This document shows positions 1-64,000 of a stretch of DNA of 64,000 nucleotides, one piece after another. How positions within the stretch are numbered: the first letter of the stretch is position 1; every line of letters starts with the position of its first letter. This stretch comes from Patescibacteria group bacterium (lineage in GTDB: Bacteria; Patescibacteriota; Microgenomatia; Levybacterales; UBA12049): NCBI GenBank assembly GCA_038063415.1, contig JBBTVD010000002.1:792-64791 (forward strand), in the 5' to 3' direction. The position numbers were made by a program, and so were the translations under genes. The notes beneath the pieces were generated by a model. That model worked only from the letters and a program-made list of their open reading frames with translations, was not told the DNA's origin and made no database searches.

Positions 1-10
1 AAAATTTTTT

Positions 11-1735
11 ATGAATTTTTTTAAAAAACTTTTACCATTTATTATTATCCTTACACTTTCTTACTGGGCCATAAAGCCACTCTTTCTGCCAGGGTTTTTC
101 CCTATGCATGATGATACGCAAGTAGCTCGAGTTTTTGCAATGCAACAATCGCTCACTGATGGGATGTTCCCTGTTCGGTGGGTTTCTGACTTGGGCTACG
201 GGTATGGGTATCCCATCTTTAATTTCTACGCGCCACTTTCCTATTATGTCGGAGCTTTTTTTGATCTCATAGGCTTTGATACCCTTAGCGCGACCAAAAT
301 AACGATGGGTATTGGTATTGTGGCAGCTGGTATCTTTATGTATTTGCTTGCCAGCAAATTCTTTGGAAGGCGTGCGGGAATTATTGCTGGACTATTGTAT
401 CTCTATGCACCCTATCATGCTGTTGAAATCTATGTACGAGGTGATGTGGCCGAGTTTTGGGCATATGCATTTATTCCACTTGTTTTTTATGGATTCTACT
501 CACTCTCTCTTTCCCTTCTTGAAAAAAAGAACATCCAGTTATGGCTTTGGATAAGTGTAAGTGCTTTTGCGTATGCCGGGCTTATCTTATCGCATAATTT
601 GACAGCCTTTATGGTTACTCCTTTCCTTGGTGTTTTTGTCTTTTTGCTTTTCCTTTTTGCAAAGAAAAAGATTGGATGGAAAAAAGCATCGATTCTTTTA
701 AGTGGGTTGGTTATAGGCGTACTGATCTCAGCTTTTTACTGGTTGCCGACGCTTGCGGAAATGCGTTACACCAATATCCTTTCACAAGTTGGGGGAACAG
801 CAAATTATGCAGATCATTTTGTCTGTCCGAGACAACTCTGGGAAAGCCCCTGGGGATTTGCTGGGACTGCACCAGGTTGTACTGATGGAATGTCTTTTGC
901 ACTTGGTAAGTTACAGATACTTTTTGTCTTACTGGCAATGATTGCTTCCTGCATCTTTTGGAGACGTGAGGTAACTCGGATAAGATTTGTCTGGCTTACA
1001 CTCGTCGAGTTTATTTTTGTTATTTTCTTAATGCTTCCGTGGTCTCAGTTCTTGTGGGATATTGTGCCTCTTATGTCATTTTTTCAATATCCCTGGCGCT
1101 TTCTTATTCTGGCATCCTTTTTTAGCGCTTTTTTAGGAGGATTTGTTTGGAAATGTGTTGAAGGTGTTTTTGCAAAAAAGAAAGTCTTATTGTCCGCTGG
1201 CACGATCATTCTCATTTACACCATTATTTTTTTCAACGCAGCTGTTTTTGTTCCGCAAACGATACTAACTCGTTCTGCATCCGATTACACATCGCCTCTT
1301 GCTCTTCGTTGGTATGCATCAGAACTTACTCATGAATATCTACCACCAGCCTTTAGCGAACCAGAGAAGCAAGCAGATGTCCCTTTACGAAAATTAGTAC
1401 CCAACCCTATCGTATCGATTCACTCTTTGGATGAAAAAACACAACAGATAACAATGATTCTTACTGCAAGAGAAAAGACGAGTTTGGTCGTTAACCAGGC
1501 ATATTTCCCTGCGTGGCAGTTATTTATTGATGAGGAGAAGCGCCCATATCGTTTTTTTGACAAAGGGATTATCTTAACTATTCCAAAAGGGAAACATGAC
1601 GTTGTTCTCAAATATGTTGAAACACCAATCGAAAAGATAGGAAATGCCTTGTCTCTTACTGGCATTGGGATCCTAATTCTTGGTATAATCTCTCACAGAA
1701 GAAGAAATAAGACGTATGGCAAGAAAACTACCTGA
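11..1735 (+). CDS. Polytopic membrane protein, YfhO-like / GT-C-fold putative lipid-linked glycosyltransferase
   Basis: 574 aa ORF with about 12 hydrophobic helices and a soluble C-terminal domain. The C-terminal motif (AYFPAWQLF...PKGKHDVVLKY) resembles the YfhO-family C-terminus. Paralogous in style to ORF 7953..10265. Confidence 0.5.
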   Translation: MNFFKKLLPFIIILTLSYWAIKPLFLPGFFPMHDDTQVARVFAMQQSLTDGMFPVRWVSDLGYGYGYPIFNFYAPLSYYVGAFFDLIGFDTLSATKITMGIGIVAAGIFMYLLASKFFGRRAGIIAGLLYLYAPYHAVEIYVRGDVAEFWAYAFIPLVFYGFYSLSLSLLEKKNIQLWLWISVSAFAYAGLILSHNLTAFMVTPFLGVFVFLLFLFAKKKIGWKKASILLSGLVIGVLISAFYWLPTLAEMRYTNILSQVGGTANYADHFVCPRQLWESPWGFAGTAPGCTDGMSFALGKLQILFVLLAMIASCIFWRREVTRIRFVWLTLVEFIFVIFLMLPWSQFLWDIVPLMSFFQYPWRFLILASFFSAFLGGFVWKCVEGVFAKKKVLLSAGTIILIYTIIFFNAAVFVPQTILTRSASDYTSPLALRWYASELTHEYLPPAFSEPEKQADVPLRKLVPNPIVSIHSLDEKTQQITMILTAREKTSLVVNQAYFPAWQLFIDEEKRPYRFFDKGIILTIPKGKHDVVLKYVETPIEKIGNALSLTGIGILILGIISHRRRNKTYGKKTT

Positions 1736-2435
1736 ACTTTCTCTTTTTTTTCCATTTTGGAATGAAGAATCAAATATTGAACACGTGGTGACAACTGCTC
1801 TTCCCATTGCGGAAAAAGTGGCCGATAAATGGGAAATGCTGCTTATTGACGATGGTTCTTCTGACAATACACTTGAAATTGCTAAAAAACTTGCCAAAAA
1901 AGACAAGCGTATCAAAGTTATTAGTCATCAACCAAATAGAGGCTATGGGGCTGCGTTAACTTCTGGGTTTGCACAGGCAAAGTATGCCTATATTGTCTTC
2001 ACAGATGGAGATGCACAGTTTGATTTTGCTGAAGTAAGTAAATTTATTGAAAAAATCGATAACAAAGACATTGTTATTGGTTTTCGTAAAAAAAGAAGAG
2101 ACAATAACCGTATCAAGAGATTGCTTCTTATGAACTTACTAAAAATGTGGGATTTCCTTCTTTTTCACTTTTCTTATCGTGATATCGATTGTGGATTTAA
2201 GATGTTTCGACGGGAGGCTATCAGAACGTTACTTCCACTACGTTCTGAAGGAGCAATGATTACCACAGAAATTTTGGCAAAAGCAAAAAGAAAAAAATTG
2301 TCGATAGCTGAAATAGGTGTAACACATTATCCTCGCTTACACGGAAATCAGAGTGGTGCCAATATCCCAGTCGTAATTCGGGCTATTCTGGAAAGCTTCA
2401 TCTTGTGGTACGATTTACATTATGGAAGAACTTGA
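1716..2435 (+). CDS. GT2 glycosyltransferase, Dol-P/Und-P-sugar synthase-like (DPM1-like, soluble)
   Basis: N-terminal FFPFWNEE...LLIDDGSSDNT and FTDGDAQFD(DxD)-type motifs typical of GT2. Overlaps the upstream gene by 20 nt. Confidence 0.75.
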   Translation: MARKLPELSLFFPFWNEESNIEHVVTTALPIAEKVADKWEMLLIDDGSSDNTLEIAKKLAKKDKRIKVISHQPNRGYGAALTSGFAQAKYAYIVFTDGDAQFDFAEVSKFIEKIDNKDIVIGFRKKRRDNNRIKRLLLMNLLKMWDFLLFHFSYRDIDCGFKMFRREAIRTLLPLRSEGAMITTEILAKAKRKKLSIAEIGVTHYPRLHGNQSGANIPVVIRAILESFILWYDLHYGRT

Positions 2436-3876
2436 TATCGCAACAGTGGTAAAGCGTTCCATTCGTGGTGTGCTTGCCCTTGTCTCCCGCTCAATTGTGA
2501 TCCAGGGCATCAGTTTGCTAACTGCTTTGCTGCTTTTTGGGTTACTTGATGAGTCTGATATTGGTATTTTTGCAGTTGTTTCAGCATCACTCGCTTTCCT
2601 TACCTATTTTTCAGACATTGGTCTGGCCGCGGCTCTGATTCAGAAAAAAGAGTCACTCACAACAGATGACCTTCGTACCACTTTTACCATACAACAGATA
2701 CTGGTTGTATTACTTGTTCTCATTGCATTTCTCCTGTCAGGGTTTTTGGGAGCAATGTATCATTTAAATAGCGAAGGGATTCTTCTTTTCCAAGCTTTAG
2801 TAGTTGCCTTTTTTCTGGCATCACTTAAGACAATCCCTTCAATTATTCTTGAAAGAAATCTTCAGTTTGAAAGGTTAGTTTTGCCACAAGTTTTTGAAAC
2901 GCTTGCGTTTAGTGGGGTAGTGCTCTATTGTGCTTTCCATGGCTACGGAATCATGAGCTACACCTATGCGGTTCTAGCTCGGGGAATTGTTGGTCTTATT
3001 GCTATTTATTGTATAGCTCCGTGGAGGATTGGTTTTACCTTTTCAAAAAGTGTCGCTAGGAAACTGTTGTCATTTGGTGTCCCTTTCCAAGCCAATAGCA
3101 TTCTTGCACTTCTCAAAGATGATTTGCTAACCCTCTATCTAGGTATCGTTTTGCCTTTTGCTCAGGTTGGCTATATTGGCTTTGCACAAAAGCTTGCTTT
3201 TACCCCGCTACGACTGGTGATGGACAATATTATTCGTATCACGTTTCCTACTTTTTCTCGTCTTGCGCACGAACCTACGAGTCTGGGTAAGGCAATTGAA
3301 AAGTCTCTCTTTGTGACGTTGGCATTAATTTTACCGGCATTAACAGGTGTAGTGATTCTTGCACCATACCTGATTGAGTATGTCCCTAAATACCAGAAAT
3401 GGGAACCAGCATTGGTTGCTTTAACTTTTTTTGCCATCAACGCTGCTTTTTCTTCGTTATCAACGCCACTTACCAATGCGCTTAATGCTATTGGCAAAGT
3501 CAAAGTGACACTCTATCTGATGGTTTTCTGGACAGTACTTACTTGGGGCATAACGCCGCTTGCGATCATGCAATTTGGTTTTAATGGTGTTGCCTATACC
3601 TCCGCACTTGTTGGGACAACTGCTGTCATTGTTGTGGCCGTCGTAAGACGGTATATTCAGTTTCGTCTCGGTAACATTATCTGGGTACCGTTGCTAGCAA
3701 CAGCGATTATGGGTATTGTACTTTTCTTCATAAGTGCTATCGTTATTACAAACATCCCGATGCTTTTTGTCGCTATAGGTATCGGAACGGTAGTCTATTT
3801 TGGTACGCTTTTTGCTCTTGGCAAACAACATATCATTGAAGATGTTCGGATGATTGCACTAAATTTAAGAAAATGA
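2422..3876 (+). CDS. Wzx-like oligosaccharide flippase / polysaccharide biosynthesis protein (MOP superfamily)
   Basis: 484 aa, about 12-14 TM helices, typical size and hydropathy of O-antigen flippases. Embedded among glycosyltransferase genes. Confidence 0.65.
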   Translation: MEELDIATVVKRSIRGVLALVSRSIVIQGISLLTALLLFGLLDESDIGIFAVVSASLAFLTYFSDIGLAAALIQKKESLTTDDLRTTFTIQQILVVLLVLIAFLLSGFLGAMYHLNSEGILLFQALVVAFFLASLKTIPSIILERNLQFERLVLPQVFETLAFSGVVLYCAFHGYGIMSYTYAVLARGIVGLIAIYCIAPWRIGFTFSKSVARKLLSFGVPFQANSILALLKDDLLTLYLGIVLPFAQVGYIGFAQKLAFTPLRLVMDNIIRITFPTFSRLAHEPTSLGKAIEKSLFVTLALILPALTGVVILAPYLIEYVPKYQKWEPALVALTFFAINAAFSSLSTPLTNALNAIGKVKVTLYLMVFWTVLTWGITPLAIMQFGFNGVAYTSALVGTTAVIVVAVVRRYIQFRLGNIIWVPLLATAIMGIVLFFISAIVITNIPMLFVAIGIGTVVYFGTLFALGKQHIIEDVRMIALNLRK

Positions 3877-4781
3877 AAATTTCTGTCGTAATTTCAACAT
3901 TTAATAACGAAAAACAGATTGAAACATGCCTCAAATCAGTAGCGTGGGCAGATGAGATTGTGGTAGTTGACGATGGTTCAACTGACAAAACGCTTGAGAT
4001 TGTCAAAAAATACACGTCTCAGATTTATCATCATAAAAGTGTCGGTTATGTCGAGCCAACGCGAAATTTTGCTATCAAAAAAGCAGCTGGGGATTGGATT
4101 CTTATCGTTGACGCTGATGAAGAAGTCCCAGAAAGTCTTGCCAAAAAACTCCGTGCAATTGCAGACACTTCTTCTGAAATAACACACGTACTTCTCCCAA
4201 GAAAAAACATGATCTTTGGAAAATGGATACAACATACTGGTTGGTGGCCAGATCATCTGATTCGTTTTTTTAAGAAAGGATCCGTCACTTGGCAAGATGA
4301 GATTCATAGCATTCCCAAAACAACAGGGGAGAGTATGACGTTGGATGGTGAATCAAACGGGCTTATTCATCATCATTACCAGGCGATAACGCAATTTCTT
4401 CACAAGAATTTAGAACAATATGCTCCTCAAGAAGCAAAAGAACTATTGGAGAAAGGTTATCGCTTTTCAGCAGTAGACGTGATTCGTTTCCCAACGCGGG
4501 AGTTTCTTAGTCGATATTTTGCCCGCGAAGGGTACAAAGACGGGCTACATGGTCTGATTCTCTCGCTTCTAATGGCTGTGTATCATTTTGTTATTTTCTT
4601 ACATCTTTGGGAAGCAAATAAGTTTACGCAAGTTGATGAGAAAACACTTTCCAAAAATATTAAGGATGAAGCAAATTCAATGAAAAAAGAGTTTATCTTT
4701 TGGTTTAACAAACAACAAGTAGATAAAGCAGCAACGCCTCTTAAAAAATTTCTCTTAAAAGTAAAAGGAAAGCTTCAGTAA
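3873..4781 (+). CDS. GT2 glycosyltransferase (WaaE/KdtX-like)
   Basis: MKISVVISTFNNEKQIETCL...VVVDDGSTDKT...IVDADE motifs. ATGA overlap with the previous gene. Confidence 0.8.
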   Translation: MKISVVISTFNNEKQIETCLKSVAWADEIVVVDDGSTDKTLEIVKKYTSQIYHHKSVGYVEPTRNFAIKKAAGDWILIVDADEEVPESLAKKLRAIADTSSEITHVLLPRKNMIFGKWIQHTGWWPDHLIRFFKKGSVTWQDEIHSIPKTTGESMTLDGESNGLIHHHYQAITQFLHKNLEQYAPQEAKELLEKGYRFSAVDVIRFPTREFLSRYFAREGYKDGLHGLILSLLMAVYHFVIFLHLWEANKFTQVDEKTLSKNIKDEANSMKKEFIFWFNKQQVDKAATPLKKFLLKVKGKLQ

Positions 4782-4788
4782 TTAAATT

Positions 4789-5700
4789 ATGAAAAAAATT
4801 GCTATTGTAACCGTTAATTATAATACGGCTGATGAAACGAAAAAATTACTCGTTTCTCTCGAAAAGATTAAGAAGGATACTATTTCTCTTGAAGTTATTG
4901 TGGTTGATAATGGTTCCAAAGAGCGGTTGGTGCTTGATCCAAAAGATTTCTCTTACCAACTACAACTGCTTTATTCAGAAGAAAATACTGGCTTTACTGG
5001 TGGCTATAATAGGGGTATTAGACAAGCGCTTGTCGATGGCGCTGAGTATCTGTTACTTATTAATAACGATACCATAGTCGATCCCTTGGTACTTACCAAG
5101 CTACTTGAACCCTTTGAAACAGATAAAAAAATAGGAATAACCGTTCCCAAAATTTACTTTGCCCGGGGACATGAATTTCATAAAGGTCGTTACACAGAAA
5201 AAGACTTAGGAAGAGTATTTTGGTATGCTGGAGGAGCAATGGATTGGGATCATGTGATGAGCCGCCATCGAGGAGTTGATGAAGTTGATCACGGTCAGTA
5301 TGATGTGACTGAACAAACTGGTTTTGCTACTGGTTGTTGCTTGCTCGTCAAACGTGAAGTTTTTAAAAAAGCAGGACTCTTTGCTGATAACTATTTCCTA
5401 TACTTTGAAGATGCAGATTTTACCCAACGAGTGAAGCAATTAGACTATGACATTTTGTATGTCCCAGCGGCAATCATCTGGCATAGTAATGCTGGTTCCA
5501 GTGGTTCAGGAGGTGAGCTTCATGATTATTTTTTGACTCGTAACAGAATGCTCTTTGGGATGAAGTATGCACCACTTCGAACAAAAATTGCTCTAGTAAG
5601 AGAAAGTATCCGCCTGCTTAATCAAGGTAGACCCTTTCAAAAAAAAGGAATACAGGATTTTTATCTCAGGAAATTTGGAAAGGGGAGTTTTTTTGATTAA
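4789..5700 (+). CDS. GT2 glycosyltransferase (rhamnosyltransferase-like)
   Basis: IAIVTVNYNTADETKKLL...VVDNGS...YFEDADF motifs of GT2. Confidence 0.8.
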   Translation: MKKIAIVTVNYNTADETKKLLVSLEKIKKDTISLEVIVVDNGSKERLVLDPKDFSYQLQLLYSEENTGFTGGYNRGIRQALVDGAEYLLLINNDTIVDPLVLTKLLEPFETDKKIGITVPKIYFARGHEFHKGRYTEKDLGRVFWYAGGAMDWDHVMSRHRGVDEVDHGQYDVTEQTGFATGCCLLVKREVFKKAGLFADNYFLYFEDADFTQRVKQLDYDILYVPAAIIWHSNAGSSGSGGELHDYFLTRNRMLFGMKYAPLRTKIALVRESIRLLNQGRPFQKKGIQDFYLRKFGKGSFFD

Positions 5701-5703
5701 TAT

Positions 5704-6450
5704 ATGACAAAATTATCAGCTGTTATCTTAACCAAAAATGTCGAAAATCTGATCGCGGATTGTATTGATTCGCTTTCTTTTTGTGATGAGGTGATCATTA
5801 TTGATGATGGATCCACTGATCGTACGGCAGATATTGCCAAACTTCTTGGGGCAAGTGTTTACCAATTTACTGGAGAGAAATTCTCAGACAAAAGAAACTA
5901 TGCCTTGCGAAAGGTAAAAAGTAAGTGGGTTGTGTATATAGATGCAGATGAGAAAGTATCTTCAGAGCTAAAAAATTCAATTTTACAGGCAGTAAATCAA
6001 GAACGAAATCCGATTTCTGCCTATCGTATCAGAAGACAGAATTTTTATCTTGGAGACTACGTATGGCCACAAATTGAACTCTTAGAAAGACTCTTTAAAA
6101 AAGCGAATCTTGAAGCATGGTATGGGGATGTCCATGAGACAGCAAAAGTAACGGGTAGTATAAGTGAACTTGAAGGATTACTTTTTCATTATACGCATCG
6201 TGATTTAACTTCTATGGTGAATAAGACTATCCAGTGGTCCCAGATTGAAGCAAATTTGCGCTTTCAAGCACGTCATCCTAAAATGTCCTGGTGGCGTTTT
6301 TACCGCGTAATGTTTACGGGATTTTATGATTCTTATGTCAAACAAAAAGGCTACAAAGTAGGAACCTCAGGGCTTATTGAAAGTATCTATCAGGGATTTA
6401 GTATGTTTATTACTTATGCAAGACTGTGGGAGATGCAGAAGGGTAAATAG
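5704..6450 (+). CDS. GT2 glycosyltransferase (WaaE/KdtX-like), paralog of 3873..4781
   Basis: LSAVILTKNVENLIADCIDSL...IIIDDGSTDRT...IDADE motifs. Confidence 0.8.
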   Translation: MTKLSAVILTKNVENLIADCIDSLSFCDEVIIIDDGSTDRTADIAKLLGASVYQFTGEKFSDKRNYALRKVKSKWVVYIDADEKVSSELKNSILQAVNQERNPISAYRIRRQNFYLGDYVWPQIELLERLFKKANLEAWYGDVHETAKVTGSISELEGLLFHYTHRDLTSMVNKTIQWSQIEANLRFQARHPKMSWWRFYRVMFTGFYDSYVKQKGYKVGTSGLIESIYQGFSMFITYARLWEMQKGK

Positions 6451-6478
6451 ATCCTGAAACGAGTTCAGGATGACAGGG

Positions 6479-6736
6479 TTATTCAACTTTTTTGGTCGTA
6501 AAGGTGTTCTTGAACCAACCCTTAATTTCTGCGAAGGTTAATCGTTTCTTTGCAAAGCGGAACAGATAAATCAGATCTAAAATACCAATCGTATTAAGGA
6601 CAAGAATAACCACAAACCAATTCCTCTGCTTTGCATGGGCTGCTCGCCAAAGTGCTATTCCTTTCCAAATCATTGCCCAAACCATAAGGACATAGATGAG
6701 GATTGTTTCGCCAAGCGGTGGAGGAGTTCCATTCAT
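6479..6736 (-). CDS. Small two-TM membrane protein (CPR-type conserved small protein, function unknown)
   Basis: 85 aa ORF on the opposite strand between co-directional GT genes. Two hydrophobic helices and a WAMIWKGIALWRAAHAKQRNWF motif that looks conserved rather than random. Confidence 0.4.
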   Translation of the reverse strand: MNGTPPPLGETILIYVLMVWAMIWKGIALWRAAHAKQRNWFVVILVLNTIGILDLIYLFRFAKKRLTFAEIKGWFKNTFTTKKVE

Positions 6737-6800
6737 AATTGTATCCTACCATGACTGTGGGTGCTATGCAAGTAGTAATGAAACTTGATACAATCGAACT

Positions 6801-7865
6801 ATGCACATTGGCATTTATGATCCATATCTTGACGATTTAGGTGGAGGAGAAAAATATATGATGACGATTGCCGAGTGTCTGAGTCATCAGCATGATGTCG
6901 ATATCTTTTGGGATAATGCGTCAGATCTGATAGCAGTTGCTACGCGGTTCTCTCTTGATGTATCTACTATCAAGATCGTCCCCAATGTCTTTGCCCAAAC
7001 AATTCCTCTGTGGAAACGACTGCTTGTCACTCGAAAGTACGATGTCATTATTTTTTTAAGCGATGGGAGTATTCCTCTTGTGCTCTCAAAAAAACTCCTC
7101 GTGCATATCCAGCAACCTTTGCAGAGCGCTGATCAATCGTCTATCAAAAGAAAGAGAATCACAAAGATTTTTTATAATTCTCTTTTTACCAGGAAATACA
7201 ATCAGAAACTTTTTACGCATATCCCAAGTATGGTTTTGTATCCTCCTGTTGTTATCAAATCAGTTCCTGTCTCCAAAGAAAATATTATTTTGCATGTTGG
7301 GAGATTTCGGGTAAATAGTGAGTGGGAAGGAGATTATAAAAAACAATTTGTCATGGTTGAATCATTCAAAAAAATGATAGATACTGGAGTTACGGGGTGG
7401 AAATTTGTCTTAGCGGTCAGTCTTCGTGCGGAGGATGCTGAACAATTTGCACGGTTACGTCACAATGCCAAAGGATACCCTATCGAATTTCTTATTGACG
7501 TACCCAATGATGCTCTTTGGAAGACATATAATAAAGCAAAAATATACTGGCATGCTTCAGGCTATGGAGAAGATCTATCAGCACATCCTGACTATGCAGA
7601 ACATTTTGGGATTTCGACAGTCGAAGCAATGGGAGCAGGAGTTGTTCCGATAGTCATCAATGCGGGGGGGCAGACGGAAATTGTCGAAAATGGTAAGGAT
7701 GGATTGCTTTGGAACACGTTGGAAGAGTTAGTAAGTAAAACAAAAAAGCTTATGCATGATCAAAAATTATGGCAACAGTTATCGCTCAACGCAAGGGAAA
7801 AAGCCCAAAAATTTACCAAAGAGCAATTTTGTAGAGATGTACAAAAGCTAGTAAGTGAATCTTAA
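6801..7865 (+). CDS. GT4 glycosyltransferase (group 1, RfaG-like)
   Basis: C-terminal ...HFGISTVEAMGAGVVPIV...GGQTEIV typical GT4 nucleotide-sugar binding region. Contains a G7 homopolymer at 7664-7670. Confidence 0.75.
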   Translation: MHIGIYDPYLDDLGGGEKYMMTIAECLSHQHDVDIFWDNASDLIAVATRFSLDVSTIKIVPNVFAQTIPLWKRLLVTRKYDVIIFLSDGSIPLVLSKKLLVHIQQPLQSADQSSIKRKRITKIFYNSLFTRKYNQKLFTHIPSMVLYPPVVIKSVPVSKENIILHVGRFRVNSEWEGDYKKQFVMVESFKKMIDTGVTGWKFVLAVSLRAEDAEQFARLRHNAKGYPIEFLIDVPNDALWKTYNKAKIYWHASGYGEDLSAHPDYAEHFGISTVEAMGAGVVPIVINAGGQTEIVENGKDGLLWNTLEELVSKTKKLMHDQKLWQQLSLNAREKAQKFTKEQFCRDVQKLVSES

Positions 7866-7872
7866 TCTAATT

Positions 7873-7948
7873 CTGTCATTCTCGTCGAAGCGGGAATCCA
7901 GAGCATATTATTTTATAGATTCCTGCCTATGCAGGGATGACATTCTAT
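7873..7948. repeat. Imperfect ~26-bp inverted repeat pair separated by ~19 bp in the intergenic region (hairpin-forming; ATTCTC-N8-GGGAAT core)
   Basis: 7873-7898 ctgtcattctcgtcgaagcgggaatc. The reverse complement of 7918-7948 is agaatgtcatccctgcataggcaggaatc (~75 percent identity). Each arm also contains its own small palindrome. Confidence 0.35.
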
Positions 7949-7952
7949 AGTT

Positions 7953-10265
7953 ATGAAAAAATTTTTGCCAATTATCATTCTCCTCGTAAGTATCCTTTTC
8001 TTCTTTCAGCCGTTTTTCCTTCAAGGAAGGGTTCCAATTCCTGCTGATACTATTGTGGGGCTCTATCATCCATTTCGTGATCTGTATGCGGCTGAGTATC
8101 CCAATGGTGTCCCGTATAAAAACGCTCTCCTTACTGATCCTGTCCGCCAACAATATCCCTGGAAGCATTTGGCAATCGGGCAGGAATCTCGTATGACCCT
8201 TCCTCTCTGGAATCCCTATGCGCTGGCCGGTACACCGCTTTTGGCAACCATGCAGGGAGGGGTGCTTTATCCACTCAACATTGTCTTTTTTATCATGCCT
8301 TTTACTTCTGCCTGGGGAGTATTTATTTTTTCACAACAAGTACTTGCAGGACTTTTTCTTTTCTTGTACCTGCGTAATCTCAAACTAAGTAAGCTATCGA
8401 GTCTCTTTGGTGCGATTACCTATTCCTTTTGTGGCTTTGTCATAGCTTGGCTTGAATGGGGGACGCTGGTACACGTCGCAGCATGGTTGCCCTTGATTCT
8501 CTATTGTATTGATAATATTTTTGTTTCCTATCTACATGATCATGCATTAGAATTTGATGAGGATAGTAAAAAGCTCAAGAATAGAAAAGTTGCTGGATGG
8601 TTCTTCCTCTATGCCTTTGCCTTAACCGCAGCATTTTTTGCTGGACATATCCAAACATTTTTTTACCTCTGTCTCTTTACCTGGAGTTATTTTATTGCCA
8701 GGTGGATCCAGTACGGAAGAACAAGGAAAATATTTCTCCTTTTTATTCTGGTAAACCTCTTCTTTGCCGTTATAACTATCGTTCAATGGCTTCCGACACT
8801 TCGGTTTATTAGTGAGAGTGCCAGGTCAATTGATCTTGATTGGCATAAAGAAGGGTGGTTTATCCCCTGGCAGCATCTTATTCAATTTATTGCTCCTGAT
8901 TTCTTTGGGAACTCGGCAACCCTTAATTATTGGGGTGTATGGAACTATGGAGAACATATTGGGTATATTGGGATTATTCCGTTAGTCTTTGCTTTTTTTG
9001 CACTCTTTCAGAGACATGATAGAAAGACCCTTTTTTTTGGCACGGCTTTTTTTGTTTCGTTAGTTTTTGCCCTGCCCACATTCTTTGCCATGCTTCCGTA
9101 TCTTCTGCAACTCCCTTTTCTTTCGACCGCACAGCCGACAAGATTACTTTTTATCATTGATTTTTCCCTTGCAGTTTTGGCAGCTCTTGGATGTGAATAC
9201 TATCTCAGAATATTGCACAAAAAAAGAATGCTCTGGACGCTTCTCTTTTTCTTTATTATTTTTGTTGGTCTCTGGGGAGGTGTTCTGTTTGGTCAGGAGG
9301 TTTTCTCACTTACCCAGGAAGATCTGGCAACTGCCAAAAGAAATCTTTTCCTTCCAACAGCAATTTTTGCAGGTGCAGCACTCTTTTTTGTGAGCATGCT
9401 TTTTATTAAACATCGGGGAGTAAGACAGGTGCTCGTGGGTATATTACTTGTGATTACTATTGTTGATTTACTTCGTTTTGGCAACAAATTTACTCCTTTT
9501 ACCGATGCCGCTTATCTTTTCCCAAAGACTAAAATCCTTTCATTTTTGCAGGAACAACAATCGTATCCTCGTATTATGACGACTGATGACCGGATCCTTC
9601 CTGCGAATTTCTCAGTGATGTATGGACTTTTTGGTGTTGATGGTTATGATCCCTTATATTTGCAGCGATATGGGGAATTACTCGCTGCAATAAAACGTGA
9701 CCGTCCTGATATTGCTCCACCATTTGGATTTAATCGTATCGTATCATTACATAACTATGAATCTCGGTTAACTGATTTGCTCGGAGTAAAATACATCTTA
9801 AGTCTTTCTGAACTCTCTTCTCCTAAATTGCGCTACATAATGAGTGAAGGAGAAACTCGGTTGTATGAAAATACCCAAGCTTTTCCACGAGCTTTCTTTG
9901 TTGAAAACCTCATTCAGACGACTAGCAAAGAAGCCTCAATCCAAAAACTTTTTGATGAGAGCATTGATTTACGAAAAACAGCTATTGTCGAGCACAATAA
10001 AGAAGTTCCGCAAAGGACGTATTCAGTAGGTAACGCAGCTATCGTATCCTATTCATCAAATGATATCACTGTACGAGTAAAAAATAATCAGGAAGGATTT
10101 CTAGTCTTTATGGACAGTTTTTATCCAAGTTGGCGAGCAAAAATATGTGATACGCAAAACAATAATTGTGCAGAGATTTTTGTCTACAGAACAAATTATA
10201 CGTTTAGAGGGGTAATTGTCCCTGCTGGAGAATACAACCTTCTCTTTTACGTTAATGCGCTATAA
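7953..10265 (+). CDS. YfhO-family polytopic membrane protein (GT-C-like, putative glycosylation of envelope polymer)
   Basis: 770 aa. N-terminal TM bundle plus a large C-terminal domain ending ...FYPSWRAK...RGVIVPAGEYNLLFYV, like the YfhO C-terminus. IAPDFFGNSATLNYWG motif. Confidence 0.55.
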   Translation: MKKFLPIIILLVSILFFFQPFFLQGRVPIPADTIVGLYHPFRDLYAAEYPNGVPYKNALLTDPVRQQYPWKHLAIGQESRMTLPLWNPYALAGTPLLATMQGGVLYPLNIVFFIMPFTSAWGVFIFSQQVLAGLFLFLYLRNLKLSKLSSLFGAITYSFCGFVIAWLEWGTLVHVAAWLPLILYCIDNIFVSYLHDHALEFDEDSKKLKNRKVAGWFFLYAFALTAAFFAGHIQTFFYLCLFTWSYFIARWIQYGRTRKIFLLFILVNLFFAVITIVQWLPTLRFISESARSIDLDWHKEGWFIPWQHLIQFIAPDFFGNSATLNYWGVWNYGEHIGYIGIIPLVFAFFALFQRHDRKTLFFGTAFFVSLVFALPTFFAMLPYLLQLPFLSTAQPTRLLFIIDFSLAVLAALGCEYYLRILHKKRMLWTLLFFFIIFVGLWGGVLFGQEVFSLTQEDLATAKRNLFLPTAIFAGAALFFVSMLFIKHRGVRQVLVGILLVITIVDLLRFGNKFTPFTDAAYLFPKTKILSFLQEQQSYPRIMTTDDRILPANFSVMYGLFGVDGYDPLYLQRYGELLAAIKRDRPDIAPPFGFNRIVSLHNYESRLTDLLGVKYILSLSELSSPKLRYIMSEGETRLYENTQAFPRAFFVENLIQTTSKEASIQKLFDESIDLRKTAIVEHNKEVPQRTYSVGNAAIVSYSSNDITVRVKNNQEGFLVFMDSFYPSWRAKICDTQNNNCAEIFVYRTNYTFRGVIVPAGEYNLLFYVNAL

Positions 10266-10273
10266 TACACTCT

Positions 10274-11227
10274 ATGACACTCAGTATTATTATTCCTAAC
10301 TATAACGGAGCACGACTGCTCGAAAAAAATCTTCCTCATGTGCTTGCTGCTGTACAGGCGTATAATGCCGAAAAGACAGAAATAATTATCCCTGAAGATC
10401 CCTCAACAGATGATTCAGTAGCTGTTATTGCTAAGTTCATCAAAAGCTTAGACGGGAAAAAAATAATCGGAAAAACTATTGAAAATCGAAACAAAAAACT
10501 TGCAGGTTTTTCTCATAATGTAAATCGTGGGGTGAGTCTTTCGACAGGAGAGATTCTTGTTTTATTAAATTCTGATGTTCGACCATATAAAGATTTTTTA
10601 ACACCACTTCTTGAGCCATTTAAAGATCAAAATGTCTTTGCTTGTGGTTGTCTTGACGAAACAGAAGAAAATGGCAAAATGATGCAACGAGGAAGAGGTA
10701 TCGGCCGTTGGCATCAGGGATTTTTGGTTCACGCGGCAGGTTGTCTAGACAAGCAAAATACGTTATGGGCAAGTGGTGGCAGTAGTGCTTTCCGTAAATC
10801 ATTGTGGGATAAGTTGCATGGATTAGATACGATCTACGATCCCTTTTATTGGGAAGATATTGATCTTTCTTATCGTGCACTAAAATCAGGATACAAAATT
10901 TTTTTCGTCCCTGAAAGTAGAGTAAGACACGCGCATGATGAAGGTGTCGTAAAAAGCAATTTTAGTTCTTCATATGTCAAAAAAATAGCCTATCGTAACC
11001 AATGTATTTTTGTCTGGAAGGATATTACGCAGACAAATCTGCTCTTGTCAAATATATTTTGGTTAGTGTATCATAGTCTTAAGGCACTCTACCGAGGAGA
11101 TTGGCCTTTTTTTCAAGGCGTCGGTATGGCACTGATGCAGATACACACTATTTTACAGAAACGGGCTCGGGCAAAGAAACTGTTTATTAAATCAGACAAT
11201 GAAGTTTTAGCCAACTATAATCAATGA
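10274..11227 (+). CDS. GT2 glycosyltransferase
   Basis: MTLSIIIPNYNGARLLEKNLP... followed by a DxD-type region (LNSDV) and WEDIDLSYR. Confidence 0.75.
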   Translation: MTLSIIIPNYNGARLLEKNLPHVLAAVQAYNAEKTEIIIPEDPSTDDSVAVIAKFIKSLDGKKIIGKTIENRNKKLAGFSHNVNRGVSLSTGEILVLLNSDVRPYKDFLTPLLEPFKDQNVFACGCLDETEENGKMMQRGRGIGRWHQGFLVHAAGCLDKQNTLWASGGSSAFRKSLWDKLHGLDTIYDPFYWEDIDLSYRALKSGYKIFFVPESRVRHAHDEGVVKSNFSSSYVKKIAYRNQCIFVWKDITQTNLLLSNIFWLVYHSLKALYRGDWPFFQGVGMALMQIHTILQKRARAKKLFIKSDNEVLANYNQ

Positions 11228-11943
11228 AGTTATCAATTATCATCCCAGTTTATAATGAAGAAAAAACAATTAAACAAATAATCCTTCGGGTTGTCGCTGC
11301 CAAAATTCCTGATGTAGAAAAAGAAATTATCGTTGTTGATGATGGGTCAACTGATAACTCCATTAAAGAGATGGAATCGCTTCCAGCTGATATTAAAAAA
11401 CAAATCCATCTTATTTATCGTAAGAAAAATGGAGGTAAGGGAGCAGCTCTTCGATCTGGTTTTGAAAAGGCTACTGGTGACTATATCATCATTCAGGATG
11501 CTGATCTAGAATATGATCCGACCAATATTGCCCGTCTCGTAAAGCCTATTCTTGACGGGAAAGCGACCGTTGTCTATGGGACACGGCTTGATCGTTTGCC
11601 CAATCTTACCAAAGAGGAAAGTCATCCGTTATTCCTTCTGCATTATGTGGGAAATCGTTTCCTTAGTCTCATGACTAGTGCTTTGTATGGGTATTGGGTA
11701 ACGGATATGGAAACCTGTTACAAACTCTTTCCTAAAAAAGCGCTTGAGGGGATGACAATCCATGCACGAGGTTTTGAATTTGAGCCTGAGATTACCGCAA
11801 AACTTCTCAAAAGAGGCTATAAAATTTATGAAATGCCAATAACTACAACACCACGTGGCTATGAAGAAGGGAAGAAACTCAATACTGTCCGAGATGGAAG
11901 CAAAGCGGTCAAAGCTTTGTGGAAATATCGCTTCACCGAGTAG
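11224..11943 (+). CDS. GT2 glycosyltransferase, Dol-P-mannose synthase-like (DPM1-like)
   Basis: LSIIIPVYNEEKTIKQI...VVDDGSTDNS...IIIQDADLEYDP. ATGA overlap with the previous gene. Confidence 0.75.
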   Translation: MKLSIIIPVYNEEKTIKQIILRVVAAKIPDVEKEIIVVDDGSTDNSIKEMESLPADIKKQIHLIYRKKNGGKGAALRSGFEKATGDYIIIQDADLEYDPTNIARLVKPILDGKATVVYGTRLDRLPNLTKEESHPLFLLHYVGNRFLSLMTSALYGYWVTDMETCYKLFPKKALEGMTIHARGFEFEPEITAKLLKRGYKIYEMPITTTPRGYEEGKKLNTVRDGSKAVKALWKYRFTE

Positions 11944-12013
11944 CCTATCCTTTTCTGTCATCCTCTGGAGATACCATTGATTTACTTGACAAAAACGCTA
12001 TGATAGAAGAGCG

Positions 12014-13525
12014 ATGAAAAAAAGTATCTCCATTTCAAACCTTCGCAAACAGTGGTTTCTTTTTGCAGTAATCTCGATCATCCTTCTTGCTACCGTCTTA
12101 CGATTCGCCAATTATTCGGAGCGTTTTGGACTGGCATATGATCAAGCCCACGATGCCCTCATTGCTCACTATGCTGTCACCTCGTACCAACTTCCCTTAC
12201 TCGGACCCTTCTCTTCTGCTGGGCCTTTTCAGACCGGGGGAGAGTGGTATTGGCTTATTATGTCGGGGACGGTACTTGCTCCACAATTTCTTTTGAGTCC
12301 ATGGATATTTATCACCTCACTCTCTGTGCTTTTTGTCTATCTGATGATTCTAGTTGGTAAAGAAATTGCTGGAAAGCAGTTTGCCATTCTTGCTGGGTTT
12401 CTTGCTGCTGTTTCTCCGGGACAAATCAATCAAAGCACCAATCTTACCAATCAATCGCCACAGTCGCTTTTTGCCGTCCTTGCCATTTGGTTTGCGTTAC
12501 TCTTTTTACACCAATATAAACTTCGTTATGCCTTCCTTTTGGGACTTACCATTGGTATTGCGTCAAGTATTCATCTTTCTGGAGTTGCTTTGGGGTCATT
12601 GGCTGTGGGATTACTTTGTATCTTCCTTTTTGTTGAGAAGAAGATTCCCTATCGTGCAGCGCTTCTTGTCATCTTGGGGGTTGTTCTTCCTTGGATTCCC
12701 GTACTTTTGGTTGACCTTCAGCACCATTTCTTTAATTTCGGTAATATGATTCAGTACTACCTGCATGATCAACACAACATCTCTCTTGATGTGTTGGGGA
12801 GAAGGTGGCTAACGTATCTTGGTGTCTTTTGGCCAACAGAATGGGCATTTATCATTGGTGGATTTCCCTGGGTAGGTTATCTTATTGGGGTATCTTTTCT
12901 TTCTTTTATTTTTCTTAGAAAATTCGTAAAAAAAGAAATTGTTATTTTACTCATAAGTCTTGCTATTATGATTGGTTTACTTCGATATACCCATACTCCC
13001 ATTTTTACTAGTTATCTTGTCTTCACACACCCATTTGTCTTACTTATTACTGCATGGATTATCTTTATGCTTTGGCGTAAGCAAGTCTTCGTTGGAGCTG
13101 CATTTTTTGCTCTTCTTGTTGCTAGCTCACTTTGGCAGGATTATCAGATTATCAGTACTGCACAAAACCAAACCGCTCATACTGTCGAAAAACAAATCCA
13201 AGCACTTGAAGCGAGGTATCCCAACAAAAAGTTTGCTGTGTATACCTACCAGGGGAAATGGAATGACAAAAACTATTCTTTAGCTTTATTTCTCGTTAAA
13301 AGAGGTCTGCTTGACGACAATGGTATAAAAGTAAGCACTGTCATTGCCACGCAAGTACCCGAACTCAAAAAATATGTTTTCTTTGGTCCAGAGGGAGATT
13401 TTCAATTAGTTGCGGTACCGAAGCTATCAGCAAAAGAGTTTGAGCAAAAACAATGGAAGCAGATTAGTGACAAGCAAATCTATAAAGAAACAGAAGAGTG
13501 GTTTTATCATAAAGACCAACCCTAG
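12014..13525 (+). CDS. Polytopic membrane protein, putative GT-C glycosyltransferase (subfamily shared with 16975..18468)
   Basis: 503 aa, many TM helices. N-terminal LRFANYSERFGLAYDQAHDALIAHYAV...LPLLGPFSSAG aligns with LRNLYLPGNMLFGYEQGRDALVVKD...LIGPKTDIDG of the minus-strand paralog. Confidence 0.45.
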   Translation: MKKSISISNLRKQWFLFAVISIILLATVLRFANYSERFGLAYDQAHDALIAHYAVTSYQLPLLGPFSSAGPFQTGGEWYWLIMSGTVLAPQFLLSPWIFITSLSVLFVYLMILVGKEIAGKQFAILAGFLAAVSPGQINQSTNLTNQSPQSLFAVLAIWFALLFLHQYKLRYAFLLGLTIGIASSIHLSGVALGSLAVGLLCIFLFVEKKIPYRAALLVILGVVLPWIPVLLVDLQHHFFNFGNMIQYYLHDQHNISLDVLGRRWLTYLGVFWPTEWAFIIGGFPWVGYLIGVSFLSFIFLRKFVKKEIVILLISLAIMIGLLRYTHTPIFTSYLVFTHPFVLLITAWIIFMLWRKQVFVGAAFFALLVASSLWQDYQIISTAQNQTAHTVEKQIQALEARYPNKKFAVYTYQGKWNDKNYSLALFLVKRGLLDDNGIKVSTVIATQVPELKKYVFFGPEGDFQLVAVPKLSAKEFEQKQWKQISDKQIYKETEEWFYHKDQP

Positions 13526-13552
13526 AAGTTGCATGAAGTAAAATTGTCCGTC

Positions 13553-13579
13553 ATGCTGGCTCGTCCAGCATCGGTTTTG
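13553..13579 (+). terminator. Candidate rho-independent terminator (7-bp stem atgctgg/ccagcat, loop ctcgt, then GGTTTTG)
   Basis: Hairpin read directly in the sequence after the stop of 12014..13525. The T-run is short, so it is weak. Confidence 0.3.
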
Positions 13580-13605
13580 ATTCTGGGTGCGCTGTGCTTA
13601 CCAGA

Positions 13606-15276
13606 ATGACGAAAGTACGTATCGTGAAAATAACCAAGCAAACAACTATTCTAATCATTATTTTACTCACTGCTGCTTTTCTTCGCTTTTATCAGTTGGG
13701 CAGTAATCCTCCATCGTTGACATGGGATGAGGTTGCGTGGGGATACAATGCGTATTCATTAGGACTTGACGGCAAAGATGAATTTGGCAAGTTTTTGCCC
13801 TATACTCACATAGAATCATTTGGTGATTTTAAGCCTCCACTGTATGCTTATTTGAGTATGTTGCCAGTAAAATTATTTGGTATGACAGAATTTGCGACCC
13901 GTTTTATCTCAGCGTTATTTGGGACATTGACAGTGCTGATAACCTATTTCTTAACAAAAGAATTGTTTAGAAATAAGACTGAAGACGTAAGATATACGTC
14001 ATATATCCCACTTGTAGCATCATTCTTAATGGCCATCATGCCGTGGCATGTTATGCTTTCTCGAGCGGCATTTGAAGCAAATCTTGCGACGTTTTTAATC
14101 GTTACAGGCGTCTGGCTCTTTCTCCTTGGGATACATCGTTACTCCTGGTTTCTTATCCTCTCGATTCTTTCTTTCTCACTTTCGTTGTATACGTTTAATA
14201 GTGCCAGAATCGTTACCCCGTTATTGCTCCTTGTTCTTGCAATCACCTTTTGGAAAAAACTTTTTGCCAAAAAAGCGATGGTAGCAGTCACCGTTGTTCT
14301 CGGGCTTGCGATTGTTTTGCCCCTCGTGCCATCACTCTTGTCTCCACAAGCAAAAGTACGATTTGATGAAGTGAACATTTTCTCAGATTTGGATATTATT
14401 GAGACAAGTAACCAAGAGATAGCCAATGACGATGGTGCCTGGTGGTCGAGTATCTTACATAATCGTCGAGTAGCTTATGGAGTAGAATTTCTTGATCATT
14501 ACTTTGATAATCTTTCTCCACAATTTCTTTTTATCTCAGGAGACGGGAACGCGAAGTTTTCTATACAAAGCATGGGACAGCTTTATCTCTGGCAACTACC
14601 ATTCCTTTTGATCGGTCTTTTCTTACTCGTTCGAAAAAAAGATGGCCTTTGGTGGTTTATTCCTCTGTGGATTCTTATTGCAATTATTCCGGCAGGGATA
14701 GCTCGTGAGACGCCTCATGCACTTCGTATCGAAGCGGCAGTTGTTCCTTTTAGTATTATTATTGCTTATGGTATCGTACAGAGTGTTCTTCTCCTTAAAG
14801 GAAGCATGTTTAAAATTCCATTACGTGGACTTCTTCTCGGCAGTATCAGCGTGAGCGCTCTTTTTGCCTTGGTATTTTTTGTTACTGATTTACTAGTCTA
14901 TTATCCCAAGCAATTTTCCCATGAATGGCAATATGGCTATAAAGAAGCTGTTGGCTATCTCTCTCAAGTTGAAGATGAGTATGATATGATTGCCTTTTCC
15001 CAAGTGCTCGGTAGACCCTATATCTATATGCTTTTTTATACCCAGTATCCGCCACAAGAGTTTCGTGATAAAGCAGATATCTCTCGAGATATTTTTGGTT
15101 TTGTAACAATTAAATCGATAGGGAAGTATTATTCGGGTAAAGAGCTCTTGCCGGCAACAGAAGGGAAACGGGTACTGTATTTTGATAAGGAAAAGGACAT
15201 GCCACCTGGCGCAAAAATACAAAAGAAGTTCTATCGGTTAGATGGCAAGGTGGCACTGGTGGCTTTTACCTTATAA
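13606..15276 (+). CDS. ArnT/PMT-family (GT39/GT83-like) membrane glycosyltransferase, paralog 1
   Basis: LRFYQLGSNPPSLTWDEVAWGYNAYSL...GKFLPYTHIESFGDFKPPLYAYL matches the ArnT/PMT loop-1 DE motif and KPPL. ATG at 13606 preferred over the GTG at 13594 used by the ORF track. Confidence 0.7.
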   Translation: MTKVRIVKITKQTTILIIILLTAAFLRFYQLGSNPPSLTWDEVAWGYNAYSLGLDGKDEFGKFLPYTHIESFGDFKPPLYAYLSMLPVKLFGMTEFATRFISALFGTLTVLITYFLTKELFRNKTEDVRYTSYIPLVASFLMAIMPWHVMLSRAAFEANLATFLIVTGVWLFLLGIHRYSWFLILSILSFSLSLYTFNSARIVTPLLLLVLAITFWKKLFAKKAMVAVTVVLGLAIVLPLVPSLLSPQAKVRFDEVNIFSDLDIIETSNQEIANDDGAWWSSILHNRRVAYGVEFLDHYFDNLSPQFLFISGDGNAKFSIQSMGQLYLWQLPFLLIGLFLLVRKKDGLWWFIPLWILIAIIPAGIARETPHALRIEAAVVPFSIIIAYGIVQSVLLLKGSMFKIPLRGLLLGSISVSALFALVFFVTDLLVYYPKQFSHEWQYGYKEAVGYLSQVEDEYDMIAFSQVLGRPYIYMLFYTQYPPQEFRDKADISRDIFGFVTIKSIGKYYSGKELLPATEGKRVLYFDKEKDMPPGAKIQKKFYRLDGKVALVAFTL

Positions 15277-15305
15277 AATAAAACATAAAAAAGTAAAAAT
15301 ATACA

Positions 15306-16991
15306 ATGAAAAAGAATACAATAGTTTTGCTAATCATAATCATCTTTGCTGCTGCCTTACGGCTGTGGCAGTTGGGGACGGTGCCACTTTCCCCTGATTG
15401 GGATGAAGCAGCACTTGGTTATAATGCGTACTCGATCATGCAAACGGGCAAGGATGAGTACAGCGACACTCTTCCAATTGTCTTACAATCGTTTGGTGAT
15501 TATAAGCCAGCGCTCTACGTTTATTTTGCTCTGCCTTTTATTGCCCTTTTTGGTCTTGATGTTTTTGCTGTACGACTACCGTCCGCTCTTTTTGGCATTT
15601 TGACGGTACTTGCGACGTATTTTCTGGTCAAAGAGCTCTTTGGACACAAGACTAACGATGAAGAACGTAAGAAGACAACTCCTTCTTCATATAGTTCTTA
15701 TCTTCCACTTCTAACGACATTTTTGCTTGCCATTTCTCCTTGGCATATGCAATTCTCTCGTGTTGCCTTTGAGGCAAATATGGCACTAAGCTTTATTGTT
15801 TTTGGTGTACTATTTTTTCTCAAAGGCTTATACAAGCCGTGGCTGTTGGTGCTTTCTATTATTTCTTTTGGAGCTAGTTTATATACCTATCAAAGTGAGA
15901 AGGTTTTTGTACCACTTTTGGCGATTACACTCGTTCTTATTTATAGGAAGCAGGTCTTTTCATTACCCAAAAAAGTGTTGATTCGTTCAAGTATTGTTGT
16001 CCTTCTTGTTTGCTTGCCTATGCTGTATTCATTTGTTACCGACGCCAATTATCTTGCACGAGCGCGCGGGGTGAGTCTGCTTTCCACGCAAGATGCAGTG
16101 CTTAAACAAGATGAAGATAAATTGCTTAAGGCCAAAGAACAGGGAGATATTATGGGTCAAATCATCTATAACAGACGGATAACCTATGGGAAAGAAATAG
16201 TAAGTGGTTACCTTGCTCATTTCGATCTTAATTGGCTCTTTATTCATGGTGATATTGCCAGGCATCATGCTCCGGGTATGGGATTACTCTACTTATGGGA
16301 GTTACCTTTTCTTTTGATTGGTATCTACCTCCTGTTCTGTATGCCTTTTTCTCGGCAAACAAAATTACTTATCTTTCTGTGGTTTGCTATTGCTCCGATA
16401 CCGGCATCCATTACCAACGGTGTGCCACATGCAGTAAGGACGCTTAATTTCCTTCCGATATTTCAGATTTTTACGGCAATTGGACTGGTAGGTGCGTTTG
16501 CATGGTTCGTTTCCAAATATAAAATGCAAAACCTAAAACCTAAAAAAATAGTGATCGCTTATTCTTTTTATCTTTTACTTTTTATCCTTGTGTTAGTTAA
16601 TGTTGCTTATTATCTCAATCAATATTTTGTGCAACAGGATTATTTTAATTCGCAAGAATGGCAATATGGGTATAAAGAAGCTGTATCAGAAGTCATAAAA
16701 AGAGAAGGTTCCCACGATAAGGTAGTTGTTGCAAATACTGGTATTCTTGACCAATCGTATATCTTTTTTCTCTTCTATCTTCAGTATCCACCAGCAGACT
16801 ATCAAAAAGAGCGTAGTGGTGAGCATAACTTTGAGAAGTACGAATTTAGGAAGATAGATTGGTCTAAAGAACAAAAGGATGGCAAAACACTGTATGTGGG
16901 GCAAAAGGATGATTTTTCTGATGCAACTACTCCTTTGCATCAAGTTACCTTCCTCAATGGAGAATCGGGGATACTTATTGTTGATCGGTAA
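15306..16991 (+). CDS. ArnT/PMT-family membrane glycosyltransferase, paralog 2 (tandem)
   Basis: LRLWQLGTVPLSPDWDEAALGYNAYSI...LPIVLQSFGDYKPALYVYF. Clear paralog of 13606..15276. Confidence 0.7.
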   Translation: MKKNTIVLLIIIIFAAALRLWQLGTVPLSPDWDEAALGYNAYSIMQTGKDEYSDTLPIVLQSFGDYKPALYVYFALPFIALFGLDVFAVRLPSALFGILTVLATYFLVKELFGHKTNDEERKKTTPSSYSSYLPLLTTFLLAISPWHMQFSRVAFEANMALSFIVFGVLFFLKGLYKPWLLVLSIISFGASLYTYQSEKVFVPLLAITLVLIYRKQVFSLPKKVLIRSSIVVLLVCLPMLYSFVTDANYLARARGVSLLSTQDAVLKQDEDKLLKAKEQGDIMGQIIYNRRITYGKEIVSGYLAHFDLNWLFIHGDIARHHAPGMGLLYLWELPFLLIGIYLLFCMPFSRQTKLLIFLWFAIAPIPASITNGVPHAVRTLNFLPIFQIFTAIGLVGAFAWFVSKYKMQNLKPKKIVIAYSFYLLLFILVLVNVAYYLNQYFVQQDYFNSQEWQYGYKEAVSEVIKREGSHDKVVVANTGILDQSYIFFLFYLQYPPADYQKERSGEHNFEKYEFRKIDWSKEQKDGKTLYVGQKDDFSDATTPLHQVTFLNGESGILIVDR

Positions 16992-18468
16992 TAAGCCTCT
17001 TCCTCTGCTGTATTTCAATTCCACCAATGGTTTGTTTTCGGACTGGTGTTGTTACCTTATGATAAGTTGCCAACCATTGGATAAAGATCTTCCCTTCAGC
17101 ACCTGGTTCGATAATCATAAAAACAGTCTCTTTTTCTCCTGGTGTCGCATTGTTGGCATATTGCTTTGGATACTTTTGCTTACCATACCAGTCATATAAA
17201 TATTGCCAAGCATGTTGATGGAAATTGGGGATGTTATACGACTCTATCGTAAATCCATTGCCACCATGAGAAAAGACATAATCAAGTGTTGCCAGCTGGT
17301 CCTTATACATATAGTTTTGTTGTACTGCATGGTAAAACACATGCGAGTTATTGGGGAGACTTTTGTTTGTGTAGGAAATATTCCCTACAACGATGAGACA
17401 ATAAGCAAGCACAACGCCATACTTGGTCAGTGATTTCTCTGTATTACTGACGAGAAAGTTAAAGCCAACGATCCAGCCGATCGCTGTTCCTGCATAGAAA
17501 TGCTCAAGCGATCCATATTTGAGAAGAAAAATATAAGGGAAACTAAAGAAGATCATAAGGAGAATCAACTTAAATTCAATGCTCATTTTTTTTGTTTTTT
17601 TCTTAAAATAAAACATGAGCATTGCGGTAATAAAAAGGAAGAGTAGCATCCCGTTTGAGGGGAAGAGGGTCGCTACCATATTGAGGGTTAGCCCATCAAT
17701 ATACGTGTAGATAACCTTGAGTGGATCAACTGAGAGGGATTGGGAAGTAAGATAGTGCAGTACCGCATTGGTCAGGAGGAATTGATGTCGGGCATCAAAG
17801 AGAATGAAGTTGGCATTTATAATAATGGCCAGGCCAAGTCCAAAAAGAAAATACCGATTTTTTATAGGGAGTGAAAAGATTTTGATCGCGATGATGATAG
17901 TAATAAAAGCATAGAGGAGATGCAGCAGTTCAAACTGAGAAAGTAGTCCTCCAAAGATACCAATCGCAAGCCAGTATTTGGGATTTTTTGTTTTGACTAG
18001 CTTAATTAATGAGAAAAAGAACAAGGCAACAAGGGGGATACTAAATGATACATTTGAGAGCCAACGACCATAGACAATCACATCAAATGATACTGCTGTC
18101 ATGAGTGCTGCAAGAAGAGCATATTTTGTCTTGCCGATAAGTTCCTTTGCCAAAAAGAAGACGATAATAGCGGTGAGTGCATTAATAACAGTAAAGGCAG
18201 CAATAACACTTGCAGGATTTCCTTGGGCAAAGAAATAAATTGCAGCCAGTATATAATAGTAGCCTGCTCCATGAAATAAGCCATCAATATCTGTCTTTGG
18301 GCCAATAAGGGTAAATTTATCAAGGGCAATAATATCCTTTACTACCAAGGCATCTCTCCCTTGCTCATAGCCAAAGAGCATATTCCCAGGAAGATAGAGG
18401 TTTCTCAGATAGATGCCGAGAAAAAGGATCATTGCAAGTGCTGCGAGGAGGAGAATCTTCTTTTTCAT
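16975..18468 (-). CDS. Polytopic membrane protein, putative GT-C glycosyltransferase (paralog of 12014..13525)
   Basis: 497 aa, N-terminal motif shared with 12014 ORF. Converges on 15306..16991 with a 17-nt 3' overlap. Confidence 0.45.
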   Translation of the reverse strand: MKKKILLLAALAMILFLGIYLRNLYLPGNMLFGYEQGRDALVVKDIIALDKFTLIGPKTDIDGLFHGAGYYYILAAIYFFAQGNPASVIAAFTVINALTAIIVFFLAKELIGKTKYALLAALMTAVSFDVIVYGRWLSNVSFSIPLVALFFFSLIKLVKTKNPKYWLAIGIFGGLLSQFELLHLLYAFITIIIAIKIFSLPIKNRYFLFGLGLAIIINANFILFDARHQFLLTNAVLHYLTSQSLSVDPLKVIYTYIDGLTLNMVATLFPSNGMLLFLFITAMLMFYFKKKTKKMSIEFKLILLMIFFSFPYIFLLKYGSLEHFYAGTAIGWIVGFNFLVSNTEKSLTKYGVVLAYCLIVVGNISYTNKSLPNNSHVFYHAVQQNYMYKDQLATLDYVFSHGGNGFTIESYNIPNFHQHAWQYLYDWYGKQKYPKQYANNATPGEKETVFMIIEPGAEGKIFIQWLATYHKVTTPVRKQTIGGIEIQQRKRLITDQQ

Positions 18469-18529
18469 AGCTTATCTATAACTTATGTATGATATCGTTT
18501 TATATTTGTAATTACAAGAATGAATTATG

Positions 18530-19699
18530 CTAATAAACAATCGTATACATGCGTGCGGTATCTATTTCTTGTATAAGTTGTATTTTCCCTGCTTTCTCCA
18601 TATTGGTTAATGCGCTTCGAATATTTTGTGGACTTTCGAGCAGTTGTGTCACCCATTGTCGATCATCAACAGTAATAATAAGGTATTGAGGTTTTCCAGA
18701 GAAGTCAAGCCACCAACAGGTATTTTCCCCGCATTTTTCTTGTGCTTCTTTCCCCGATTTTTGTCTGGGCCAGAGGAGATAAATTTCTTTTCTATGCGTT
18801 AAGTGAGGAACGAGATTTTGCGTAGTGGCGATACTGGCATCAGTCGGAATTTCTTTGAAGAGTGAATCAGTATCTTCCATCCATGAAGCCCTCTGCCAGT
18901 ATCCTTGTTTGACAAGTTTGTTTAACGGGAAATGAAAGACATATTGCAAAACAATTGCCGTAAGGACAAGTACCCCTACCGGAAACAGTAAATCAATTTT
19001 CTTTTTTCTCAAAAAGACAAGGGCATCAAGCGTCCCCAGACTTAAAAAGACTGCCAGGATAGCACGATGATGAAGATATGGTGTGAGCATGTGACCGAAT
19101 TCGCTTGCTGCAGCAAAGTATTGGGAGAGGTCAAGAGTCACGGCAAAGATACTTCCAGGGGAAAGAAGCGGCAAAAAAGCAAAACTACTAAATGAGTAAA
19201 GCCAAACAAGACGTTTCTCATGCGTATCAAAAAATTGCGTTGCGATAGACAAAGGATCATGAGCAACTTTTGGTTGATATTGGTAGCCTACAGGAGAAAG
19301 CAAGCTGACAATGCCAACCATAATAAGACTTGCCACAATGCCGCCAAGAATAAAGAGTAATGCCTTTTTTCGGTATTGCTTCTGAAAGAAATAGATACAA
19401 CCAAGTGATGCCAACGCAATTCCCATATTTTCCTGGGTTAACAGCATGACAGCAAGCGTTCCCCAGAAGAGTTTTCTCTTTCTGGCTTCAAAAAAATACG
19501 CAAGCCAGGCGAGGAGTCCAACGTCAGAGATCCAAAGGGTGAAGTCAGAACCACCGCGTATGATCATTGGAAAGAAACTACCATTGATGAAAATGGCCAT
19601 ATCAAAAGAGAGTATAAAAACGCCTATGACAAAATAACCAAGGTTGAAGAGGTAAATGGGGTCGAGACATATACCACGACGTATATCTACGATTCCCAT
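18530..19699 (-). CDS. Polytopic membrane protein with C-terminal soluble domain (DUF2079-like, unverified); start uncertain
   Basis: ORF track gives 18530..19840 with a TTG start. The Met at 19699 (MGIVDIRR...) or later Mets near 19447 are more plausible. The first ~85 codons run antisense to YD-repeat-like coding in the + frame. Confidence 0.4.
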   Translation of the reverse strand: MGIVDIRRGICLDPIYLFNLGYFVIGVFILSFDMAIFINGSFFPMIIRGGSDFTLWISDVGLLAWLAYFFEARKRKLFWGTLAVMLLTQENMGIALASLGCIYFFQKQYRKKALLFILGGIVASLIMVGIVSLLSPVGYQYQPKVAHDPLSIATQFFDTHEKRLVWLYSFSSFAFLPLLSPGSIFAVTLDLSQYFAAASEFGHMLTPYLHHRAILAVFLSLGTLDALVFLRKKKIDLLFPVGVLVLTAIVLQYVFHFPLNKLVKQGYWQRASWMEDTDSLFKEIPTDASIATTQNLVPHLTHRKEIYLLWPRQKSGKEAQEKCGENTCWWLDFSGKPQYLIITVDDRQWVTQLLESPQNIRSALTNMEKAGKIQLIQEIDTARMYTIVY

Positions 19700-19741
19700 G
19701 ATGCGCTCACCAAAATTACTGATGCAGCAAATAACGATAAT

Positions 19742-21016
19742 GTGCTTACCTATGACACGCTTGGAAGACGAATATCTCAGGCAGATCCAGATATGGGAAC
19801 ATGGCAGTACAGTTATGATGCTGTTGGAAATCTTACGCAAAAAACAGATAACCGTAACATCATGACAAGCTATCTCTATGATGAGCTTGATCGCAAAACA
19901 AAAATCGATTATCCCAATGATGTTGATACGGTCTATGCCTATGATGGGAATGGCAAAGTTGGGACCCTCACCTCAATTGTCGATACAGCTGGAATCTTGA
20001 ACTATACCTATGACAACAGATTACGCAAAATAGCAGAATCCCGAAGTATTGATGGAACTACCTGGACAACTCAATTTACTTATGATGCGGTAGATAGAGT
20101 TGTTAGCAAAACCAATCCTGATAGTGAAGTTTCTACCTATACACATAATGCTCAAGGAGAGGTTAACAGCGTCAGCGGTATTCTGAGTGATATTGATTAC
20201 AACGCGCAAAATAAAATAACCAAAAAAATATTTGTCAACGGATTGACGACAAATTATACGTACAATACGACTGATTTTCGATTGAGCAATAGTAAGACTG
20301 GGACGTTGCAAGATATGAGTTATACCTATGATAGCATCGGCAATGTAACAAACGTTATTGACAATCTCCTGAGTAAGACCCAGACGTTTGATTATGATGA
20401 CTTGGATCGATTAGTTACTGCATCAGAAAGTGCTGGATACATACATGAGTATACCTACAATGCTATTGGCAATTTGACTAAGTTTGTCAAAGATGGGACA
20501 ACTATTGATTATACCTATGGACAAAATGCAGGAGTTCATGCCGTAACTTCCTCGACAGAAAACCTACAAACGCCTACACCAACACCAGTAATAACAGCAA
20601 CTCCGACACCAACACAGGCACCATCTGAAATAGAACTCCTCACAAATACCTGGACATTGGCAGGAAACGATGGGTCTGATGAGGAAGACAAACAAATTCC
20701 TGCTGATTCCCTTGTCGGTAAAACGTCAGTACAAGTCACGTTTAATCTTCACGGGACATCCTTTGGTGGGGGAAATGATGAAGCTTCAGTTGTTTTTGTC
20801 CAGAACGGAGACTGGCGTGCAGCAAATGTCATCGTTGCTGGTGGTCAAAATGGGTTAAATGGATCGCAAACGGTGACGATTCCGATGAGTAGTTTCCATA
20901 AAGTAGGGGATACAAGCATACTGCTTGATCCAAATCAAAATGTATCAAATCTCCATGCCCGTTTCTGGAATAGTGGAAGTTTTTCGGTAGATATTACGAG
21001 TGTGAAGGTACAGTAG
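19742..21016 (+). CDS. RHS/YD-repeat protein fragment: more than 10 YD repeats, PT-rich linker, C-terminal beta-rich domain; no N-terminal domain and no canonical start
   Basis: Repeated YxYDxxGNL/YTYD motifs (TYDTLGRR, YSYDAVGNLTQ, YAYDGNGKV, YTYDSIGNVT...). The same frame stays open and YD-like back to about 19442. The TPTPTPVITATPTPTQAP linker is followed by a ~130-aa non-YD domain. Confidence 0.65.
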   Translation: MLTYDTLGRRISQADPDMGTWQYSYDAVGNLTQKTDNRNIMTSYLYDELDRKTKIDYPNDVDTVYAYDGNGKVGTLTSIVDTAGILNYTYDNRLRKIAESRSIDGTTWTTQFTYDAVDRVVSKTNPDSEVSTYTHNAQGEVNSVSGILSDIDYNAQNKITKKIFVNGLTTNYTYNTTDFRLSNSKTGTLQDMSYTYDSIGNVTNVIDNLLSKTQTFDYDDLDRLVTASESAGYIHEYTYNAIGNLTKFVKDGTTIDYTYGQNAGVHAVTSSTENLQTPTPTPVITATPTPTQAPSEIELLTNTWTLAGNDGSDEEDKQIPADSLVGKTSVQVTFNLHGTSFGGGNDEASVVFVQNGDWRAANVIVAGGQNGLNGSQTVTIPMSSFHKVGDTSILLDPNQNVSNLHARFWNSGSFSVDITSVKVQ

Positions 21017-21017
21017 G

Positions 21018-21671
21018 TTACCGGGAAAAGGTAATTGTCTGAATCATCTGTTCAAAGGTTTCAATTTTCTTCGTTACTGATACATCTTTTTCATTGATAT
21101 ACCCTCCTACATACACATTCAGGACATTTCCTCGTTCATTTTTGTCAGTAAGATAATAATTGTGAATATCTTTTGGAAGTGGATTTCTAATTCCATAGCC
21201 GTTATTGATAATTACCCAATCGGTCTTATCTGGATACGTTTTGCAATTACTCCCACAGTCACTTTTTCTAAAGGCGCTAAAGCCATCAATCCCTTTTTTG
21301 TTGGTATTTGCCAAATAAAGCGCTGTCACTTTACCCGGGAGTTTCTTTTTGCTATCTTCAGCAAAAATAAACACGGTAATTCTCCCTTCTGAAGTTTGTC
21401 GCTCATCAATCATAATGTCTTCAGGATACTTCATAGAGTAACGCAATGTTTCGTCAGTAAACGTTTGCCAGGTATCAATAGCTGCGTCAGGCGTTGGTAT
21501 GGTGATAAATTGTGTAGGCTTTGCTGTTGGATATGCTTTGAATGGAGTCGATGTTTGTTTATTGGTAAAAAGGATGCTCGTACCAATAATACCTATCCCA
21601 AGAACAAGAGCGCTAGTAATAAAAACAAGATGCTTTGTTTTCCTTTTTTTCATAGACGTTATCTGATGCAA
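21018..21671 (-). CDS. Hypothetical secreted or membrane-anchored protein
   Basis: 217 aa. N-terminal KKRKTK plus a hydrophobic helix (signal anchor). The rest is hydrophilic with a CGSNC motif. Confidence 0.45.
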   Translation of the reverse strand: MHQITSMKKRKTKHLVFITSALVLGIGIIGTSILFTNKQTSTPFKAYPTAKPTQFITIPTPDAAIDTWQTFTDETLRYSMKYPEDIMIDERQTSEGRITVFIFAEDSKKKLPGKVTALYLANTNKKGIDGFSAFRKSDCGSNCKTYPDKTDWVIINNGYGIRNPLPKDIHNYYLTDKNERGNVLNVYVGGYINEKDVSVTKKIETFEQMIQTITFSR

Positions 21672-21701
21672 TTATACCATAGGTTTGTTATACTAATCCG
21701 T

Positions 21702-22553
21702 ATGCACAAGCTCAGTGTAATCCTCGCTACCTTTAATGAAGAGAAAAATCTCGGCCCCTGTCTTGAGGCGCTTAAAGATATCGCTGACGAATTTGTCATC
21801 GTTGATGGAACATCTACTGATAAGACTGTTGCAATAGCAAAAAGTTACGGGGCTCGCGTGCTTGTCAGGCAGAATGAAAAGATTTTCCATATCAATAAGC
21901 AGAAAGCGCTTGATATGGCACGTAACGAATGGGTACTCCAAATGGATGCTGATGAAATTGTCAGTAAAGAACTTGCCAAAGAAATAATGCAAGTTATTAC
22001 TATGACGAAAGAAGAGCTTGAGGCATATCAAGAGAAGCTCCCAAACAAAAAACTTTTTCTTCGTCATCAGAAACTTCTGGCAGACCGTGATGGCAATATT
22101 GGTACAGAAGGTGGAGATTATGCCGCCTTTTTTATCCCACGTCTTAACTACTTCCTGGGTAAATACCTTCGATATGGAGGTGTCTATCCTGATGGGGTAA
22201 TCCGTCTTATCAAAAAAAGTAAATCACATTTCCCTTGTGTAAGCGTGCATGAACAGATAGCTGTCGATGGTCGAGTGGGCTGGCTCCAACATGATCTGTT
22301 GCATATGGCCGACCCCACTTTTGAGCGGTATCTCAAACGAAACAGTCGTTATATAAATCTGATTGTTGATGAACTCAAACAAGAAAAACATGTCTCAGCA
22401 TTTGCGTATATGGTGACACTTCCTCTTGGTTGGTTCTTCGCAACGACTTTTCGCCATAAGGGAATCCTTGATGGTTGGCAAGGGGTAACCTTCTCGTTTT
22501 TCTCTGCGCTTCGTTTCCCTCGGGCATATCTACGGTACAAAAAACAAAAGTAG
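21702..22553 (+). CDS. GT2 glycosyltransferase (WaaE/KdtX-like)
   Basis: MHKLSVILATFNEEKNLGPCL...VIVDGTSTDKT...MDADE. The ORF-track start at 21396 is a spurious extension overlapping the minus-strand gene; ATG at 21702 is preferred. Confidence 0.75.
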   Translation: MHKLSVILATFNEEKNLGPCLEALKDIADEFVIVDGTSTDKTVAIAKSYGARVLVRQNEKIFHINKQKALDMARNEWVLQMDADEIVSKELAKEIMQVITMTKEELEAYQEKLPNKKLFLRHQKLLADRDGNIGTEGGDYAAFFIPRLNYFLGKYLRYGGVYPDGVIRLIKKSKSHFPCVSVHEQIAVDGRVGWLQHDLLHMADPTFERYLKRNSRYINLIVDELKQEKHVSAFAYMVTLPLGWFFATTFRHKGILDGWQGVTFSFFSALRFPRAYLRYKKQK

Positions 22554-22570
22554 TTTCTTTGCAAAAGCCT

Positions 22571-22612
22571 TTGACGTTTTGTCAAGAATCTTGACACGTT
22601 TATCTATTGACA
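22571..22612 (+). promoter_or_regulatory. Overlapping TTGACA-containing palindromes (candidate operator and -35 elements)
   Basis: TTGACGTTTTGTCAA at 22571-22585, TGTCAAGAATCTTGACA at 22580-22596, TTGACA at 22607-22612. A possible -10 TATACT lies at 22632-22637 (19-bp spacer). Confidence 0.3.
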
Positions 22613-22644
22613 AGAGAGAAGGTGTGTCGTGTATACTTAATGCG

Positions 22645-22668
22645 GAGACATTTGTCTCTTTTTTTTAT
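22645..22668 (+). terminator. Short hairpin (GAGAC-ATTT-GTCTC) followed by a T9 run, located between the candidate promoter and the ATG at 22680 (terminator or leader attenuator)
   Basis: Read directly in the sequence; the stem is only 5-6 bp. Confidence 0.3.
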
Positions 22669-22679
22669 ACCATACTATT

Positions 22680-23595
22680 GTGAGAAACAGACTGACTGCC
22701 CTTATTGTTCTCGTGCTTGGATTTTTTTCGTTTTCCATTGCTCCTGTCTTTGCTATTGAAGCAATTCCAATCCCCAGGTCTCCCTACTCTTTTGTCGGTG
22801 CTTATCAAACAGATCTTTTTACAGGGAGCGGCAATTATAATTATCCACTCAAAGTCCCAAAAGGGGTTAATGATCTTACTCCAGAGGTAAACCTTTCTTA
22901 TAATAGTTCGTCGGGTTATTCGTTCTCTTCTTTTGTTGGGAATGGTTGGCAGATAAATCGTGATTATATTGAGCGCGATGTCAATTTTACTCCCGCCAAT
23001 AGTAGTACGGGAGATGACAAGTTTAAACTATCGCTCAACGGTTCAGTCTATGAATTCCCGACTGAGTAACGTTACCGTCAAGACAAATAATACACTCGTT
23101 CGGCAATACGACTTTGCTTTTTCACTTGCAGAAAGTAACCAGAGTCTCCTCAATTCCATTACTGAGAAAGGAAGCGACGGATCATCCCTCCCACCAACGA
23201 CTTTTGCGTATAAACCAGAAATCAAAAGTTGGAATTCCCAAAAAGAAATTTGGATAAATAATGCCTATATTGATTCCAATCTTGAGAGGCAAGATACAGC
23301 CCTTGCAGATGTTAATGGAGATGGCTATCCCGATATTGTCAGAACAGTACATCATGGAGGACCAAATGTTACTTGGAAAGTGCTCTACAACCAGGGAGGC
23401 AATAGTTGGTCTACCCAATTTCAAGTTGTAATAAATAACGTAGCAATGGAAGATGCTCGTCTTGATCGTAATGATGTAAGACTTGTTGATGTGACTGGTG
23501 ACCAGCTCCCTGATATTGTTATGGCAGTAACATCAAACCCATGGAGGGTTTGGAGAATAACCACCACCCTAACCACCACCCTCCAGGTGGAGTAG
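22680..23595 (+). pseudogene. RHS/Tc-toxin-type N-terminal region: signal peptide, SpvB-like domain, VCBS/FG-GAP-like mid domain. Frameshifted near 23040-23070 and 3'-truncated by a REP insertion
   Basis: DLFTGSGNYNYPLKVPKGVNDLTPEVNLSYNSSSG...GNGWQ matches the SpvB/TcdB N-domain signature. DVNGDGYPDIV and DVTGDQLPDIV are VCBS-like. Two overlapping ORFs (22680..23069 frame 0; 22960..23595 frame 1). The last codons (TTTLTTTLQVE) are encoded by REP DNA. Confidence 0.65.
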
Positions 23596-23697
23596 GTTTA
23601 CACCCAATACATTTCCCGCTAGTAAGAAAATAGAGAGAGGAGTAACAACCACCCTCCAGGTGAACCACCACCCTTCAGGTGAAACAGCTTTACACCT
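23559..23697. repeat. REP-like palindromic elements, three partial or complete copies in inverted orientation relative to the downstream copies
   Basis: AACCACCACCCTCCAGGTGGAGTAGGTTTACACC at 23571-23605 and AACCACCCTCCAGGTGAACCACCACCCTTCAGGTGAAACAGCTTTACACC at 23647-23697. The reverse complement begins GGTGTAAAGCT like the copy at 24468. Confidence 0.6.
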
Positions 23698-23792
23698 ATA
23701 AATTGATTAAAAAAGGGAGAGTGAATATCCCCATATAGAATGTCTATTTTTAAGATATTAAACAACCAATTTTATTAGACTAAAATAATACT

Positions 23793-24464
23793 ATGGCAGC
23801 TAATCGGAAGTTAATATTTTTGAATGAAAGTTATTATCATGTATTTAACCGAGGTATTGATAGGCGAGTAACATTTACAAACAAACGAGAACATGATCGT
23901 GCAATAGAGCTTCTTTCTTTTTATCAATATGCAACGATCCCCCTCCGTTATTCTCATTTTTCCTTATTGCCAGAAGATAAAAAAGAGGAATATTTATCGA
24001 CAATGATAAGCAGTGGAAAGATAGTAGATGTGATTGCTTATAGCCTTATGCCAAATCATTTTCATCTACTCCTCAAACAAAAGAAAGAAAAAGGAATAGC
24101 AACATATCTTGCGAACTTTATGAACGCATACACAAAGTACTTTAATACAAAACATGCCAGAACAGGGTCATTATTTCAAGGAATATTTAAAGCAATATAT
24201 GTCGAAACAGATGAACAGCTTATTCATCTCACCTGTTATATCCATCTTAATCCCGTAGCATCCAGTCTGATCTCTCCAGCGCAGTTAACAACCTATATGT
24301 GGTCATCGTATCCAGCTTATATTGGTATAGATACCGATAATTTAGTAAGTCGTGATGCTATACAATCAATTAAAGCATTGGTTAATAGTTACGAAGATTT
24401 TGTAAAAGATCAAATAGCCTATGCAAAAGAACTTGAAAAGATTAAGCATATGACTTTTGAATAA
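23793..24464 (+). CDS. REP-associated tyrosine transposase (RAYT, IS200-like Y1 transposase family)
   Basis: YHVFNRGIDRRVTF N-terminal motif, HxH motif YSLMPNHFHLLL, C-terminal YIHLNPVASSLISPAQLTTYMWSSY (catalytic Tyr region). Confidence 0.8.
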   Translation: MAANRKLIFLNESYYHVFNRGIDRRVTFTNKREHDRAIELLSFYQYATIPLRYSHFSLLPEDKKEEYLSTMISSGKIVDVIAYSLMPNHFHLLLKQKKEKGIATYLANFMNAYTKYFNTKHARTGSLFQGIFKAIYVETDEQLIHLTCYIHLNPVASSLISPAQLTTYMWSSYPAYIGIDTDNLVSRDAIQSIKALVNSYEDFVKDQIAYAKELEKIKHMTFE

Positions 24465-24467
24465 TAA

Positions 24468-24518
24468 GGTGTAAAGCTAAAACACCCTCCGGGTGGCGAT
24501 CTCCCGGGTGGCGATCTC
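24468..24518. repeat. REP-like element (forward orientation)
   Basis: GGTGTAAAGCTAAAACACCCTCCGGGTGGCGATCTCCCGGGTGGCGATCTC. Hairpin CACCC-TCC-GGGTG plus a duplicated CCGGGTGGCGATCTC. Confidence 0.6.
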
Positions 24519-24653
24519 TAGTAGCGGTAAAATTCTCTCTCATAAGTCTCTCCCGCAGTCTTACAGGTATTAATATCGTTCTCTTTTGTGATTGGAAGTG
24601 ACTGCAATTTTTGCAGATTGATACTTTCACCCGTAAAGTTATAAAATAACCTT

Positions 24654-25606
24654 ATGAGTTCAGAGGGTTCAGGAGAATATATAGGCGTACCGACTGGAGG
24701 GATACCAAAAAGCGTCTTCCGATTTGATCCCACAAGGAGAGACCAAACCTTTACTACCGCTTCAGGAGCAAGATTGGTCGGAGATGTCACCAGAGACAGA
24801 ATTTTTATTCACAACCCTAACGGATTTGGTGAATTTGGTGCAAAAATAGAAACGTACAACGGAAAGCCTCTGGTGCGCTTTACCATTAACAATGTACTTT
24901 GGGGACCACAGGGACACAGGGACACAGGGACACAGGGACACGGGCAAAGCATCCTGACATTTATCCAGCAAGGCTTCTTGCGGAAACGATGCGATACTTT
25001 CGGGAGCAAGGACATGATATTCGCTACCTAAAAGGTGATTGGACAGATGCACCACAAGAAGGAACAAATTATAATCAGTATTGGAACTATTTACGAGGAT
25101 TAGGAAAAGACACTTTCACCGATGCAGATAAGGCAGCGGCAGCACGACGGACATGGACAGGAAACCAAGCTCGCCTCTATGGTTTCACTGATGTCGTGGA
25201 TGTTCGGGAACTACAAGATGCTTTTGAAAGAAAGGTTGTGGTTATCTTTGGCAAGCCTCAAGAGCAAGCTCCATCACCACCCTCAGCTGAGCCTCAAAAA
25301 ATAACACCTCCACCAACTCCTGAGACAGGCGTTTCAGTAGGTGGAGGAGCAAGTATCCGAGTAGCAAAAGAGTAGCTTGGGACTGCTGATGAAAAACTAA
25401 CTGAGGTTGTTGGCATTTTAGGTCAGTCAGCACAAGAGATTGAGGATATCCGTGGCGCAGTTCTCGCCGTCGCTGAGGGGTTAAATAATCCCGCTATTGC
25501 CAATTTATTAGCTGCATTGGAAAATCTGAATGATGCCGCACAACAAGGTGCTGGTCGTCTTGAAAATGCAAGAGTTGATACGGAAGAGTATCGAGAGAAT
25601 TTATAG
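24654..25606 (+). pseudogene. Toxin-like / RHS-C-terminal-like ORF of unknown family, split by a frameshift inside an 8-bp tandem repeat and by an in-frame TAG
   Basis: Frame 0 ORF 24654..25031 and frame 2 ORF 24899..25375 are each meaningful only on their own side of the repeat. The frame stays open after the TAG at 25373-25375 to 25606 with no start codon. A PT-rich linker is present. Confidence 0.4.
24902..24942 (+). repeat. 8-bp tandem repeat GGGACACA x5 (3 perfect copies at 24911-24934 plus 2 imperfect flanking) inside a coding region
   Basis: Read directly. Encodes a GTQGHRDT repeat. Unit length is not a multiple of 3. Confidence 0.85.
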
Positions 25607-25690
25607 CCACTCTATACCAAACAACTTAATCACGAACTCCCCCCCCGTCTTGCTGTCTCTTTTTCGCTTCTTCCATAAGTTTACGATGAT

Positions 25691-25720
25691 AACCACCCTC
25701 TAGGTAGAATAGCTTTACAC
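25691..25720. repeat. REP-like element (reverse orientation)
   Basis: AACCACCCTCTAGGTAGAATAGCTTTACAC. Confidence 0.55.
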
Positions 25721-25747
25721 ATGCTACGTTGGTAGAAGTAAGGGGGA

Positions 25748-25795
25748 GGTGTAAACTTAGACCACCCGTCGGGTGGTAATTACCGGGTGGTAATT
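25748..25795. repeat. REP-like element (forward orientation), head-to-head with 25691-25720
   Basis: GGTGTAAACTTAGACCACCCGTCGGGTGGTAATTACCGGGTGGTAATT. Hairpin ACCACCCG-T-CGGGTGGT; palindrome GGTAATTACC. Confidence 0.6.
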
Positions 25796-26088
25796 ATTTT
25801 ATTGGATACTTGCAAATATATTTGTATTGTTTATTCAAATTGTTATCTTTATTTTATATGTGATTTTAGTTGCAGATATTGGTTTTAAGCTTGATCCTGA
25901 AGTAGAGAACTCAATAGTTCCATAATTTTTTGCTTCAGCGAGCAGCATCTCTCTTTCTTACTTTGCATTCAGTAAGTTACGTTATTCGATTATTAAACTT
26001 GTACTGACATTCTTACTTGGAATAGTGTTATCTGTTATTGGATTTGTCGCAGTAATAATAGCTTTTCAAGCAATTTAGCTTAATATGA

Positions 26089-26208
26089 CTACAGTATGAT
26101 GCCAATGGGAATATGACATCGGATGGGACCAAATGCTATGAGTACAATGAAGCCAATCAGATGGTGAAGGTGAAGAAGTGCAGTAACAACCAGACGATAG
26201 CAGAGTAA
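26089..26208 (+). pseudogene. Remnant of a YD (RHS) repeat, 39 codons without start
   Basis: Translation LQYDANGNMTSDGTKCYEYNEANQMVKVKK... fits the YD repeat consensus YDxxGN..S....Y.Y.......V. Confidence 0.45.
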
Positions 26209-26467
26209 ATACTCATAAATCTCCCTTCATCAGCTCACTACGCCTATTCCATTCTTTCCAACCTATAAGAGCAATAGTCGTCATTAATGGTATGGCTAAA
26301 ATCCACAAGGCTAAATATACCCCAATCTTGAGGCTAGACACAACATTTTCAACTCTTTCCACAAGACGTGTGCTCATGGTTAGAGTCGTTGGTAAAGTTG
26401 CTGCATTCATATGTCCCGTAGTATATCGACATGTTACTATTTTGTCAATAGTTATTGGTGTAAGAGG

Positions 26468-26515
26468 TGGTGTAAATCCATACCACCCGTCGGGTGGTAA
26501 TTGCGGGTGGTAATT
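26468..26515. repeat. REP-like element (forward orientation)
   Basis: GGTGTAAATCCATACCACCCGTCGGGTGGTAATTGCGGGTGGTAATTG. Confidence 0.6.
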
Positions 26516-26609
26516 GTTATCTCAATCAGCCCTAGGGGTTGCATTCGTTTCTAGAATACGGGCGCCGAATGGGTTTGACACATATTTTTATAAGGATTAT
26601 ACTCATGCA

Positions 26610-26861
26610 ATGAAAGAAAAACAGCCAACAAGAAGAGAGGCAATCGGTCTCGGCTTAAGTGCGATGGTAATTGCAACCAGCTGCAGTTCAGAAGGGCAAC
26701 CTTCTTCTGAAGCATTGAACAGCCAAGATTGGCTATTAAGGTCAGACGATCCTAATCTTATTCATACGGTAGAAAATTTTCTTCTTGAAACTAGCAATAC
26801 GTTATCGCTGTTGAAGCTGCACAACCCTATTCCAAACTACCTTCAACAGCGCTCCCTATAG
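26610..26861 (+). CDS. Small putative Tat-signal lipoprotein
   Basis: MKEKQPTRREAIGLGLSAMVIATSCSS: twin-arginine motif, hydrophobic core and a lipobox-like ATSC. The ORF-track start at 26514 overlaps REP DNA. Confidence 0.35.
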   Translation: MKEKQPTRREAIGLGLSAMVIATSCSSEGQPSSEALNSQDWLLRSDDPNLIHTVENFLLETSNTLSLLKLHNPIPNYLQQRSL

Positions 26862-27206
26862 AACAAAAGCACTTTAGATTTAAGCAAGAAAACAATACCT
26901 ATGATCAGTTCAATTAAGAAGTCCCCAAACAGCTACAAAACCAGCTTCTAGCGAGATATGGGGATCAATAGATAATGGAGAAACACGTGTAACCATCCTT
27001 GTCCGAAGTGATGAATATGGGGTTACAGTAGGAAGATCACATCAAAATTCACACACCGATGTAAGTCCAACTCCAACTCCACAATCTTCAGCTATTGATC
27101 CAGAAAATGCCGAAAATGCCTTGGAACAAGCACGTATCTTCTTCGCTGATATACAACAAGCAGCAGAATCTTAGCATAGATTCTTGCTCCGGTCAGGTTG
27201 CCACTT

Positions 27207-29000
27207 TCACTTGAGAGGGTTTTCTGGCTCTTCATGTTGTTCAGAGGTAATCAACCATCTATCACAGAATGTTACTTCATCCATTTGCTCAATCGCAAAA
27301 TCTGAGAAGGTATGATTATTTTTCCAGGGCATCATTTCTACTCCACGACAAAGATTGCCATTGATCACTTTATAAATATGCCCTGAATCTGCTCGGTCAA
27401 AGATATAATACGAAGCTTTTGCTTTGCTCAGACAACTTTTTCGAGTAGTGGAAACGATATAGGTCACTGTCGGCGCTGCTTTTTGTGGACAGACATTGGT
27501 AAAGGTAGCTGAGTCGATGGTATAATTCCCCTTCAGGAATTCCTCCTTTTGTTTGGTCAGCAGACTCGTTTTTTTTTGCGGATCACTGTAAAAAATTGTT
27601 TCCAGATACACTTCTCTTGGAGAATCATCAATCACTATCACAGGGAAGCCCTGGGCTGTCTCAAAAGAAACATATTTGGCAAGCGCTCGCTGGCTCGTAT
27701 AGAAATTTTCTTGACCCAAAATTGGCAGACGAAAGAAATAGAAGTAGAGAAAATTGAAATACCCAAAAGACATGATACCTATCAGTATCACGGCAAAAGC
27801 TTTTTTATATACAGCTTTCGGCATAAGCTTATAAAAAACAAACATGCCATATGCGCAGAGAACGATCAGTAAAGGGAGTAACATAAAGGATCGAGTGATG
27901 ATGGCTTCTGATTGCGCACTCACGGCCGAAGGAAGAGGGACAATGAGAATCAATGCCAGTAAAGAGAAAAACGTGATGCGATTTTTCCTGGCAAGAGAAA
28001 AGATTGCAAAAACAATAAAGACACATTCATACCAATAAAAGAGTCCATGATAGTGATAGCTAAGAACAGCTCTGGGGTCACCCGTTATAAATAAGTGCAA
28101 TGGAGAAATCACGACAAAATAATTCTGTGCCATTAGTCGCAAAGATTCAGTACCTTTATTAATAAAAAGTGAAGAAAAAGGAGAAAGAATAGACTGCGTT
28201 CTGAATTCATTGACGTATTTGGTGAGCAGCTCAGAGTTCAGAAAGATAATGTCATCGGCTCTGCCAGTGATGATAGAACTGGAAATCAAGAGATTTTCGA
28301 GTGCATAGATGCAAAGGAATAAGACCATTGCGATGGCAAAAGTAATTTCATCATGGAGAGGAGCTTTCTCTTCTTTTTTTTGCTGCATGCGATACACAAG
28401 ACAGATGAGAATAATTGGTAAGAAAAGAAGCTTGGCTCCATGATAGGAAAAAAAGCCAAGAACAAAAGCCAGAAAAGCAAAGAGCAATTTGTAGCCATGT
28501 ACTCGTAACAATAAGATTATTCCAAGCAAATAAAAGAACAATGCAAAGGAGGTCTCTACCGCAAAATGGGAGAGGAAGTAAGCCCACGGATTAATCAAAA
28601 AAAGTATCGCAGCAAGGTAGGCAACCGATTTCTTTTTGAAAAGTAGATACGCGAAATATCCTACTAAGCCACTTATTATACAGGTGAGAATTACATAGGG
28701 AATACGGACAGTTTCATGAGAGAGAGGGAAAATCATCCATAAGGGAGAAAGGAGCAACGGTGCAATGGGACTAATTTCTCCCAATGTCCCTGTCTGAAGA
28801 AGTGACAGAGGAAACGGCGTCCCGGAAAGATCTTCTCCAAAAAGTGCATATGTTTTACTACTGAGAGAATACTCTATCTCGTCATGACTCACCCCCGGGG
28901 GAAGCATCGTAACCCACAAAAATTGCGTGGCAAGCAACACAACAAAGACTAGAAAGATAAGGACTTTCTTCATAGATTTCTCTATTATAAAGAGTTTCAC
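27207..29000 (-). CDS. ArnT/PMT-like GT-C membrane glycosyltransferase (divergent paralog)
   Basis: 597 aa. N-terminal TM followed by LPPGVSHDEIEYSLSSKTYALFGEDLSGTPFP (DE loop motif), then many TM helices and a C-terminal soluble domain. Confidence 0.55.
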   Translation of the reverse strand: MKLFIIEKSMKKVLIFLVFVVLLATQFLWVTMLPPGVSHDEIEYSLSSKTYALFGEDLSGTPFPLSLLQTGTLGEISPIAPLLLSPLWMIFPLSHETVRIPYVILTCIISGLVGYFAYLLFKKKSVAYLAAILFLINPWAYFLSHFAVETSFALFFYLLGIILLLRVHGYKLLFAFLAFVLGFFSYHGAKLLFLPIILICLVYRMQQKKEEKAPLHDEITFAIAMVLFLCIYALENLLISSSIITGRADDIIFLNSELLTKYVNEFRTQSILSPFSSLFINKGTESLRLMAQNYFVVISPLHLFITGDPRAVLSYHYHGLFYWYECVFIVFAIFSLARKNRITFFSLLALILIVPLPSAVSAQSEAIITRSFMLLPLLIVLCAYGMFVFYKLMPKAVYKKAFAVILIGIMSFGYFNFLYFYFFRLPILGQENFYTSQRALAKYVSFETAQGFPVIVIDDSPREVYLETIFYSDPQKKTSLLTKQKEEFLKGNYTIDSATFTNVCPQKAAPTVTYIVSTTRKSCLSKAKASYYIFDRADSGHIYKVINGNLCRGVEMMPWKNNHTFSDFAIEQMDEVTFCDRWLITSEQHEEPENPLK

Positions 29001-29103
29001 TTACCTTCTGTCAATACATGAGATTACTATAATCAATACTCCTTCCACTACATCGGGGATGAATTAGGCTTGTGTTTATCCCTCTAAAAGCTACTTTTTG
29101 TTT

Positions 29104-29122
29104 TTGTCAATGTTCTTGACAA
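29104..29122 (+). promoter_or_regulatory. Perfect 7-bp inverted repeat TTGTCAA-TGTTC-TTGACAA upstream of 29168 gene (candidate operator / -35)
   Basis: Read directly. Same TTGTCAA/TTGACA palindrome type as at 22571-22612. Confidence 0.3.
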
Positions 29123-29167
29123 CTGTGTCATCGTAGAGAGAATTTTATTCATATAATATATAGGAAT

Positions 29168-30862
29168 GTGGCCAATATGAATAGATTTATCTCCCGGTAT
29201 TATTTACTGATCCTTATACTTATCTTCGCTACATTTTTACGTTTTTGGCTACTCGGACAAGTTCCTGCAGGGCTACACGAAGATGAAGCAGCATATGGCT
29301 ACAATGCCTACTCCCTTCTTCTGACGGGTAACGATGAGCATGGAAAATCCTTTCCGATAGTACTCGAATCATTTGGGGAATACAAACCTGCGTTATATGC
29401 ATATCTTACGATTCCATGGATTGTAGTTTTTGACCTCACTCCCTTTGCTGTTCGTGCTACGTCAGCACTTTTTGGAGTTTTTTCTATTATTATGGTCTAT
29501 TTACTTGCAAAAAAACTGTTACAGAACACAACGATAGCGCTTATCGCGGCGGGTATGATTGCTCTTTCTCCCTGGCATTTGACGCTCTCAAGGACGACAA
29601 GTGAAGTAGTTGTCTCGGTATTCTTTCTTTTGGTATTTGTCTATGCGGCGCTTTCATTAAAAGATACCTTTAATAAATGGTGGCTAATTACCGCAGTTCT
29701 TACTGGTATATTGGCTGTAGAAAGTTATACAGCCGCTCGTTTCTTTGTTGTTGCACTCGCTGCTTTAGTTTTTGTATTTTCATTCAAAAAAACACAGAAA
29801 AAGATACTCATTAACTGGACATTATTTTCTTTGTGTCTGTTTTTTATTGTGATGGGGTTAATTATCAGCACGTTGGATTCAGCTACTCGGTTTAATCAAA
29901 TCAGCATTGTCTCCACGCCAGAAACAAAATTAGTTCTGGAAGAGCAGATACGGGAAGATGACCAAACTGAACCTTTAATAACTCGTTTTTTCCATAACAA
30001 AGTGTTAAATTATTCACGGACATTTATTGAAAACTATGAAGATTACTTTACCATTGATTATCTTTTTTTGAATGGCGGAAGTCCTGTACGGGTAGATATC
30101 CCACAAAGTGGTTTACTCTATTCCTGGCAGTTTCCCTTTTTGCTTCTTGGTATATACGTTATAGTACGTCAGCGGATATCTTGTGGATATTTCCTTTTTT
30201 CCTGGTGGCTTTTACTGCTTTTTCCAGCTGCATTCACCTTTCATGAAATACCAAATATCTATCGGTCTTTGATTGTCTTGCCAGCGCTTCTTATGATACT
30301 TTCCCTGGGAATGTATCATTGTGGGAAATATGTTTTGGAAAAGAAAGGTCATCTTTTCTCTATTGCATCTATTCTTCTTTTACTATTTGTTATATCTTTG
30401 GAATTTATCTCTTTCCAACATCAATACTACATCCATCAAGAGAAGCATCAACCTTGGTATCGAGGATATGCATTTAAAGAACTGACAATAGCTTTGCAGG
30501 AATTATCCCCAAAATACAAAAAAATGATAATAACCAAAGGAATCGGAGGCGCTTACATTTCCCTTCTCTTTTATAGAAAATATGATCCTTTGACCTATCA
30601 ACAGGAGGGGTCTCCTGGGTACGATGGGTTTGACACCTATACTTTTGTTCCTATTGATTGCTCACTTAACGCGGGGGAAAAGGGTGAAGGGAAAGTAAAA
30701 GGGGAAAAGGGTGTTTTATATGTAGATCGTGGAGATTGTATCCTGGCAAAAAAAGATGTCAAAGTACTCAAAACAATTTATTGGCAGGATGGAAATCCTG
30801 CGGTTAGATTATTAGAATATATCCCCTCAAAAGCGGTATTGCCCCCTTTCAGGGATATCTAA
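29168..30862 (+). CDS. ArnT/PMT-family membrane glycosyltransferase, paralog 3
   Basis: LRFWLLGQVPAGLHEDEAAYGYNAYSLLLTGNDEHGKSFPIVLESFGEYKPALYAYL. Confidence 0.7.
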   Translation: MANMNRFISRYYLLILILIFATFLRFWLLGQVPAGLHEDEAAYGYNAYSLLLTGNDEHGKSFPIVLESFGEYKPALYAYLTIPWIVVFDLTPFAVRATSALFGVFSIIMVYLLAKKLLQNTTIALIAAGMIALSPWHLTLSRTTSEVVVSVFFLLVFVYAALSLKDTFNKWWLITAVLTGILAVESYTAARFFVVALAALVFVFSFKKTQKKILINWTLFSLCLFFIVMGLIISTLDSATRFNQISIVSTPETKLVLEEQIREDDQTEPLITRFFHNKVLNYSRTFIENYEDYFTIDYLFLNGGSPVRVDIPQSGLLYSWQFPFLLLGIYVIVRQRISCGYFLFSWWLLLLFPAAFTFHEIPNIYRSLIVLPALLMILSLGMYHCGKYVLEKKGHLFSIASILLLLFVISLEFISFQHQYYIHQEKHQPWYRGYAFKELTIALQELSPKYKKMIITKGIGGAYISLLFYRKYDPLTYQQEGSPGYDGFDTYTFVPIDCSLNAGEKGEGKVKGEKGVLYVDRGDCILAKKDVKVLKTIYWQDGNPAVRLLEYIPSKAVLPPFRDI

Positions 30863-30912
30863 AGGGTGGCTGGAAGAATTACAAGGGGTAGGCATTTGTA
30901 CGCTTATAGGAA

Positions 30913-31167
30913 ATGATGTATAATAAATGTATGGCTCATCAAATTCTCCCACCATATATTACACAATATTTTTGGGGAGATAACCTCACACAGCTTGACT
31001 TGGAGAAAAATCAAAAATATATTATAGAAACACTTCTTGAAAGAGGAGATAGTCATGCGCTACATTGGTTGTTCTCACACGTTGATAAACAAACAATAAT
31101 TCATTTTTTGCCCAAGTTAAAATTAGGTAAAAAATCAGAACATTTCTGGAATATCTATTTTGCTTAA
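30913..31167 (+). CDS. Small protein, possible cognate antitoxin partner of the downstream AbiEii-like gene
   Basis: 84 aa, overlaps the next gene by 8 nt. No recognisable family by eye. Confidence 0.3.
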   Translation: MMYNKCMAHQILPPYITQYFWGDNLTQLDLEKNQKYIIETLLERGDSHALHWLFSHVDKQTIIHFLPKLKLGKKSEHFWNIYFA

Positions 31168-31792
31168 TATGCAACTCTACACAGATACTTTGCCGAAATC
31201 AACAGCAGCTGTTCTTGAGAAGATCAAGGGAATAAATAAATTAAAAAGTTTTTATTTAAGTGGAGGGACAGCCCTTTCCTTGCAACTTGGTCATCGAGAG
31301 TCGGAAGACTTAGACTTCTTTATACAAAATACCTTTAATCCTGAAGTGCTTCAACAAGAGCTTCTACAACAAGGCAAATTAGAGCAGGTAATGATTGATG
31401 AAGGCACCTTGAATGCATTTATGGATAGTGTAAAATTGCAGTTCTTATTTTATCCATATGACTTACTCGAAAAATCGAAAGAATGGAATGGTATTTATCT
31501 TTCTTCAGTGATTGATATTGCTTGCACAAAATTAGTAACTGTTTCTATGCGTGGCAGTAAAAAAGATTTTATTGACATATATGTTATTTTACAGAAGGTA
31601 TCCTTAGCTGATTTATTTCAGAAGCTACATGAGAAATACAAAAATGTTGGGTATAATGAGCCTCATCTTTTAAAATCACTCGTTTATTTCGATGATGCAG
31701 ATGTACAACCTATGCCCAAAATGCACATCTCTCTTGAATGGGAAACAGTTAAAAATTTTATAGTTAAGGAAGTCAAAAAGATCACTTTTTGA
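31160..31792 (+). CDS. Nucleotidyltransferase, AbiEii/DUF1814-like (type IV TA toxin family)
   Basis: FYLSGGTALSLQLGHRESEDLDFF fits the GG[ST]AL...R.S.D[IL]D nucleotidyltransferase motif of AbiEii. Confidence 0.65.
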   Translation: MLNMQLYTDTLPKSTAAVLEKIKGINKLKSFYLSGGTALSLQLGHRESEDLDFFIQNTFNPEVLQQELLQQGKLEQVMIDEGTLNAFMDSVKLQFLFYPYDLLEKSKEWNGIYLSSVIDIACTKLVTVSMRGSKKDFIDIYVILQKVSLADLFQKLHEKYKNVGYNEPHLLKSLVYFDDADVQPMPKMHISLEWETVKNFIVKEVKKITF

Positions 31793-31796
31793 TTAC

Positions 31797-32525
31797 TTAC
31801 TTTTCCTTTTTTCTTCCTCTCTGATATATTGCAGTAGCAAAATGGTCAAAAATAGGCATTAACTTTTTATCCATATTAGGATGACATTGAGCGCCAAAAC
31901 AAAAGACTCCTTCAGCCTCGATAAATTCAACAACGCCCATTGGTGATAGACCTGAAATTTTCATGCGGTTTCCAGGATTTCGAATACCTTGATGATGTAA
32001 TGAATTAACGTCTTTTAGTAATTCTGTTTGAAAAATTTCGTATGCTTTTGTCCCAGGTTCGATAAGGATATCGTGATAAGCAATTTTTTTCGAGGCATCT
32101 TTTTCCTCTATAGAAACACCGTGGATTTCTTCAGGGAATGCTTCCGGAAGATGTTGATAGAGATCCCCACCTGATGCTACGACGAGCAACTGAGCGCCTC
32201 GACAAGTGCCTAAAATAGGCTTGTCTTCACTGATAGCTTCCTCAATTGATTCCGCTTGTATTTCATCAAGCAGGTCATTGATCCCCGATGTCTTCGGATG
32301 AAGAGATTGACGATATCTGTTAGGATTGACGTCCCCTCCACCGGGAATGAAAAGACCACTTACTGAACGGTGCATTTGATCACGGTCTCTTTTGGGGGTA
32401 TCCAACGCTATGAAAACCGGTACAAGCCCAACTTCTTGCAAAGCCTGAGCACAATGAACCTCATCCAAAGTTCGCCGCTTTGGATCAGAATGGATTGCAT
32501 GCATAAGCACTCTTGGTCTTTCCAT
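31797..32525 (-). CDS. Class-I glutamine amidotransferase-like hydrolase (peptidase C26 / gamma-glutamyl hydrolase PuuD-like)
   Basis: ILGTCRGAQLL (Cys nucleophile), SLHHQG, and AQCHPN near the C-terminus. Start taken at MERPRVLM (ATG at 32523-32525) rather than the ORF-track 32612. Confidence 0.65.
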   Translation of the reverse strand: MERPRVLMHAIHSDPKRRTLDEVHCAQALQEVGLVPVFIALDTPKRDRDQMHRSVSGLFIPGGGDVNPNRYRQSLHPKTSGINDLLDEIQAESIEEAISEDKPILGTCRGAQLLVVASGGDLYQHLPEAFPEEIHGVSIEEKDASKKIAYHDILIEPGTKAYEIFQTELLKDVNSLHHQGIRNPGNRMKISGLSPMGVVEFIEAEGVFCFGAQCHPNMDKKLMPIFDHFATAIYQRGRKKEK

Positions 32526-32608
32526 GACACAGGTTTGCTTGGCGGATATCTTTCTTATATATCTCCTAATAGAGAAAAGCAAGTAGTGATTTTTAAAGCT
32601 AACCCTGT

Positions 32609-33019
32609 TCACTGCTTAAAGTACTTCGGAAATGTATACGATAAGGTTTTTGGATGGATAATGCCAATACCAGCATATTCTTTGAGAGCAAGAAGGTCTT
32701 GATCCAAGCTTACAATGAGGTCTGCCTTTCCGGAAACAGCACATGCAAGAATCTTTGTATCATCGGGATCACGATTAAAAATTATTGTGTCGGTTACTTC
32801 TATGACATCAGCGATTTGTTTTATCTTCAGTATAAAAAATGTTGTTTGTTCTTTTGACCAATGAAATTTTGTAAGCAATTTTTTCTGAAGCTCCGTGAGG
32901 ATTTCTGGAGAAGTCAATAAAACAACAATTTTTTGATCAGCGAGTGAAATGATGTCTTGCGCAAATCCGCCTCGTAGTGCTGCGGCGATAAAGACATTAG
33001 TATCAAATACAATTCTCAT
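32609..33019 (-). CDS. PIN-domain toxin (VapC-like)
   Basis: MRIVFDTNVFI...DPDDTKILACA...ADLIVSLDQDLL: acidic residues in the PIN pattern. Confidence 0.7.
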   Translation of the reverse strand: MRIVFDTNVFIAAALRGGFAQDIISLADQKIVVLLTSPEILTELQKKLLTKFHWSKEQTTFFILKIKQIADVIEVTDTIIFNRDPDDTKILACAVSGKADLIVSLDQDLLALKEYAGIGIIHPKTLSYTFPKYFKQ

Positions 33020-33243
33020 CCCGCAATTTTTTCAATATCATCGTATGATTCAATACCCATTTTTCTCGTCGTTTCATCTCCCCATCTTCGGACTTTTGAC
33101 CAATCTCTCTGGAATTGATAGACACGAAAAGCCTCCCGTAAGAGTTCGCTGATTGTTTTATCTTCTTCGGCTGCAAGGTCTTTAATTTTTTTCTCCAATT
33201 GAGCTGGTACAGAAATATTAATAATAGATCGTTGTAAACTCAT
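33016..33243 (-). CDS. Ribbon-helix-helix antitoxin (VapB/CopG-like) for the PIN toxin
   Basis: 75 aa, 4-nt overlap with the PIN gene. ...ISVPAQLEKKIKDLAAEE... is typical of RHH. Confidence 0.55.
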   Translation of the reverse strand: MSLQRSIINISVPAQLEKKIKDLAAEEDKTISELLREAFRVYQFQRDWSKVRRWGDETTRKMGIESYDDIEKIAG

Positions 33244-33334
33244 ATCTGTAATAAATTGTATTACAAGAAGAGGCTGTTGTCAACTCTTTTCCCTTGTTTC
33301 TTCCTCTTTTGGTCTGGTACAATATGAGGACTTT

Positions 33335-34318
33335 ATGAATATTCTTGTCACGGGTGGAGCAGGGTATATCGGGAGCTTTATGGTTAAGCGTCTGATCGAT
33401 GACGGACACACCGTTATCGTAGCAGATAGCCTGGAGCGTGGACAGGAGAAAGACATCCATAAGAAAGCCATCGTCAAAGTAGGGGATCTGGCAGACAAAA
33501 CCTATCGTGACTCACTCTTCAAAGAAACGGCAATTGAAGCAATTATCCACTTTGCAGGCTACATCTCTGTTGGGGAATCTATGGAGAGCCCCTATAAATA
33601 CTTCCACAACAATGTCGCAGCAACCCTTGATCTGATCGAAGACGCCCATCGTGCTGGGGTAAACAAGATTATCTTTTCTTCCTCGGCTGCTGTCTATGGG
33701 AATCCGACACAGATCCCCATCCCGGAAGATCATCAGAAGCAACCAACGAGCGTCTATGGAGAGAGTAAACTGATGGTTGAAGATATGCTCCGTTGGTACG
33801 GGGTAACCAAAGGACTGAATTCGGTGTCACTACGTTACTTCAATGCTTGTGGCGCAGCACTCGATGGGAGTATGGGAGAAGCACATGAGCCAGAAACGCA
33901 TATCATCCCTCGAGCAATTCAGTCTCTTTTGGAAGGCAAACCGTTCACTATTTTTGGGGAGGACTACAAGACGCCTGATGGGACATGTGTCAGGGATTAT
34001 ATCCATGTCCTTGATCTGGTTGAGGCGCACGTCGTTGCTTTGAAAAAACTGGAATCAACTGAGGGAGCTTTGGCCTACAACGTAGGGACAGGCAAAGGCT
34101 ACTCCAATAAAGAAATCGTGGCAATGATTGAACAGGTCTCAGGGCAAAAAGTATCAGTTACCTTTGGTTCACGACGAGCAGGAGATCCCGATGAACTGGT
34201 TGCAGATGTATCCAAGATAAAAAACGAGTTGGGTTTTGAAGCCAAGCACTCTGATCTTAAAACCATTATAGAGTCAGCCTACACCTGGCACAAGAACCAA
34301 GCAGAATACGTTTCATGA
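33335..34318 (+). CDS. galE: UDP-glucose 4-epimerase
   Basis: MNILVTGGAGYIGSF Rossmann motif, YxxxK (YGESK), 327 aa, strong overall GalE pattern. A candidate extended -10 TGgTACAAT lies just upstream. Confidence 0.85.
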   Translation: MNILVTGGAGYIGSFMVKRLIDDGHTVIVADSLERGQEKDIHKKAIVKVGDLADKTYRDSLFKETAIEAIIHFAGYISVGESMESPYKYFHNNVAATLDLIEDAHRAGVNKIIFSSSAAVYGNPTQIPIPEDHQKQPTSVYGESKLMVEDMLRWYGVTKGLNSVSLRYFNACGAALDGSMGEAHEPETHIIPRAIQSLLEGKPFTIFGEDYKTPDGTCVRDYIHVLDLVEAHVVALKKLESTEGALAYNVGTGKGYSNKEIVAMIEQVSGQKVSVTFGSRRAGDPDELVADVSKIKNELGFEAKHSDLKTIIESAYTWHKNQAEYVS

Positions 34319-35364
34319 AGGTTGCAATTGACATTTCCCCGTTACAATCAGGACATAAAGTACGTGGTGTAGGATTCTATCTGCACTACCTCAAAGCATC
34401 TTTCCTCAAGTATTTCCCTGAGCATGACTATACTTTCTTTACGGATACGAAAGAAATTCCTGCTGACGTAGACTTGGTACATTATCCTTACTTTGACCCC
34501 TTCTTTCTGACGTTGCCACTGGTAAAGAAACATAAAACAGTAGTGACGGTACATGATCTGACGCCACTGGTCTTCCCAGAGCATTTCCCAGCTGGAATCA
34601 AGGGGACGCTGCGTTGGCAACTACAAAAAATGCTACTACGCCAAGTGGACGGGGTAATTGGGGATTCTGAAGCATCACGAAAAGATATTATCAAGATTGC
34701 AGGTGTGGATAAAGAAAAAGTATTCTCTGTCTATTTGGCAGCAGGAGAAGAGTTTAAAAAAATGGAAAATGGAAAATGGAAAATGGAAATTTTAAAAAAG
34801 TATAATCTTCCTAAAAAGTTCGTCTTATATGTGGGAGATGTTACCTGGAATAAAAATCTTCCCAATTTGGTAAGAGCAGTGCAACAAGCAGACCTGCCAT
34901 TGGTAATGGTGGGGAAATCGCTTGCAACAGAGACATTTGATCACACTAATCCCTGGAACGCGAATCTGGTCGAATTTCATGAGCTGATAAAAAACGATAA
35001 GCGAATCATTCGTTTGGGATTCATCCCGACTGAAGATGTCGTTGCCCTTTATAATAGTGCAACGGTTTTTGCTTTCCCGTCACTGTATGAAGGCTTTGGT
35101 CTGCCGGTTATTGAAGCGATGCAATCTGGCTGCCCGGTTGTAACGACCAAAGGAGGTTCGCTTGCCGCGGTTGCTGGAGACGCTGCATTTTTTGTTGATG
35201 GGTATGACGTCAACAGTATTGCCGATGGCATGAATAAAGTTTTTTCAGACAAGCATATGCAACAGGATTTAATAGCAAAAGGATTAAAGCAAGCAAGTAC
35301 CTTTAGTTGGCAAAAGACAGCATCCGAGACCATTCAAGTCTACCAAAATGTGCTACAATCCTAA
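34315..35364 (+). CDS. GT4 glycosyltransferase (group 1)
   Basis: EGFGLPVIEAMQSGCPVVTT. Contains the ATGGAAA x4 heptanucleotide repeat at 34761-34788. Confidence 0.8.
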   Translation: MKVAIDISPLQSGHKVRGVGFYLHYLKASFLKYFPEHDYTFFTDTKEIPADVDLVHYPYFDPFFLTLPLVKKHKTVVTVHDLTPLVFPEHFPAGIKGTLRWQLQKMLLRQVDGVIGDSEASRKDIIKIAGVDKEKVFSVYLAAGEEFKKMENGKWKMEILKKYNLPKKFVLYVGDVTWNKNLPNLVRAVQQADLPLVMVGKSLATETFDHTNPWNANLVEFHELIKNDKRIIRLGFIPTEDVVALYNSATVFAFPSLYEGFGLPVIEAMQSGCPVVTTKGGSLAAVAGDAAFFVDGYDVNSIADGMNKVFSDKHMQQDLIAKGLKQASTFSWQKTASETIQVYQNVLQS

Positions 35365-36646
35365 TATGCGAGAGAAGGTCAAAAAAGTTGTTGGACACCC
35401 ACTTATTTCAGGCAGTGCAGTTGTTTTTGTTGGCTCACTAGCGGCAAACGTATTTAATTTTCTTTTTAACCTTTTTATGAATTGGAATTTAAGTGTAGTT
35501 GATTATGGTATTTTGATTAGTCTTATCTCGCTTACAACCCTTCCTCCAATGCTACTAACCTCAATTATTCCAACGACAGTTATTTTCGCAGCAGGTTATA
35601 TTTCTAAAAGTGAATACGATAAAGCAAAAGGATTCTATCTAAAGATGAATAATATAATCCTTCTTATAGCGAGTGTTTTTTGTTTGTTATTTATCTTATT
35701 CGCAAAAAACATTGCCGATTTTGTACATATTGAGAATAATTTTCTTTTTATTCCTTTTTCAGGGATTATTGTTTTCTTGAGCTTTATAGTGCTCGTTAAC
35801 ATGGCCTTTCTTCAGGCCAAACTTTCTTTTCGATTCATTTCACTCACGACATTTTTGGGTGGATTCATTAGATTTGCTCTTGGACTCGTGATGGTAGTTG
35901 TCGGTTTTGGGGTCGGAGGAGTGCTTGTCGGGATAATTATTACCGGAATGATTAGTTATTTGTTGAGCTTTATTCCATTGCGTACTATCTTGCAATCTCA
36001 AGCAAAACCAGTTCATGTCACCTTGAAAGAGATCGGTGGATACGCTATCCCTGCAACACTTGCTTTATTTGGTATTACGTCATTTATCACCTCAGATATC
36101 CTTTTAGTTAAGCACTTTTTTTCCTCACATGATGCTGGATTGTATGCGGGGCTAGCACTTGTTGGAAAAGTAGTCTTCTATTTTTCAGCTCCAATAGGTA
36201 TGGTGATGTTCCCGCTTGCTGTCAGAAAGTACGTGCAGCAGGAAAAATATCATATGCTCCTTATCTCCTCATTACTGTTAGTACTCATTCCTTCTTTTTT
36301 TATTACCTCTTTCTATTTTATAGCTCCAGAATTTACAATAAAATTTTTCTTTAAAAAGGAAGAATATCTTGCCATTGCTGACAAAATTGGCCTGTTTGGT
36401 GTTTATATGACTGTCTATTCTCTTCTTTCTCTTTTAACCAATTTTTACTTGTCTATTAAAAAAACGAAGGTATTTATTCCGATTTTGCTTGGTGCAATTT
36501 TGCAAGTAGTACTTCTTTGGTTTTTTCACACGTCACTCTTTCAAGTTATACTTATTTCACTTATAATTACTAGTGTTTTATTGTGTTTACTTCTCGCTTT
36601 TTTCCTAAAAACAATCTTTTTTTCCAAAACTAATTACGGTGAATAA
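35348..36646 (+). CDS. Wzx-like flippase / polysaccharide biosynthesis membrane protein (second copy)
   Basis: 432 aa, about 12 TM helices. Confidence 0.6.
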   Translation: MCYNPNMREKVKKVVGHPLISGSAVVFVGSLAANVFNFLFNLFMNWNLSVVDYGILISLISLTTLPPMLLTSIIPTTVIFAAGYISKSEYDKAKGFYLKMNNIILLIASVFCLLFILFAKNIADFVHIENNFLFIPFSGIIVFLSFIVLVNMAFLQAKLSFRFISLTTFLGGFIRFALGLVMVVVGFGVGGVLVGIIITGMISYLLSFIPLRTILQSQAKPVHVTLKEIGGYAIPATLALFGITSFITSDILLVKHFFSSHDAGLYAGLALVGKVVFYFSAPIGMVMFPLAVRKYVQQEKYHMLLISSLLLVLIPSFFITSFYFIAPEFTIKFFFKKEEYLAIADKIGLFGVYMTVYSLLSLLTNFYLSIKKTKVFIPILLGAILQVVLLWFFHTSLFQVILISLIITSVLLCLLLAFFLKTIFFSKTNYGE

Positions 36647-37412
36647 AATGGGACAAAAACTAAAACTAGTATCATTGATAATTCCTGCATATAAGCAGGA
36701 AAGAACAATAGAAAGGGACTTGAAACGTATCGTTAAGGTGATGGATCAGATTCGTTATAATTACGAGATTATTGTCGTTGTTGATGGCGAATTAGATAAT
36801 ACGACTAACATTATTAAAAAAATCAAATTACCTAGAGTAATTGTGACAGGATATGGAGAAAATCATGGAAAAGGGTATGCTATCCGTTATGGTATGCAAA
36901 AGGCTTCGGGTGATATTATTGCCTTTATCGATTCCGGTATGGATATTAACCCAAACGGTTTATCTATGCTGTTAGAGCATTTTGAATGGTACCATGCAGA
37001 TATTATTGTTGGATCAAAATTACATCCAGTATCCAAGATCCATTATCCAATGCAAAGAAGAGTTCTTTCTTGGGGATATCGACTACTCGTAAAAATACTC
37101 TTCGGTTTAAAGATACGAGATACACAAGCCGGCTTAAAGTTCTATAAGCGAGAAGTCCTTGAAGACGTTCTTCCGCGACTTGTTGTCGAGAAGTATGCCT
37201 TTGATATTGAACTGCTTGCTGTTGCTTATAGTTTGGGTTATAAACGGATTTATGAAGCACCTATTGAGTTAGATTTTACGGGCTACTCTTCAATTACTTC
37301 AAAAAACTTTTGGCATACTGTAACAAATATGGTGATTGATACCTTTATCGTTTTCTATAGACTTAAGATTAGAAAATGTTATAATAGAAGGAAGAATGCT
37401 GCATATGCTTGA
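36639..37412 (+). CDS. GT2 glycosyltransferase
   Basis: [22 protein letters not shown]...VVDGELDNT...FIDSGMD. Confidence 0.75.
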
Positions 37413-38343
37413 TCTTTCAAAAAATACTATACTTGTAACCGGGGGAGATGGTTTCCTTGGCAAACAAGTAGTCAAAAAACTTATCCTGCATGGAGCAAAA
37501 AAGGAGAACATACGAATTCCGAAATCAAAAGAGTATGATTTGAGAGAAAAAGAAAATTGTGAGAAAGTTATAAAAGACATAGATATCGTTATCCATCTTG
37601 CGGCAAATGTCGGTGGGATTGGTTACAATCAGGAAAAACCTGGTGATTTGTTTTATGACAATGTCCTGATGGGCGCTTTTTTACTTGAAGCCTCGCGAAA
37701 AGTCCCAGTAAAAAAATTTGTCGGCATTGGTACCGTTTGTGCGTATCCCAAATACACACCAGTTCCTTTCAAAGAAGAAGATTTATGGAATGGCTATCCG
37801 GAGGAGACAAATGCTCCATATGGCCTAGCCAAAAAAATGCTTCTCGTTCAAGGACAAGCATATAGACAACAATATGGCCTCAATGCGATTTATCTTTTGC
37901 CTGTTAACTTATATGGTCCACATGACAACTTTGATCCCAAATCCTCTCATGTTATACCTGCGCTAATTAGAAAGTTTATTGAGGCAAAAAATAATAATGT
38001 CCCTGAAGTTATTGTCTGGGGAACAGGAAAAGCAACACGAGAATTTTTGTTTGTCGAAGATGCGGCAGAGGCAATTGTTCTCGCGACAGAAAAATACGAT
38101 AAAGAAGAACCAGTAAATATAGGATCATCATTTGAGATAACAATCAAAGATTTGGTTACGTTAATTAAAAAGATTGTTGGGTATAAGGGAAAAGTAGTTT
38201 GGGATGCTTCAAAGCCTGATGGTCAACCACGAAGAAAGCTAGACACAAGTAAGGCGGAAAAAGAATTTGGTTTTCGATCAAAGACCAAATTTGAAGAAGG
38301 GTTGAAAATGACGATTGATTGGTATCGTGAGAAAACAAAATGA
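37396..38343 (+). CDS. fcl: GDP-L-fucose synthase (GDP-4-keto-6-deoxymannose 3,5-epimerase/4-reductase)
   Basis: [60 protein letters not shown] and [11 protein letters not shown] all match Fcl closely. ATG at 37396 preferred. Confidence 0.85.
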
Positions 38344-39143
38344 AAAAAGTAATAGTGATTTCCGGATGCTCCTCCGGTTTAGGGAAATATATCGCAGAGA
38401 AACTGGAGAGTAAAGGCAACAAGATATTCGCTGGAATTCGAGACGAAGAAGCAATAAAAGAACTCTCCAAAATATGGAAAAAAGAAGGAAAAGATATTAC
38501 TCCTATAAAGCTTGACGTTACCAATGATGAGGTCTGTCAAAAAGCTGTCAAAAAGATTCTCCAACATGGAAAGCGGATTGATGTTGTGATTAACAATGCG
38601 GCCTCTGTCTTGGTTGGTCCCGCGAGTGAACAGACAAGTCAAAACTTTTTAGATATTTTAAATACCAATACTGTTGGTGCATTTCGTCTGACCAAATATG
38701 TTTTACCCTCTATGAAAGAACAGAAAGGAGGCAAAATAATCAATATTACTTCGCTGAATGGAATCCTTGCATTACCAAATTTTGCCATGTATTGCTCCTC
38801 AAAATTTGCGCTAGAAGCTCTCGGTCTTGCGTGGCGATATGAAGTCGCTAGGGATAATATTTGGATTACTAGTCTTGCTCCAGGAGCAATTATGAATCCT
38901 GATGAACATAAAAAAAAGAAAATGCCACATAAACCAGCTCGTGAAAAATTTTTCATTCTCAAATTACTTATGCCATTTTTGACCTACGAGAAGATTACAA
39001 ATAAAATCGAATCAATCATTAATCAATCGAATCCTCCTGCGGAAGTTATCATGGGAGCAGATGCATTTATCACATCGAACTTACAAAGATTTTTGCCTAG
39101 AAATATTTGGGATAGATTGGTATTATACGTTTGGAATAAATGA
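38340..39143 (+). CDS. Short-chain dehydrogenase/reductase (SDR)
   Basis: [19 protein letters not shown] glycine-rich motif, NNAA, YCSSK (YxxxK). Confidence 0.7.
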
Positions 39144-39973
39144 AAAGAGTAACAAAACCGTTAGTAACCGTTTTAATGGCCGCATATAATTCTGAGAAAT
39201 ATATTGCTCAAGCTATCGAGAGTATTTTGCACCAATCGTTGAAAGATTTTGAATTAGTGATCATTGATGATTGCTCTCGAGATGCTACGTGGGAAGTAAT
39301 CCAAAAATATGCAAAAAAAGATGCCAGAATTACCTCCTACCGTAATAAAACAAATCTCAAAAGCTGTCAGACGTTGATTAATGGGATGAAATTGGCAAAA
39401 GGAAGATATATAGCTATAATGGATCACGACGATTGGTCATACCCAGATAGGCTTGAGAAACAATATGCCTTTCTTGAGAGGCATCCTCGTGTGGGAATTG
39501 TCGGAGGAACATTGGAAATCACTGACGAAAAAGGGGAAATAACCTCAGAAAGGAGATATAATCTTACGGACAGGCCTATAAGAGAAAAGATTTTTAGATA
39601 TAGCCCTTATGCTCATCCGCTCATTATGATACGAAGATCAGTCTTACAAAAAATTGGGTATTATAATCCAAGTTTTGCTCCAGCTGACGATTATGAGCTT
39701 TATTTTCGGATTGGAGAGATTGCAGAATTTGCTAACCTTCCGGATAAATTGGTGAAATATAGAGTGCTGTTAAATTCGATAACCAATAAATCGACAAAAA
39801 AGATGGAGCTTAAAACTATACAGGTAAGAAATACGTATAAAAATACCCGTTCCTATACCATGAGTAAAAGTGATAAAATATATAACATGCTTCATTATTT
39901 TTCTCTATTTATCATTCCAGAGAAACTTAAGTTGCGTCTTTTCAATATATTAAGAAATAGTAGAGTAAACTAA
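39140..39973 (+). CDS. GT2 glycosyltransferase
   Basis: VTVLMAAYNSEKYIAQAIESIL...VIIDDCSRDAT...MDHDD. Confidence 0.75.
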   Translation: MKRVTKPLVTVLMAAYNSEKYIAQAIESILHQSLKDFELVIIDDCSRDATWEVIQKYAKKDARITSYRNKTNLKSCQTLINGMKLAKGRYIAIMDHDDWSYPDRLEKQYAFLERHPRVGIVGGTLEITDEKGEITSERRYNLTDRPIREKIFRYSPYAHPLIMIRRSVLQKIGYYNPSFAPADDYELYFRIGEIAEFANLPDKLVKYRVLLNSITNKSTKKMELKTIQVRNTYKNTRSYTMSKSDKIYNMLHYFSLFIIPEKLKLRLFNILRNSRVN

Positions 39974-41125
39974 ATGACACAAAAAGAACAACATACCATA
40001 GTCATCGTAGCTCACAAGCTAACCACGCAGCCGGATGACGATCTGGTTATTTACCTCAACAAGAAAAGGTATCCAGATGTGCTCCATATTTGTCATAGTT
40101 TTTCTGATGCACCAGATCGACGAAGTTGGTTTACCTGGTATAAAAACGGAAAAGTTTTTAAAGAACAAAAAACAAAAGATTATAAGCACTTGCCAGAACC
40201 CATGATTTATTTGAAGGAATGGTATTTTACGTGGTTATGGGTATTGCAATCACGACAACGATGGGATCGCTATATTGGTATGGATGGGCTGTGTGTCTTT
40301 TTTGGTAATGTATTACGAAAAGTTGGTCTTGTTAGAAAGACCATTTATTGGGCAATTGATTTTGTTCCAAATAACCGCTTTACATCTCAAATTAAAAATA
40401 AGATATATCATTTTATCAACATTCAAGGATACAAAGATTCAGATGAGATGTGGGATCTTTCTCCACGGATGAAAGAGGCGCGAGAAAAGTACTTGGGAAT
40501 TAAACAAACTATCTATCGTTCACACAAAGTGGTTCCTTATGGAACCTGGATTGACCGAATAAAGAAATATTCTTTTGCTCAGTGCGACAAAAATACGGTT
40601 GTTTTTATGGGACATTTGATTGAAAAACAAGGTGCACAATTATTGATTGAAGCTATCCCTGGAATCATCAAAAAAAATCCAAATTTTCGATTCAAAATAA
40701 TCGGTGGAGGACAATACAAAGAACAACTCATTGAGTTAGCAAAGAAGCTTCATGTGTTGAAATACTGTGACTTTAGAGGGAAAATTCCTGACCATAAAGT
40801 CCTTGAAGACGAAATAGCAAAGTCAGCTGTTGCTGTTGCTCCTTACATCAAAAAACTGGACACCTGGACATATTATGCTGATCCTGGAAAGGTAAAAACA
40901 TACCTTGCTTGTGGTGTCCCGGTGTTGTTGACGGATCTTCCGTGGAATGCAAAAGAGATAGAAAAAGATCAATGCGGGGAAATAATTACAGAAAAATTGG
41001 AAGATATTCAGTCGAGTGTTTTAGATCTCATGCGTGGTGAAAAAAATCAAAAGTATCGTGATAATGCAATTGTTTATGCACAAAACTTTAACTACACGAA
41101 CATTTTTGACGGAGTATCATTATGA
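39974..41125 (+). CDS. GT4 glycosyltransferase (group 1)
   Basis: C-terminal Rossmann domain ...VVFMGHLIEKQGAQLLIEA...KIIGGG.... Confidence 0.65.
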   Translation: MTQKEQHTIVIVAHKLTTQPDDDLVIYLNKKRYPDVLHICHSFSDAPDRRSWFTWYKNGKVFKEQKTKDYKHLPEPMIYLKEWYFTWLWVLQSRQRWDRYIGMDGLCVFFGNVLRKVGLVRKTIYWAIDFVPNNRFTSQIKNKIYHFINIQGYKDSDEMWDLSPRMKEAREKYLGIKQTIYRSHKVVPYGTWIDRIKKYSFAQCDKNTVVFMGHLIEKQGAQLLIEAIPGIIKKNPNFRFKIIGGGQYKEQLIELAKKLHVLKYCDFRGKIPDHKVLEDEIAKSAVAVAPYIKKLDTWTYYADPGKVKTYLACGVPVLLTDLPWNAKEIEKDQCGEIITEKLEDIQSSVLDLMRGEKNQKYRDNAIVYAQNFNYTNIFDGVSL

Positions 41126-41979
41126 TAAAAAATATTATCAACGCAAAGGAAGCAAAATTGGATAAGAACGGCATTTATGTCGTTAATTTAACATTATCAG
41201 AAGAAGAAAAAGGAAATCAACATGCATGGGAAAGAATTTATAACTTCAAAAGTGCATCGATGAAAAAAGATCGAGAGGATTTTTTTGTCAATAAACTACA
41301 AGATCATATAGCGTACATTGAAAAAGCCTACACGTTCTCCAATAAAAAGGTTTATCTTGAGATTGGTTGTGGCCCAGGGTATATTGGAGAGTATCTTATG
41401 AAAAAGTATCACTGTTCGTTTGTTGGTGTAGATTTTAACTATCCAATGCTGGTAAATCTAAAAAAGTATCTGACAGAAAAGGGATATACAGACTTCATTC
41501 TCGTCTATGCTGATGTGAAGAAGATGCCAATACAGGCTAATACTATCGATTTTATTTATGGTGGAGGAGTGATAGAGCACTTTAAAGACACACAAAACTT
41601 ATTACAACAACTGTATCGAATTCTACGAAAAGACGGGGTTGCGTTCAATACCGTTCCAGCGTTTAATCTTTTTTGGTTGGCAAGAAGTTGGAACAGTATC
41701 CCTGCGGCGACATTTCTGCGAAAGCCTTTTGAGTTGCTCCATCTACGTATCTTAAAAAGTTGGTTGCTCTCAAAGTATCATGGATATGAATTAAGTTTTA
41801 CTTTAGGAAAGTTGTATGACCTTCATAAAAAAGTTGGTTTTAAATCTATTTCTGGGGGAGCTTTTGCTTTTCATCCATCCTCGAGCAAAATGAAAAGCAA
41901 AGTGACTCGAGATATGTATTACTTCTTAAGTAAACAAAAACTCTTTTCCCCGATGTATTACATTGTTGGCAAGAAATAA
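41122..41979 (+). CDS. Class I SAM-dependent methyltransferase
   Basis: VYLEIGCGPGYIGEYL motif I; GVDF motif II. Confidence 0.7.
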   Translation: MIKNIINAKEAKLDKNGIYVVNLTLSEEEKGNQHAWERIYNFKSASMKKDREDFFVNKLQDHIAYIEKAYTFSNKKVYLEIGCGPGYIGEYLMKKYHCSFVGVDFNYPMLVNLKKYLTEKGYTDFILVYADVKKMPIQANTIDFIYGGGVIEHFKDTQNLLQQLYRILRKDGVAFNTVPAFNLFWLARSWNSIPAATFLRKPFELLHLRILKSWLLSKYHGYELSFTLGKLYDLHKKVGFKSISGGAFAFHPSSSKMKSKVTRDMYYFLSKQKLFSPMYYIVGKK

Positions 41980-41980
41980 T

Positions 41981-43033
41981 ATGAAGATTCTTTACCACAT
42001 GCCTTCACTTTCCACGATTTACGCCGGAAGAACTATTTATTATGGATATAAACACGCATTTGAAGATCTTGGGCATACCTTTTATACGCTAACTTCAGAT
42101 GATAACCAGGAAGAATTGTTTGAAAAGGTAAATCCTGACATTTTTATTTCTTCTTTATCAGATTACAACCTGAAATTTTTAGATTTAAAAATCTTAAATA
42201 ACGCAAGAAAAAAAGGAACAAAAGCATTTATGAGTACTCATGCTTGGAAATCTCCTATGTCCAAGATAAGAATAAATGAGCCATATAGCCTGAGTGGACA
42301 AAAAGCGAAAGTATCAAAGATCAAAAACCATCAACTTGGTGACGTCTTCTTTAATCCTATGGAGCAGGGAGATGAACGTATGGAAGGATTCCAAAAGGAA
42401 ACTGGCTATCCTCACACGACGATACTCTTGGCGGCGGATAAAACCATTCTTTATCCGGAACCACAGCAAAAATATCGAGCCGACATTTCTTTTATTGGGA
42501 CTTATTTACCAGAAAAAAGAAAGTTTATCGAAGAGTACGTTTTTCCTTTGCGAAAGCACTATAATCTAAGATTATATGGACAGGATTGGACTTCTCTTGA
42601 GAGATTAAAAGGTTTCGCTCAGAAAATTGGTCAATATTTTAATATTCCCTATCTGAAATCTTTTCAAAAGGCGCAGCTTGCACTTAAAGAAGAGCGGCAA
42701 GTGTATAGTTCTTCAACTATTTGTATTAACATTCACGAAGAGTATCAGCGAAGAATTGGAGGAGATTGTAATGAAAGGACATTCAAAATACCGCTCTGTG
42801 ACGGATTTGAAATTACCGATGATGTTGCGTGTATTCACAAGTACTTTAAAGAGGGAAAGGAGATAATTATTGCAAAAGACGCAACAGACTGGTTTGAAAA
42901 AATTGCATATTTTTTCAAAAATCCTGAAAAGCGTCTTCCGATTATTCGCGCTGGGAAAAAGCGTGTATTACAAGATCATACGTACCATAATCGTATAGAA
43001 CAAATGATTGCTATTTATAACAAAATTGCATAA
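41981..43033 (+). CDS. CgeB-like / DUF3880-type glycosyltransferase-fold protein
   Basis: C-terminal ...TICINIHEEYQ...RTFKIPLCDGFEITDD...DHTYHNRIEQ pattern is reminiscent of CgeB-family proteins. Low certainty. ATG at 41981 preferred. Confidence 0.4.
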   Translation: MKILYHMPSLSTIYAGRTIYYGYKHAFEDLGHTFYTLTSDDNQEELFEKVNPDIFISSLSDYNLKFLDLKILNNARKKGTKAFMSTHAWKSPMSKIRINEPYSLSGQKAKVSKIKNHQLGDVFFNPMEQGDERMEGFQKETGYPHTTILLAADKTILYPEPQQKYRADISFIGTYLPEKRKFIEEYVFPLRKHYNLRLYGQDWTSLERLKGFAQKIGQYFNIPYLKSFQKAQLALKEERQVYSSSTICINIHEEYQRRIGGDCNERTFKIPLCDGFEITDDVACIHKYFKEGKEIIIAKDATDWFEKIAYFFKNPEKRLPIIRAGKKRVLQDHTYHNRIEQMIAIYNKIA

Positions 43034-43036
43034 ACT

Positions 43037-43633
43037 ATGAAGAAGTTGAAAAAAGTAATTGTCAATTTAGGTTGTGGAAAGGTCAAAATTCCTGGAGCTA
43101 TTGGACTGGATAGAGTAAAGATAGACGGATATGTTGATATTGTTCATGACTTGGACGAAGTTCCTTATCCATTCAAAAAAGATTCTGTTGATGAGATACA
43201 TTTTTATCATGTCTTGGAGCATTTACATGATCCTATCCGTAAACTTGAAGAAATTCATAGGATTTTAAAACCAGGCGGTCTGCTCCATATGCGTGTGCCT
43301 CATTTTTCGAGTATGGGTGCGTTTACTGATTTGACGCATATTCGTCCTTTTGGCTATTATAGTTTTGATTGTTTAGAAAGTGATAATTACCAACATTTTT
43401 ATACAACGGTATCATTTAAGATACAAAAAAAAGAAATCAAATATCTCGGTATGTATCCCAATGACGGCATTTATGCCAAATATGTGCATCCAAACCAATG
43501 CCATATTCTTGCTAGACCATTTGTCCGATTATTAAACTATTTGATCAAACTTTCTCCGACTGCTTTTGAAAGAATCTGGTGTTATTGGGTTGGGGGAGCA
43601 ACAGAAGTTGTCGTTACTTTAGAAAAAGTATGA
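43037..43633 (+). CDS. Class I SAM-dependent methyltransferase (Methyltransf_11-like)
   Basis: VNLGCGKVKIPGAIGLDR...LKPGGLLHMRVPHF. Confidence 0.7.
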   Translation: MKKLKKVIVNLGCGKVKIPGAIGLDRVKIDGYVDIVHDLDEVPYPFKKDSVDEIHFYHVLEHLHDPIRKLEEIHRILKPGGLLHMRVPHFSSMGAFTDLTHIRPFGYYSFDCLESDNYQHFYTTVSFKIQKKEIKYLGMYPNDGIYAKYVHPNQCHILARPFVRLLNYLIKLSPTAFERIWCYWVGGATEVVVTLEKV

Positions 43634-44448
43634 GCAAACAAACAAAACATGTGATCAGTGACCAAGAGGCGTTTTTTAACCAAAATGCCGAACATAAAAA
43701 AGATATCAATCTCGACTCTCTTTTTAGTGAATATGCAAATAAAGAGCAATGGGGAGGTTTAGATTGGATTGCTGATAAAAAAAAGATTTTAGAGTACGGT
43801 TGTGGGACAGGCACGTCACTTGATGTGTTTTTTAAAAAAAGAAAAAGAAAAGAGTATCAGATTTATGGGGTTGATATAGCTGGAGTTGCCGTAAAAAAAG
43901 CCAAAGAAAACTATCCCGAATTTACCTTTTATAAAATCTCAAATAATAAAATGCCCCAAATTAAAGATAACAGTCTTGATGCTGCTTTTATGTTCCATGT
44001 GTTACATCATACAGATGAACATCAAGCAATCTTTGATGAAATAGGTAAAAAATTGAAAAAGAATGGCAAATTTCTTATCAATGATTTGTCTTCAAATAAT
44101 CTTATTAATAAAACAGCGCGAAATGCTTTTATCCATATGCCTTCATTTGTGAAAAAGAAATTTGGTGATGATCTTGTGGTGGGTGAGAGTATCCCAGAAA
44201 AATACAAAGTTACTATCGAAGAGGTGGTAAAAAAACTTAAAAAAGCAGGATTTAAAGTAGAAAAGGTCGGACATGGGCATCTTTTCTTTTTTGTTTTTGG
44301 CTGGGTTGATCGCTTTATTCCTCTCTCCAAGTTGTCACTGATACGAGCCTTTTATAAGCGACTTATCAAAGGAGAAGAACGATTACTCCATCAAAAGTTT
44401 TTCCAAAAAAGAACAGAAGTATTTTTTATTCATGCAGTAAAACAATAA
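43630..44448 (+). CDS. Class I SAM-dependent methyltransferase
   Basis: ILEYGCGTGTSLD...YGVDIAGVAV. ATGA overlap with the previous gene, so ATG at 43630 preferred. Confidence 0.65.
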   Translation: MSKQTKHVISDQEAFFNQNAEHKKDINLDSLFSEYANKEQWGGLDWIADKKKILEYGCGTGTSLDVFFKKRKRKEYQIYGVDIAGVAVKKAKENYPEFTFYKISNNKMPQIKDNSLDAAFMFHVLHHTDEHQAIFDEIGKKLKKNGKFLINDLSSNNLINKTARNAFIHMPSFVKKKFGDDLVVGESIPEKYKVTIEEVVKKLKKAGFKVEKVGHGHLFFFVFGWVDRFIPLSKLSLIRAFYKRLIKGEERLLHQKFFQKRTEVFFIHAVKQ

Positions 44449-44458
44449 CTATTCATCA

Positions 44459-45094
44459 ATGAAAAACACACCAAATTCAGGAGATTACAGCCTTTCTTTA
44501 AATTCGTATGTTATCTCGCAAGTGCCGGACAAAAGTGTTTGTTTGGACGTAGGATGTTGGACAGGAAACCTTGGTAAATTTCTCAAAGAAAAAAAAGACT
44601 GTATTGTCGATGGAATTGACGTAGCAGACGAGCCACTCCAGAAAGCAAAAAAAAACGGCTATCGTGAAACATACAAAATAAATCTCAACAACGACCCTTT
44701 GCGTTTGGATCAATTAAAGAAATATGATGTTATCATTTTTGCCGATGTTCTGGAGCATTTGGTTAACCCTCCGGCAATTCTTTCGCAAATGAAGAAGAAA
44801 TTAAAAACAGACGGAACAGTTATTATCTCTTTACCAAATGTCGCCTTTCTACTCAATAGACTTCTGTTACTCTTCGGTAAGTGGGATTATCGTGAATTTG
44901 GTACTTTAGATAAAACACATCTTCGATTTTATACTATTGATTCTGTACAAAAGATGGTTGAGTCAGCTGGTTTTACCGTGACGAAAGTAAAACCCTATAA
45001 CCAATTTGGGTTGCTGCGCTATATTGCGCCCCTGACAGCTTTATTTCCGTCGCTTTTTGCTTATCAGATTCTTCTTGTCGCGAAACCAAAATGA
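44459..45094 (+). CDS. Class I SAM-dependent methyltransferase
   Basis: CLDVGCWTGNLGKFL...DGIDVADE...IIFADVLEHL. Confidence 0.7.
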   Translation: MKNTPNSGDYSLSLNSYVISQVPDKSVCLDVGCWTGNLGKFLKEKKDCIVDGIDVADEPLQKAKKNGYRETYKINLNNDPLRLDQLKKYDVIIFADVLEHLVNPPAILSQMKKKLKTDGTVIISLPNVAFLLNRLLLLFGKWDYREFGTLDKTHLRFYTIDSVQKMVESAGFTVTKVKPYNQFGLLRYIAPLTALFPSLFAYQILLVAKPK

Positions 45095-46146
45095 CCAAAC
45101 ATGTTCCAAAAGACATTGTATTATCAGTTGCGATTCCGACCTATGAACGGCCGGGACCACTGGAGAAAATTCTTGAGCAGCTAATTGCGCAAAAAGAACA
45201 ACGGTTTGCTGTCGTTATTTCAGATGATAGCGCTTCAACTGCGATTGAGGAAGTTGTAAAGAAATATGCCAAAAAACTACCACACTTACTCTATCATAAA
45301 AATAAAAAGAATTTAGGCTTCAGTGGTAATGTGTGCAAGCTTTATGAGCTAGCCCAAACCCGCTATGTGTGGTTTCTTTGTGATGATGACACCGTGTTAC
45401 CAGATGCGATAAAGAATATCCTCAGTGCAATTGAACGTTATAAGCCTGTTGTCGCTGTTTTTAATACTCGTTGGGTAGATTCTTTTGGCAGAGACAGTGT
45501 CGCTGGGGTAAAAAAAGACATTGTTTATACTGATAGACAAAAGTTAACAGATTATCAACCATTAATGCGAACTACCTTTCTTTCAATTGTTGTGGTAGAA
45601 AAGAGACTATCTTTAGATGCGATAAAAGAAAAGGCCTATACAGACAACATTTTTTTTCAAGTAACACTTTCTTTATTATTACTCAGTGACAAGTTTACTT
45701 ACTGTGAAATAGCTTCTCCCATTGTCAGGAGAAATGTCGGTTACAAGTATGGAGAATTTTTCAAATTCTATTTGGTAGATGAACTCAAAGCCGTAACGAT
45801 TGTTGATCATGCATTTGATAATAGAAAGTTTATGCAATGGTCGGTCAAGCATTTGCCTTCTGCCTTTGAACTATATCTATCTCAAAAGATTGGTTTATTT
45901 AAGTACCACGGTAGACCAACGAAGACTACCATAAAATTGCTTCTCCATTTTTATGGAGTATACAGTCTATTGTTTCCATTGTTTGTCTTGGCATACTACC
46001 TCACCCCTTCAGTTCTTATTGCGTTGGTTTACCGAATGGTGTTATGGAGATATCACGGGATAACAACGGGTAACCGTGTGTATAGGGAGAATGTTAATAG
46101 AGCATTTACGGATAACAGAAAGACAGGTTTTACAAGTTATAGATAA
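45091..46146 (+). CDS. GT2 glycosyltransferase
   Basis: LSVAIPTYERPGPLEKILEQL...VVISDDSAS...LCDDD. Confidence 0.7.
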   Translation: MTKHVPKDIVLSVAIPTYERPGPLEKILEQLIAQKEQRFAVVISDDSASTAIEEVVKKYAKKLPHLLYHKNKKNLGFSGNVCKLYELAQTRYVWFLCDDDTVLPDAIKNILSAIERYKPVVAVFNTRWVDSFGRDSVAGVKKDIVYTDRQKLTDYQPLMRTTFLSIVVVEKRLSLDAIKEKAYTDNIFFQVTLSLLLLSDKFTYCEIASPIVRRNVGYKYGEFFKFYLVDELKAVTIVDHAFDNRKFMQWSVKHLPSAFELYLSQKIGLFKYHGRPTKTTIKLLLHFYGVYSLLFPLFVLAYYLTPSVLIALVYRMVLWRYHGITTGNRVYRENVNRAFTDNRKTGFTSYR

Positions 46147-46183
46147 TAGAAAGCTCTCTTTTAATTTAAAAGGGTTAGTTTTC

Positions 46184-46561
46184 TTAAACTAACTCTTCGA
46201 CATGAATAAATCCTTGTGCATCGCTAGCCATATAAAGATTTACATTATTTGAGCCAGTATCTCTTTGCATAGTTAATTTGTACGTATGATTTCCCGCACT
46301 TGGAGTGATAATTGCTTCAACAATAAGCGCTGCCCCTTCAGCTACAACACCATAATAAGCAGTCTGAATAGTTGTTGATCCTTCTTTAATACGAAATGCT
46401 ACTCTATCTCCAGCTGTACCATACATTCTGGGCAAGAAGCCCGTAATCCTTACTTTATATCCACCCGTTGATACTGTAACGTCTACAGAAAGACTCGTAA
46501 TATCAACTTCAGAAGTAATATTACTTTGGGTTGTAGTTGCTTCAGCGTAACCTATTTGCAT
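46184..46561 (-). CDS. Small beta-rich protein, member of a 3-paralog family in this window (function unknown)
   Basis: 125 aa. C-terminal ~90 aa align with 59752..60384 (GTAGDRVAFRIKEGS vs NGDGTAIVRFQIRPESG; LIVEAIITPSAGN vs FTLQSLITLPGGQ; TGSNNVNLY vs TSNNTEFYF). Confidence 0.4.
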   Translation of the reverse strand: MQIGYAEATTTQSNITSEVDITSLSVDVTVSTGGYKVRITGFLPRMYGTAGDRVAFRIKEGSTTIQTAYYGVVAEGAALIVEAIITPSAGNHTYKLTMQRDTGSNNVNLYMASDAQGFIHVEELV

Positions 46562-46631
46562 ATTGAACTAATTAAACATTTTTCTCTAAGTCTTGTCAAG
46601 AGATCTTTGTGTATCAAGAATAAGATTGCCC

Positions 46632-46660
46632 CTTGAAAATCTTGAGAAAACATACTACTA
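46632..46660 (+). promoter_or_regulatory. Candidate sigma70-type promoter for 46678 gene (-35 TTGAAA, 17-bp spacer, -10 TACTAT)
   Basis: Read directly; the -10 lies 18 nt upstream of the ATG. Confidence 0.35.
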
Positions 46661-46677
46661 TCAAATGAACTTAAAAT

Positions 46678-47409
46678 ATGTCTAAACTGATAAGTGCTTA
46701 TGCAAAGCGAATACAATATAAAGCGAAAGTCTATTCTCGTTTCACCTTAGATTCTTTATTTCCCAAACAACAACAAAAGATTATTGATGCCTTTCATAAG
46801 CTTTTTTATGATTCCAATATCATAGGAAAAACATGGAATGATTCTTATTTTTTGGGAACTGGAATCCAGAAATGTCCGCTTGATCTTTTTATCTACCAGG
46901 AGATATTATTTGACGTAAAGCCAGATATCATCATTGAAACTGGAACAAAATTTGGAGGAAGTGCTCATTATCTCGCAGTACTTTGTGATGCTCTTAAAAA
47001 AGGTGAGATCATAACAGTTGATATTACACCAGAAAAGAACATGCCAAAACATAAACGGATTAAATACCTGGTTGGTTCTTCAATAGACAGTGAAATATTA
47101 AAAACAATAAAAGGCAGAATTAAAAAAGGTAATAAGGTTCTTGTTATTCTTGACTCAGATCACTCCAAAGACCATGTTCTTAAAGAGCTTAAAATTTATA
47201 ATAAATTTGTAACAAAGGGAAGCTATATGATTGTAGAAGATTCCAATGTAAATGGTCATCCTGTAAATAAAGAACATGGGCCAGGTCCGATGGAAGCAAT
47301 TGAAGCATTTATGAAAGAAGAAGGAAAGAAACAATTTGTTATCGATAAATCAAGAGAAAAGTTTTATGTAACCTTTAATCCAAATGGGTATCTCAAAAAG
47401 ACTGCTTAG
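46678..47409 (+). CDS. CmcI-family (cephalosporin hydroxylase-like) class I methyltransferase, putative sugar O-methyltransferase
   Basis: ...GIQKCPLDLFIYQEILFDVKPDIIIETGTKFGGSAHYLA...ITVDI... pattern is typical of CmcI/rhamnosyl O-MTase proteins. Confidence 0.55.
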   Translation: MSKLISAYAKRIQYKAKVYSRFTLDSLFPKQQQKIIDAFHKLFYDSNIIGKTWNDSYFLGTGIQKCPLDLFIYQEILFDVKPDIIIETGTKFGGSAHYLAVLCDALKKGEIITVDITPEKNMPKHKRIKYLVGSSIDSEILKTIKGRIKKGNKVLVILDSDHSKDHVLKELKIYNKFVTKGSYMIVEDSNVNGHPVNKEHGPGPMEAIEAFMKEEGKKQFVIDKSREKFYVTFNPNGYLKKTA

Positions 47410-47411
47410 CC

Positions 47412-49535
47412 TTGTCATGTATGGGTAAAAAAATCCCCTATTTTATTATCGTTTTACTCCCGCTACTTCTGACCTACGTTTTTTTCTATAATATTACTGG
47501 GAATGATTTTTTGTTTCTCCATGATGAGTACTTAATACTCAATAAGCAAGAAAGTTTCAATATATTTTTTACTCAAAATCCCCTTAGTTTAGGTATTGCA
47601 AATACAACTGTTTTAATTGTTACCTTTCTTGAAAAGCTCTATTATTTTTTGACATACTCTTTTGACCTTCAAACTCCTTTTATACAACGATTATTATATT
47701 TCATAAAGTTATTTTTTCTTCTTCTTTTGCCTTACATTGGTTTTATGAAAATTTCACGATTGTTCTTTAAAGAGCAAGATAATCTTTCTGTCTTCTTCAT
47801 ATCTCTTTGGTATAGTTTTAATACCTATACCTTAATTTATTTACACGGGAATGCATTCTCCTTGACGTTACTTATTTGTTACGCACTTGCTCCTTTAGCT
47901 TTTTATTTTTATCATAAGTCTATCTTTGGTGTACAAGAAAAAATTGATAGATTAAAAGTAGTTCTTCTGTTCTTCTTTATGTCATTTGCTGTTTATTTGC
48001 ATGCCGCTTTCCTTTTATGTATTGCTATCTATACTTTCCTTTTCACCTATTTTGAGAAAGTGGCTGTTTCTAAAGTAATAAAGAATATTTTTCTTTTGAT
48101 CATTATGTCTTTGCCAACACTGGGTATACTTTTTCTTATTCCTTATGATATGTTTTTTTCTTCGACTGCGACAATTAATACTACTGGAGGAGAAACGTTT
48201 GGTAATTTACAAGGAGGGCTCTTATATCCATTGCTCATGTGGTTTTCCTGGGGGATTTATACCTTTTGGGAACCAAGAAATATTTTTACTTTTACTGATT
48301 ACTTTCGTACGCTTCCCTCCCTTATTGCTCCGTTTATTATCTATGCGCTTTTGTTACCAGGTATATTAGCAAAGAAGAAAAAGCCACTTTTTTTCTTATT
48401 CCTTTTCCTTTTCTTACTCTTTTTGTTTTTGATCAAAGGGCCTCAGGCTCCTTTTGGAGACATCTATGTCTGGATTGTTCAACATATTCCTGGTTTTCGT
48501 GTCTTTAGATCTCCTGACAATAAATTTGGTTTTATCCTCATTTTTCTTCTTTGTCTCTTACTTTTGTATGTTTCGTCATCGTATAAGAGAAAGGTTTTTA
48601 TCTCATTGGTTAGTCTCGTGATCCTGATACAGGGGTATTTGATTTTCAATGGAGTAGCAATTAGGGGAGAGAACACTGTAACTTCCTCTGATCGTATTGT
48701 GAAAGTACCACAGGAGTATTACCATGTTGCAACATATTTTAACGAAAATGCTTCTCCTTATGGATACATCATGCCAATTCCTTCAGCTGAGTTCGGTCAT
48801 TATCGACTTGAGCCCCATAAGAGACATATTGGGCAAGATATTCTGCCCAAATTAACAAATCTACCTTTTCTTTACATAACTGCTGATAGTGGGATTGCAA
48901 GTAATACCTACGAAAAGTTGTCCACTATTCTTAAAGAAAAAGATATAAAAAAGCTTTCAGTTTTTCCTATAAAATATTTCCTTCTTAGAAATGATAGTTA
49001 TATTGAAACAAAGGACGAAAAAGAACTAAAAAAGCGTATCGCAGAGACTTTTAAAGAAAAATATCAAAACAAATATTTTGTTGTCTTTGAAAATGAGCAT
49101 TTTACCCCTCTCATTCAGGCACGCAAGAGTACTTTTATTATGGAAAGCCCCATTAGATACAAAATTTCGTTAAAAAATATCAAAGAGGAGCAAACAATCA
49201 TTTTTAATCAAAGCTATAACCCCAATTGGGTTCTGTACCCGGCTAAATCAGATGAGCTAAAATTACTTTTTACACCTGAGCTCTTTACCAGCACACATGA
49301 TGTGGCAAATGGATACGCCAACTCATGGCATGTGTCTGCGGAGTCTGTAAAAGCGTCGCTAGATAAAAAGGATTATACCATTAATGCTGATGGTTCAGTC
49401 GATCTTGATCTTATTTTATATTTTAAAACACAAGTGTATTTTTACCTAGGAATTATGGTAACGAGTATCTATCTGATTATCATTTCGCTTTATCTCCTTT
49501 GGCATGATATAGTGAGAAAGAGAATACATTTATGA
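47412..49535 (+). CDS. Large polytopic membrane protein with C-terminal extracytoplasmic domain (GT-C/YfhO-like), tandem paralog A
   Basis: 707 aa. Shares FGNLQGGLLYPLLMWFSWGIYTFWEPRN, APFGDIYVWIVQHIPGFRVFRSPD and HIGQDILPKL blocks with 49532..51820. Confidence 0.5.
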   Translation: MSCMGKKIPYFIIVLLPLLLTYVFFYNITGNDFLFLHDEYLILNKQESFNIFFTQNPLSLGIANTTVLIVTFLEKLYYFLTYSFDLQTPFIQRLLYFIKLFFLLLLPYIGFMKISRLFFKEQDNLSVFFISLWYSFNTYTLIYLHGNAFSLTLLICYALAPLAFYFYHKSIFGVQEKIDRLKVVLLFFFMSFAVYLHAAFLLCIAIYTFLFTYFEKVAVSKVIKNIFLLIIMSLPTLGILFLIPYDMFFSSTATINTTGGETFGNLQGGLLYPLLMWFSWGIYTFWEPRNIFTFTDYFRTLPSLIAPFIIYALLLPGILAKKKKPLFFLFLFLFLLFLFLIKGPQAPFGDIYVWIVQHIPGFRVFRSPDNKFGFILIFLLCLLLLYVSSSYKRKVFISLVSLVILIQGYLIFNGVAIRGENTVTSSDRIVKVPQEYYHVATYFNENASPYGYIMPIPSAEFGHYRLEPHKRHIGQDILPKLTNLPFLYITADSGIASNTYEKLSTILKEKDIKKLSVFPIKYFLLRNDSYIETKDEKELKKRIAETFKEKYQNKYFVVFENEHFTPLIQARKSTFIMESPIRYKISLKNIKEEQTIIFNQSYNPNWVLYPAKSDELKLLFTPELFTSTHDVANGYANSWHVSAESVKASLDKKDYTINADGSVDLDLILYFKTQVYFYLGIMVTSIYLIIISLYLLWHDIVRKRIHL

Positions 49536-51820
49536 AAAAATACTTCCTCATTGCAGTACTTTTTTTGCTGATTGCAGGAGTTATCAATTCCATAATCTTT
49601 ACCAATATTGGTCCCAACAAATTTATTTATATAGGAGATCAGTTTTTCCGATTTAGTTATTTTGAAGCATTCATTAATTCGTTTTTTATCCGCAAATTAG
49701 AAAATCTTAGTGTGCTTAATGGCTGGCAGTTTACCACACAATTTTGGGATGCTGTTTATTATTTATTTGTTTATACATTGCACATATCTTTTATTACTGC
49801 TGAAAAAATGCTTTTCTTTCTTACATTAGCTTTATCTTTGCTTCTCTCTTTTATTGGTTTTGTAAAGATACAAAGCCTGGTAAGTAAAGAAAAGAAAATC
49901 GTTTTACTTTTTGTTATTACGCTCTGGTATTGTTTTAATCCGTATATTGTCATGCTCTGGCATGGGGGAGTGTACAATCTTGGCTCAGCCCTTACGTATT
50001 CACTGGCTCCACTTATTCTTTATTACTATCACCGAGCAGTATTTACGGATTCTCCTTTTCGGCAAAAGGTAATTTGCGCGATACTGATGGCAGTTGCTTC
50101 GTATACGTTTTGGCTATTTGCACCCTTTGTCTTTCTTTTGATTCTTTATTCTCTGTTGTATCTTATTTTTAGCCTTAGGGCTTTCCCACGTTTTTTGAAG
50201 AATATTTGTATGCTGCTCATGCTTTATTTACCGCTTGTAAGCTGGTTGCTTTTTAATATTCTTTATGAATACACCAATAATGTAGGTGATAATAATGCTA
50301 CGTTTATGCCAACCTTTGGGAATGAGCAAGGAGGATTTTTGTATCAACTACTTATGCTTTTTTCTTGGGGGATTTATACTGTTTGGACGCCTCGCTCGAT
50401 GTATCCTTTTCATGCATATTACTTTTCAAACACCTATATCTGGGCGACGCTTGCTGTTTATATCCTTATTGCTCTAGGAGTTATTAGTCATTATTTTTGG
50501 ATCATTGTACGGTTCCTGCTAAAAAGAAAGAAAAAGTTGGTAGTTTTGCCAAATGCTATAACGAAATTTTTAAAGAAAAAAAGCCAATTAGCAGAATATA
50601 GCTTATCAAGCAAATTACTTATTATTTTTTCACTCCTTCTTTTCATTTCGATATTCCTTGCCAAAGCAGCACAGCCACCCTTTGGAGAGATATTTCTTTA
50701 CCTGTATAATAATGTGCCCTTTTTCTCTGTCTTTAGAACAGCAGATATTCGGTTTGGTTTTTGTGTCGTTTTGAGTATCTCTTTGTTATTTTTATTGATC
50801 TCCCGGGAGTTTAATAAATATGTCTTAGCTTTTGTGATTATTGTTATCATAGGCTTACAGAGCCCCTTTTTCTTTACAGGTAAGGCGATACAAGGTGAAA
50901 ATATAAAAAAACTTTTCTATGATCGAGTGATCTATTACCCCACAGAGCAGCGTGAAGTTGTTGACTTTATTAATAAAGATAAAAGCTTAGCAACATACGT
51001 ACTGACCCTTCCTGCTATCGAATATGGTGACTATTCGTTTGATTCTGGAGAACGTCATTTTGGTCAAGATATTCTGCCGAAACTAATCAAAAAATCTTTT
51101 GTTTACCTTTCACAATCAAATGGTATATCCGTGAAGGGATATAAAGAGTTGCAGCGTGTTATTGAAAAGAAGGATTATGAAGGTTTAAAAAAGTTCCCGA
51201 TAAAATACCTCATTTTGCGACAAGATATTAGTTGTATCGGTTGCCCTAATTTATCGGAGGCAGAAATTGGGAAAAATCTCCCACTCGTTTATAAAAACAA
51301 ACGGTTTGCTGTCTATGAGATACAAAAGCATCAGACGCTTATTGATGGAGAAAATATCACCTTTAGTATGGTCAATCCAGTGAAATACCGTGTACATTTT
51401 GATAACCTGAAAAAAGAACAAACATTACAATTATTGACAAGTTTTAATAAGGACTGGAAGGTGTATCTTCAGAGAAAAAAGGAACGATCTTGTAATGCGA
51501 AAGTTAATTATTCTGAAAAGAAGACAGAATGTTTAGAGGAAGTAGCCCTTTTTGAGGGAGAAGAACTAGCCTATCTCTGGGAGAAACCTCTTTTCGAGAG
51601 TTCTCATCAACTCTCTTCCGGTTATGCAAACAAATGGGAAATTGATCCTCAATTTATTAAAAGAAACTACAGCAGTGATTATTATACGCTCAATAAGGAT
51701 GGTTCAATGAGCGTTGATATGCTAGTGTATTATCAACCACAGTCCTGGTTCTATCTCTTCTTATTAGTATCAAGCTTGTCTCTGTTCATGGGATTGATCT
51801 ATATGTTCAGATACAAATAA
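49532..51820 (+). CDS. Large polytopic membrane protein (GT-C/YfhO-like), tandem paralog B
   Basis: 762 aa. FGNEQGGFLYQLLMLFSWGIYTVWTPRS, PPFGEIFLYLYNNVPFFSVFRTAD and HFGQDILPKL blocks. Confidence 0.5.
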   Translation: MKKYFLIAVLFLLIAGVINSIIFTNIGPNKFIYIGDQFFRFSYFEAFINSFFIRKLENLSVLNGWQFTTQFWDAVYYLFVYTLHISFITAEKMLFFLTLALSLLLSFIGFVKIQSLVSKEKKIVLLFVITLWYCFNPYIVMLWHGGVYNLGSALTYSLAPLILYYYHRAVFTDSPFRQKVICAILMAVASYTFWLFAPFVFLLILYSLLYLIFSLRAFPRFLKNICMLLMLYLPLVSWLLFNILYEYTNNVGDNNATFMPTFGNEQGGFLYQLLMLFSWGIYTVWTPRSMYPFHAYYFSNTYIWATLAVYILIALGVISHYFWIIVRFLLKRKKKLVVLPNAITKFLKKKSQLAEYSLSSKLLIIFSLLLFISIFLAKAAQPPFGEIFLYLYNNVPFFSVFRTADIRFGFCVVLSISLLFLLISREFNKYVLAFVIIVIIGLQSPFFFTGKAIQGENIKKLFYDRVIYYPTEQREVVDFINKDKSLATYVLTLPAIEYGDYSFDSGERHFGQDILPKLIKKSFVYLSQSNGISVKGYKELQRVIEKKDYEGLKKFPIKYLILRQDISCIGCPNLSEAEIGKNLPLVYKNKRFAVYEIQKHQTLIDGENITFSMVNPVKYRVHFDNLKKEQTLQLLTSFNKDWKVYLQRKKERSCNAKVNYSEKKTECLEEVALFEGEELAYLWEKPLFESSHQLSSGYANKWEIDPQFIKRNYSSDYYTLNKDGSMSVDMLVYYQPQSWFYLFLLVSSLSLFMGLIYMFRYK

Positions 51821-51865
51821 TTTTGATGGAAGCAAAAATGTTCGTCTGTATAAAACTTATTCTGT

Positions 51866-53008
51866 ATGAAAATTAGTATAAAAAAAATATTTATTTTTAG
51901 ATTATTAATAGTTAGTATCACTTTAGTAATTTCGTTAGTGGCTGCAGATTACATTCTTGGAAAATATGTTATGTGGGATTCTCATAAAATTGACTCGATT
52001 TGTAAAGATTTTGCAATGGATAAATTTGCGGAATCTCGTGGATTTTCTTTGGTAAATGCTTTTTATAAGCCTTTTGATCGTGTCACTCATTGTGGTTTGG
52101 AATTTAATTATACATACCACATTGATAAAAATGGATTTCGATATGACAAAGATGACAAAAAAAGAAAAAATATTTTGACTATTGGAGATTCGTTTACTTT
52201 TGGTTTTGGGGTAAAAGATAATGAAAATTTTGCAAGTTTACTTCACGCATACAATGCAGGTATGTGGGGAAATCCTTTTGACGTACAATTTGCTTCTTTA
52301 AAAAGAAATATACCTTTAATAAAACCAAAAGTCATTATTTGGGGAATATATCCATCTCATATAGTCACAATGATGCCTCATGAGTGGTCTGATTGGTGCC
52401 CGGGTGATATGAAATATCCCATCAATGCTCCTCATTCAGTAATCAGTGGCTTTGATAATTCGGGTATAGCAAGTTACCTTAAGAAAAACACATCTCTCAA
52501 AAGTATTGAATCAAAAGATAATGCTCTCTATATTTTAAAAAATTGTTATATGACAAAAGAGGTGTTATTATATGATGAAAACTTGGGTGGAAATCGCTAT
52601 ACATATAATGAAGCTGTTAATAAGACTTTTCTTAAAGATAGAGATCGTGTCTACAGGCAGTTACAATCGTATATGATACAGGCAAAAAAAATTGCAGATA
52701 AAAATGATGCAAAGCTTTACTTTGTCTTAATTCCATCACGCATGCAACTTCGATTGCAAGAAGGTAGTTATTCTGTTACTTATCCTGAGAGTAAGATTAA
52801 TGCCAATCTTCCAACAGAAACCATAACAAAAATGATTGTCAAAGCCGGATATGAAAAGGATTCAATTATCGATTTGGGTACGGCCTTTAGTGGACAACCA
52901 GAATGGCGAGAGTACTATTTTGTCACGGATGCGCATTGGAATGCGAAAGGCCACAAGTTCGTTGCAGAGAGAATAAAGAATATTTTGAAGAGAGAGGAAG
53001 ATAAATGA
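51866..53008 (+). CDS. SGNH/GDSL-family hydrolase or acyltransferase with N-terminal membrane anchor (AlgJ/AlgX-like DxHW motif)
   Basis: ILTIGDSFTFGFG (GDS block I) and FVTDAHWNAKGH (DxHW/DxxH block) motifs. N-terminal TM. Confidence 0.5.
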   Translation: MKISIKKIFIFRLLIVSITLVISLVAADYILGKYVMWDSHKIDSICKDFAMDKFAESRGFSLVNAFYKPFDRVTHCGLEFNYTYHIDKNGFRYDKDDKKRKNILTIGDSFTFGFGVKDNENFASLLHAYNAGMWGNPFDVQFASLKRNIPLIKPKVIIWGIYPSHIVTMMPHEWSDWCPGDMKYPINAPHSVISGFDNSGIASYLKKNTSLKSIESKDNALYILKNCYMTKEVLLYDENLGGNRYTYNEAVNKTFLKDRDRVYRQLQSYMIQAKKIADKNDAKLYFVLIPSRMQLRLQEGSYSVTYPESKINANLPTETITKMIVKAGYEKDSIIDLGTAFSGQPEWREYYFVTDAHWNAKGHKFVAERIKNILKREEDK

Positions 53009-54888
53009 TGCACAAAAAAGGATCAATTACTATTCTAGGCATTTCAGCTTTTTATCATGATTCAGCAGCAGTCTTGTTGCGTGACGGTGAAGTTGTTGCA
53101 GCAGCTCAAGAAGAGCGCTTCACCCGGGTAAAAAATGATGAATCGTTTCCAACAAAGGCCATAAAGTATTGCCTTAAAGAAGGTAATGTCTCACTTGATG
53201 AATTAGATTGTGTTGTTTATTACGAAAAACCTTTTGTTAAATTTGTGAGGCTTTTGGAAACCTATTATGCGTTTGCCCCAAAAGGTCTCAAATCTTTTTT
53301 GTCGGCAATACCTCTTTGGCTAAAAGAAAAATTATTTCTTAAAAAATTTATTAAAGACAAACTCAATGAAATAGAACCAATTGATAAAAAAGCCATCCAT
53401 CTTATTTTCTCTAATCATCATTTGTCTCATGCGGCAAGTGCTTTTTATCCCTCTCCTTTCACGAGTGCTGCTATTTTGACAATAGATGCTGTTGGTGAAT
53501 GGGCGACAGCGACCATATCTCATGGAGAAAAAAATAAAATAAAAACCTTAAAAGAGCTACGATTTCCTCATTCTGTTGGTTTACTTTACTCTGCATTTAC
53601 TTACTATCTCGGATTCAAAGTAAATTCTGGAGAGTACAAACTAATGGGACTCGCCCCTTATGGTGATCCAACTTCTGACCGTGTTGTGACCTACAGAGAG
53701 ATAATAAAAAAACATATTGTTCATATAAAAGAAGACGGCTCAATTTGGCTTAACCAGGCATATTTTGACTATGCCACTGGTTTAAAAATGGTTAATGAAG
53801 AGAAATGGAAGGCGTTGTTTGGTTTTGCTAGCAAAAAGCCAGAATCCCAACTTGAGCAAAAACATTGTGATTTAGCTTTAGCAATTCAGCAAGTTACTGA
53901 AGAGATCGTCCTTAAAATGGCAGTAACGGCAAAGTCTATAACAGGCGAAAAAAACATTTGTCTTGCCGGAGGGGTTGCCTTAAATTGTGTCGCAAACAGC
54001 AAACTTTTTGATAAAAAGATTTTTGATGATGTATGGATACAGCCTGCTTCCGGAGATGCTGGAGGAGCATTGGGGGCTGCGTATGCAGCTTATTATTTAT
54101 ATTTTCAAAAGCAGCGCGTCATCAAAGACAAAGAAGATTCGATGCAAGGTTCTTATCTTGGCCCCGAGCACGGAAATGACGAGATAAAACGAACATTTGA
54201 CAGCTTGCAGGCTTCCTATACCTATATTCCTGAGTTTAATGATGTTTCTCAACAGGTAGCTAACCTCTTAGCAGAAGGAAAAATTATTGGTTGGTTCCAA
54301 GGAAGAATGGAATGGGGTCCCAGAGCCTTGGGAAATCGAAGTATTATAGCAGACGCGAGAGATAAAAATATGCAAAAAAAACTAAATTTACAGATAAAAT
54401 ATCGAGAAGGGTTTCGCCCTTTTGCTCCAATTGTCCTAGCAGAAGAGAAAAGAGACTATTTTAAGATAAAGAAGGACTCTCCTTACATGCTTTTTGTCTC
54501 AGAGATTGTTGATAAAAGAAAGAAAATGTTACCAAAAGACTACCATCAGTTATCAGTAAAAGAAAAACTTTATTTTATTCGTTCAGATATCCCCGCAGTA
54601 ACGCATCTTGATTATTCAGCACGGCTGCAAACTGTTCATAAAAAAACAAATCCTCGCTTTTGGCAACTCTTGCAATCATTTAAAGCTAAAACAGGGTACA
54701 GTTTGCTTGTCAATACAAGTTTTAATAGAAGAGGGGAGCCTATTGTCTGTACGCCCGAAGATGCGTATCGGTGTTTTATGAAGACAGAATTAGACTATTT
54801 AGTAATAGGAAACTTTGTGTTTGATAAAAAAAAGCAGAAGAATTATAATGAGAATAAGTTAGGTAAAGACATTCTTATTCTTGATTAA
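53005..54888 (+). CDS. Carbamoyltransferase (NodU/CmcH/TobZ family)
   Basis: ILGISAFYHDSAAVLLRDGEVVAAAQEERFTRVKND is the family-defining N-terminus. 627 aa. Confidence 0.85.
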   Translation: MMHKKGSITILGISAFYHDSAAVLLRDGEVVAAAQEERFTRVKNDESFPTKAIKYCLKEGNVSLDELDCVVYYEKPFVKFVRLLETYYAFAPKGLKSFLSAIPLWLKEKLFLKKFIKDKLNEIEPIDKKAIHLIFSNHHLSHAASAFYPSPFTSAAILTIDAVGEWATATISHGEKNKIKTLKELRFPHSVGLLYSAFTYYLGFKVNSGEYKLMGLAPYGDPTSDRVVTYREIIKKHIVHIKEDGSIWLNQAYFDYATGLKMVNEEKWKALFGFASKKPESQLEQKHCDLALAIQQVTEEIVLKMAVTAKSITGEKNICLAGGVALNCVANSKLFDKKIFDDVWIQPASGDAGGALGAAYAAYYLYFQKQRVIKDKEDSMQGSYLGPEHGNDEIKRTFDSLQASYTYIPEFNDVSQQVANLLAEGKIIGWFQGRMEWGPRALGNRSIIADARDKNMQKKLNLQIKYREGFRPFAPIVLAEEKRDYFKIKKDSPYMLFVSEIVDKRKKMLPKDYHQLSVKEKLYFIRSDIPAVTHLDYSARLQTVHKKTNPRFWQLLQSFKAKTGYSLLVNTSFNRRGEPIVCTPEDAYRCFMKTELDYLVIGNFVFDKKKQKNYNENKLGKDILILD

Positions 54889-54896
54889 CTAGTCTT

Positions 54897-55046
54897 ATGG
54901 AAAATATCAAAGATTTTTTAACATTTTTGAAAGAGCAAAAAAAATGGTGGTTGTTTCCGATAGTTTTGGTACTGCTCTTAGTAAGTACATTACTCGTTTT
55001 TGTTAGCGGAAGTGCAATTTCTCCATTCATCTATACGATGTTTTGA
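54897..55046 (+). CDS. Small single-TM protein of the type found immediately downstream of carbamoyltransferase genes (DUF5989-like); not in the ORF track
   Basis: 49 aa MENIKDFLTFLKEQKKWWLFPIVLVLLLVSTLLVFVSGSAISPFIYTMF. ATG 9 nt after the carbamoyltransferase stop. K-K-W-W-L-x-P-I and SAI(S/A)PFIYT motifs. Confidence 0.55.
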   Translation: MENIKDFLTFLKEQKKWWLFPIVLVLLLVSTLLVFVSGSAISPFIYTMF

Positions 55047-55050
55047 TTAC

Positions 55051-55416
55051 ATGGATACACAAGAAACCTACAAAACTATTACTGTCCTCGTCCTCGTCTC
55101 TTTGCTTGTATATGCTGTGAATCATAACGCGCTATTTCTCCTTCTTGCAATCATTTTACTCATAAACAATGTATTCTTTTTCTGGGTAAATAAGCTCATT
55201 ACAAAATACTGGTTAAAGTTCGCTGAGGTTCTCGGCAATGTTAATACAAAAATATTGTTAACTATTATCTTCTTTCTCTTTTTAACACCACTAGCATTTT
55301 TTTATAGAATTTTCAATAAACATACGACTGAATATTTTAGAAAGGATATTCAGGAAAGTTATTTCGCGGAGGTAAACGAATCATATAATAAAAATTATTT
55401 TACAAAGCAGTGGTAA
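55051..55416 (+). CDS. Small polytopic membrane protein (SxtJ-like companion of the carbamoyltransferase)
   Basis: 121 aa from ATG at 55051 (the ORF-track start at 55000 overlaps the previous small gene). 3-4 hydrophobic helices. Confidence 0.4.
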   Translation: MDTQETYKTITVLVLVSLLVYAVNHNALFLLLAIILLINNVFFFWVNKLITKYWLKFAEVLGNVNTKILLTIIFFLFLTPLAFFYRIFNKHTTEYFRKDIQESYFAEVNESYNKNYFTKQW

Positions 55417-55454
55417 TCCTCATATAATACTTAATTTTTCGTGCTTTTTTCCAA

Positions 55455-55484
55455 TTGACAACCATTGCTACTTATATGTAACAT
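55455..55484 (+). promoter_or_regulatory. Candidate promoter for 55491 gene (-35 TTGACA, 18-bp spacer, -10 TAACAT)
   Basis: Read directly; the -10 lies 6 nt upstream of the ATG. Confidence 0.3.
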
Positions 55485-55490
55485 AAATGT

Positions 55491-56219
55491 ATGGAAGGTA
55501 ACTTTGACGGTTGGGTACCAGTAAATGAGACGTGGACGTATGCTTCAGCTGATTCACCAACATTTACCTTTACCCTTTCAGGTGATAAAACAAACAAATA
55601 TTCACCTGGAATGCGGATTAAACTTACACAGACTTCTGTTAAGTATTTTATCGTAACAGCAGTCTCGTATTCTAATCCCAATACAACCGTTACTGTCTAC
55701 GGAGGGACTGATTATACATTAGCAAATGCAGCAATTACGATACCTTATTATTCAGAAGCAAAAGCACCACAAGGATTCCCGCTTGATCCAACGAAATGGA
55801 CTGTTGAGGTAACTGATAGCACAGCACGAAGTGTATCTTCGCCTGCCGTAAATACCTGGTATAATCCAAACGCGGCTGATCAAATAAGTATACCAATTGG
55901 CGCATGGGACGTTGAATACGCGGGCGCCTTATACGCATACAAAAATTCTATTACCTGGATTTATGTAAAAGGGACACTGTCAACCGCCAATAATACAGAA
56001 TCTGATACGGGCTTTACTTCCTATATAAACGCTTATGGAGCATCAAGTGGTATGCAAGCAAATGGCGCTGGAACAAGAAGCAAAAATCTAACCCTTACGT
56101 CAAAGACATTGTATTATTTTAATATATCTGCTGATTCCTCAGCAAGTACCCTAGACGATCTGATATTAAACAACACTACCTTTCCACTAAAAATTAGTGC
56201 AGTAAGTGCTTACTTATAG
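55491..56219 (+). CDS. Beta-rich hypothetical protein rich in N-x-S/T sequons; possible distant member of the small beta-protein family
   Basis: 242 aa, no signal peptide, Ser/Thr/Asn-rich. C-terminal region is loosely similar to 46184 and 59752 proteins. Confidence 0.35.
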   Translation: MEGNFDGWVPVNETWTYASADSPTFTFTLSGDKTNKYSPGMRIKLTQTSVKYFIVTAVSYSNPNTTVTVYGGTDYTLANAAITIPYYSEAKAPQGFPLDPTKWTVEVTDSTARSVSSPAVNTWYNPNAADQISIPIGAWDVEYAGALYAYKNSITWIYVKGTLSTANNTESDTGFTSYINAYGASSGMQANGAGTRSKNLTLTSKTLYYFNISADSSASTLDDLILNNTTFPLKISAVSAYL

Positions 56220-56267
56220 ATAATTTAATTCAAAAAAGAGCAAGTAAAACTGCTAGAATATGTACAG

Positions 56268-58490
56268 ATGCATATTTCTTTAAAAATATCCCTCTTTCTT
56301 ATTTTACTCGTCCTTTCAAACATCTATTTGTTCAAAAGTGGGTACTGGTTTGCCCAGGATACAAGCTATTGGCCCAAGAACGACCTTGAGTCGTTTACCA
56401 TGATAAGCCAACAGTTGCATGTTTTTAGTAATTTTGGCTATTATCTCGGCTTTGATCAAGGACTTTTTAATTTTACGAGGATTGGGGTGGTTGGTGCTAT
56501 TACATCTTTGCAACACCTAGTTGGTTTTGAAGGCTCACAACTGATTTTTACTCTGAGTGGGTATATCTTAACCTTCTTTTCCTTCTATCTGTTCTCTGGA
56601 ATTTTTTTCAAAAATAACAACAATAGATATCTTCTCTCGCTCCTATACACTTTTAATCCTCTCTCTTATACGCTACAAGGCTATGTCTTTTATAATGCTG
56701 CTGTACCCCTCTTTTTATATGCCTACCATCAATATTTTTATGTACAAAAAAATGTTCGAGTAGCCTTTTTGCTGTTAAGTATTTTTGCTGCATATATCTG
56801 GGTTGCCTATATTCGTTTTGTCCAAAGTAACTTTTTTGTTATTTTTCCTTATTGTCTGTACTTCTTTTTTTACTACAAGCGGCAGTTTGTCGCCAAAAAA
56901 GTAGTCGTTTTTATTGTTTCATATTTGTTGCTTTTTCTTCCCACGATCTATTCTTTTGCATCTCAGCTCTTTGAAAAGTCTCAGACAGCTTTCTTTTATG
57001 GGGAGGTATTTCGCAAGTTCGTCCCCAAAGACCATATGTATAATGCGTTCAATATATTCCAAACAATTGGGGTTACGCTCTATGAATATCCTATCTGGAC
57101 AATCATTGGGTTAGGATTTTTCCTCGCGATTCTTAGATTTCTTATTACTCTCCCCAAAGAAAAATATTCTGGTTTACTTGTACTTAACCTTGGGTTAGTT
57201 TTGTTTGGGTGTGGACTTTTTGGTCTCGCAAATCTTCTTGGAGATAAAGGATATAGTCAAGCGATTTCTTTATTCCCCTTTATTACAAATCAACCAATCT
57301 TTGCTTTATTTGTTATGTACCTTCCTCTGATTACACTTATTGGGCTTGTAACACAGGAAAGAATTCGCTCGCTTATTCTTTTTAGCTCCTTGTTTCTTAC
57401 TGCTGCAGTTTTTCCTTTTTTCAATATTTCAGCGACACAATTTAAAAATTTTGATATTGCTACTGTCCCACAACCATATCAGGAATACTTTATCAAACCA
57501 TATGCTGGAATCGCCGAATCTACGTATTATCCCTTGCAGCCCTGTTGGCAAGCGACATACATGAATCAAGCTGGTATTATCCCCATTTGTCTCAACTTTG
57601 GACTTAGATATCCCTCAGCAACGTTGGGTGATCCTCGTCTTGTAGCAGGAGAGCAGTATTCTTTGGCTCAACTTTTGGCAAAAGAGACAAAAATTCTTAA
57701 CCTAAGAGTTACGCACAATCTTAAAAATATCATTGTACCGCGTGATGCGGCAAAAGAGGATGAAAAAGAAATAGCGCAAAAAGCCAATGCGGAATTTGAA
57801 AAAAATCCATTACTTACTCGTTTATCTAATGAAAATTTCGCTCACTACTTTTTTGTAGATAAAGATCGTTACGATTTTTTATTGTATTCACCTTTAGAGA
57901 TCGTACAAAAAGACACCAGTGAATCAATTGTCGATAATAGCCTTGATGCTGCTCAACGGCCAGTAGTGGTGTCGTCGGATTCTTTATTTGCCAAAGAACA
58001 AGTGCAAAGCGTAAACGTTGCTTACAAAATTTCGTCCATGAATCCAACAAAATATTATGTACATATCTCCGCAGATAACCAGAAGCCCTTTATGCTTCAA
58101 TTAAATCAGGTATATGGTTCGTCGTGGAAATTGAAATGGGTAGATAAAGCATATTTTGATTCAAAGCAGTGTATGACCGCTTGGGAAGTTTTTCCTATGA
58201 CAAACAATCAGCGATGTCAGTACGACAGTAAGTTGTTTGAAATTGGTGATATAGAATTACTAGCTAAACCATCATTAAGAGACTCTCTTCATAGTCAAAG
58301 CAACTTTGGCAATAACTCGTGGCTGGTGAAACCCGAAGAGGTACCGATATCCATTAGAGGGCAGAAAGACCTTTATGCGGTGCTTATTATTGAAAAGCAA
58401 ATCTATTATACTATTGCGATCCTTCTTGGTATAATGACGATTGTAGTGTTATCTTTCGTGGCTTTTGCACAAGAAATAAAAAGAAAATAA
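56268..58490 (+). CDS. Large polytopic membrane protein with C-terminal soluble domain (GT-C-like)
   Basis: 740 aa. More than 12 hydrophobic helices in the first ~450 aa, then a hydrophilic domain and a final TM. Confidence 0.45.
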   Translation: MHISLKISLFLILLVLSNIYLFKSGYWFAQDTSYWPKNDLESFTMISQQLHVFSNFGYYLGFDQGLFNFTRIGVVGAITSLQHLVGFEGSQLIFTLSGYILTFFSFYLFSGIFFKNNNNRYLLSLLYTFNPLSYTLQGYVFYNAAVPLFLYAYHQYFYVQKNVRVAFLLLSIFAAYIWVAYIRFVQSNFFVIFPYCLYFFFYYKRQFVAKKVVVFIVSYLLLFLPTIYSFASQLFEKSQTAFFYGEVFRKFVPKDHMYNAFNIFQTIGVTLYEYPIWTIIGLGFFLAILRFLITLPKEKYSGLLVLNLGLVLFGCGLFGLANLLGDKGYSQAISLFPFITNQPIFALFVMYLPLITLIGLVTQERIRSLILFSSLFLTAAVFPFFNISATQFKNFDIATVPQPYQEYFIKPYAGIAESTYYPLQPCWQATYMNQAGIIPICLNFGLRYPSATLGDPRLVAGEQYSLAQLLAKETKILNLRVTHNLKNIIVPRDAAKEDEKEIAQKANAEFEKNPLLTRLSNENFAHYFFVDKDRYDFLLYSPLEIVQKDTSESIVDNSLDAAQRPVVVSSDSLFAKEQVQSVNVAYKISSMNPTKYYVHISADNQKPFMLQLNQVYGSSWKLKWVDKAYFDSKQCMTAWEVFPMTNNQRCQYDSKLFEIGDIELLAKPSLRDSLHSQSNFGNNSWLVKPEEVPISIRGQKDLYAVLIIEKQIYYTIAILLGIMTIVVLSFVAFAQEIKRK

Positions 58491-58493
58491 AAG

Positions 58494-59552
58494 ATGAAGA
58501 AGTTTTTTTCTCATAAAATAGTAAAGTGGGTACTGGTTCCTTTATTGCTCCTTCTCTTTTGGTTAGTTTTTACGCTAAAACTTATCAACGAAACTTCAGG
58601 GATTACCATGTTTGTGTATCCCTATGGTAGAAGTGATTTTACTTCCTGGAAGGATACAGAGTTATTAAAAGGACAGAAAGTGGCTGGTGAATTTCAATCC
58701 TCTGCAAATAATTTAGGTATTATTGCTGTACGTTTCAATACCTACCAGCGAATAAATAAGGATGCTTTACTTTTTAGTATAAAAGAGAAAGGCAAAGAAG
58801 AGTGGTACTATACAAATACCTACTTAGTTAACCAGTTTCAACCCGATCAATTTTTTACTTTCGGCTTCCCCATTATTGAAAAATCTGAAGGCAAAATATA
58901 CCAGTTTGTGTTGGAATCACAAAGAGGAAAGCCTAACGACGCTGTCTCACTTAGTACAATAGAACCTGCTTTTGTAACAAAACATGCTTATACAAAGCAA
59001 TCTCTTTTTTCCGATAAAGATACATTGGTAGAGTTCTTCGCTAAAAAATCAGGGAATTTATTTGCAGAAAAAGACTTTATTACCACATCCTTAAGCTATC
59101 TATTGCCACTCATCTTTTATCTTATCTGGCAGAATTTTTCTCTTTCAAGTGTTGTGTTTGCACGATCAGCAACAGCAAGAAAAGTTCAAGAAAGATTACA
59201 GAATTCTCGATCCGTTAAAAATATGGTTCGTTATTTTTATCAACTTACTATTGTGACAAAGCATATATTGATTTTACCAATACTCTTTGTTCTTTTCGAT
59301 GTATTTTTTGTTCAGAAAGTCTCTCATATTACGATACTAGCGCTTACGGTCATATGGCTCTTTATCGTAAAGAAGTTTCACCTAGAGAGTAAAGTTTCCT
59401 TTTTGGTCGCATTCTTTTTACTAGCGTTTTGTCCTATCTTACTCATTATAAATTGGATACACGTTGCAGAAAAGGCAGCAATGTGGTCATATGTCTTCTT
59501 GCTGATTGGCGTGGTTCAACAGATTTTTGCTCTAAGAATTAAAGAAGAATAA
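58494..59552 (+). CDS. Membrane protein: N-terminal TM, ~200-aa extracytoplasmic domain, C-terminal TM bundle; function unknown
   Basis: 352 aa; hydropathy pattern only. Confidence 0.4.
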   Translation: MKKFFSHKIVKWVLVPLLLLLFWLVFTLKLINETSGITMFVYPYGRSDFTSWKDTELLKGQKVAGEFQSSANNLGIIAVRFNTYQRINKDALLFSIKEKGKEEWYYTNTYLVNQFQPDQFFTFGFPIIEKSEGKIYQFVLESQRGKPNDAVSLSTIEPAFVTKHAYTKQSLFSDKDTLVEFFAKKSGNLFAEKDFITTSLSYLLPLIFYLIWQNFSLSSVVFARSATARKVQERLQNSRSVKNMVRYFYQLTIVTKHILILPILFVLFDVFFVQKVSHITILALTVIWLFIVKKFHLESKVSFLVAFFLLAFCPILLIINWIHVAEKAAMWSYVFLLIGVVQQIFALRIKEE

Positions 59553-59751
59553 GTTATTTTTTGGCATCTTGACGAAGAATAAAAATTATTTGTATTATTT
59601 AGTTACCGTATGGTTACTACTTCTCAAATAGGAAATAACTTAGGTTAACAGCAGGTACCCATACATTAAAGGTGAATTTTTCAGGCTTTTCCGATACGAC
59701 TATGACGGTTGGACATATCCGCAATCAGCGTATGAGTATCATGCGCGTATT

Positions 59752-60384
59752 TTGATTATCATGAAGAAATTTAAAATTTTTGGAAAGAGACAAGTTTTAG
59801 TAGGAAGCTTTTTAGTTGTTGCTTTGTCGTTGACCTATCTTTTTGGTGACAATTTTCTTGCACAAGCGACAAGTCCTACAAAATTAACTGGTTGTCTCAG
59901 TACTAATCCAGGCCTCTTATATAGTCTAAAATTTGGTAGTAGTCCAATTTCTCCTTGTCCTACTGGTGATCCTGAGGTATCATTAATTTCAGAAGTTAAG
60001 AGATATCAGTCTAGTGGAACAGGCATACAATATATTACTCCTGTTGATACCTGGATGGATATACCAAACGCATCAATCTCTGGCACTTTTGAAGCAGGAG
60101 AATGGAAGGCAACCTATACAGGTGTTCTGGGCGTAACAAATGGCGATGGGACTGCTATAGTTCGATTCCAAATACGACCGGAAAGTGGTAGTCCAACCAA
60201 TGTTGGCTCAATTTCTCTGTATCAGTCTTCAAGTGTTAATACCACACAAAATGTTACTCAGCCTTTTACTCTTCAATCCCTTATTACTCTTCCAGGGGGT
60301 CAAGTAAGTGTAGTTCCTCAAGTTACCAGTAATAATACGGAGTTTTATTTCCTCACTGGTTCTGTCCTCATTCTAGAAAAGTAA
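59752..60384 (+). CDS. Secreted or anchored small beta-rich protein, paralog of 46184..46561
   Basis: N-terminal signal anchor (KRQVLVGSFLVVALSLTYLF). Alignment with 46184 protein across the C-terminal 90 aa. Confidence 0.45.
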   Translation: MIIMKKFKIFGKRQVLVGSFLVVALSLTYLFGDNFLAQATSPTKLTGCLSTNPGLLYSLKFGSSPISPCPTGDPEVSLISEVKRYQSSGTGIQYITPVDTWMDIPNASISGTFEAGEWKATYTGVLGVTNGDGTAIVRFQIRPESGSPTNVGSISLYQSSSVNTTQNVTQPFTLQSLITLPGGQVSVVPQVTSNNTEFYFLTGSVLILEK

Positions 60385-60419
60385 CCTACAACTTGAGTAA
60401 AGCATGATACAATAGTAGT

Positions 60420-61361
60420 ATGCTTAGCGTTGTTGTCCCCGTTTACAATGAAGAAGAAAGTCTTGAAAAATTCTACGAAGAATTACTTCGTGTTCTTCCA
60501 GATCTTTCTAAAAAATATGAAATTATCTTTATCGATGATGGTTCGACAGATAACTCTCTCTCTATTTTAAAATCCCTTGCGAAGAAAAATGAACATGTCC
60601 GCATTTTTTCTTTCCGTCAAAATCTTGGCAAATCAGAAGCCCTAACGCTTGGTTTTATGAAGGCAAAGGGTGAGTATATTGTCACCCTTGATGCTGATTT
60701 GCAAGATAAGCCAACTGAGATTCAGAAGCTTCTTGTCCGAGCAGAAAATGGAACTGATGTTGTTTGTGGATGGAGAAAAGATCGGAAAGATAGTCAAAAT
60801 GCCGTATTATCTTCAAAATTATTTAATGCATTTGCCGGAATGTTTTGGGGATTACAACTGCATGATTACAATTGCGGATTAAAAGTCTATCGCAAGGATG
60901 CTGCAAGAAGTCTCTATCTGTATAGTGGTATGCATCGATTTATTCCGCTTCTTGCATATCAGCAAGGATTTACTGTTGAAGAAGTTGCGGTCGATCATGC
61001 AGAACGGAAGTTTGGTGAATCAAAATACGCCAGAGGAATTATCAAAATTTTCCAGAATCTTCCCGATATGTTTACGATGCTTTTTCTTGCCAAATATAGT
61101 AAGCGTCCGATGCATTTCTTTGGCGTGATAGGGGGAACACTTTTTGTTGTAGGATTTGTTATTTTTAGCTATCTTTGCATTATTTGGTTTATGGGAGAAT
61201 CAATTGGGACACGGCCATTATTAACACTCAGCATTCTATTAATTCTAAGTGGTTTGCAAACATTTCTTACCGGTTTTTTGGCAGATCTAATTATTAACAT
61301 CTCCCATAAAGAAGGAAATATAAATTCCTTCCCACTTAAGTATACAAGCGATACTCAATAA
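60420..61361 (+). CDS. GT2 polyprenyl-phosphate glycosyltransferase (GtrB/ArnC/DPM-synthase-like) with C-terminal TM helices
   Basis: LSVVVPVYNEEESLEKFYEEL...IFIDDGSTDNS...TLDADLQD motifs, plus two C-terminal hydrophobic helices typical of GtrB. Confidence 0.8.
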   Translation: MLSVVVPVYNEEESLEKFYEELLRVLPDLSKKYEIIFIDDGSTDNSLSILKSLAKKNEHVRIFSFRQNLGKSEALTLGFMKAKGEYIVTLDADLQDKPTEIQKLLVRAENGTDVVCGWRKDRKDSQNAVLSSKLFNAFAGMFWGLQLHDYNCGLKVYRKDAARSLYLYSGMHRFIPLLAYQQGFTVEEVAVDHAERKFGESKYARGIIKIFQNLPDMFTMLFLAKYSKRPMHFFGVIGGTLFVVGFVIFSYLCIIWFMGESIGTRPLLTLSILLILSGLQTFLTGFLADLIINISHKEGNINSFPLKYTSDTQ

Positions 61362-61368
61362 AAAAGGT

Positions 61369-62244
61369 ATGAGTACAAAAAATATCACATTACTTCTTAT
61401 CGTTACTGTTGCATTCTTAGGTGGTGGTATGGGAGCTATTACGAAGATTGGGTTGGCAGAAATTCCACCCTTAAGCTTTGCTTTTATTCGTTTTTTCCTT
61501 GCTTCTTTAATTATCTTACCTTTTTTTCTTATGCATCATGAGAAGAGAAGTAAACTTCGGGTAGTCCTGCCTATTTCACTTTTTGCTACAGGGAATATTA
61601 CTTTGTACACGTTGGGTGTGCAAACAACTACGGCAACGATCTCTCAGTTATTGTATTCTGCTGTACCACTTTTTGTCACTTTACTTCTTTATATCCTTTT
61701 TAGAGAAAAACTTTCAAAAAGAGAAATGCTGGGTATAGGAGTTGGATTTTTGGGAATGTGTCTGTTTATCTTGTTACCCGTTGTGCAGAGGGGCACCGAT
61801 TTTTCAGGAAGTCTTATTGGGAATGTATTGATTCTTCTGGCTGTTGCTTCTTACTCATGCTATATGGTCTATTCTCGCAAATTACTAAAAACCATTTCAC
61901 CGTTTTTTATTACCAGTGTGTTTATTTTTATTTCAACCATTATCCTTTCCCCTTTTTTTCTCTACGATATCGCTGTTGGGAATAATTGGATGTCTCAACT
62001 GAGTTTTTCAGGCTTTGGCGCGATTTTGTATGTTACATTGGTTGGCACCTTATTATTATATGTTTTGAGTCAGTATGCAATTAAGCATGGAGGATTGGTG
62101 TATGCTTCACTTACTTTCTACCTTCAACCTCTTTTCGGTTATTTATTTGGGATGTTCTTATTGGGAGAGCAACTTACCTTTGGTATTATACTTGGCGCAG
62201 CGATTATGCTAACGGGTCTCACCTTAGTGATAAAGAGTAAATAA
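61369..62244 (+). CDS. EamA/DMT-family transporter
   Basis: 291 aa, 10 TM helices, duplicated EamA-like halves. Confidence 0.7.
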   Translation: MSTKNITLLLIVTVAFLGGGMGAITKIGLAEIPPLSFAFIRFFLASLIILPFFLMHHEKRSKLRVVLPISLFATGNITLYTLGVQTTTATISQLLYSAVPLFVTLLLYILFREKLSKREMLGIGVGFLGMCLFILLPVVQRGTDFSGSLIGNVLILLAVASYSCYMVYSRKLLKTISPFFITSVFIFISTIILSPFFLYDIAVGNNWMSQLSFSGFGAILYVTLVGTLLLYVLSQYAIKHGGLVYASLTFYLQPLFGYLFGMFLLGEQLTFGIILGAAIMLTGLTLVIKSK

Positions 62245-62262
62245 TATAGTACAATAAAAGCG

Positions 62263-62835
62263 ATGAAGATTGGTATTGATATTTCACAGCTTGCTTATGA
62301 ACATACTGGAGTAGCCAATTATCTTCGTAATCTTGTTGACTCTTTAATAACTTTGGACAAAAAGAATGAGTATATTCTGTTTTATTCTTCTTTACGCAAA
62401 GATCTCCCTGAAGCAGTTTTTGACTGGAAATCCAGTCCAAACGTTACTATAAAACAGTTTAAATTTCCCCCAACGGCCCTTGATTTACTCTGGAATAAAT
62501 TACATATTGCTCCAATTGAATGGTTTGTTGGGGATATTGATCTTTTTATAACCTCGGACTGGACAGAACCGCCTACGCTTCATGCAAAGAAAGCGACGAT
62601 AGTGTATGATTTTATTATATACAAGTATCCTGAGGAAACACATAATAAAACCGAGTTTCATTTAAAAGATTTACTATTATCGCCAAATATTGTTGTTTCC
62701 CAAAAAAGGAAACTAAAATGGGTAAAAAAAGAATCAGATATGATTTTTTGCATCTCTGAATCTACGAAACGAGATGCAGAAAAAATTTTGGGAATTGAGG
62801 AACAGCGGTTGAAGGTAACCTATCCGGGTTTTTAG
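62263..62835 (+). pseudogene. N-terminal half of a GT4 glycosyltransferase (truncated duplicate of the downstream gene type)
   Basis: 190 aa ending ...LKVTYPGF at the point where full-length GT4s (62855 ORF has VTHLGI...) continue into the C-terminal Rossmann domain. Stop TAG at 62836-62838. Confidence 0.4.
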
Positions 62836-62854
62836 GTAATTAACGTCATAAATT

Positions 62855-63973
62855 ATGGTTATTGGCATAGACGCAAATGAAGCAAATGTAGCAAAAAAAG
62901 TAGGCATTAGTGAATATGCTTATCAATTATTGTTACAATTTTACCGATTACAGCCTGCTGGCATCACTTTCCACATTTATCTGAAAGAACTTCCACGAGA
63001 GGAACTGCCAACTGAGAGAAAAGGGTGGAAATATCGAGTGCTTACTCCTAAAAAACTTTGGACACAATGGCGTTTACCCCTTGATTTGTATACCCATTTT
63101 CCCAGGCCTGATGTTTTCTTCAGCATGACGCATTATGCACCTCGATTGTCCCCTGTTCCGACAGTTGTTGCTATCATGGATGTTGCCTACCATCATTTTC
63201 CTGAAGCTTTTGCAAAGAAGGATCTCTATCAACTCCAAAATTGGACCAAATATTCGGTAGAAAAAGCAAGGCGTGTTTTTGCCATTAGCCAGTCAACCAA
63301 AAATGATATAATAAAAACGTACGCCATCCCTGAAGAGAAAGTCATTGTGACACATCTTGGAATCAAGCGAACAGTATCATTAACACCACACGTATACGGT
63401 ATGAACGAATTGAAGGCTAAATACGGCATCTCAGATAACTTTGTCCTTTTTGTTGGGACACTTCAGCCTCGCAAAAATATTGCCCGTCTCATTGAAGCTT
63501 TTGCAAAAGTACCAAAAAAAGATGATTTACAACTTGTTATCGTTGGAAAGAAAGGTTGGTTATATGAAGATATTCTGGCAGCTCCACAAAAGTATGGTGT
63601 TGAAAAAGAAGTAAAATTCCTGCATTTTGTGCCTGATGATGAACTCAATATTCTCTACGCACATGCCCGTTGTTATGTCTTACCCAGCCTCTATGAAGGT
63701 TTTGGACTTCCTGTGCTTGAGGCCATGAGCCATAATTGTCCTGTTATAACAAGTAACGTTAGTAGTATGCCCGAAGCTGGTGGAGATGCTGCTTTGTATG
63801 TTGATCCAAAGGACGTTGATGATATTGCCAAAAAGATTGAGAAGCTTGTCACGGATAATGCTCTGAGAAAAACATTGATAGAAAAGGGGAGAGAACAAAT
63901 AAAGAAGTTTAGTTGGGAAAAAACAGCCAGACAAACGCTTTTTGTTCTAGAAGAAGTTGCAGGACAGAAATGA
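62855..63973 (+). CDS. GT4 glycosyltransferase (group 1)
   Basis: Complete two-domain GT4 with EGFGLPVLEAMSHNCPVITS. Confidence 0.8.
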   Translation: MVIGIDANEANVAKKVGISEYAYQLLLQFYRLQPAGITFHIYLKELPREELPTERKGWKYRVLTPKKLWTQWRLPLDLYTHFPRPDVFFSMTHYAPRLSPVPTVVAIMDVAYHHFPEAFAKKDLYQLQNWTKYSVEKARRVFAISQSTKNDIIKTYAIPEEKVIVTHLGIKRTVSLTPHVYGMNELKAKYGISDNFVLFVGTLQPRKNIARLIEAFAKVPKKDDLQLVIVGKKGWLYEDILAAPQKYGVEKEVKFLHFVPDDELNILYAHARCYVLPSLYEGFGLPVLEAMSHNCPVITSNVSSMPEAGGDAALYVDPKDVDDIAKKIEKLVTDNALRKTLIEKGREQIKKFSWEKTARQTLFVLEEVAGQK

Positions 63974-64000
63974 AGTAGCAGTTCTATCATCCTCGCGCAT

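Follow-up and report, generated by a model that had tools for sequence, protein, structure and literature searches.

The combination of a soluble GT-A enzyme, a Wzx-type flippase and a GT-C glycosyltransferase is represented by GacI, GacK and GacL, and the general scheme has been reviewed (PMC8035078). The AglD, AglR and AglS proteins of Haloferax volcanii have been described as well, and there a DPM1-like GT2 loads polyprenyl phosphate, flipping has been linked to a Wzx-like protein and the transfer falls to a GT-C enzyme (PMC3871713). The window considered here, meaning the whole 64-kb stretch of DNA that was analysed, belongs to a MAG contig (NCBI) of a "Patescibacteria group bacterium", an uncultured CPR organism; WWE3, Shapirobacteria, Levybacteria and Woesebacteria are the relatives named among its homologs. 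It is a surface-glycan island, real yet lineage-typical, in which 12 genes of GT-C type take up 21.7 of the 64 kb (34% of the DNA) and are accompanied by four predicted synthases of lipid-linked sugar donors (GT2) and two MOP/Wzx-type flippases (Table 1). Loci that hold relatives of these proteins have similar GT-C arrays and the window is therefore one case of a recurrent pattern. All ORFs named in a preliminary description were recovered at their coordinates and its count of at least eleven GT-C proteins holds, while the subfamily labels of 11, 47412, 49532 and 56268 had to be corrected and the feature, which had been confined to positions 11-30862, reaches about 61.4 kb. None of the large membrane proteins matches a transporter family; they have either GT-C Pfam matches or a GT-C-like fold.

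Table 1. Features of the 64-kb window. ORFs are referred to in the text by their first coordinate.
Feature	Coordinates	Strand	Basis
PTPS_related GT-C, 574 aa, about 10 TM + C-terminal TM	11..1735	+	PF10131 33.5 bits
Soluble GT2, polyprenyl-phosphate-sugar synthase type, 239 aa	1716..2435	+	PF00535 108.9 bits
MOP/Wzx-type flippase, 484 aa	2422..3876	+	Polysacc_synt_3 148.7, Polysacc_synt 62.4 bits
Cytoplasmic glycosyltransferases: GT2 at 3873, 4789, 5704; GT4 at 6801	3873..7865	+	Pfam
YfhO-family GT-C, 770 aa, 13 hydrophobic segments	7953..10265	+	PF09586 77.9 bits
GT2, 317 aa	10274..11227	+	Pfam
Soluble GT2, polyprenyl-phosphate-sugar synthase type (AglJ/DPMS-like), 239 aa	11224..11943	+	PF00535 125 bits
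PMT_2-type GT-C, subfamily B, 503 aa	12014..13525	+	PF13231 31.1 bits
PMT/ArnT-like GT-C, subfamily A, 556 aa	13606..15276	+	PF13231 35.2 bits; DE + FGDFKPPLY
PMT/ArnT-like GT-C, subfamily A, 561 aa	15306..16991	+	Paralogy to 13606; DE + FGDYKPALY
PMT_2-type GT-C, subfamily B, 497 aa	16975..18468	-	PF13231 30.9 bits
DUF2079-type GT-C	18530..19699	-	PF09852 70 bits
Diverged PMT_2-like GT-C, subfamily A, 588 aa	27207..28973	-	BLAST to paralogs, homologs' PF13231
PMT/ArnT-like GT-C, subfamily A, 564 aa	29168..30862	+	PF02366 36.9, PF13231 35.3 bits; DE + FGEYKPALY
Second glycan cluster, cytoplasmic part	33335..47409	+	Pfam
MOP/Wzx-type flippase, 432 aa	35348..36646	+	Polysacc_synt_3 37.5 bits
Polyprenyl-phosphate-sugar-synthase-type GT2, 257 aa	36639..37412	+	BLAST to 11224, 1716, 60420
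AftD-like compact GT-C, family C, about 704-707 aa	47412..49535	+	AF2 + Foldseek
AftD-like compact GT-C, family C paralog, 762 aa	49532..51820	+	Similarity to 47412
Distant AftD-like GT-C, 740 aa	56268..58490	+	hhalign, AF2 + Foldseek
Conserved membrane partner of family C, 352 aa	58494..59552	+	Neighbourhood conservation
Membrane-anchored ArnC/GtrB-like polyprenyl-phosphate-sugar synthase, 313 aa	60420..61361	+	PDB, NCBIfam
EamA/DMT transporter adjoining ArnC-like GT2	61369..62244	+	PF00892 141.6 bits

The first genes of the window form a compact module (11, 1716 and 2422) which, by analogy, resembles streptococcal GacI/GacK/GacL. As in the GacI/GacJ/GacK/GacL system of S. pyogenes, the genes for a GT-C protein (11), a TM-less GT-A enzyme (1716) and a Wzx-type flippase (2422) overlap, the run 11/1716/2422/3873 doing so by 20, 14 and 4 nt in turn, and the cluster also holds a YfhO protein and GT-Cs of PMT_2 type, as in Gram-positive multi-component systems. 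The window differs from Gac in having twelve GT-Cs per four synthases, in its CPR host and in the helper genes, as Pfam and profile searches of the 64 kb found neither a GacJ/DUF2304-type helper nor a GtrA-type flippase. The two Wzx-like flippases reported earlier, 2422 and 35348, both match Polysacc_synt_3. Proteins of this type may alternatively flip Und-PP-oligosaccharide alone.

Three donor synthases (1716, 11224 and 60420) had been proposed and matches to PDB chains agree with this, the best solved relatives of these three being DPMS (5MLZ), GtrB (5EKP), ArnC (9HWJ) and PpgS; the list had missed a fourth, 36639, whose BLAST alignments over about 200-240 aa to 11224 (5.5e-22), 1716 (1.1e-18) and 60420 (6e-19) are near full length. 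For 1716 the best PDB match is ArnC (8.7e-17), followed by GtrB and DPMS, and PgfS, AglJ and ArnC head its NCBIfam matches, which like those of the other GT2s all lie far under the equivalog cutoffs. The proteins 1716, 11224 and 36639 carry no TM helices, and neither do PpgS and human DPM1. By contrast, 60420 has two C-terminal hydrophobic segments and, like ArnC and GtrB, a TM hairpin region at its C-terminus.

Another of the synthase-type GT2s, 11224, matches DPMS 5mlz best in the PDB (9.6e-18, residues 1-217) and AglJ best in NCBIfam (1.9e-35). This, together with the failure of profile searches to find an initiating phosphoglycosyltransferase (PF00953/PF02397; ORFs of at least 150 aa and the gap ORFs tested in the 64-kb window), none having been noticed previously either, despite two Wzx-type flippases and about 17 cytoplasmic ORFs of GT families, two of them possible fragments, would suit an archaeal style of assembly. 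An AglJ-like GT2 (11224 or 1716) would then prime on polyprenyl monophosphate without such an enzyme, soluble GT2 and GT4 proteins would extend the glycan, a Wzx-type protein would flip it and a GT-C would transfer it en bloc, much as the Haloferax N-glycan is built on Dol-P with AglJ acting first (PMC3871713). Such assembly is improbable here, given that genes for phosphoglycosyltransferases frequently sit outside glycan clusters and the search covered 64 kb, that 11224 scores 122.7 against an AglJ equivalog cutoff of 325 bits, and that no oligosaccharyltransferase of the AglB/STT3 or PglB type was identified in the window of this bacterial host. We know of no bacterial precedent for such assembly.

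The membrane-anchored synthase, 60420, aligns over its full length with ArnC 9hwj, its best PDB match (1e-43, residues 2-291), and is followed by the EamA/DMT gene 61369, which may encode a candidate flippase; its position is not conserved in the related locus L082, where 60420 has an ortholog of 65% identity in the same position. With subfamily A being ArnT/PMT-like, this pair recalls ArnT/ArnC-type modification, in which a charged sugar is placed on a membrane lipid against cationic antimicrobial peptides. This is very unlikely to be the function of the island, as Pfam searches found no ArnA, ArnB or ArnD homologs in the window, 60420 scores 176.6 against the 529-bit equivalog cutoff of ArnC and twelve GT-Cs far exceed the need of such a system. 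It counts further against it that, to our knowledge, CPR bacteria have no lipid A.

The largest set of GT-Cs consists of six PMT/ArnT-like and PMT_2 paralogs in two subfamilies. Four ArnT/PMT-like proteins with a KPxLY loop had been described, and Pfam or paralogy places all four in subfamily A, with the motif (F-G-D/E-Y/F-K-P-x-L-Y) present in 13606, 15306 and 29168 and absent from 27207, which keeps the DE pair that is almost invariant after TM1 in the family-A alignment. 13606, listed as 13594 in the Pfam and BLAST searches, starts as in the gene call of locus L001; its paralog 15306 (40% identity, E 2.5e-106) scores 25.8 bits for PMT_2, 0.3 under the cutoff of 26.1 bits, and 19.4 bits for PMT. 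The Pfam search gave no match for 27207 itself, but BLAST links it to 13606 (E 2e-19), 29168 (E 5e-16) and 15306 (E 4e-10), at least 11 homologs among the matches listed (33-48% identity, down to E 1e-97) carry PF13231 and the name of one reads 'phospholipid carrier-dependent glycosyltransferase'. The two-paralog subfamily recognised earlier, 12014 and 16975, was confirmed as PMT_2 by Pfam and by a mutual BLAST match (E 1.5e-5). With ArnT (GT83) and PMT (GT39) these proteins share above-threshold profile matches, a first outer loop that carries the DE pair, and a layout in which about 10-12 TM segments precede a soluble C-terminal domain. They differ in having no MIR domains, in their number within one organism and in showing no detectable similarity to solved chains: PDB searches with the family A profile and 29168 matched no ArnT or PMT chain, and the DE region is covered by the Pfam PMT profile match only, with no PDB sequence match to GT39/GT83.

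These paralogs might act mainly in protein O-glycosylation, as do actinobacterial and eukaryotic protein O-mannosyltransferases, each with its own substrates among secreted proteins such as pilins and S-layer proteins. The PF02366 match in 29168 (weakly in 15306), the weak score of 29168 against NF058602, the Pmt model of actinobacteria (E 1.7e-4), the small secreted beta-rich proteins encoded inside the cluster (46184 on the minus strand, 55491 and 59752) and the pilin glycosylation predicted for Saccharibacteria (PMC11623550) all point this way. As the main function it is nevertheless rather unlikely, though the best placed of the alternatives, since PMT_2 also spans ArnT-like enzymes and others that modify teichoic acids or polysaccharides, for example GtlB (PMC8035078), MIR domains are missing, the many cytoplasmic glycosyltransferases and Wzx-type flippases suggest oligo- or polysaccharide assembly and the AftD-like members possess an AftD-type outer domain.

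The YfhO-like set of the preliminary description is reduced to 7953. ORF 11, which carries 'MHDD' after TM1, reaches only 20.1 bits in a C-terminal YfhO match (cutoff 28.5 bits) and exceeds the PTPS_related cutoff of 26.4 bits. The DUF2079-like assignment of 18530 stands, but the gene is probably 5'-truncated rather than intact: its PF09852 match opens at profile position 123 of 459 and its 5' end adjoins an RHS-repeat fragment on the opposite strand. The other three supposed YfhO proteins, 47412, 49532 and 56268, have zero Pfam matches even at E<=10, and AlphaFold models are closest to mycobacterial AftD.

Judged from these models and from sequence alignments, the three proteins are a previously unlabelled AftD-like family of GT-C enzymes. 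The AF2 model of 47412 (pLDDT 86.6) has AftD 6w98 as its top Foldseek match (E 1.2e-8, TM-score by query length 0.50) and the top 16 matches are all GT-C, while that of 56268 (pLDDT 87.9) matches AftD first (E 3.2e-7), then ArnT, PglB and AftA, the other significant matches also being GT-C enzymes. 49532 is 32% identical to 47412 (BLAST E 4e-109) and falls within the family C alignment A1, in which D38 of 47412 is invariant; the alignment of the 56268 family, A3, with invariant D31 and D63, aligns with A1 over 632 columns (hhalign probability 99.3%, E 9e-21). A distant homolog with PF11847 (GT-C_AftD), P0068, provides a sequence bridge to family C. In 47412 and 56268, as in AftD (PDB 6W98), a beta-rich outer domain comes after the N-terminal GT-C membrane domain, and this outer domain makes a polysaccharide acceptor likely for the AftD-like enzymes. 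The window proteins reach about half the length of AftD (700-760 aa and about 1,400 aa, respectively) and are about 11% identical to it; they are anchored by one C-terminal TM segment, do not match Pfam directly and are accompanied by a conserved membrane partner of 340-350 aa. This partner, 58494, likewise lacks Pfam matches at E<=10, and its homologs, 43% identical in L082 and 26% (E 7.5e-25) in a second related locus, L083, adjoin family C genes there. We know of no arabinogalactan or decaprenyl-phospho-arabinose pathway in CPR bacteria.

The second glycan cluster contains, by Pfam, epimerases/SDRs, GT2 and GT4 enzymes, four SAM methyltransferases and a rhamnosyl-O-methyltransferase-like protein, in an order mostly kept in L082. 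There, synteny extends to the MOP gene, the synthase-type GT2 (73% identical to 36639 and again directly after the MOP gene), two family C genes, the 56268-type and 58494-type genes and the ArnC-like GT2. In L083 the GT2 adjoining the MOP gene is not of synthase type, hence this adjacency is not universal.

The island quite probably works by multi-component transmembrane glycosylation, with donors, acceptors and activities that are predicted only. It is proposed that GT-A synthases load sugars onto polyprenyl phosphate and that flippases carry these lipid-linked sugars to the other side of the membrane; 2422 and 35348 are encoded beside two synthases, and the EamA protein 61369, beside a third, may share in this step. 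The twelve GT-Cs, one of which is probably dead, are assigned by fold or family and would transfer the sugars to outside acceptors through an acidic residue of the first outer loop; conserved acidic residues after TM1 are seen in subfamily A, family C, the 56268 family and ORF 11. One or two lipid-linked oligosaccharides, started by a priming enzyme encoded outside the window, would be assembled and modified by cytoplasmic enzymes of the GT2, GT4, methyltransferase and carbamoyltransferase classes. These glycans would be the likely acceptors or be co-transferred, and the PMT-like paralogs may have protein acceptors. The earlier suggestion of donor-synthase plus GT-C pairs needs correction, as four synthases to twelve GT-Cs do not make simple pairs. 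Since several GT-Cs would use each donor, it is most likely acceptor or linkage that sets the paralogs apart, as among the mycobacterial Aft, Emb and Pim GT-Cs, and O-glycosylation of proteins or envelope polymers would define the surface of the cell.

Twelve genes encoding GT-C-type glycosyltransferases, named here like all ORFs by their start position, together occupy 21.7 kb, equal to 34% of the window's length. An ORF check located every ORF cited in the preliminary description, and its reading of the enzyme class is supported by membership of GT-C Pfam families or by a GT-C fold. The end of the feature at 30.9 kb is not borne out, as the set of GT-C and synthase genes reaches approximately 61.4 kb. 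The membrane part of the GT-C fold is taken to be a polytopic N-terminal domain of about 8-13 TM helices; in a hydropathy scan 11 of the 12 proteins have 9-14 hydrophobic segments and the truncated DUF2079 protein (18530) has five. The same protein is the exception to the presence of acidic residues after TM1, in the first extracytoplasmic loop, which are found in the other 11. Structural comparison with solved GT-C enzymes covered 47412 and 56268, and the other ten proteins are assigned via Pfam families which we take to belong to the GT-C clan. All-against-all BLAST sorts the GT-C proteins into three groups, namely the PMT/PMT_2-type subfamilies A (13606, 15306, 29168 and 27207) and B (12014 and 16975), and family C (47412 and 49532, with a weak link to 56268).

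The gathering score of PMT_2 (PF13231) is reached by 12014, 16975, 29168 and 13594, the last being 13606 with an alternative start; 29168 matches both PMT (PF02366) and PMT_2, and 15306 lies 0.3 bit under the PMT_2 cutoff. The core of subfamily A (13594, 15306 and 29168) is held together by mutual BLAST E values of 1e-65 to 1e-106 and is joined by the diverged 27207 at 4e-10 to 2e-19, while the two members of subfamily B match each other at 1.5e-5. Nothing meaningful is found for 27207 in Pfam at E<=10. PF13231 is present in 11 of its homologs among the matches listed, down to E 1e-97 (33-48% identity), and one homolog bears the name 'phospholipid carrier-dependent glycosyltransferase'; its relatives come from Shapirobacteria, Levybacteria and Woesebacteria. 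An Asp-Glu pair after TM1 (D39 and E40) is at least 90% conserved in subfamily A (18-sequence alignment) and is covered by the PMT profile match of 29168, which spans residues 16-228. The DE...KPxLY motif that had been ascribed to all four members takes the form F-G-D/E-Y/F-K-P-x-L-Y in 13606, 15306 and 29168 and is absent from 27207. Searching the PDB with the subfamily A profile and with 29168 returned no solved ArnT or PMT chain by sequence at E<=1 to 10; DE and KP line up only weakly with those of an ArnT sequence when the two are aligned pairwise, which is a lead only.

The label YfhO holds for 7953 (PF09586, 77.9 bits), the sole YfhO match above gathering score in the window, and has to be withdrawn for ORF 11, 47412, 49532 and 56268. 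ORF 11 is a PTPS_related protein (33.5 bits, above cutoff) which matches YfhO with its C-terminal part only and below threshold (20.1 against 28.5). A YfhO identity of family C was rejected on the basis of an hhalign probability of 2.6% against 7953 and of no YfhO match at E<=10, and kinship of family C with ORF 11 was likewise rejected (hhalign probability 3.6%). 18530 matches DUF2079 (PF09852, 70 bits), though only over profile positions 123-406 of 459. Since its N-terminus fits the profile poorly and looks truncated, no loop-1 motif is assignable, and the 5' end of the gene overlaps a fragment of RHS repeats on the opposite strand. Judged from the sequence, 18530 is probably a dead, 5'-truncated pseudogene whose N-terminus is missing or replaced. 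A literature search for DUF2079 together with GT-C found no report.

The RHS-repeat fragment opens a stretch of decayed sequence, with GT-C genes on either side, whose contents look like the scrambled remains of a Tc-toxin/RHS locus and which includes approximately 2.7 kb devoid of recognisable genes (24.5-27.2 kb). This part holds no known RNA, as neither a tRNA scan nor an Rfam scan of the window gave a match. A palindromic repeat of 29 nt, GGTGTAAA-N6-CCACCC-N3-GGGTGG, flanks the ORF of an IS200-like Y1 transposase. It occurs in six copies where none would be expected by chance, and transposase and palindromes together resemble a REP/RAYT or IS200/IS605-type element.

Positions of individual features in the window and of their counterparts on other contigs
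Feature	Position	Strand	Remarks
DUF2079 gene 18530	18530-19840	-	
Decayed stretch	19742-27206		
RHS-repeat fragment	19742-21016		
GT2 with odd N-terminus	21396-22553		
SpvB fragment	22680-23069		
FG-GAP/TcdB-mid fragment	22960-23595		
Palindromic repeat	23576-26497		copies at 23576(-), 23668(-), 24468(+), 25693(-), 25748(+), 26469(+)
IS200-like Y1 transposase ORF	23793-24464	+	PF01797, 28 bits
Two toxin-antitoxin-like pairs	30913-31792 and 32609-33243 (-)		
Methyltransferase run	41122-47409		
Small beta-rich protein	46184-46561	-	
Start region of 47412 affected by database start	47412-47750		TM1 and invariant Asp of 'HDE'
Carbamoyltransferase cassette	53005-55416		
Small beta-rich protein	55491-56219		
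58494-type membrane protein	58494-59552; L082 17657-18682; L083 12114-13124		340-350 aa; no Pfam match
Small beta-rich protein	59752-60384		N-terminal hydrophobic segment
N-terminal GT4 ORF	62263-62835		190 aa; Glyco_transf_4 domain only
Full-length GT4 gene	62855-63973		

The proteins 47412, 49532 and 56268, together with the neighbouring membrane protein 58494, yield nothing meaningful in Pfam at E<=10, and a PDB search with the family C profile gave no match even at E<=1 to 10. 47412 and 49532 are close paralogs (BLAST E 4e-109), and an alignment of 24 family C sequences shows an invariant D38 (in 'HDE') just past TM1, followed by E39 with conservation of at least 90%. AlphaFold2 confidently models 47412 as a helical bundle (pLDDT 86.6, pTM 0.88). 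Among solved structures this model matches mycobacterial AftD best (6W98; E 1.2e-8; TM-score 0.50, normalised to the query), ahead of STT3, PglB, AglB, AftA, ArnT and DPY19; all of the top 16 matches are GT-C enzymes. 56268 is likewise modelled as a helical bundle (pLDDT 87.9) with AftD as best match (3.2e-7), ahead of ArnT, PglB and AftA. Its family, in which D31 and D63 are invariant, aligns profile-to-profile with family C at a probability of 99.3% (E 9e-21), the alignment extending across 632 columns. A sequence bridge from family C to AftD is provided by a distant homolog of 47412 (P0068, E 2e-16) that carries PF11847 (GT-C_AftD, 52.1 bits); none of the three window proteins matches PF11847 directly. 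On the strength of these models and profiles, 47412, 49532 and 56268 are predicted to be compact AftD-like GT-Cs and not YfhO proteins, that is, distant kin of AftD that would work alike, yet lie outside Pfam's AftD family. AftD itself is a protein of approximately 1,400 aa with several carbohydrate-binding modules, whereas the window proteins are half that length. With clustering at 50% identity, an exhaustive profile search collects 539 representatives at E<=1e-30, and relaxing the threshold to E<=1e-10 raises this to 3,417. In the absence of a Pfam model this makes the AftD-like family sizeable but unlabelled; it is currently annotated 'hypothetical', and the named relatives of 47412 come from candidate division WWE3. 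The NCBI record AAB553_00325, a MAG protein of a 'Patescibacteria group bacterium' that is 100% identical to 47412 and marks the window as CPR/Patescibacteria DNA, is called as 596 aa with a start that removes TM1 and the invariant Asp, while homologs cover 95-99% of a 704-707-aa form starting 2 nt past the upstream stop. Genes of the 58494 type adjoin family C genes in three loci, the window and two other contigs with family C homologs (L082 and L083). Their products begin with a single TM, continue with some 200 aa of outer domain and end in four to five TMs, and may serve as acceptor-binding or flippase partners of the AftD-like GT-Cs.

That three GT2s of the window are of the polyprenyl-phosphate-sugar-synthase type agrees with their best relatives in the PDB, as 1716, 11224 and 60420 match DPMS (5MLZ), ArnC and GtrB over the whole catalytic domain of roughly 200 or more residues (60420 matches ArnC over residues 2-291 at E 1e-43); this catalysis is predicted. 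A fourth, 36639, had been overlooked and is assigned to the type through BLAST clustering only (E ~6e-19 to 6e-22 over ~200-240 aa). The synthase-type GT2s match PF00535, and the C-terminal TM or hydrophobic hairpin of the GtrB/ArnC subtype is found in 60420 only, being absent from 1716, 11224 and 36639. PgfS, AglJ, ArnC, PpgS and a haloarchaeal Dol-P-hexose transferase stand at or near the top of their NCBIfam lists, with no equivalog-level match to ArnC, AglJ, PgfS or PpgS; since all scores fall far below the curated equivalog cutoffs, no specific sugar is assigned. Both Wzx-like flippases of the preliminary description are recovered as predicted MOP/Wzx-type proteins by Polysacc_synt_3/Polysacc_synt, 2422 with 148.7 and 62.4 bits and 35348 with 37.5 bits. 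No GtrA-type flippase or GacJ-like helper occurs among the window ORFs or the tested gap ORFs, the small proteins in the gaps being DUF5652, DUF5989 and SxtJ instead. An initiating phosphoglycosyltransferase (PGT) had been reported missing, and indeed neither PF00953 nor PF02397 is matched among window ORFs of at least 150 aa and the tested gap ORFs; the enzyme may be encoded elsewhere in the genome. An improbable alternative is that surface glycans are made with no PGT at all, AglJ-like GT2s priming polyprenyl monophosphate in the haloarchaeal way, cytoplasmic GTs extending the glycan and Wzx-type proteins flipping it. Some of the expanded GT-C set, the Pfam-less AftD-like family with its 58494-type partner among them, would then transfer oligosaccharides en bloc to proteins or polymers. 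If true, this would be an archaeal-style pathway within a bacterium.

A three-component set of GT-A synthase, flippase and GT-C encoded together is present in ORF 11 (GT-C), 1716 (soluble synthase-type GT2) and 2422 (Wzx-type), which overlap by 20 and 14 nt. Similarly, 35348 (Wzx-type) and 36639 overlap by 8 nt, and this pair is kept in L082, a contig with a 48%-identical homolog of 47412. Most of the gene order of window 35.3-61.4 kb recurs there, with MOP, an ortholog of 36639 (73%), epimerase, GTs, methyltransferases and a CmcI-like methyltransferase, then two family C genes, one gene each of the 56268 type and the 58494 type, and a 60420 ortholog (65%). In L083 the 58494-type gene comes after a family C gene, and the GT2 next to the MOP gene is not of synthase type, so the MOP-beside-synthase pattern is not universal. 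Two metagenomic contigs with subfamily A homologs have at least six GT-C genes in ~13 kb (L085) and seven PMT_2 genes in ~14 kb (L086), in tandem arrays of PMT_2/PTPS_related GT-C genes. These comparable arrays make the window one case of a recurrent pattern and no one-off, and a 27207 homolog on a further contig stands solitary amid housekeeping genes. In L085 a GT2 gene additionally precedes one for a DUF2304 protein, which may belong to the GacJ-type helper family; such a pair would resemble the GacI/GacJ arrangement, which the window is without. The literature searched yielded no report on CPR together with GT-C; it mentions only in passing that Peregrinibacteria and Saccharibacteria have several copies of 'dolichol-phosphate mannosyltransferase' genes (PMC4736985, PMC6031116), and glycosylation in Saccharibacteria has been called 'unexplored' (PMC11623550).

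GC content is ~0.40 up to ~36.6 kb and ~0.35 from there until ~60.4 kb; the step falls inside the second glycan cluster directly past 35348, and gene order across it is kept in L082. The cluster is preceded by two toxin-antitoxin-like pairs, lying between the glycan clusters with a Peptidase_C26 gene in between; one combines DUF6922 with an AbiEii nucleotidyltransferase, the other a PIN toxin with an RHH antitoxin. Four SAM-dependent methyltransferases form an unusual run together with a rhamnosyl-O-methyltransferase/CmcI-like protein, which points to a glycan with heavy O-methylation. Three small beta-rich proteins within the second cluster (46184, 55491 and 59752) have no convincing Pfam family, 59752 giving nothing meaningful at E<=10, and may be secreted, either as substrates of glycosylation or as proteins resembling lectins. 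The syntenic L082 lacks a cassette in which a carbamoyltransferase is joined by a DUF5989 peptide of 49 aa and an SxtJ-like membrane protein. Matches of the carbamoyltransferase in species-representative genomes (42-66% identity) are mostly non-CPR, with 60-66% in Deltaproteobacteria, Aquificae and Nitrospirae versus 46-49% in CPR, and as its closest genomic relatives are non-CPR the cassette was likely acquired horizontally. Towards the end of the window, an ORF limited to an N-terminal GT4 domain directly precedes a full-length GT4 gene and may represent either a gene fragment or one part of a split gene.

Multi-component transmembrane glycosylation is the best-supported model for the island by analogy with known systems. 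In the Gram-positive scheme a GT-A makes the C55-P-sugar, a GtrA- or Wzx-type protein flips it and a polymer on the outside receives the sugar through the action of a GT-C; the streptococcal variant uses the soluble GT-A GacI, the Wzx-type flippase GacK and the GT-C GacL (PMC8035078). The AglD/AglR/AglS set of Haloferax is analogous to the proposed system (PMC3871713). In the island, the GT-A synthases would produce polyprenyl-phosphate sugar, a flippase would move it across the membrane and the GT-Cs would transfer the sugar outside. What the sequences and models show is that the proteins belong to the respective families or folds, that acidic residues of loop 1 are conserved, and that the genes lie side by side and in syntenic order; from these we infer the donor chemistry (a lipid-phosphate-linked sugar), the flipping and the identity of the acceptors, and four donors would be shared among twelve transferases. 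The beta-rich outer domain suggests polysaccharide acceptors for the AftD-like proteins, and protein acceptors are possible for the PMT-like paralogs.

The window thus adds one more example, from a poorly studied lineage, to kinds of systems that are already known. A practical by-product is the Pfam-less AftD-like GT-C subfamily, which deserves its own model. CPR/Patescibacteria are mostly uncultivated and those in culture are attached to host cells (PMC11623550), and their surface chemistry is almost unknown. With 34% of the window given over to GT-C-type genes and similar arrays in the loci of homologs examined, diversification of surface glycans looks like a major investment for such small genomes, and the genes of the island become concrete candidates for a part in recognising hosts or evading phages.

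Follow-up and report, generated by a model that had tools for sequence, protein, structure and literature searches.

The region described here very probably represents a toxin locus that no longer functions, namely what is left of a Sec-exported polymorphic toxin system of the RHS (YD-shell) type, which occurs in intact form in related Patescibacteria. In the window, that is, the whole 64-kb stretch of DNA that was analyzed from a groundwater Patescibacteria-like genome, three RHS-family remnants are grouped around a conserved sugar-transferase gene. An intact relative of 2,418 aa that is encoded by a single ORF (L005) served as the reference for mapping, and tblastn placed the three pieces on separate, non-overlapping parts of this ORF. 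The original prediction of three RHS pieces, none of them intact, was borne out, and its family assignments (RHS repeats, SpvB, and FG-GAP/VCBS) agreed with Pfam and NCBIfam; in the profile searches of the fragments, RHS_repeat, SpvB, and FG-GAP_3 scored above their cut-offs and TcdB_toxin_midN below. The longest piece has 503 codons, no uninterrupted frame exceeds 1,500 codons, and unrelated genes lie between the pieces. Homology searches with the relatives revealed no further RHS pieces in the whole 64 kb, the motif PxxxxDPxG[LHIMV] is absent from all six frames of the 64 kb, and the ORFs of the region yielded no Pfam matches to toxins or immunity proteins. Because an RHS core motif, a toxin, and an immunity gene are all lacking in the 64 kb, the RHS system of the window is dead, and no toxin function is possible. 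It is possible that an intact RHS operon is present elsewhere in the genome, of which the 64 kb offer a limited view.

The first piece comprises the 3′ half of the YD shell of an RHS body gene (piece 1a, 19508–20551, plus strand; Pfam RHS_repeat and tblastn), followed by a Pro/Thr-rich linker, read from the translation (20552–20629, plus strand), in which an ACACCA 6-bp repeat spans positions 20576–20615. The matches to RHS_repeat (PF05593, E = 7.9e-24) and TIGR01643 (E = 8.5e-20) are accompanied by 14 YD/YN dipeptides with a spacing of about 21 aa, that is, about 14 repeats. Whether the YD-like periodicity might be compositional was checked on shuffled sequences, which gave 0.58 occurrences (maximum 4) of the [YF]x[YF][DN] motif versus 10 in the piece; therefore, the periodicity is not compositional. 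The shell part ends with the motif YTYGQNAGVHAVTS. Residues 1219–1708 of L005 correspond to positions 19508–21010 (61% identity, E = 5e-175, tblastn), so that the homology begins upstream of the called ORF start at 19742. Thus, the first 1,218 or so codons of this body gene (B′) are gone and the 3′ 40% is left, including about the last third to half of the shell; the relatives P0002 and P0008 extend N-terminally beyond the start of piece 1a. The reading frame is uninterrupted over 503 codons, and either the truncation is recent or the piece is still used.

At its 5′ end, piece 1 adjoins a gene for a DUF2079 membrane protein on the minus strand (18530–19531; Pfam and alignment) that has lost its first 120–150 codons or so. 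The Pfam match covers the profile only from position 123 of 459 onward, the alignment to an intact 476-aa homologue (L037) begins at residue 151 of the latter, and the called ORF has an upstream extension that is antisense to the YD repeats. In L037, the intact DUF2079 gene lies directly beside the GT2 gene and is oriented away from it. Because piece 1 abuts a DUF2079 gene without its first ~150 codons, the boundary between them at 19508–19531 is a deletion junction. The undamaged frame, which shows no lesion relative to L005, would also suit a working stand-alone gene (19742–21016) that uses an internal start and encodes a short YD protein with a predicted C-terminal glycan-binding module, as would the native stop and the native downstream neighbor described below, the calling of a 424-aa gene in two assemblies, and the existence of a similar short ORF with YD repeats and a beta domain (P0007). 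Such a product would have no signal peptide, whereas the relatives are Sec-exported, and about 14 repeats, compared to the roughly 700 residues spanned by the shell of L005, make the closure of a cocoon impossible. Moreover, this putative gene and the antisense ORF of the truncated DUF2079 gene overlap at the 5′ end of the former, homology to YD repeats extends 234 nt 5′ of the first start codon and straight to the breakpoint, and there is no clear promoter, promoter-like sites being found at chance level. We therefore consider a working gene improbable, and treat piece 1 as the truncated remainder of a body gene.

The 3′ end of the piece is a different matter. Downstream of the linker, piece 1b (20630–21016, plus strand) encodes a 128-aa beta-sandwich whose fold is CBM-like, and it ends with the native stop (after VKVQ). 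The AlphaFold model has a pLDDT of 97.7, and its best Foldseek match was the CBM11 structure 1v0a (E = 8.9e-6, TM 0.61), followed by CBM28 and CBM30; the predicted fold thus resembles these modules (TM about 0.6), with sequence identities of just 13–15%. The single domain matched no Pfam family at cut-off (SGBP_B_XBD, E = 0.0066). It has invariant W, H, R, D, and Q residues, occurs in two to three copies in PIG-L deacetylases, and its homologues co-occur with malectin-like, PA14, discoidin, and mannanase galactose-binding-like domains. The fold matches are in line with the earlier proposal that the beta domain is no recognizable toxin and may be a binding module, and, judged from the model, glycans may be its ligands. 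The same domain and stop are present in L110 and L111, where homologues of orf211, a predicted membrane-anchored or secreted protein, follow on the opposite strand 17 nt past the body-gene stop (51–53% identity). In the window, orf211 (21018–21671, minus strand) is likewise a conserved convergent neighbor, and in L005 and L003, too, homologues are found downstream of RHS genes. Because this domain is also the last one in the genes of L110 and L111, with the convergent orf211 as the next gene, the 3′ end of piece 1 is native. Hence, the absence of an RHS core after piece 1, which had been noted earlier, is no lesion: the body genes of L110, L111, and L006 have their natural ends behind modules of this kind.

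The second piece represents the head of a body gene. Piece 2a (22680–23057, plus strand; Pfam and tblastn) includes the start codon, a signal peptide, and the first ~100 SpvB residues; it corresponds to residues 1–125 of L005 (47% identity), and its N-terminus resembles those of P0122, P0123, P0125, and P0126. Piece 2b (23056–23559, plus strand; FG-GAP_3 and tblastn) contains the end of SpvB and the first blades of the FG-GAP propeller and corresponds to residues 253–416 (51% identity). Altogether, positions 22680–23556 match residues 1–125 plus 253–416 of L005. The SpvB domain (PF03534, 287 positions) is incomplete, as the equivalents of residues 126–252 are deleted, and its score of 25 bits (cut-off 22) comes from profile positions 4–56 only. 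FG-GAP_3, once named VCBS, was found above its cut-off (E = 9.6e-8), and TcdB_toxin_midN remained below (20.5 bits, cut-off 24.8). At the junction (23055–23070, plus strand; comparison with relatives), CCCGACTGAG can be read as PTE (upstream frame) or as SRLS (downstream frame), and both readings agree with relatives. The piece had been described as frameshifted and cut by the REP. The cut was confirmed, but a simple frameshift was rejected, since 127 codons are lacking relative to L005; because the two frames match residues 1–125 and 253–416, the lesion is a 127-codon out-of-frame deletion, as was also seen against five relatives. It may have been mediated by microhomology between short direct repeats. 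A bypass by a change of frame is unlikely to restore a full SpvB domain, as the DNA here does not code for 127 of the conserved residues. Only about the first two blades of the propeller precede the cut, and the homology stops at about 23556–23560, at the start of REP-derived sequence.

The earlier claim of a truncation at a REP/RAYT cluster is in accord with this end point, as piece 2 ends exactly there. Two REP copies (GTGTAAA, a spacer, and a short palindrome) with short tandem duplications (23558–23697, minus strand) lie upstream of a gene for a RAYT-like IS200/Y1 tyrosine transposase (23793–24464, plus strand; Pfam and motifs). Its translation has the HUH motif HFH and the motif YIHLNPV, and it matched Pfam Y1_Tnp (PF01797) with 28.2 bits (cut-off 23), whereas the 37.9 bits for NCBIfam REP_Tyr_transpos are below the cut-off of 80. 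A further copy, inverted relative to the upstream ones, is found immediately 3′ of the RAYT stop (24465–24518, plus strand), and repeat searches revealed an inverted pair (25686–25798; minus-strand copy at 25688–25721, plus-strand copy at 25745–25798) and a sixth and last copy (26466–26518, plus strand). All six copies of the 64-kb window are located within 23585–26488, compared to an expectation of 0.48, and they flank the Y1 transposase gene. They are 62–85% alike, and clear hairpins are present in two of the six, for example with a 7-bp stem (z = −3.1) in the plus-strand copy at 25745–25798, whereas the rest are degenerate. Known REP/RAYT systems share with the window the Y1/HUH transposase, flanking inverted copies of a short palindromic repeat with the conserved 5′ head GTGTAAA, and a nearby inverted REP pair. 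However, the window has only six rather divergent copies within 3 kb and a RAYT model below cut-off, and its cluster interrupts a coding gene instead of lying between genes. Between the REP copies, frame repair and homologues revealed pseudogene X (24654–25606, plus strand), a member of an uncharacterized ~185-aa family that is not related to RHS and has no match in Pfam or NCBIfam. It carries a frameshift at an 8-bp tandem repeat (24902–24941) and an in-frame TAG at 25373; after removal of one 8-bp unit, about 135 cluster representatives match the frame across the repeat site.

The third piece (26095–26208, plus strand; tblastn and motif comparison) consists of the first 38 codons of the RHS repeat-associated core. 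It begins with YDANGNMTSDGTKCYEYNEANQ, runs into a TAA codon, and is followed by unrelated sequence. Positions 26095–26205 correspond to residues 2036–2072 of L005 (73% identity) and to residues 42–80 of the core protein C′ of L006 (79%); no homology to L005 residues 2073–2418 or to the core-barnase of L006 was found past the 38 codons. Motif comparison across loci shows that piece 3 starts at the YDANGNMTSDG motif. The fragment that had been noted as a YD remnant is indeed RHS sequence, but not a stray internal repeat; it represents the beginning of a core gene. In three relatives (L006, L112, and L003), the core stands alone as a gene that has a signal peptide of its own, and a peptide encoded just upstream (25971–26078, plus strand), SKLRYSIIKLVLTFLLGIVLSVIGFVAVIIAFQAI, which ends at a stop codon, is weakly similar to the N-termini of the C′ proteins of L112, L006, and L003. 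It is in another frame than piece 3 and has no start codon, and tentatively it may be a degenerate remnant of the core gene's signal peptide. Rhs loci are known to contain orphan modules whose start lies inside the conserved core (PMC4436062), and L005 also holds a true orphan core fragment with 81% DNA identity to its main gene; the YDANGNMTSDG motif at which piece 3 begins is the same. By analogy with the enterobacterial rhs-CT/immunity modules, the pieces might thus be a reservoir with which an intact RHS gene in another part of the genome could recombine. Yet piece 3 ends after 38 codons without a toxin or immunity gene, pieces 1 and 2 are parts of the body and not toxin tips, and the 64 kb contain no intact partner gene, which makes a reservoir very unlikely and leaves decay as the preferred reading.

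Two of the ENA contigs end or start inside the REP cluster (one ends at 23642, another starts at 23588), and therefore the window was joined across a repeat. A mis-joining of contigs at REP repeats or repetitive YD sequence could, in principle, have created the disorder. However, the Logan contig L027 covers 23160–24682 at 100% identity, L002 covers the DUF2079/YD junction, and L025 and L026 cover RAYT, X, piece 3, and beyond; the REP copies, at 62–85% likeness, are too divergent to mislead an assembler, and neither the internal deletion nor the DUF2079 junction crosses a contig boundary. An assembly artefact is thus extremely unlikely, and the rearrangements are taken as real. The junctions were found again, at 99.9–100% identity, when replicate samples were assembled independently (L001, L002, L025, L026, and L027). 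The decay had been proposed to be active; all available assemblies carry the same lesions. Because all supporting assemblies stem from one groundwater well, variants with an intact copy may be present in the population. The frame breaks in the relatives L003, L004, and L110 could be assembly errors, and therefore it is uncertain how common decay is in the lineage.

The pieces flank a family-2 glycosyltransferase gene (GT2; 21702–22553, plus strand; Pfam Glycos_transf_2, E = 1.2e-19), a conserved anchor between two variable slots. Orthologues with 44–67% identity were found at 80 loci in which the flanking genes are conserved and RHS is lacking, and PMT_2 – variable slot – GT2 – epimerase is a conserved arrangement that does not include RHS. 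In line with the earlier suggestion of a rearrangement hot spot, the synteny comparison gave about 35 related loci at which the flanking glycosyltransferase genes are still present but RHS is not; therefore, the pieces occupy two variable slots.

Pieces and junctions can be combined into one scenario. A deletion took away the first ~1,218 codons of a B′ gene and, with them, the start (~150 codons) of the neighboring DUF2079 gene, leaving piece 1 as the 3′ 40% with its native stop and its neighbor orf211. Piece 2 is the 5′ 416 codons of a B′ gene that suffered the 127-codon out-of-frame deletion between short direct repeats and whose continuation was replaced by the REP/RAYT cluster, and piece 3 is the first 38 codons of a core gene. 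While the identities and extents of the pieces, the positions of the junctions, the native 3′ end of piece 1, and the absence of RHS at the locus in relatives follow directly from the comparisons, the order of events, and whether the source was one duplicated operon or two copies, are our reconstruction.

In the relatives, the intact single-gene form has about 2,400 aa and comprises a signal peptide, SpvB, an FG-GAP propeller, PA14, the YD shell, lectin-like modules, the RHS core, and a toxin. In the split form, the last part of the body gene B′ consists of PT-linked binding-type modules, and a small core gene C′, which codes for a signal peptide, the RHS core, and the toxin, precedes an immunity gene. 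The core motif of the relatives is PxxxxDPSGH or DPTGH. The YD-repeat shell is shared with Rhs/WapA-type toxins and the Tc BC (TcB-TcC) cocoon, the head of SpvB, FG-GAP propeller, and putative TcdB_midN with TcB, and the Sec signal peptide with WapA. As in Rhs toxins, the relatives have an RHS core with PxxxxDPxG, then a variable toxin (barnase in L006) and an immunity gene (barstar), and enterobacterial rhs loci also contain remnant or orphan core pieces (PMC4436062). Unlike these systems, the copy in the window lacks the core, toxin, and immunity gene. Unlike Rhs and Tc proteins, the relatives carry lectin-like modules (CBM-like, discoidin, PA14, and CARDB) exactly between 'xHAVTS' and the start of the core, and some have two genes, each with a signal peptide, that are split at this point, far nearer the C-terminus than the TcB/TcC split. 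For the Saccharibacterium 'T. rhizospherense', a 2,487-aa secreted toxin candidate with RHS/YD repeats, PA14, a galactose-binding domain, and an adjacent immunity gene has been described (PMC6031116). According to that description, it has the same architecture as the intact L005; it is intact and encoded by one gene, in contrast to the three broken pieces of the window.

The decay in the window is ordinary, and the split architecture of the relatives is the sole modestly new lead. It is possible, though rather doubtful, that the RHS cocoon of this lineage consists of two separately Sec-exported proteins, body and core, with the split or insertion at one loop, and that the window holds a decayed example. 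The body protein would carry the signal peptide, SpvB, the propeller, the YD shell, and exchangeable PT-linked lectin-like modules (CBM-like, PA14, discoidin, CARDB, or orf211-like), and the core protein of about 410–440 aa, with the immunity gene adjacent, would carry a signal peptide, the last shell strands, the aspartyl-protease core, and the toxin. The split, or the module insertion in fused forms, would affect a single loop between 'xHAVTS' and 'YxYDANGN', at which canonical RHS proteins are continuous. The window itself shows a lineage-specific toxin locus in two variable slots of a conserved cell-envelope glycosylation cluster, broken by deletions and REP/RAYT, and it is of some value because it documents how, in a reduced Patescibacteria-like genome, a coding gene is interrupted by a REP/RAYT cluster. 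In addition, it points to L006, L112, and L003, in which the core-toxin gene with its own signal peptide is apart from the body gene with the lectin-like modules at its end. If the two-protein cocoon exists, shell closure and toxin loading would have to take place outside the cell, and swappable binding modules would set the choice of target; a real split would bear on toxin loading of RHS cocoons and on target choice by ultrasmall, cell-attached bacteria.

The three RHS-type pieces of the window correspond to separate stretches of a single gene that is intact in a relative. This gene, an uninterrupted ORF of 2418 aa at locus L005, was located by scanning reference genomes with piece 1. Its product consists of a signal peptide, SpvB, an FG-GAP propeller, PA14 and TcdB_midN, followed by YD repeats that terminate in 'YTYGQTAGPHALT', the beta domain that piece 1 also carries, a discoidin domain (F5/8 type C) and a stretch with no assignment; after this come 'YTYDADGNMTSDG...', the RHS core, in which PLRYTDPSGH is found, and finally the toxin. 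When the L005 protein was compared with the entire window by tblastn, aa 1-125 matched 22680-23057 (47% identity) and aa 253-416 matched 23056-23556 in another frame (51%), aa 1219-1708 matched 19508-21010 (61%), and aa 2036-2072 matched 26095-26205 (73%). The other matches were further L005 propeller blades aligned with lower scores to the same 23227-23556 stretch, and no match was found across the window outside the three pieces. The PxxxxDPxG motif is absent from all frames of the window. Together, the tblastn map and the lack of this motif show that the three pieces are genuine and represent different, non-overlapping regions of a single type of gene, none of them intact, as stated in the original prediction, and that the window has lost the core, toxin and immunity functions.

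The proposed profile searches supported piece 1 fully and piece 2 in part. The reading frame of piece 1 is open from 19442, with genuine YD homology only from 19508; it matches Pfam RHS_repeat (E=7.9e-24) and TIGR01643 (E=8.5e-20) and contains 14 YD/YN dipeptides at a spacing of about 21 aa. A compositional origin of this periodicity was ruled out by the profile matches and by shuffled sequences, in which the YD motif count was 0.58, compared with 10 observed. Thus, the description of piece 1 as a run of YD repeats with no RHS core motif holds. For piece 2, the predicted signal peptide is present, the SpvB match (25 bits) is limited to profile positions 4-56, and FG-GAP_3 was matched with E=9.6e-8; for the TcdB-type assignment, the TcdB_midN score was under its Pfam cut-off. 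Piece 3, which translates as YDANGNMTSDGTKCYEYNEANQMVKVKKCSNNQTIAE followed by a stop, had no match in NCBIfam on its own because its 39 codons are too short, and its identity came from the comparison with relatives.

Piece 2 had been described as frameshifted and cut by the REP sequence. The cut was found, as homology stops in '...WRVWR' at ~23560 and bases of the REP cluster follow directly. The frame change is instead a deletion: in five relatives, about 125 residues lie between '...GSVYDLVFVPTENRF' and '...DPSRLTTITI' that are missing from the window at 23055-23070, where the bases CCCGACTGAG are read as PTE in the upstream frame and as SRLS in the downstream one. This lesion would fit a deletion between 9-10-nt direct repeats offset by one base. 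An alternative genetic code or a programmed frameshift, either of which would rescue the frame of piece 2, was rejected: the window has no coding sequence for 127 conserved residues, the overlapping frames use the same bases, and the reading frame enters REP sequence.

The relatives contradict a reading of the missing core of piece 1 as damage. The beta domain of piece 1 is closest to those of P0013 and P0010, which both terminate in the same '...VKVQ' and stop; on their contigs (L110/L112 and L111), each forms the 3' end of an RHS body gene (SpvB, propeller and YD shell) collinear with aa 1-1714 of L005. In both cases, a convergent homologue of orf211 (51-53% identity) follows after 17 nt. 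The layout of the window is equal: piece 1 stops at 21016, and the minus-strand gene orf211 occupies 21018-21671. The shared stop and the convergent orf211 show that the absence of a core after piece 1 is the native build of this gene type, and not a break. The product of orf211, which was assigned to no family, has a hydrophobic segment at its N-terminus. The gene accompanies RHS loci in five genomes, that of the window included (the others being L005 9921-10553, L003 6627-6956, L110 7301-7936 and L111 1443-2012); it is convergent with the body gene in three and co-oriented with it in two. L003 has no more than the C-terminal half of orf211, located between its body and core genes. Relative L003 is collinear with L005, yet has at least 8 frame changes; L004 has one and L110 several. 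Some of these may be assembly errors, and no weight was placed on them.

Piece 3 was likewise more specific than the plain YD remnant originally described. Three relatives carry a stand-alone core-toxin gene with its own signal peptide, next to an immunity gene and to a body gene that lacks the core (L006 5531-12760, L112 3680-11281 and L003 1232-7650). In L006, a 413-aa ORF reads (V)IRIISIFVLLSFFFSSSMAPALAA and then MSYLYDANGNMTSDG..., continues into an RHS core with DPTGH and a barnase domain, and is followed by a barstar gene and by an 1839-aa body gene that lacks a core and whose last domains are PT-linked modules and CARDB. The 440-aa gene of L112, beginning with VLRIISIILLLSFFFTSTLAPVAAG and then ISYSYDANGN..., is preceded by a TTGACA-17-TATAAT site and unrelated genes, and downstream of it lie a gene for a 156-aa membrane protein and the body gene. 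The core ORF of L003, beginning with MNKNLRIFTVFFTVLYFLSSTALPALAA and then ITYTYDQNGNMTSDG..., is located downstream of the body gene and the orf211-like ORF. The gene order is core, immunity, body in L006 and L112, and body then core in L003. In canonical RHS proteins from distant phyla (L009, L014, L017), 'xHAV...' stands just 10-15 residues before 'YxYDANGN', so that the module insertion of L005 and the gene split of L006, L112 and L003 occupy the same loop. Piece 3 (26095 to 26208), which begins at a YD motif and finishes in TAA before unrelated sequence, matches the beginning of a core gene of this kind. Just upstream, a hydrophobic peptide encoded in another frame (25971-26078) may be the degraded signal peptide, to which its similarity is weak. 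An orphan RHS core fragment is also found in L005, at 9304-9681, where it follows the intact gene and a pair of small ORFs; it has 81% DNA identity to the core start of the main gene and neither signal peptide nor toxin. The L005 contig, DASQPC010000017.1, was placed in a Candidatus Methylomirabilota bin; as Patescibacteria sequences are the closest to both its RHS gene and its orf211 homologue, it may be mis-binned.

The window matches Hainich groundwater metagenome contigs at 99.9-100% identity (ENA ERZ1292645 and ERZ1292660; Logan assemblies of ERR3858140 and ERR3858141), and its nearest relatives are labeled Patescibacteria or Saccharimonadales, which makes a Patescibacteria origin probable. 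Membrane glycosyltransferases (PMT_2, DUF2079, GT2) make up the majority of its genes, and it contains no tRNA gene and no Rfam match. Orthologues of GT2, the conserved family-2 glycosyltransferase gene between pieces 1 and 2, were found with 44-67% identity in 80 metagenome loci, which keep the order PMT_2 genes, variable 1.5-6 kb, GT2, 0-2 kb, and the epimerase gene with those following it; in L045, GT2 directly adjoins the epimerase gene. RHS sequence is absent from all of them. The proposed synteny comparison thus recovered a conserved order without RHS, and the window accordingly has two variable slots that hold the RHS pieces. The first (16.99-21.70 kb) comprises a minus-strand PMT_2 gene, a truncated DUF2079 gene, piece 1 and orf211. 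The second (22.55-33.3 kb) begins with piece 2, the REP/RAYT cluster, pseudogene X, piece 3, and ORFs of 65 and 115 aa, and continues with two large membrane-protein genes (one for a PMT-type glycosyltransferase, the other for a 597-aa protein without a Pfam match), AbiEii and PIN/RHH toxin-antitoxin genes, and a C26 peptidase gene. Between GT2 and the epimerase gene, 22554-33334 is about 10.8 kb of lineage-specific DNA in which DUF6922/AbiEii and PIN/RHH toxin-antitoxin pairs accompany the RHS and REP sequences.

The Pfam match of the minus-strand DUF2079 gene starts at profile position 123 of 459, and its alignment to the intact homologue of L037, which adjoins GT2 and points away from it, starts at L037 residue 151. 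P0002, P0008 and L005 extend N-terminally beyond the start of piece 1. At 19508-19531, therefore, two genes, each without its 5' end, meet head to head without a spacer; the junction is reproduced in a 3-kb contig of another replicate. The DUF2079 gene of L006 was discarded as a synteny partner, being a different paralogue with no tblastn match, and L037 is the informative comparison. On the minus strand of 19520-19840, the antisense of the YD repeats is an open, hydrophobic frame, which stretches DUF2079 calls to a 389-436-aa product overlapping piece 1. In one possible history, an RHS operon downstream of GT2, with body gene and orf211, would have been duplicated in tandem together with GT2; a deletion would have run from the DUF2079 5' end into the first body copy, and the REP/RAYT segment would have replaced the middle and 3' part of the second copy. 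Alternatively, two RHS copies flanking GT2 would have decayed independently. Both routes fit the data equally well.

The REP pattern GTGTAAAN{3,10}ACCY occurs 6 times in the 64 kb (0.48 expected), and all six copies are located within 23585-26488 around a single RAYT-like gene. Two minus-strand copies precede this Y1 transposase gene (23793-24464) and one plus-strand copy directly follows it; an inverted pair (25688-25798) and a single copy (26466) lie further on. The two best copies form 7-bp hairpins. The transposase scores above the Pfam Y1_Tnp cut-off and below that of the NCBIfam RAYT model, and a literature search found no paper that deals with RAYT in members of the Candidate Phyla Radiation. 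Within the cluster, one contig of the ENA assembly stops at 23642 and another begins at 23588; an independent Logan contig covers 23160-24682 at 100% identity, and the join is therefore real. Within 23558-26518, the DNA between REP copies consists of pseudogenes or short unassigned ORFs.

One of these, pseudogene X (24654-25606), is formed by two adjacent ORFs (125 and 158 aa) that are halves of one gene, broken at an 8-bp tandem repeat GGGACACA (24902-24941) with three perfect units and imperfect flanking units. With one unit removed, the frame across the site is matched by about 135 cluster representatives (mostly 180-200 aa). An in-frame TAG at 25373-25375 is followed by 77 further open codons. 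The repeat falls in a low-confidence loop of the predicted model, and its number is identical in the two replicate assemblies compared, which gave no sign of phase variation. A word-based homologue search found nothing; a full HMMER search recovered a family of ~185-aa, mostly stand-alone proteins with no Pfam domains and no NCBIfam model. There was no sequence match in the PDB, and fold matches were weak, non-significant and GNAT-like (best E=0.016, TM <0.4). The possibility that X (24654-25375) is the lost RHS toxin or immunity protein found no support.

The beta domain, originally suggested to be a binding module, occurs in at least 25 copies among the proteins collected here. PIG-L family deacetylases of Patescibacteria (P0003, P0004, P0006, P0009, P0012 and P0014) carry 2-3 tandem copies, always between PT linkers, and several surface proteins of these bacteria appear to have the module in common. 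A single domain has a weak Pfam match to SGBP_B_XBD (E=0.0066), and multi-copy proteins exceed the cut-off. The model predicted from a 24-sequence alignment (pLDDT 97.7) best matched the solved structures of CBM11 (E=8.9e-6, TM 0.61), CBM28 and CBM30; in homologues, the domain is found beside malectin-like, PA14, discoidin and mannanase galactose-binding-like domains. The predicted fold and these neighbors make a glycan-binding role plausible, in line with the suggestion.

No paper combining YD repeats with carbohydrate-binding modules was found in the literature search, and no description of the split body/core form was found either. The fused architecture is mentioned in passing for a 2487-aa Saccharibacteria protein (PMC6031116), which by its description resembles L005. 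The original prediction was correct, and what it describes is ordinary decay, with pseudogene remnants from a toxin family that is already known; the relatives are of greater interest than the window.

Follow-up and report, generated by a model that had tools for sequence, protein, structure and literature searches.

RESULTS

Anatomy of the locus

The window analyzed here, a 64-kb stretch of DNA from a groundwater Patescibacteria genome, carries a gene of the RAYT/IS200 superfamily with its own ~50-bp hairpin repeat on both sides, in inverted orientation (Table 1). The repeat runs from a head (GGTGTAAA; consensus GGTGTMAA) through a 6-nt spacer and a hairpin with a 6-bp stem and a 3-nt loop (consensus CCACCY-NNN-RGGTGG) to a short tail that repeats the 3' arm. 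One copy stands on either side of the gene, with the heads pointing inward and the hairpins outward; inverted flanking copies of one family had been described in an earlier note on this DNA, and this is indeed the architecture of a REPtron. Six copies of the element occur within positions 23555 to 26518, against a chance expectation of 0.01 for the window. A search with the pattern GGTGTAAA-N7-CACC-N5-GGTGG, in which up to two mismatches were allowed, gave matches at 23576-23604 (-), 23668-23696 (-), 24468-24496 (+), 25693-25721 (-), 25748-25776 (+), and 26469-26497 (+), and none of 100 shuffled sequences reached six matches. The covariance model that the earlier note had called for, scanned over every position of the 64 kb, returned the same six copies (35 to 43 bits); its sole other match was a headless hairpin at 23649-23667, and there were no further copies in the other 61 kb. 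All six positions given in that note were thus recovered, shifted by a few bases at most, and both scans bore out its statement that the window holds no copies elsewhere. Copies D and E form a head-to-head pair, with D as the left half and 26 nt between them, which resembles the B-gene-C arrangement with the gene left out. The hairpins are short, and as single-stranded DNA their stability is only modest (-1.4 to -11 kcal/mol; z, 0 to -2.7); the argument for function is accordingly built on their repetition and on conservation among relatives, not on thermodynamics.

Table 1. Features of the locus, in window coordinates
Feature	Position	Strand	Description
RHS N-terminal pseudogene	22680..23556	+	SpvB, FG-GAP, and TcdB_toxin_midN pieces; frameshift near 23057-23069
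Copy A, extra upstream copy	23555..23605	-	Head 23604-23597; hairpin CCACCT-GGA-GGGTGG, 23590-23576; 12-nt duplication in tail (GGGTGGTGGTTA x2)
Copy B, upstream flanking element	23644..23697	-	Head GGTGTAAA, 23696-23689; 6-nt spacer; hairpin TCACCT-GAA-GGGTGG, 23682-23668, then TGGT; second, headless hairpin TCACCT-GGA-GGGTGG, 23663-23649
Weak sigma-70-like promoter	23759..23786	+	TAAACA-16-TAAAAT, ends 6 nt before ATG; consensus match only
Y1 HUH enzyme gene, RAYT-like	23793..24464	+	Intact, 223 aa; ORF, Pfam, motifs, predicted fold
Copy C, downstream flanking element	24468..24518	+	Begins 3 nt past stop codon; head 24468-24475; hairpin ACACCC-TCC-GGGTGG, 24482-24496; exact 15-nt tandem duplication (CCGGGTGGCGATCTC x2), 24489-24503 and 24504-24518
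Decayed gene between copies C and D, family unassigned	24654..25606	+	Frameshift within 8-nt repeat (CACAGGGA)x4, 24907-24946; in-frame TAG, 25373-25375
Copy D	25688..25721	-	Head TGTGTAAA; hairpin CTACCT-AGA-GGGTGG; no tail duplication; most degenerate of the six
Copy E	25748..25798	+	Head; hairpin CCACCC-GTC-GGGTGG, 25762-25776; 14-nt tail duplication (CGGGTGGTAATTA x2)
Orphan RHS module remnant	26092..26206	+	39 codons (YDANGNMTSDGTKCYEYNEANQ...); similarity to ORF of L209
Copy F, solo	26469..26518	+	Hairpin as in E; exact 13-nt tail duplication (CGGGTGGTAATTG x2)

An RHS toxin locus, by now decayed, surrounds the unit. When the intact 1843-aa RHS protein of a relative (L209) was used in a tblastn search, its aa 252-415 aligned to 23059-23556, the equivalent of aa 125-251 was missing, and the alignment ended 1 to 2 nt inside the tail of copy A. 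The N-terminal pseudogene breaks off at aa 415 of 1843, right at the start of copy A, which provides its last ~13 codons and stop; the earlier note had likewise described a pseudogene that ends in element DNA. In L209, an orphan ORF for an RHS core end and toxin abuts the RAYT unit, and the orphan remnant in the window shares 83% identity with the first part of that ORF across 36 aa. RHS adjacency was found in the two closest contexts.

Assignment of the protein

The 223-aa protein, previously labeled a Y1 REP-associated tyrosine transposase, passed the Pfam profile PF01797 (Y1_Tnp; 28.2 bits versus a cutoff of 23) but fell short of the NCBIfam RAYT equivalog (37.9 bits versus 80). Searches of the PDB with the sequence only gave marginal matches (E = 0.04). 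The top PDB match of an AlphaFold2 model (pLDDT, 89) was the complex of E. coli RayT and a REP hairpin, 4ER8 (E = 1.8e-7), which outranked the IS608 and ISDra2 TnpA structures. This RayT-like fold retains an intact catalytic HUH and tyrosine: the HUH motif NHFH is N88-H89-F90-H91, the catalytic Y149 lies in YIHLNP, the tail motif is W170-S-S, and H89, H91, Y149, N153, and P154 were invariant among 45 homologues. The Y-x-x-x-N-P motif and RayT as the best fold match support the placement of the protein in the RAYT branch of Y1 HUH enzymes. That part of the label stood; the canonical REP-associated subclass did not, the motifs being those of subclass 2.1. Residue 148 is a cysteine here and an arginine in all 44 other aligned homologues, and the head of copy B lies 96 nt from the ATG, compared to 27 to 31 nt in most relatives; for these two reasons the window allele may be weakened, perhaps inactive.

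Conservation in relatives

A homologue search (E <= 0.001) returned 5,344 clusters, with lengths of 223 to 229 aa nearly throughout among those listed. Few of the top 120 clusters carried an organism name, and the names were all Patescibacteria, Levybacteria, or Daviesbacteria. Given this many homologue clusters, and relatives with the same flanking elements, the expectation that such a system would be unusual in a CPR genome was not borne out; rather, the arrangement is of a known kind and appears to be common in Patescibacteria.

The layout is kept across the protein family. The order hairpin-head-gene-head-hairpin recurred in close relatives (L005, L007, and L009), with the stem altered to CCACGC/GCGTGG in L009. 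Matching inverted flank hairpins (repeat score of at least 12) were present at 43 of 70 two-flank loci compared to 4 of 267 controls (Fisher P = 5e-31), and every scoring upstream/downstream repeat held a short palindrome, the sequence of which varied by locus. The hairpin thus co-varies with the gene. Compensatory changes were seen in four of the six stem pairs, and 92.6% of cells were paired, versus 42 to 56% with the partner columns slid, in an alignment fitted to the model. Divergent paralogues have hairpins of their own: second paralogues occur in L147, L150, and L164, and the one in L150 carries a different hairpin. All second copies within 10 kb were divergent (36 to 41% identity to the query), with no duplicates. 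Tandem duplications were found in 28 of 152 flanks compared to 21 of 950 control windows (P = 3e-13) and began almost always in the loop or the 3' arm. Loop orientation was of the flip/flop kind, and at 21 of 45 loci the two hairpins showed an identical loop when read along one strand. Double-foot forms (head-hairpin-inverted head) occurred in six relatives (L018, L075, L122, L129, L133, and L135), and no repeat insertions were seen inside the gene.

The upstream repeat probably doubles as the gene promoter, with a leaderless mRNA. On the coding strand, the upstream head of most relatives has the sequence TTGACA, 16 to 18 nt before a -10-like hexamer that itself lies 6 to 10 nt before the ATG, and this geometry was present in 23 loci among those listed. 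It is the -35 spacing of this TTGACA that makes it probable that the repeat also carries the promoter. The candidate promoter in the window keeps the leaderless geometry of the relatives, in which the -35 box is formed by the upstream head (TTGACA); promoter-consensus matches in the region were no more numerous than expected from shuffling.

Copies away from the gene are rare across the related loci. Over 738 kb around 83 homologues, the covariance model gave 99 matches, and a stricter regex scan gave 49 matches within 200 nt of the gene, 12 distal, and 1 inside the gene, with ~5 in total in shuffled sequence and a near-gene enrichment of roughly 90-fold. Far from any RAYT gene, solo and dimeric copies turned up in one Omnitrophota bin as well as in other Patescibacteria; identical solo copies were present on three contigs of the Omnitrophota bin and on two of a single Patescibacteria bin. 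The repeats are points at which assemblies break, and in one contig (L002) copy A is joined to another flank.

Comparison with known systems

The motifs NHFH, FQ, YIHLNP, and WSSY match TnpA-Y1 subclass 2.1, equivalent to Bertels group 1 and to "TIRYT," an assignment made from diagnostic motifs (NH[YF]H, FQ, Y[IV]HLNP, and an SS tail in Table 1 of PMC6006769) rather than from phylogeny. All four motifs are present, in 223 aa here versus a median of 238. As in the TIRtrons and their subclass 2.1 and group 1 equivalents (Di Nocera et al. 2013, PMC3733652; Quentin et al. 2018, PMC6006769; Bertels et al. 2017, PMC5581495), the gene has terminal inverted repeats on both sides, close by and at a fixed spacing; these make up small families only, sometimes as dimers or clusters, and copies per genome are apparently few, with paralogues, if any, divergent. 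The head GGTGTMAA differs from the GGGGWSAS reported for those systems, agreeing at 6 of 8 positions. Unlike subclass 2.1 as treated in the cited sections of Quentin et al. 2018 (PMC6006769), where no REPs or REP-like structures were found beside the genes, each repeat here has a co-varying 6-bp/3-nt hairpin; an HTH or DnaA_C C-terminal domain is also reported for that subclass, whereas Pfam detected none in the 223-aa protein. The sections of the TIRtron, subclass 2.1, and group 1 surveys cited here (PMC3733652, PMC6006769, and PMC5581495) make no mention of Patescibacteria, the clade of this system, nor of tail duplications, flip/flop loops, or an in-repeat promoter. A published description of the gene-repeat arrangement is missing for Patescibacteria; the biology itself is not.

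With the E. coli REPtron (TnpA-REP, RayT/YafM, with REP/BIME sequences; subclass 2.2), the source of the best structural match, the system shares the HUH with a single catalytic Tyr in Y-x-x-x-N-P, inverted hairpin repeats that flank the gene, and, on the functional strand, a conserved motif located 5' to the hairpin. In contrast, sequence identity to TnpA-REP is ~11%, with the score here below the NCBIfam cutoff; GTAG stands directly at the hairpin foot in E. coli, whereas the 8-mer here is set off by 6 nt; the stem here has 6 bp, compared to the long, bulged stems of E. coli REPs; and E. coli REPs are dispersed by the hundreds, whereas the copies here are essentially local. As with Pseudomonas REPINs (groups 2/3; Bertels & Rainey 2011), inverted dimers, namely, the D/E pair and the double-foot forms of relatives, can fold into a longer hairpin, and each RAYT paralogue has a separate repeat, but the protein group differs and there is no sign here of a replicating REPIN population of tens to hundreds. 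The head-hairpin-inverted head palindromes of several relatives also recall the "double-foot" REPs of subclass 2.4 in the cited part of Quentin et al. 2018, the proteins of which have other motifs (NH[IFV]H, WQ, and YIxNNP). IS200/IS605 transposases (IS608 and ISDra2 TnpA) share the fold and chemistry and, by analogy, the probable recognition of small subterminal hairpins on single-stranded DNA through a specificity sequence distant from the hairpin; as at their ends, both hairpins are identical on one strand in about half of the loci. The class 1 features of that family (Y-x-x-x-Q, ~150 aa, many identical copies, and non-inverted ends) were absent.

DISCUSSION

We consider it likely that the locus is a "TIRtron/REPtron"-type unit, in which a largely domesticated, low-copy Y1 HUH nuclease/ligase for single-stranded DNA, from the RAYT branch, is paired with a cognate DNA element. 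If the enzyme acts as E. coli TnpA-REP and IS608 TnpA do, it would bind the folded hairpin on transiently single-stranded DNA (the lagging-strand template), use the head as a guide or for specificity, and nick and rejoin the DNA beside the hairpin. Such local activity might yield occasional extra copies as by-products (A, D/E, and F here), and head-to-head and double-foot dimers, as well as the recurrent tandem duplication of the loop/3' arm with 5 to 12 nt of flank, may be by-products of the same nicking and joining. The duplication footprint could alternatively have come from replication slippage at hairpins and not from the enzyme. Binding at the upstream repeat, with its probable promoter, would autoregulate expression.

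An autonomous IS200-like insertion sequence, in which the ~0.9-kb repeat-gene-repeat unit is mobile and D/E and the solo copies are MITE-like derivatives mobilized in trans, is an unlikely alternative that would nonetheless account for several observations: repeats at a near-constant distance from the gene in dozens of loci with unrelated neighbors, the 26 nt between the D and E heads (as after an internal deletion), the assembly breaks, the second flank of copy A in L002, and the shared loops, which resemble IS200/IS605 ends. Group 1 is, moreover, rated the most IS-like RAYT group in the cited part of Bertels et al. 2017 (PMC5581495). Against mobility, the protein has the class 2 motif rather than the Y-x-x-x-Q of IS200 and matches RayT best in fold, and, since the heads are inverted, no single strand has two like-oriented complete ends. 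Clusters at 90% identity held 1 to 3 member sequences on 1 to 4 contigs; swarms of identical copies are thus absent, and the second copies nearby are divergent paralogues, not duplicates. Finally, the RHS neighborhood is common to the window and to relatives with enzymes 66% and 74% identical, which suggests long residence over recent hopping.

It is still less probable that this is a classical REP/REPIN-RAYT system of the Escherichia/Pseudomonas kind, with a single-copy RAYT and tens to hundreds of dispersed palindromes, of which the window would be a copy-poor part. The REPtron-like architecture, the RayT-like fold, the REPIN- or BIME-like dimers, the identical solo copies within the two bins, and again the assembly breaks would fit. 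However, the absence of copies from the other 61 kb argues, for an assumed genome of ~1 Mb, against more than a few tens, and the ~12 distal matches in ~705 kb around relatives compare to ~5 expected by chance, with some belonging to second paralogues. The repeats also have no GT[AG]G foot, and the motifs are those of subclass 2.1, for which the cited sources report no REPs (PMC6006769) and, as group 1, flanking 16-mers with ~12 occurrences (PMC5581495). Of the REP-RAYT label in the earlier note, the bracketing of the gene by inverted hairpin repeats therefore holds, and high-copy dispersal was unsupported.

That the hairpins are ordinary operator/promoter and terminator signals of a housekeeping gene, with the extra copies as remnants of local duplication and no DNA processing by the enzyme, is very improbable: although the upstream head coincides with the -35 box, the downstream hairpin directly follows the stop codon, and a terminator-like scan picked two of the hairpins, most hairpins have no T-run after them, no Rfam family matches them, solo and dimeric copies lie far from any RAYT gene, the upstream hairpin matches and co-varies with the downstream one even though its place upstream of the -35 keeps it out of the transcript, and the protein has by its sequence the full catalytic set of an HUH nuclease, and its closest solved relative binds exactly such hairpins.

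Identity of the RAYT-like protein

The analysis confirmed that the window holds a RAYT-type enzyme with cognate inverted hairpins in an RHS locus, in which one gene is truncated at a repeat. The 223-aa product of the RAYT-like gene matched the Pfam family PF01797 (Y1_Tnp) at 28.2 bits (cut-off, 23; E 2.2e-6), which upholds its earlier reading as a Y1 transposase. Against NCBIfam NF047646 (REP-associated tyrosine transposase, equivalog, E. coli type), the score was 37.9 bits, below the cut-off of 80. Across an alignment of 45 homologues, the HUH motif N88-H89-F90-H91 and Y149 were unchanged, Y149-I-H-L-N153-P154 was invariant, and the tail motif W170-S-S was invariant or nearly so; the protein also contains L127-F-Q-G. 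The invariant Y-x-x-x-N-P is the motif of class 2 TnpA-Y1/RAYT proteins, those of class 1 having Y-x-x-x-Q (PMC6006769). By its motif set (NHFH, FQ, YIHLNP, and SS), compared with the published set for TnpA-Y1 subclass 2.1 (NH[YF]H / FQ / Y[IV]HLNP / proximal-tail SS; PMC6006769, Table 1), the protein is assigned to that subclass on diagnostic motifs rather than on a tree. Subclass 2.1 corresponds to group 1 of Bertels et al. (PMC5581495) and, for the most part, also to the TIRYT set that Di Nocera et al. described (PMC3733652). The C-terminal HTH-like domain of subclass 2.1 (Bac_DnaA_C, HTH_23, or HTH_28) was not detected, Pfam at E<=1 giving Y1_Tnp only; the C-terminal 60 aa are helical in the AlphaFold2 model.

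Sequence-only PDB searches, either with the single sequence or with a 45-sequence profile, gave marginal IS200/ISDra2 matches (E 0.04-0.7), and a fold comparison was therefore needed. The AlphaFold2 model (pLDDT 89; pTM 0.86) was matched best by 4ER8_A, the E. coli RayT with its REP hairpin (E 1.8e-7; TM(target) 0.69). The best TnpA structure followed at E 9e-5, with ISDra2 and IS608 TnpA ranking after RayT. RayT and IS200/IS605-family TnpA structures made up all of the first 16 PDB matches and most of the first 30. The earlier identification of the gene as a RAYT thus stands for a RAYT-type enzyme with cognate inverted hairpins and falls for the canonical REP-associated family, the motifs being those of subclass 2.1 and TIRYT-like proteins. 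Codon 148 (24234-24236), directly preceding the catalytic Tyr149, encodes Cys in the window protein versus Arg in all 44 other aligned homologues, and with Cys148 beside Tyr149 the window copy of the enzyme may be impaired.

Anatomy of the repeat element in the window

A pattern scan of the window for GGTGTAAA-N7-CACC-N5-GGTGG, with at most two mismatches, gave six matches (see the table), the chance level of this head-plus-hairpin pattern being 0.01 hits in the shuffled window. A covariance model applied at every position of the 64 kb recovered the same six copies at 35-43 bits, plus one headless hairpin in copy B, and found no copies outside the repeat cluster in the remaining 61 kb. Both scans thus agree with the six copies, and none elsewhere in the 64 kb, that the earlier note had claimed.

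Read 5' to 3' on its own strand, the element consists of a head, a 6-nt spacer, a 6-bp stem with a 3-nt loop, and a tail. The head is GGTGTAAA in the window copies except copy D, where it is TGTGTAAA, and the hairpin is CCACC(C/T)-NNN-GGGTGG, with the 6-bp stem and the 3-nt loop in all six copies. Read on their own strand, the three minus-strand copies show purine-rich loops and a T.G pair, so that on the plus strand, the G-rich one by cumulative GC skew, all six hairpins read CCACCC-YYC-RGGTGG. As single-stranded DNA, the window hairpins have only modest stability. The tails of copies A, C, E, and F are tandem duplications of the 3' arm plus 6 to 7 further bases (exact in A, C, and F), with no common dinucleotide evident at the junctions of these four copies. 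The hairpin foot lacks the GT[AG]G tetranucleotide and is preceded instead by a conserved 5' motif, GGTGTMAA, 6 nt from the stem; no Rfam family matched at E<=1 in 22500-27200. Base pairing between GGTG of the head and CACC of the 5' arm, which is predicted for copies B and C, was rejected, because GGTG persists in the head even where the stem is CAACC/GGTTG. Readings of the repeats as integron attC sites, CRISPR, or terminators were also discarded, there being no integrase, no regular spacing, and no T-runs.

Features of the repeat-bearing locus in the window and second RAYT-like paralogues in homologue loci
Feature	Position	Strand	Pattern-scan match	Tail unit (nt)	Source
RHS repeats	19742-21016				Pfam
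SpvB, FG-GAP, and TcdB_midN pieces	22680-23559				Pfam
Copy A	23555-23605	-	23576-23604	12	
Copy B (flanks gene)	23644-23697	-	23668-23696		
RAYT-like gene	23793-24464	+			
Copy C (flanks gene)	24468-24518	+	24468-24496	15	
C-D gene (between copies C and D)	24654-25606				
Copy D	25688-25721	-	25693-25721		
Copy E	25748-25798	+	25748-25776	14	
YD fragment	near 26092-26206				Pfam
Copy F	26469-26518	+	26469-26497	13	
DUF6922/AbiEii pair	30931-31792				
RHH/PIN pair	32609-33243				
Second paralogue, locus L147	75-716				
Second paralogue, locus L150	5978-6610				
Second paralogue, locus L164	13519-14142				

Association of gene and repeat across relatives

Three relatives (L005, L007, and L009; 64-72% identical) have the layout of the window, with a hairpin and then TTGACACC directly before the ATG and with GGTGTAAAGCT plus a hairpin directly after the stop codon; in L009, the stem is altered to CCACGC/GCGTGG. 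A scan of metagenome contigs added 80 loci at 35-53% identity. An inverted repeat between the flanks (score of at least 12) was found in 43 of the 70 loci with both flanks versus 4 of 267 control window pairs (p = 5e-31), and the shared flank sequence always holds a short palindrome that differs by locus (e.g., TTAACCTCGGAGGTTAA, TTGCACACTTCGGAAGTGTGCAA, CACACCAGGTGTG, and CCCTCACATCGGAAGTGAGGG). With the covariance model (29 nt, 6 pairs), the 738 kb surrounding 83 homologues yielded 99 matches; almost all of these directly flank the gene, on the minus strand upstream and on the plus strand downstream. A stricter regex scan gave 49 matches at most 200 nt from the gene, 12 distal matches, and 1 intragenic match, compared with about 5 in total in shuffled sequence. 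Among 93 distinct matches, compensatory changes occurred in 4 of the 6 stem pairs; 92.6% of the cells were paired versus 42-56% in slid controls, a comparison that leans towards structure because the alignment was fitted to the model. Double-foot forms (head-hairpin-inverted head) were present in L018, L075, L122, L129, L133, and L135, and head-to-head pairs in L166 and, as copies D and E, in the window.

In most of the head-bearing relatives (upstream flanks, L122-L186), the coding-strand sequence of the upstream head is TTGACA; a -10-like hexamer (T-A-n-n-n-T) follows at 16-18 nt, and the ATG 6-10 nt further. The upstream heads listed are nearly all GGTGTCAA, and the downstream heads vary (GGTGCCAA, GGTGTGAA, and GGTGTAAA). 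This geometry, together with the uniformity of the upstream heads, suggests that the upstream repeat probably carries the promoter of a leaderless mRNA. In the window, the upstream head is TTTACA, 96 nt away from the ATG, and the only promoter-like sequence adjacent to the gene is weak (TAAACA-16-TAAAAT).

Occurrence in Patescibacteria and relation to known systems

Groundwater contigs from Hainich encode the exact RAYT-like protein, as does an NCBI MAG named "Patescibacteria group bacterium". Homologues at E<=0.001 formed 5,344 clusters; among the clusters listed (at 90% identity), nearly all proteins are 223-229 aa, with 1-3 member sequences each, and the few with an organism name are Patescibacteria, Levybacteria, or Daviesbacteria. 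The RAYT-like gene is therefore not unusual for CPR, and the earlier expectation that a REPtron-like unit would be unusual there does not hold, since the arrangement is common in Patescibacteria and the relatives have the same flanks. A literature search found no published description of a RAYT-like gene in CPR. A second RAYT-like paralogue, 36-41% identical to the query, was present within 10 kb in 3 of 86 loci (see the table). The two paralogues of L150 have different flanking hairpins, in keeping with one repeat per RAYT, a known REPtron behavior; the second one has an internal stop after YIH. No identical gene copies were seen, either among the 90%-identity clusters or as second paralogues in the 86 loci.

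The window element resembles REPs, which are short stem-loop palindromes inverted around a cognate RAYT gene (REPtron). However, the window element lacks the GT[AG]G foot of REPs. Classical REPs usually number more than 100 per genome, dispersed between genes. TIRYT/subclass 2.1 genes have inverted terminal repeats, often with GGGGWSAS, and the window head GGTGTMAA fits this at six of eight positions, as a variant motif. IS200/IS605 elements have Y-x-x-x-Q, a TnpA of about 150 aa, and near-identical copies, whereas the window protein has YIHLNP and 223 aa, and identical copies of it were not seen; their subterminal hairpins are like-oriented, whereas here the heads are inverted, although the loop is of the "same strand" type in 21 of 45 loci.

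According to the available sections of the respective papers, group 1/subclass 2.1 is the largest RAYT group (Bertels et al., PMC5581495) and the second-largest TnpA-Y1 subclass overall (Quentin et al., PMC6006769), and its RAYT-like genes form the most widespread RAYT branch. In those sections, Quentin et al. found no repeats for this subclass (PMC6006769), Di Nocera et al. found only heterogeneous inverted repeats (PMC3733652), and neither activity nor function of the enzymes is reported (PMC6006769, PMC3733652, and PMC5581495). The Patescibacteria clade is large and length-uniform, and its conserved DNA partner (head, spacer, and co-varying hairpin) is unusually clean. The general picture of REP/RAYT biology is unchanged, and the unit is no rarity in CPR genomes.

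Dispersal and copy number

An element-pattern scan of 185,579 species genomes, a set to which the source genome does not belong, gave 110 stretches, which were mostly chance matches in GC-rich genomes (about 70 expected); only two of them (L031 and L096) also have a RAYT homologue. There were genuine-looking solo copies, several of them in Patescibacteria (L018, L029, L030, L072, L075, L117, and L077), and no RAYT homologue was detected near these in the retrieved blocks of up to 8 kb. An identical element, GGTGTAAAGCTATTCCACCTCCGAGGTGG, occurs on three contigs of one Omnitrophota MAG of 61-66% GC (L051 1035-1063, L061 5599-5627, and L070 4125-4153), again without a detected RAYT homologue in the retrieved blocks (about 6.6-8 kb). 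Of the solo copies examined, roughly half were intergenic according to a crude ORF test. Two identical copies in L077 (859-887 and 3482-3510) lie 2.6 kb apart in direct orientation and are identical over at least 40 nt of their 3' flank as well, which makes them part of a longer repeat.

That the other 61 kb of the window contain no copy speaks against a total above a few tens per genome, assuming a genome of about 1 Mb. Near the relatives, distal copies occurred at about 1 per 60-90 kb. This density is in line with the "moderately repeated TIR families" reported by Di Nocera et al. (PMC3733652) and with the approximately 12 occurrences of flanking 16-mers for group 1 (PMC5581495), and not with a classical REP population. 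The window repeats, which have no GTAG foot, thus probably form a TIR family of low copy number whose members are mostly local.

Assembly ERZ1292645 has one contig of 79.5 kb that stops at 23642 and another of 16.6 kb that begins at 23588, so that the assembly graph branches inside the A/B repeat region. In contig L002, which stems from a different replicate sample, copy A (1-40, set against window positions 23540-23590) has one tail unit, not two, and continues into 21 nt (TAAATGCTATAGGTTTATAAT; alternative flank, TAAATGCTATAGGTTTATAA) missing from the 64-kb window. This junction may reflect structural variation, a further copy in the genome, or a chimeric assembly, and together with the breaks in ERZ1292645 it hints at at least one further copy or variant. 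As to strain polymorphism or an empty site, exact look-ups of both neighboring genes returned only the window haplotype, on contigs that break at the repeats or at an 8-nt repeat.

Tail duplications and loop flips

The tail duplications seen in the window recur in the relatives. A tandem duplication of the loop/3' arm plus 5-12 nt of distal flank was found in 28 of 152 flanks versus 21 of 950 control windows (p = 3e-13); the loci include L125, L126, L141, L148, L151, L157, L159, L173, L176, L187, L194, and L209. These duplications, of 2-3 units of 10-19 nt, are independent and occur in loci with quite different hairpins. By analogy with the solved RayT and IS608 systems, the enzyme would recognize the hairpin on single-stranded DNA and then nick and rejoin the DNA. 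A tail duplication could result if strands were transferred between a cleavage site within or close to the loop and a second one a few bases 3' of the hairpin. Such a strand-transfer origin is plausible but unproven, replication slippage being the alternative.

The 3-nt loops of the two flanks were also compared in 45 homologue loci. They were reverse complemented ("flipped") in 21, identical in 17, and different in 7, which indicates that loop orientation relative to the gene is close to random, a pattern reminiscent of flip/flop hairpins. No mention of tail duplications, loop flip/flop, or a promoter in the repeat appears in the available sections of PMC6006769, PMC3733652, and PMC5581495. 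The duplications and flips point to where the enzyme may cut, and with the clean DNA partner they make this a convenient system for a biochemical test of subclass 2.1 enzymes. Of all the findings, these two footprints most merit further study.

The RHS locus

In L209 (RAYT 66% identical), the RAYT unit (1163-1943) is on the opposite strand and separates an intact RHS gene of 1843 aa from an orphan ORF of RHS core end plus toxin. Residues 1-124 of the L209 RHS protein align to 22680-23057 of the window, and residues 252-415 align to 23059-23556, stopping exactly at the tail of copy A; an RHS gene truncated at the repeat, as had been proposed, is thereby corroborated. Residues 1098-1440 align to 19523-20545, and the first 36 residues of the orphan ORF are 83% identical to 26098-26205. 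In L207 (1-2139; RAYT 74% identical), the RAYT closely follows an RHS core end (NPLKYTDPTGH), a toxin, and a Barstar gene. No RHS sequence lies near the RAYT in any of the 83 other homologue loci; a general RAYT-RHS association was therefore rejected, and the link is confined to the closest subclade. The point of divergence between L209 and L210, which have the same RAYT and different downstream DNA, is not the repeat but a site in the RHS PT-linker about 65 nt past it; the difference is RHS-type recombination, not repeat mediated.

The locus is most simply explained by an old insertion into an RHS locus, followed by decay in the window lineage. The signs of decay are the truncated RHS gene, the broken C-D gene, and the gene-less D/E pair. 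An 8-nt repeat (CACAGGGA), present four times at 24907-24946, splits the C-D gene into frames 24654-25031 and 24899-25375; loss of one 8-nt unit would restore the frame, which makes this a possible slippage or phase-variation site. An in-frame TAG at 25373-25375, a nonsense mutation in a decaying gene, separates ORF 24899-25375 from 70 coding-looking codons that extend to the end of the C-D gene. Neither part of this gene matched a Pfam family. A Logan contig (L203) ends near the 8-nt repeat.

A TIRtron-type unit accounts for the repeat cluster of the window, the assembly breaks, and the RHS truncation. A further reading is that the tail duplications and the approximately 50:50 loop flip/flop are the in vivo footprint of nick-and-rejoin or hairpin resolution by subclass 2.1/group 1 enzymes, which would also have repeatedly remodeled the RHS locus of the window lineage; we regard this as improbable. 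The remodeling part draws on the truncation exactly at the repeat, the opposite-strand RAYT unit in the relative, and the gene-less pair at the ancestral position.

The RHS pieces in the window are out of order, with the region of residues 1098-1440 (19523-21016) upstream of that of residues 1-415 (22680-23556) and a 217-aa minus-strand ORF and a GT2 glycosyltransferase gene between them; part of the RHS sequence (19523-19741) overlaps the 5' end of an opposite-strand DUF2079 gene. Two toxin-antitoxin-like pairs lie downstream of the locus (see the table), and the rest of the window consists mostly of PMT_2, glycosyltransferase, and sugar-epimerase genes.
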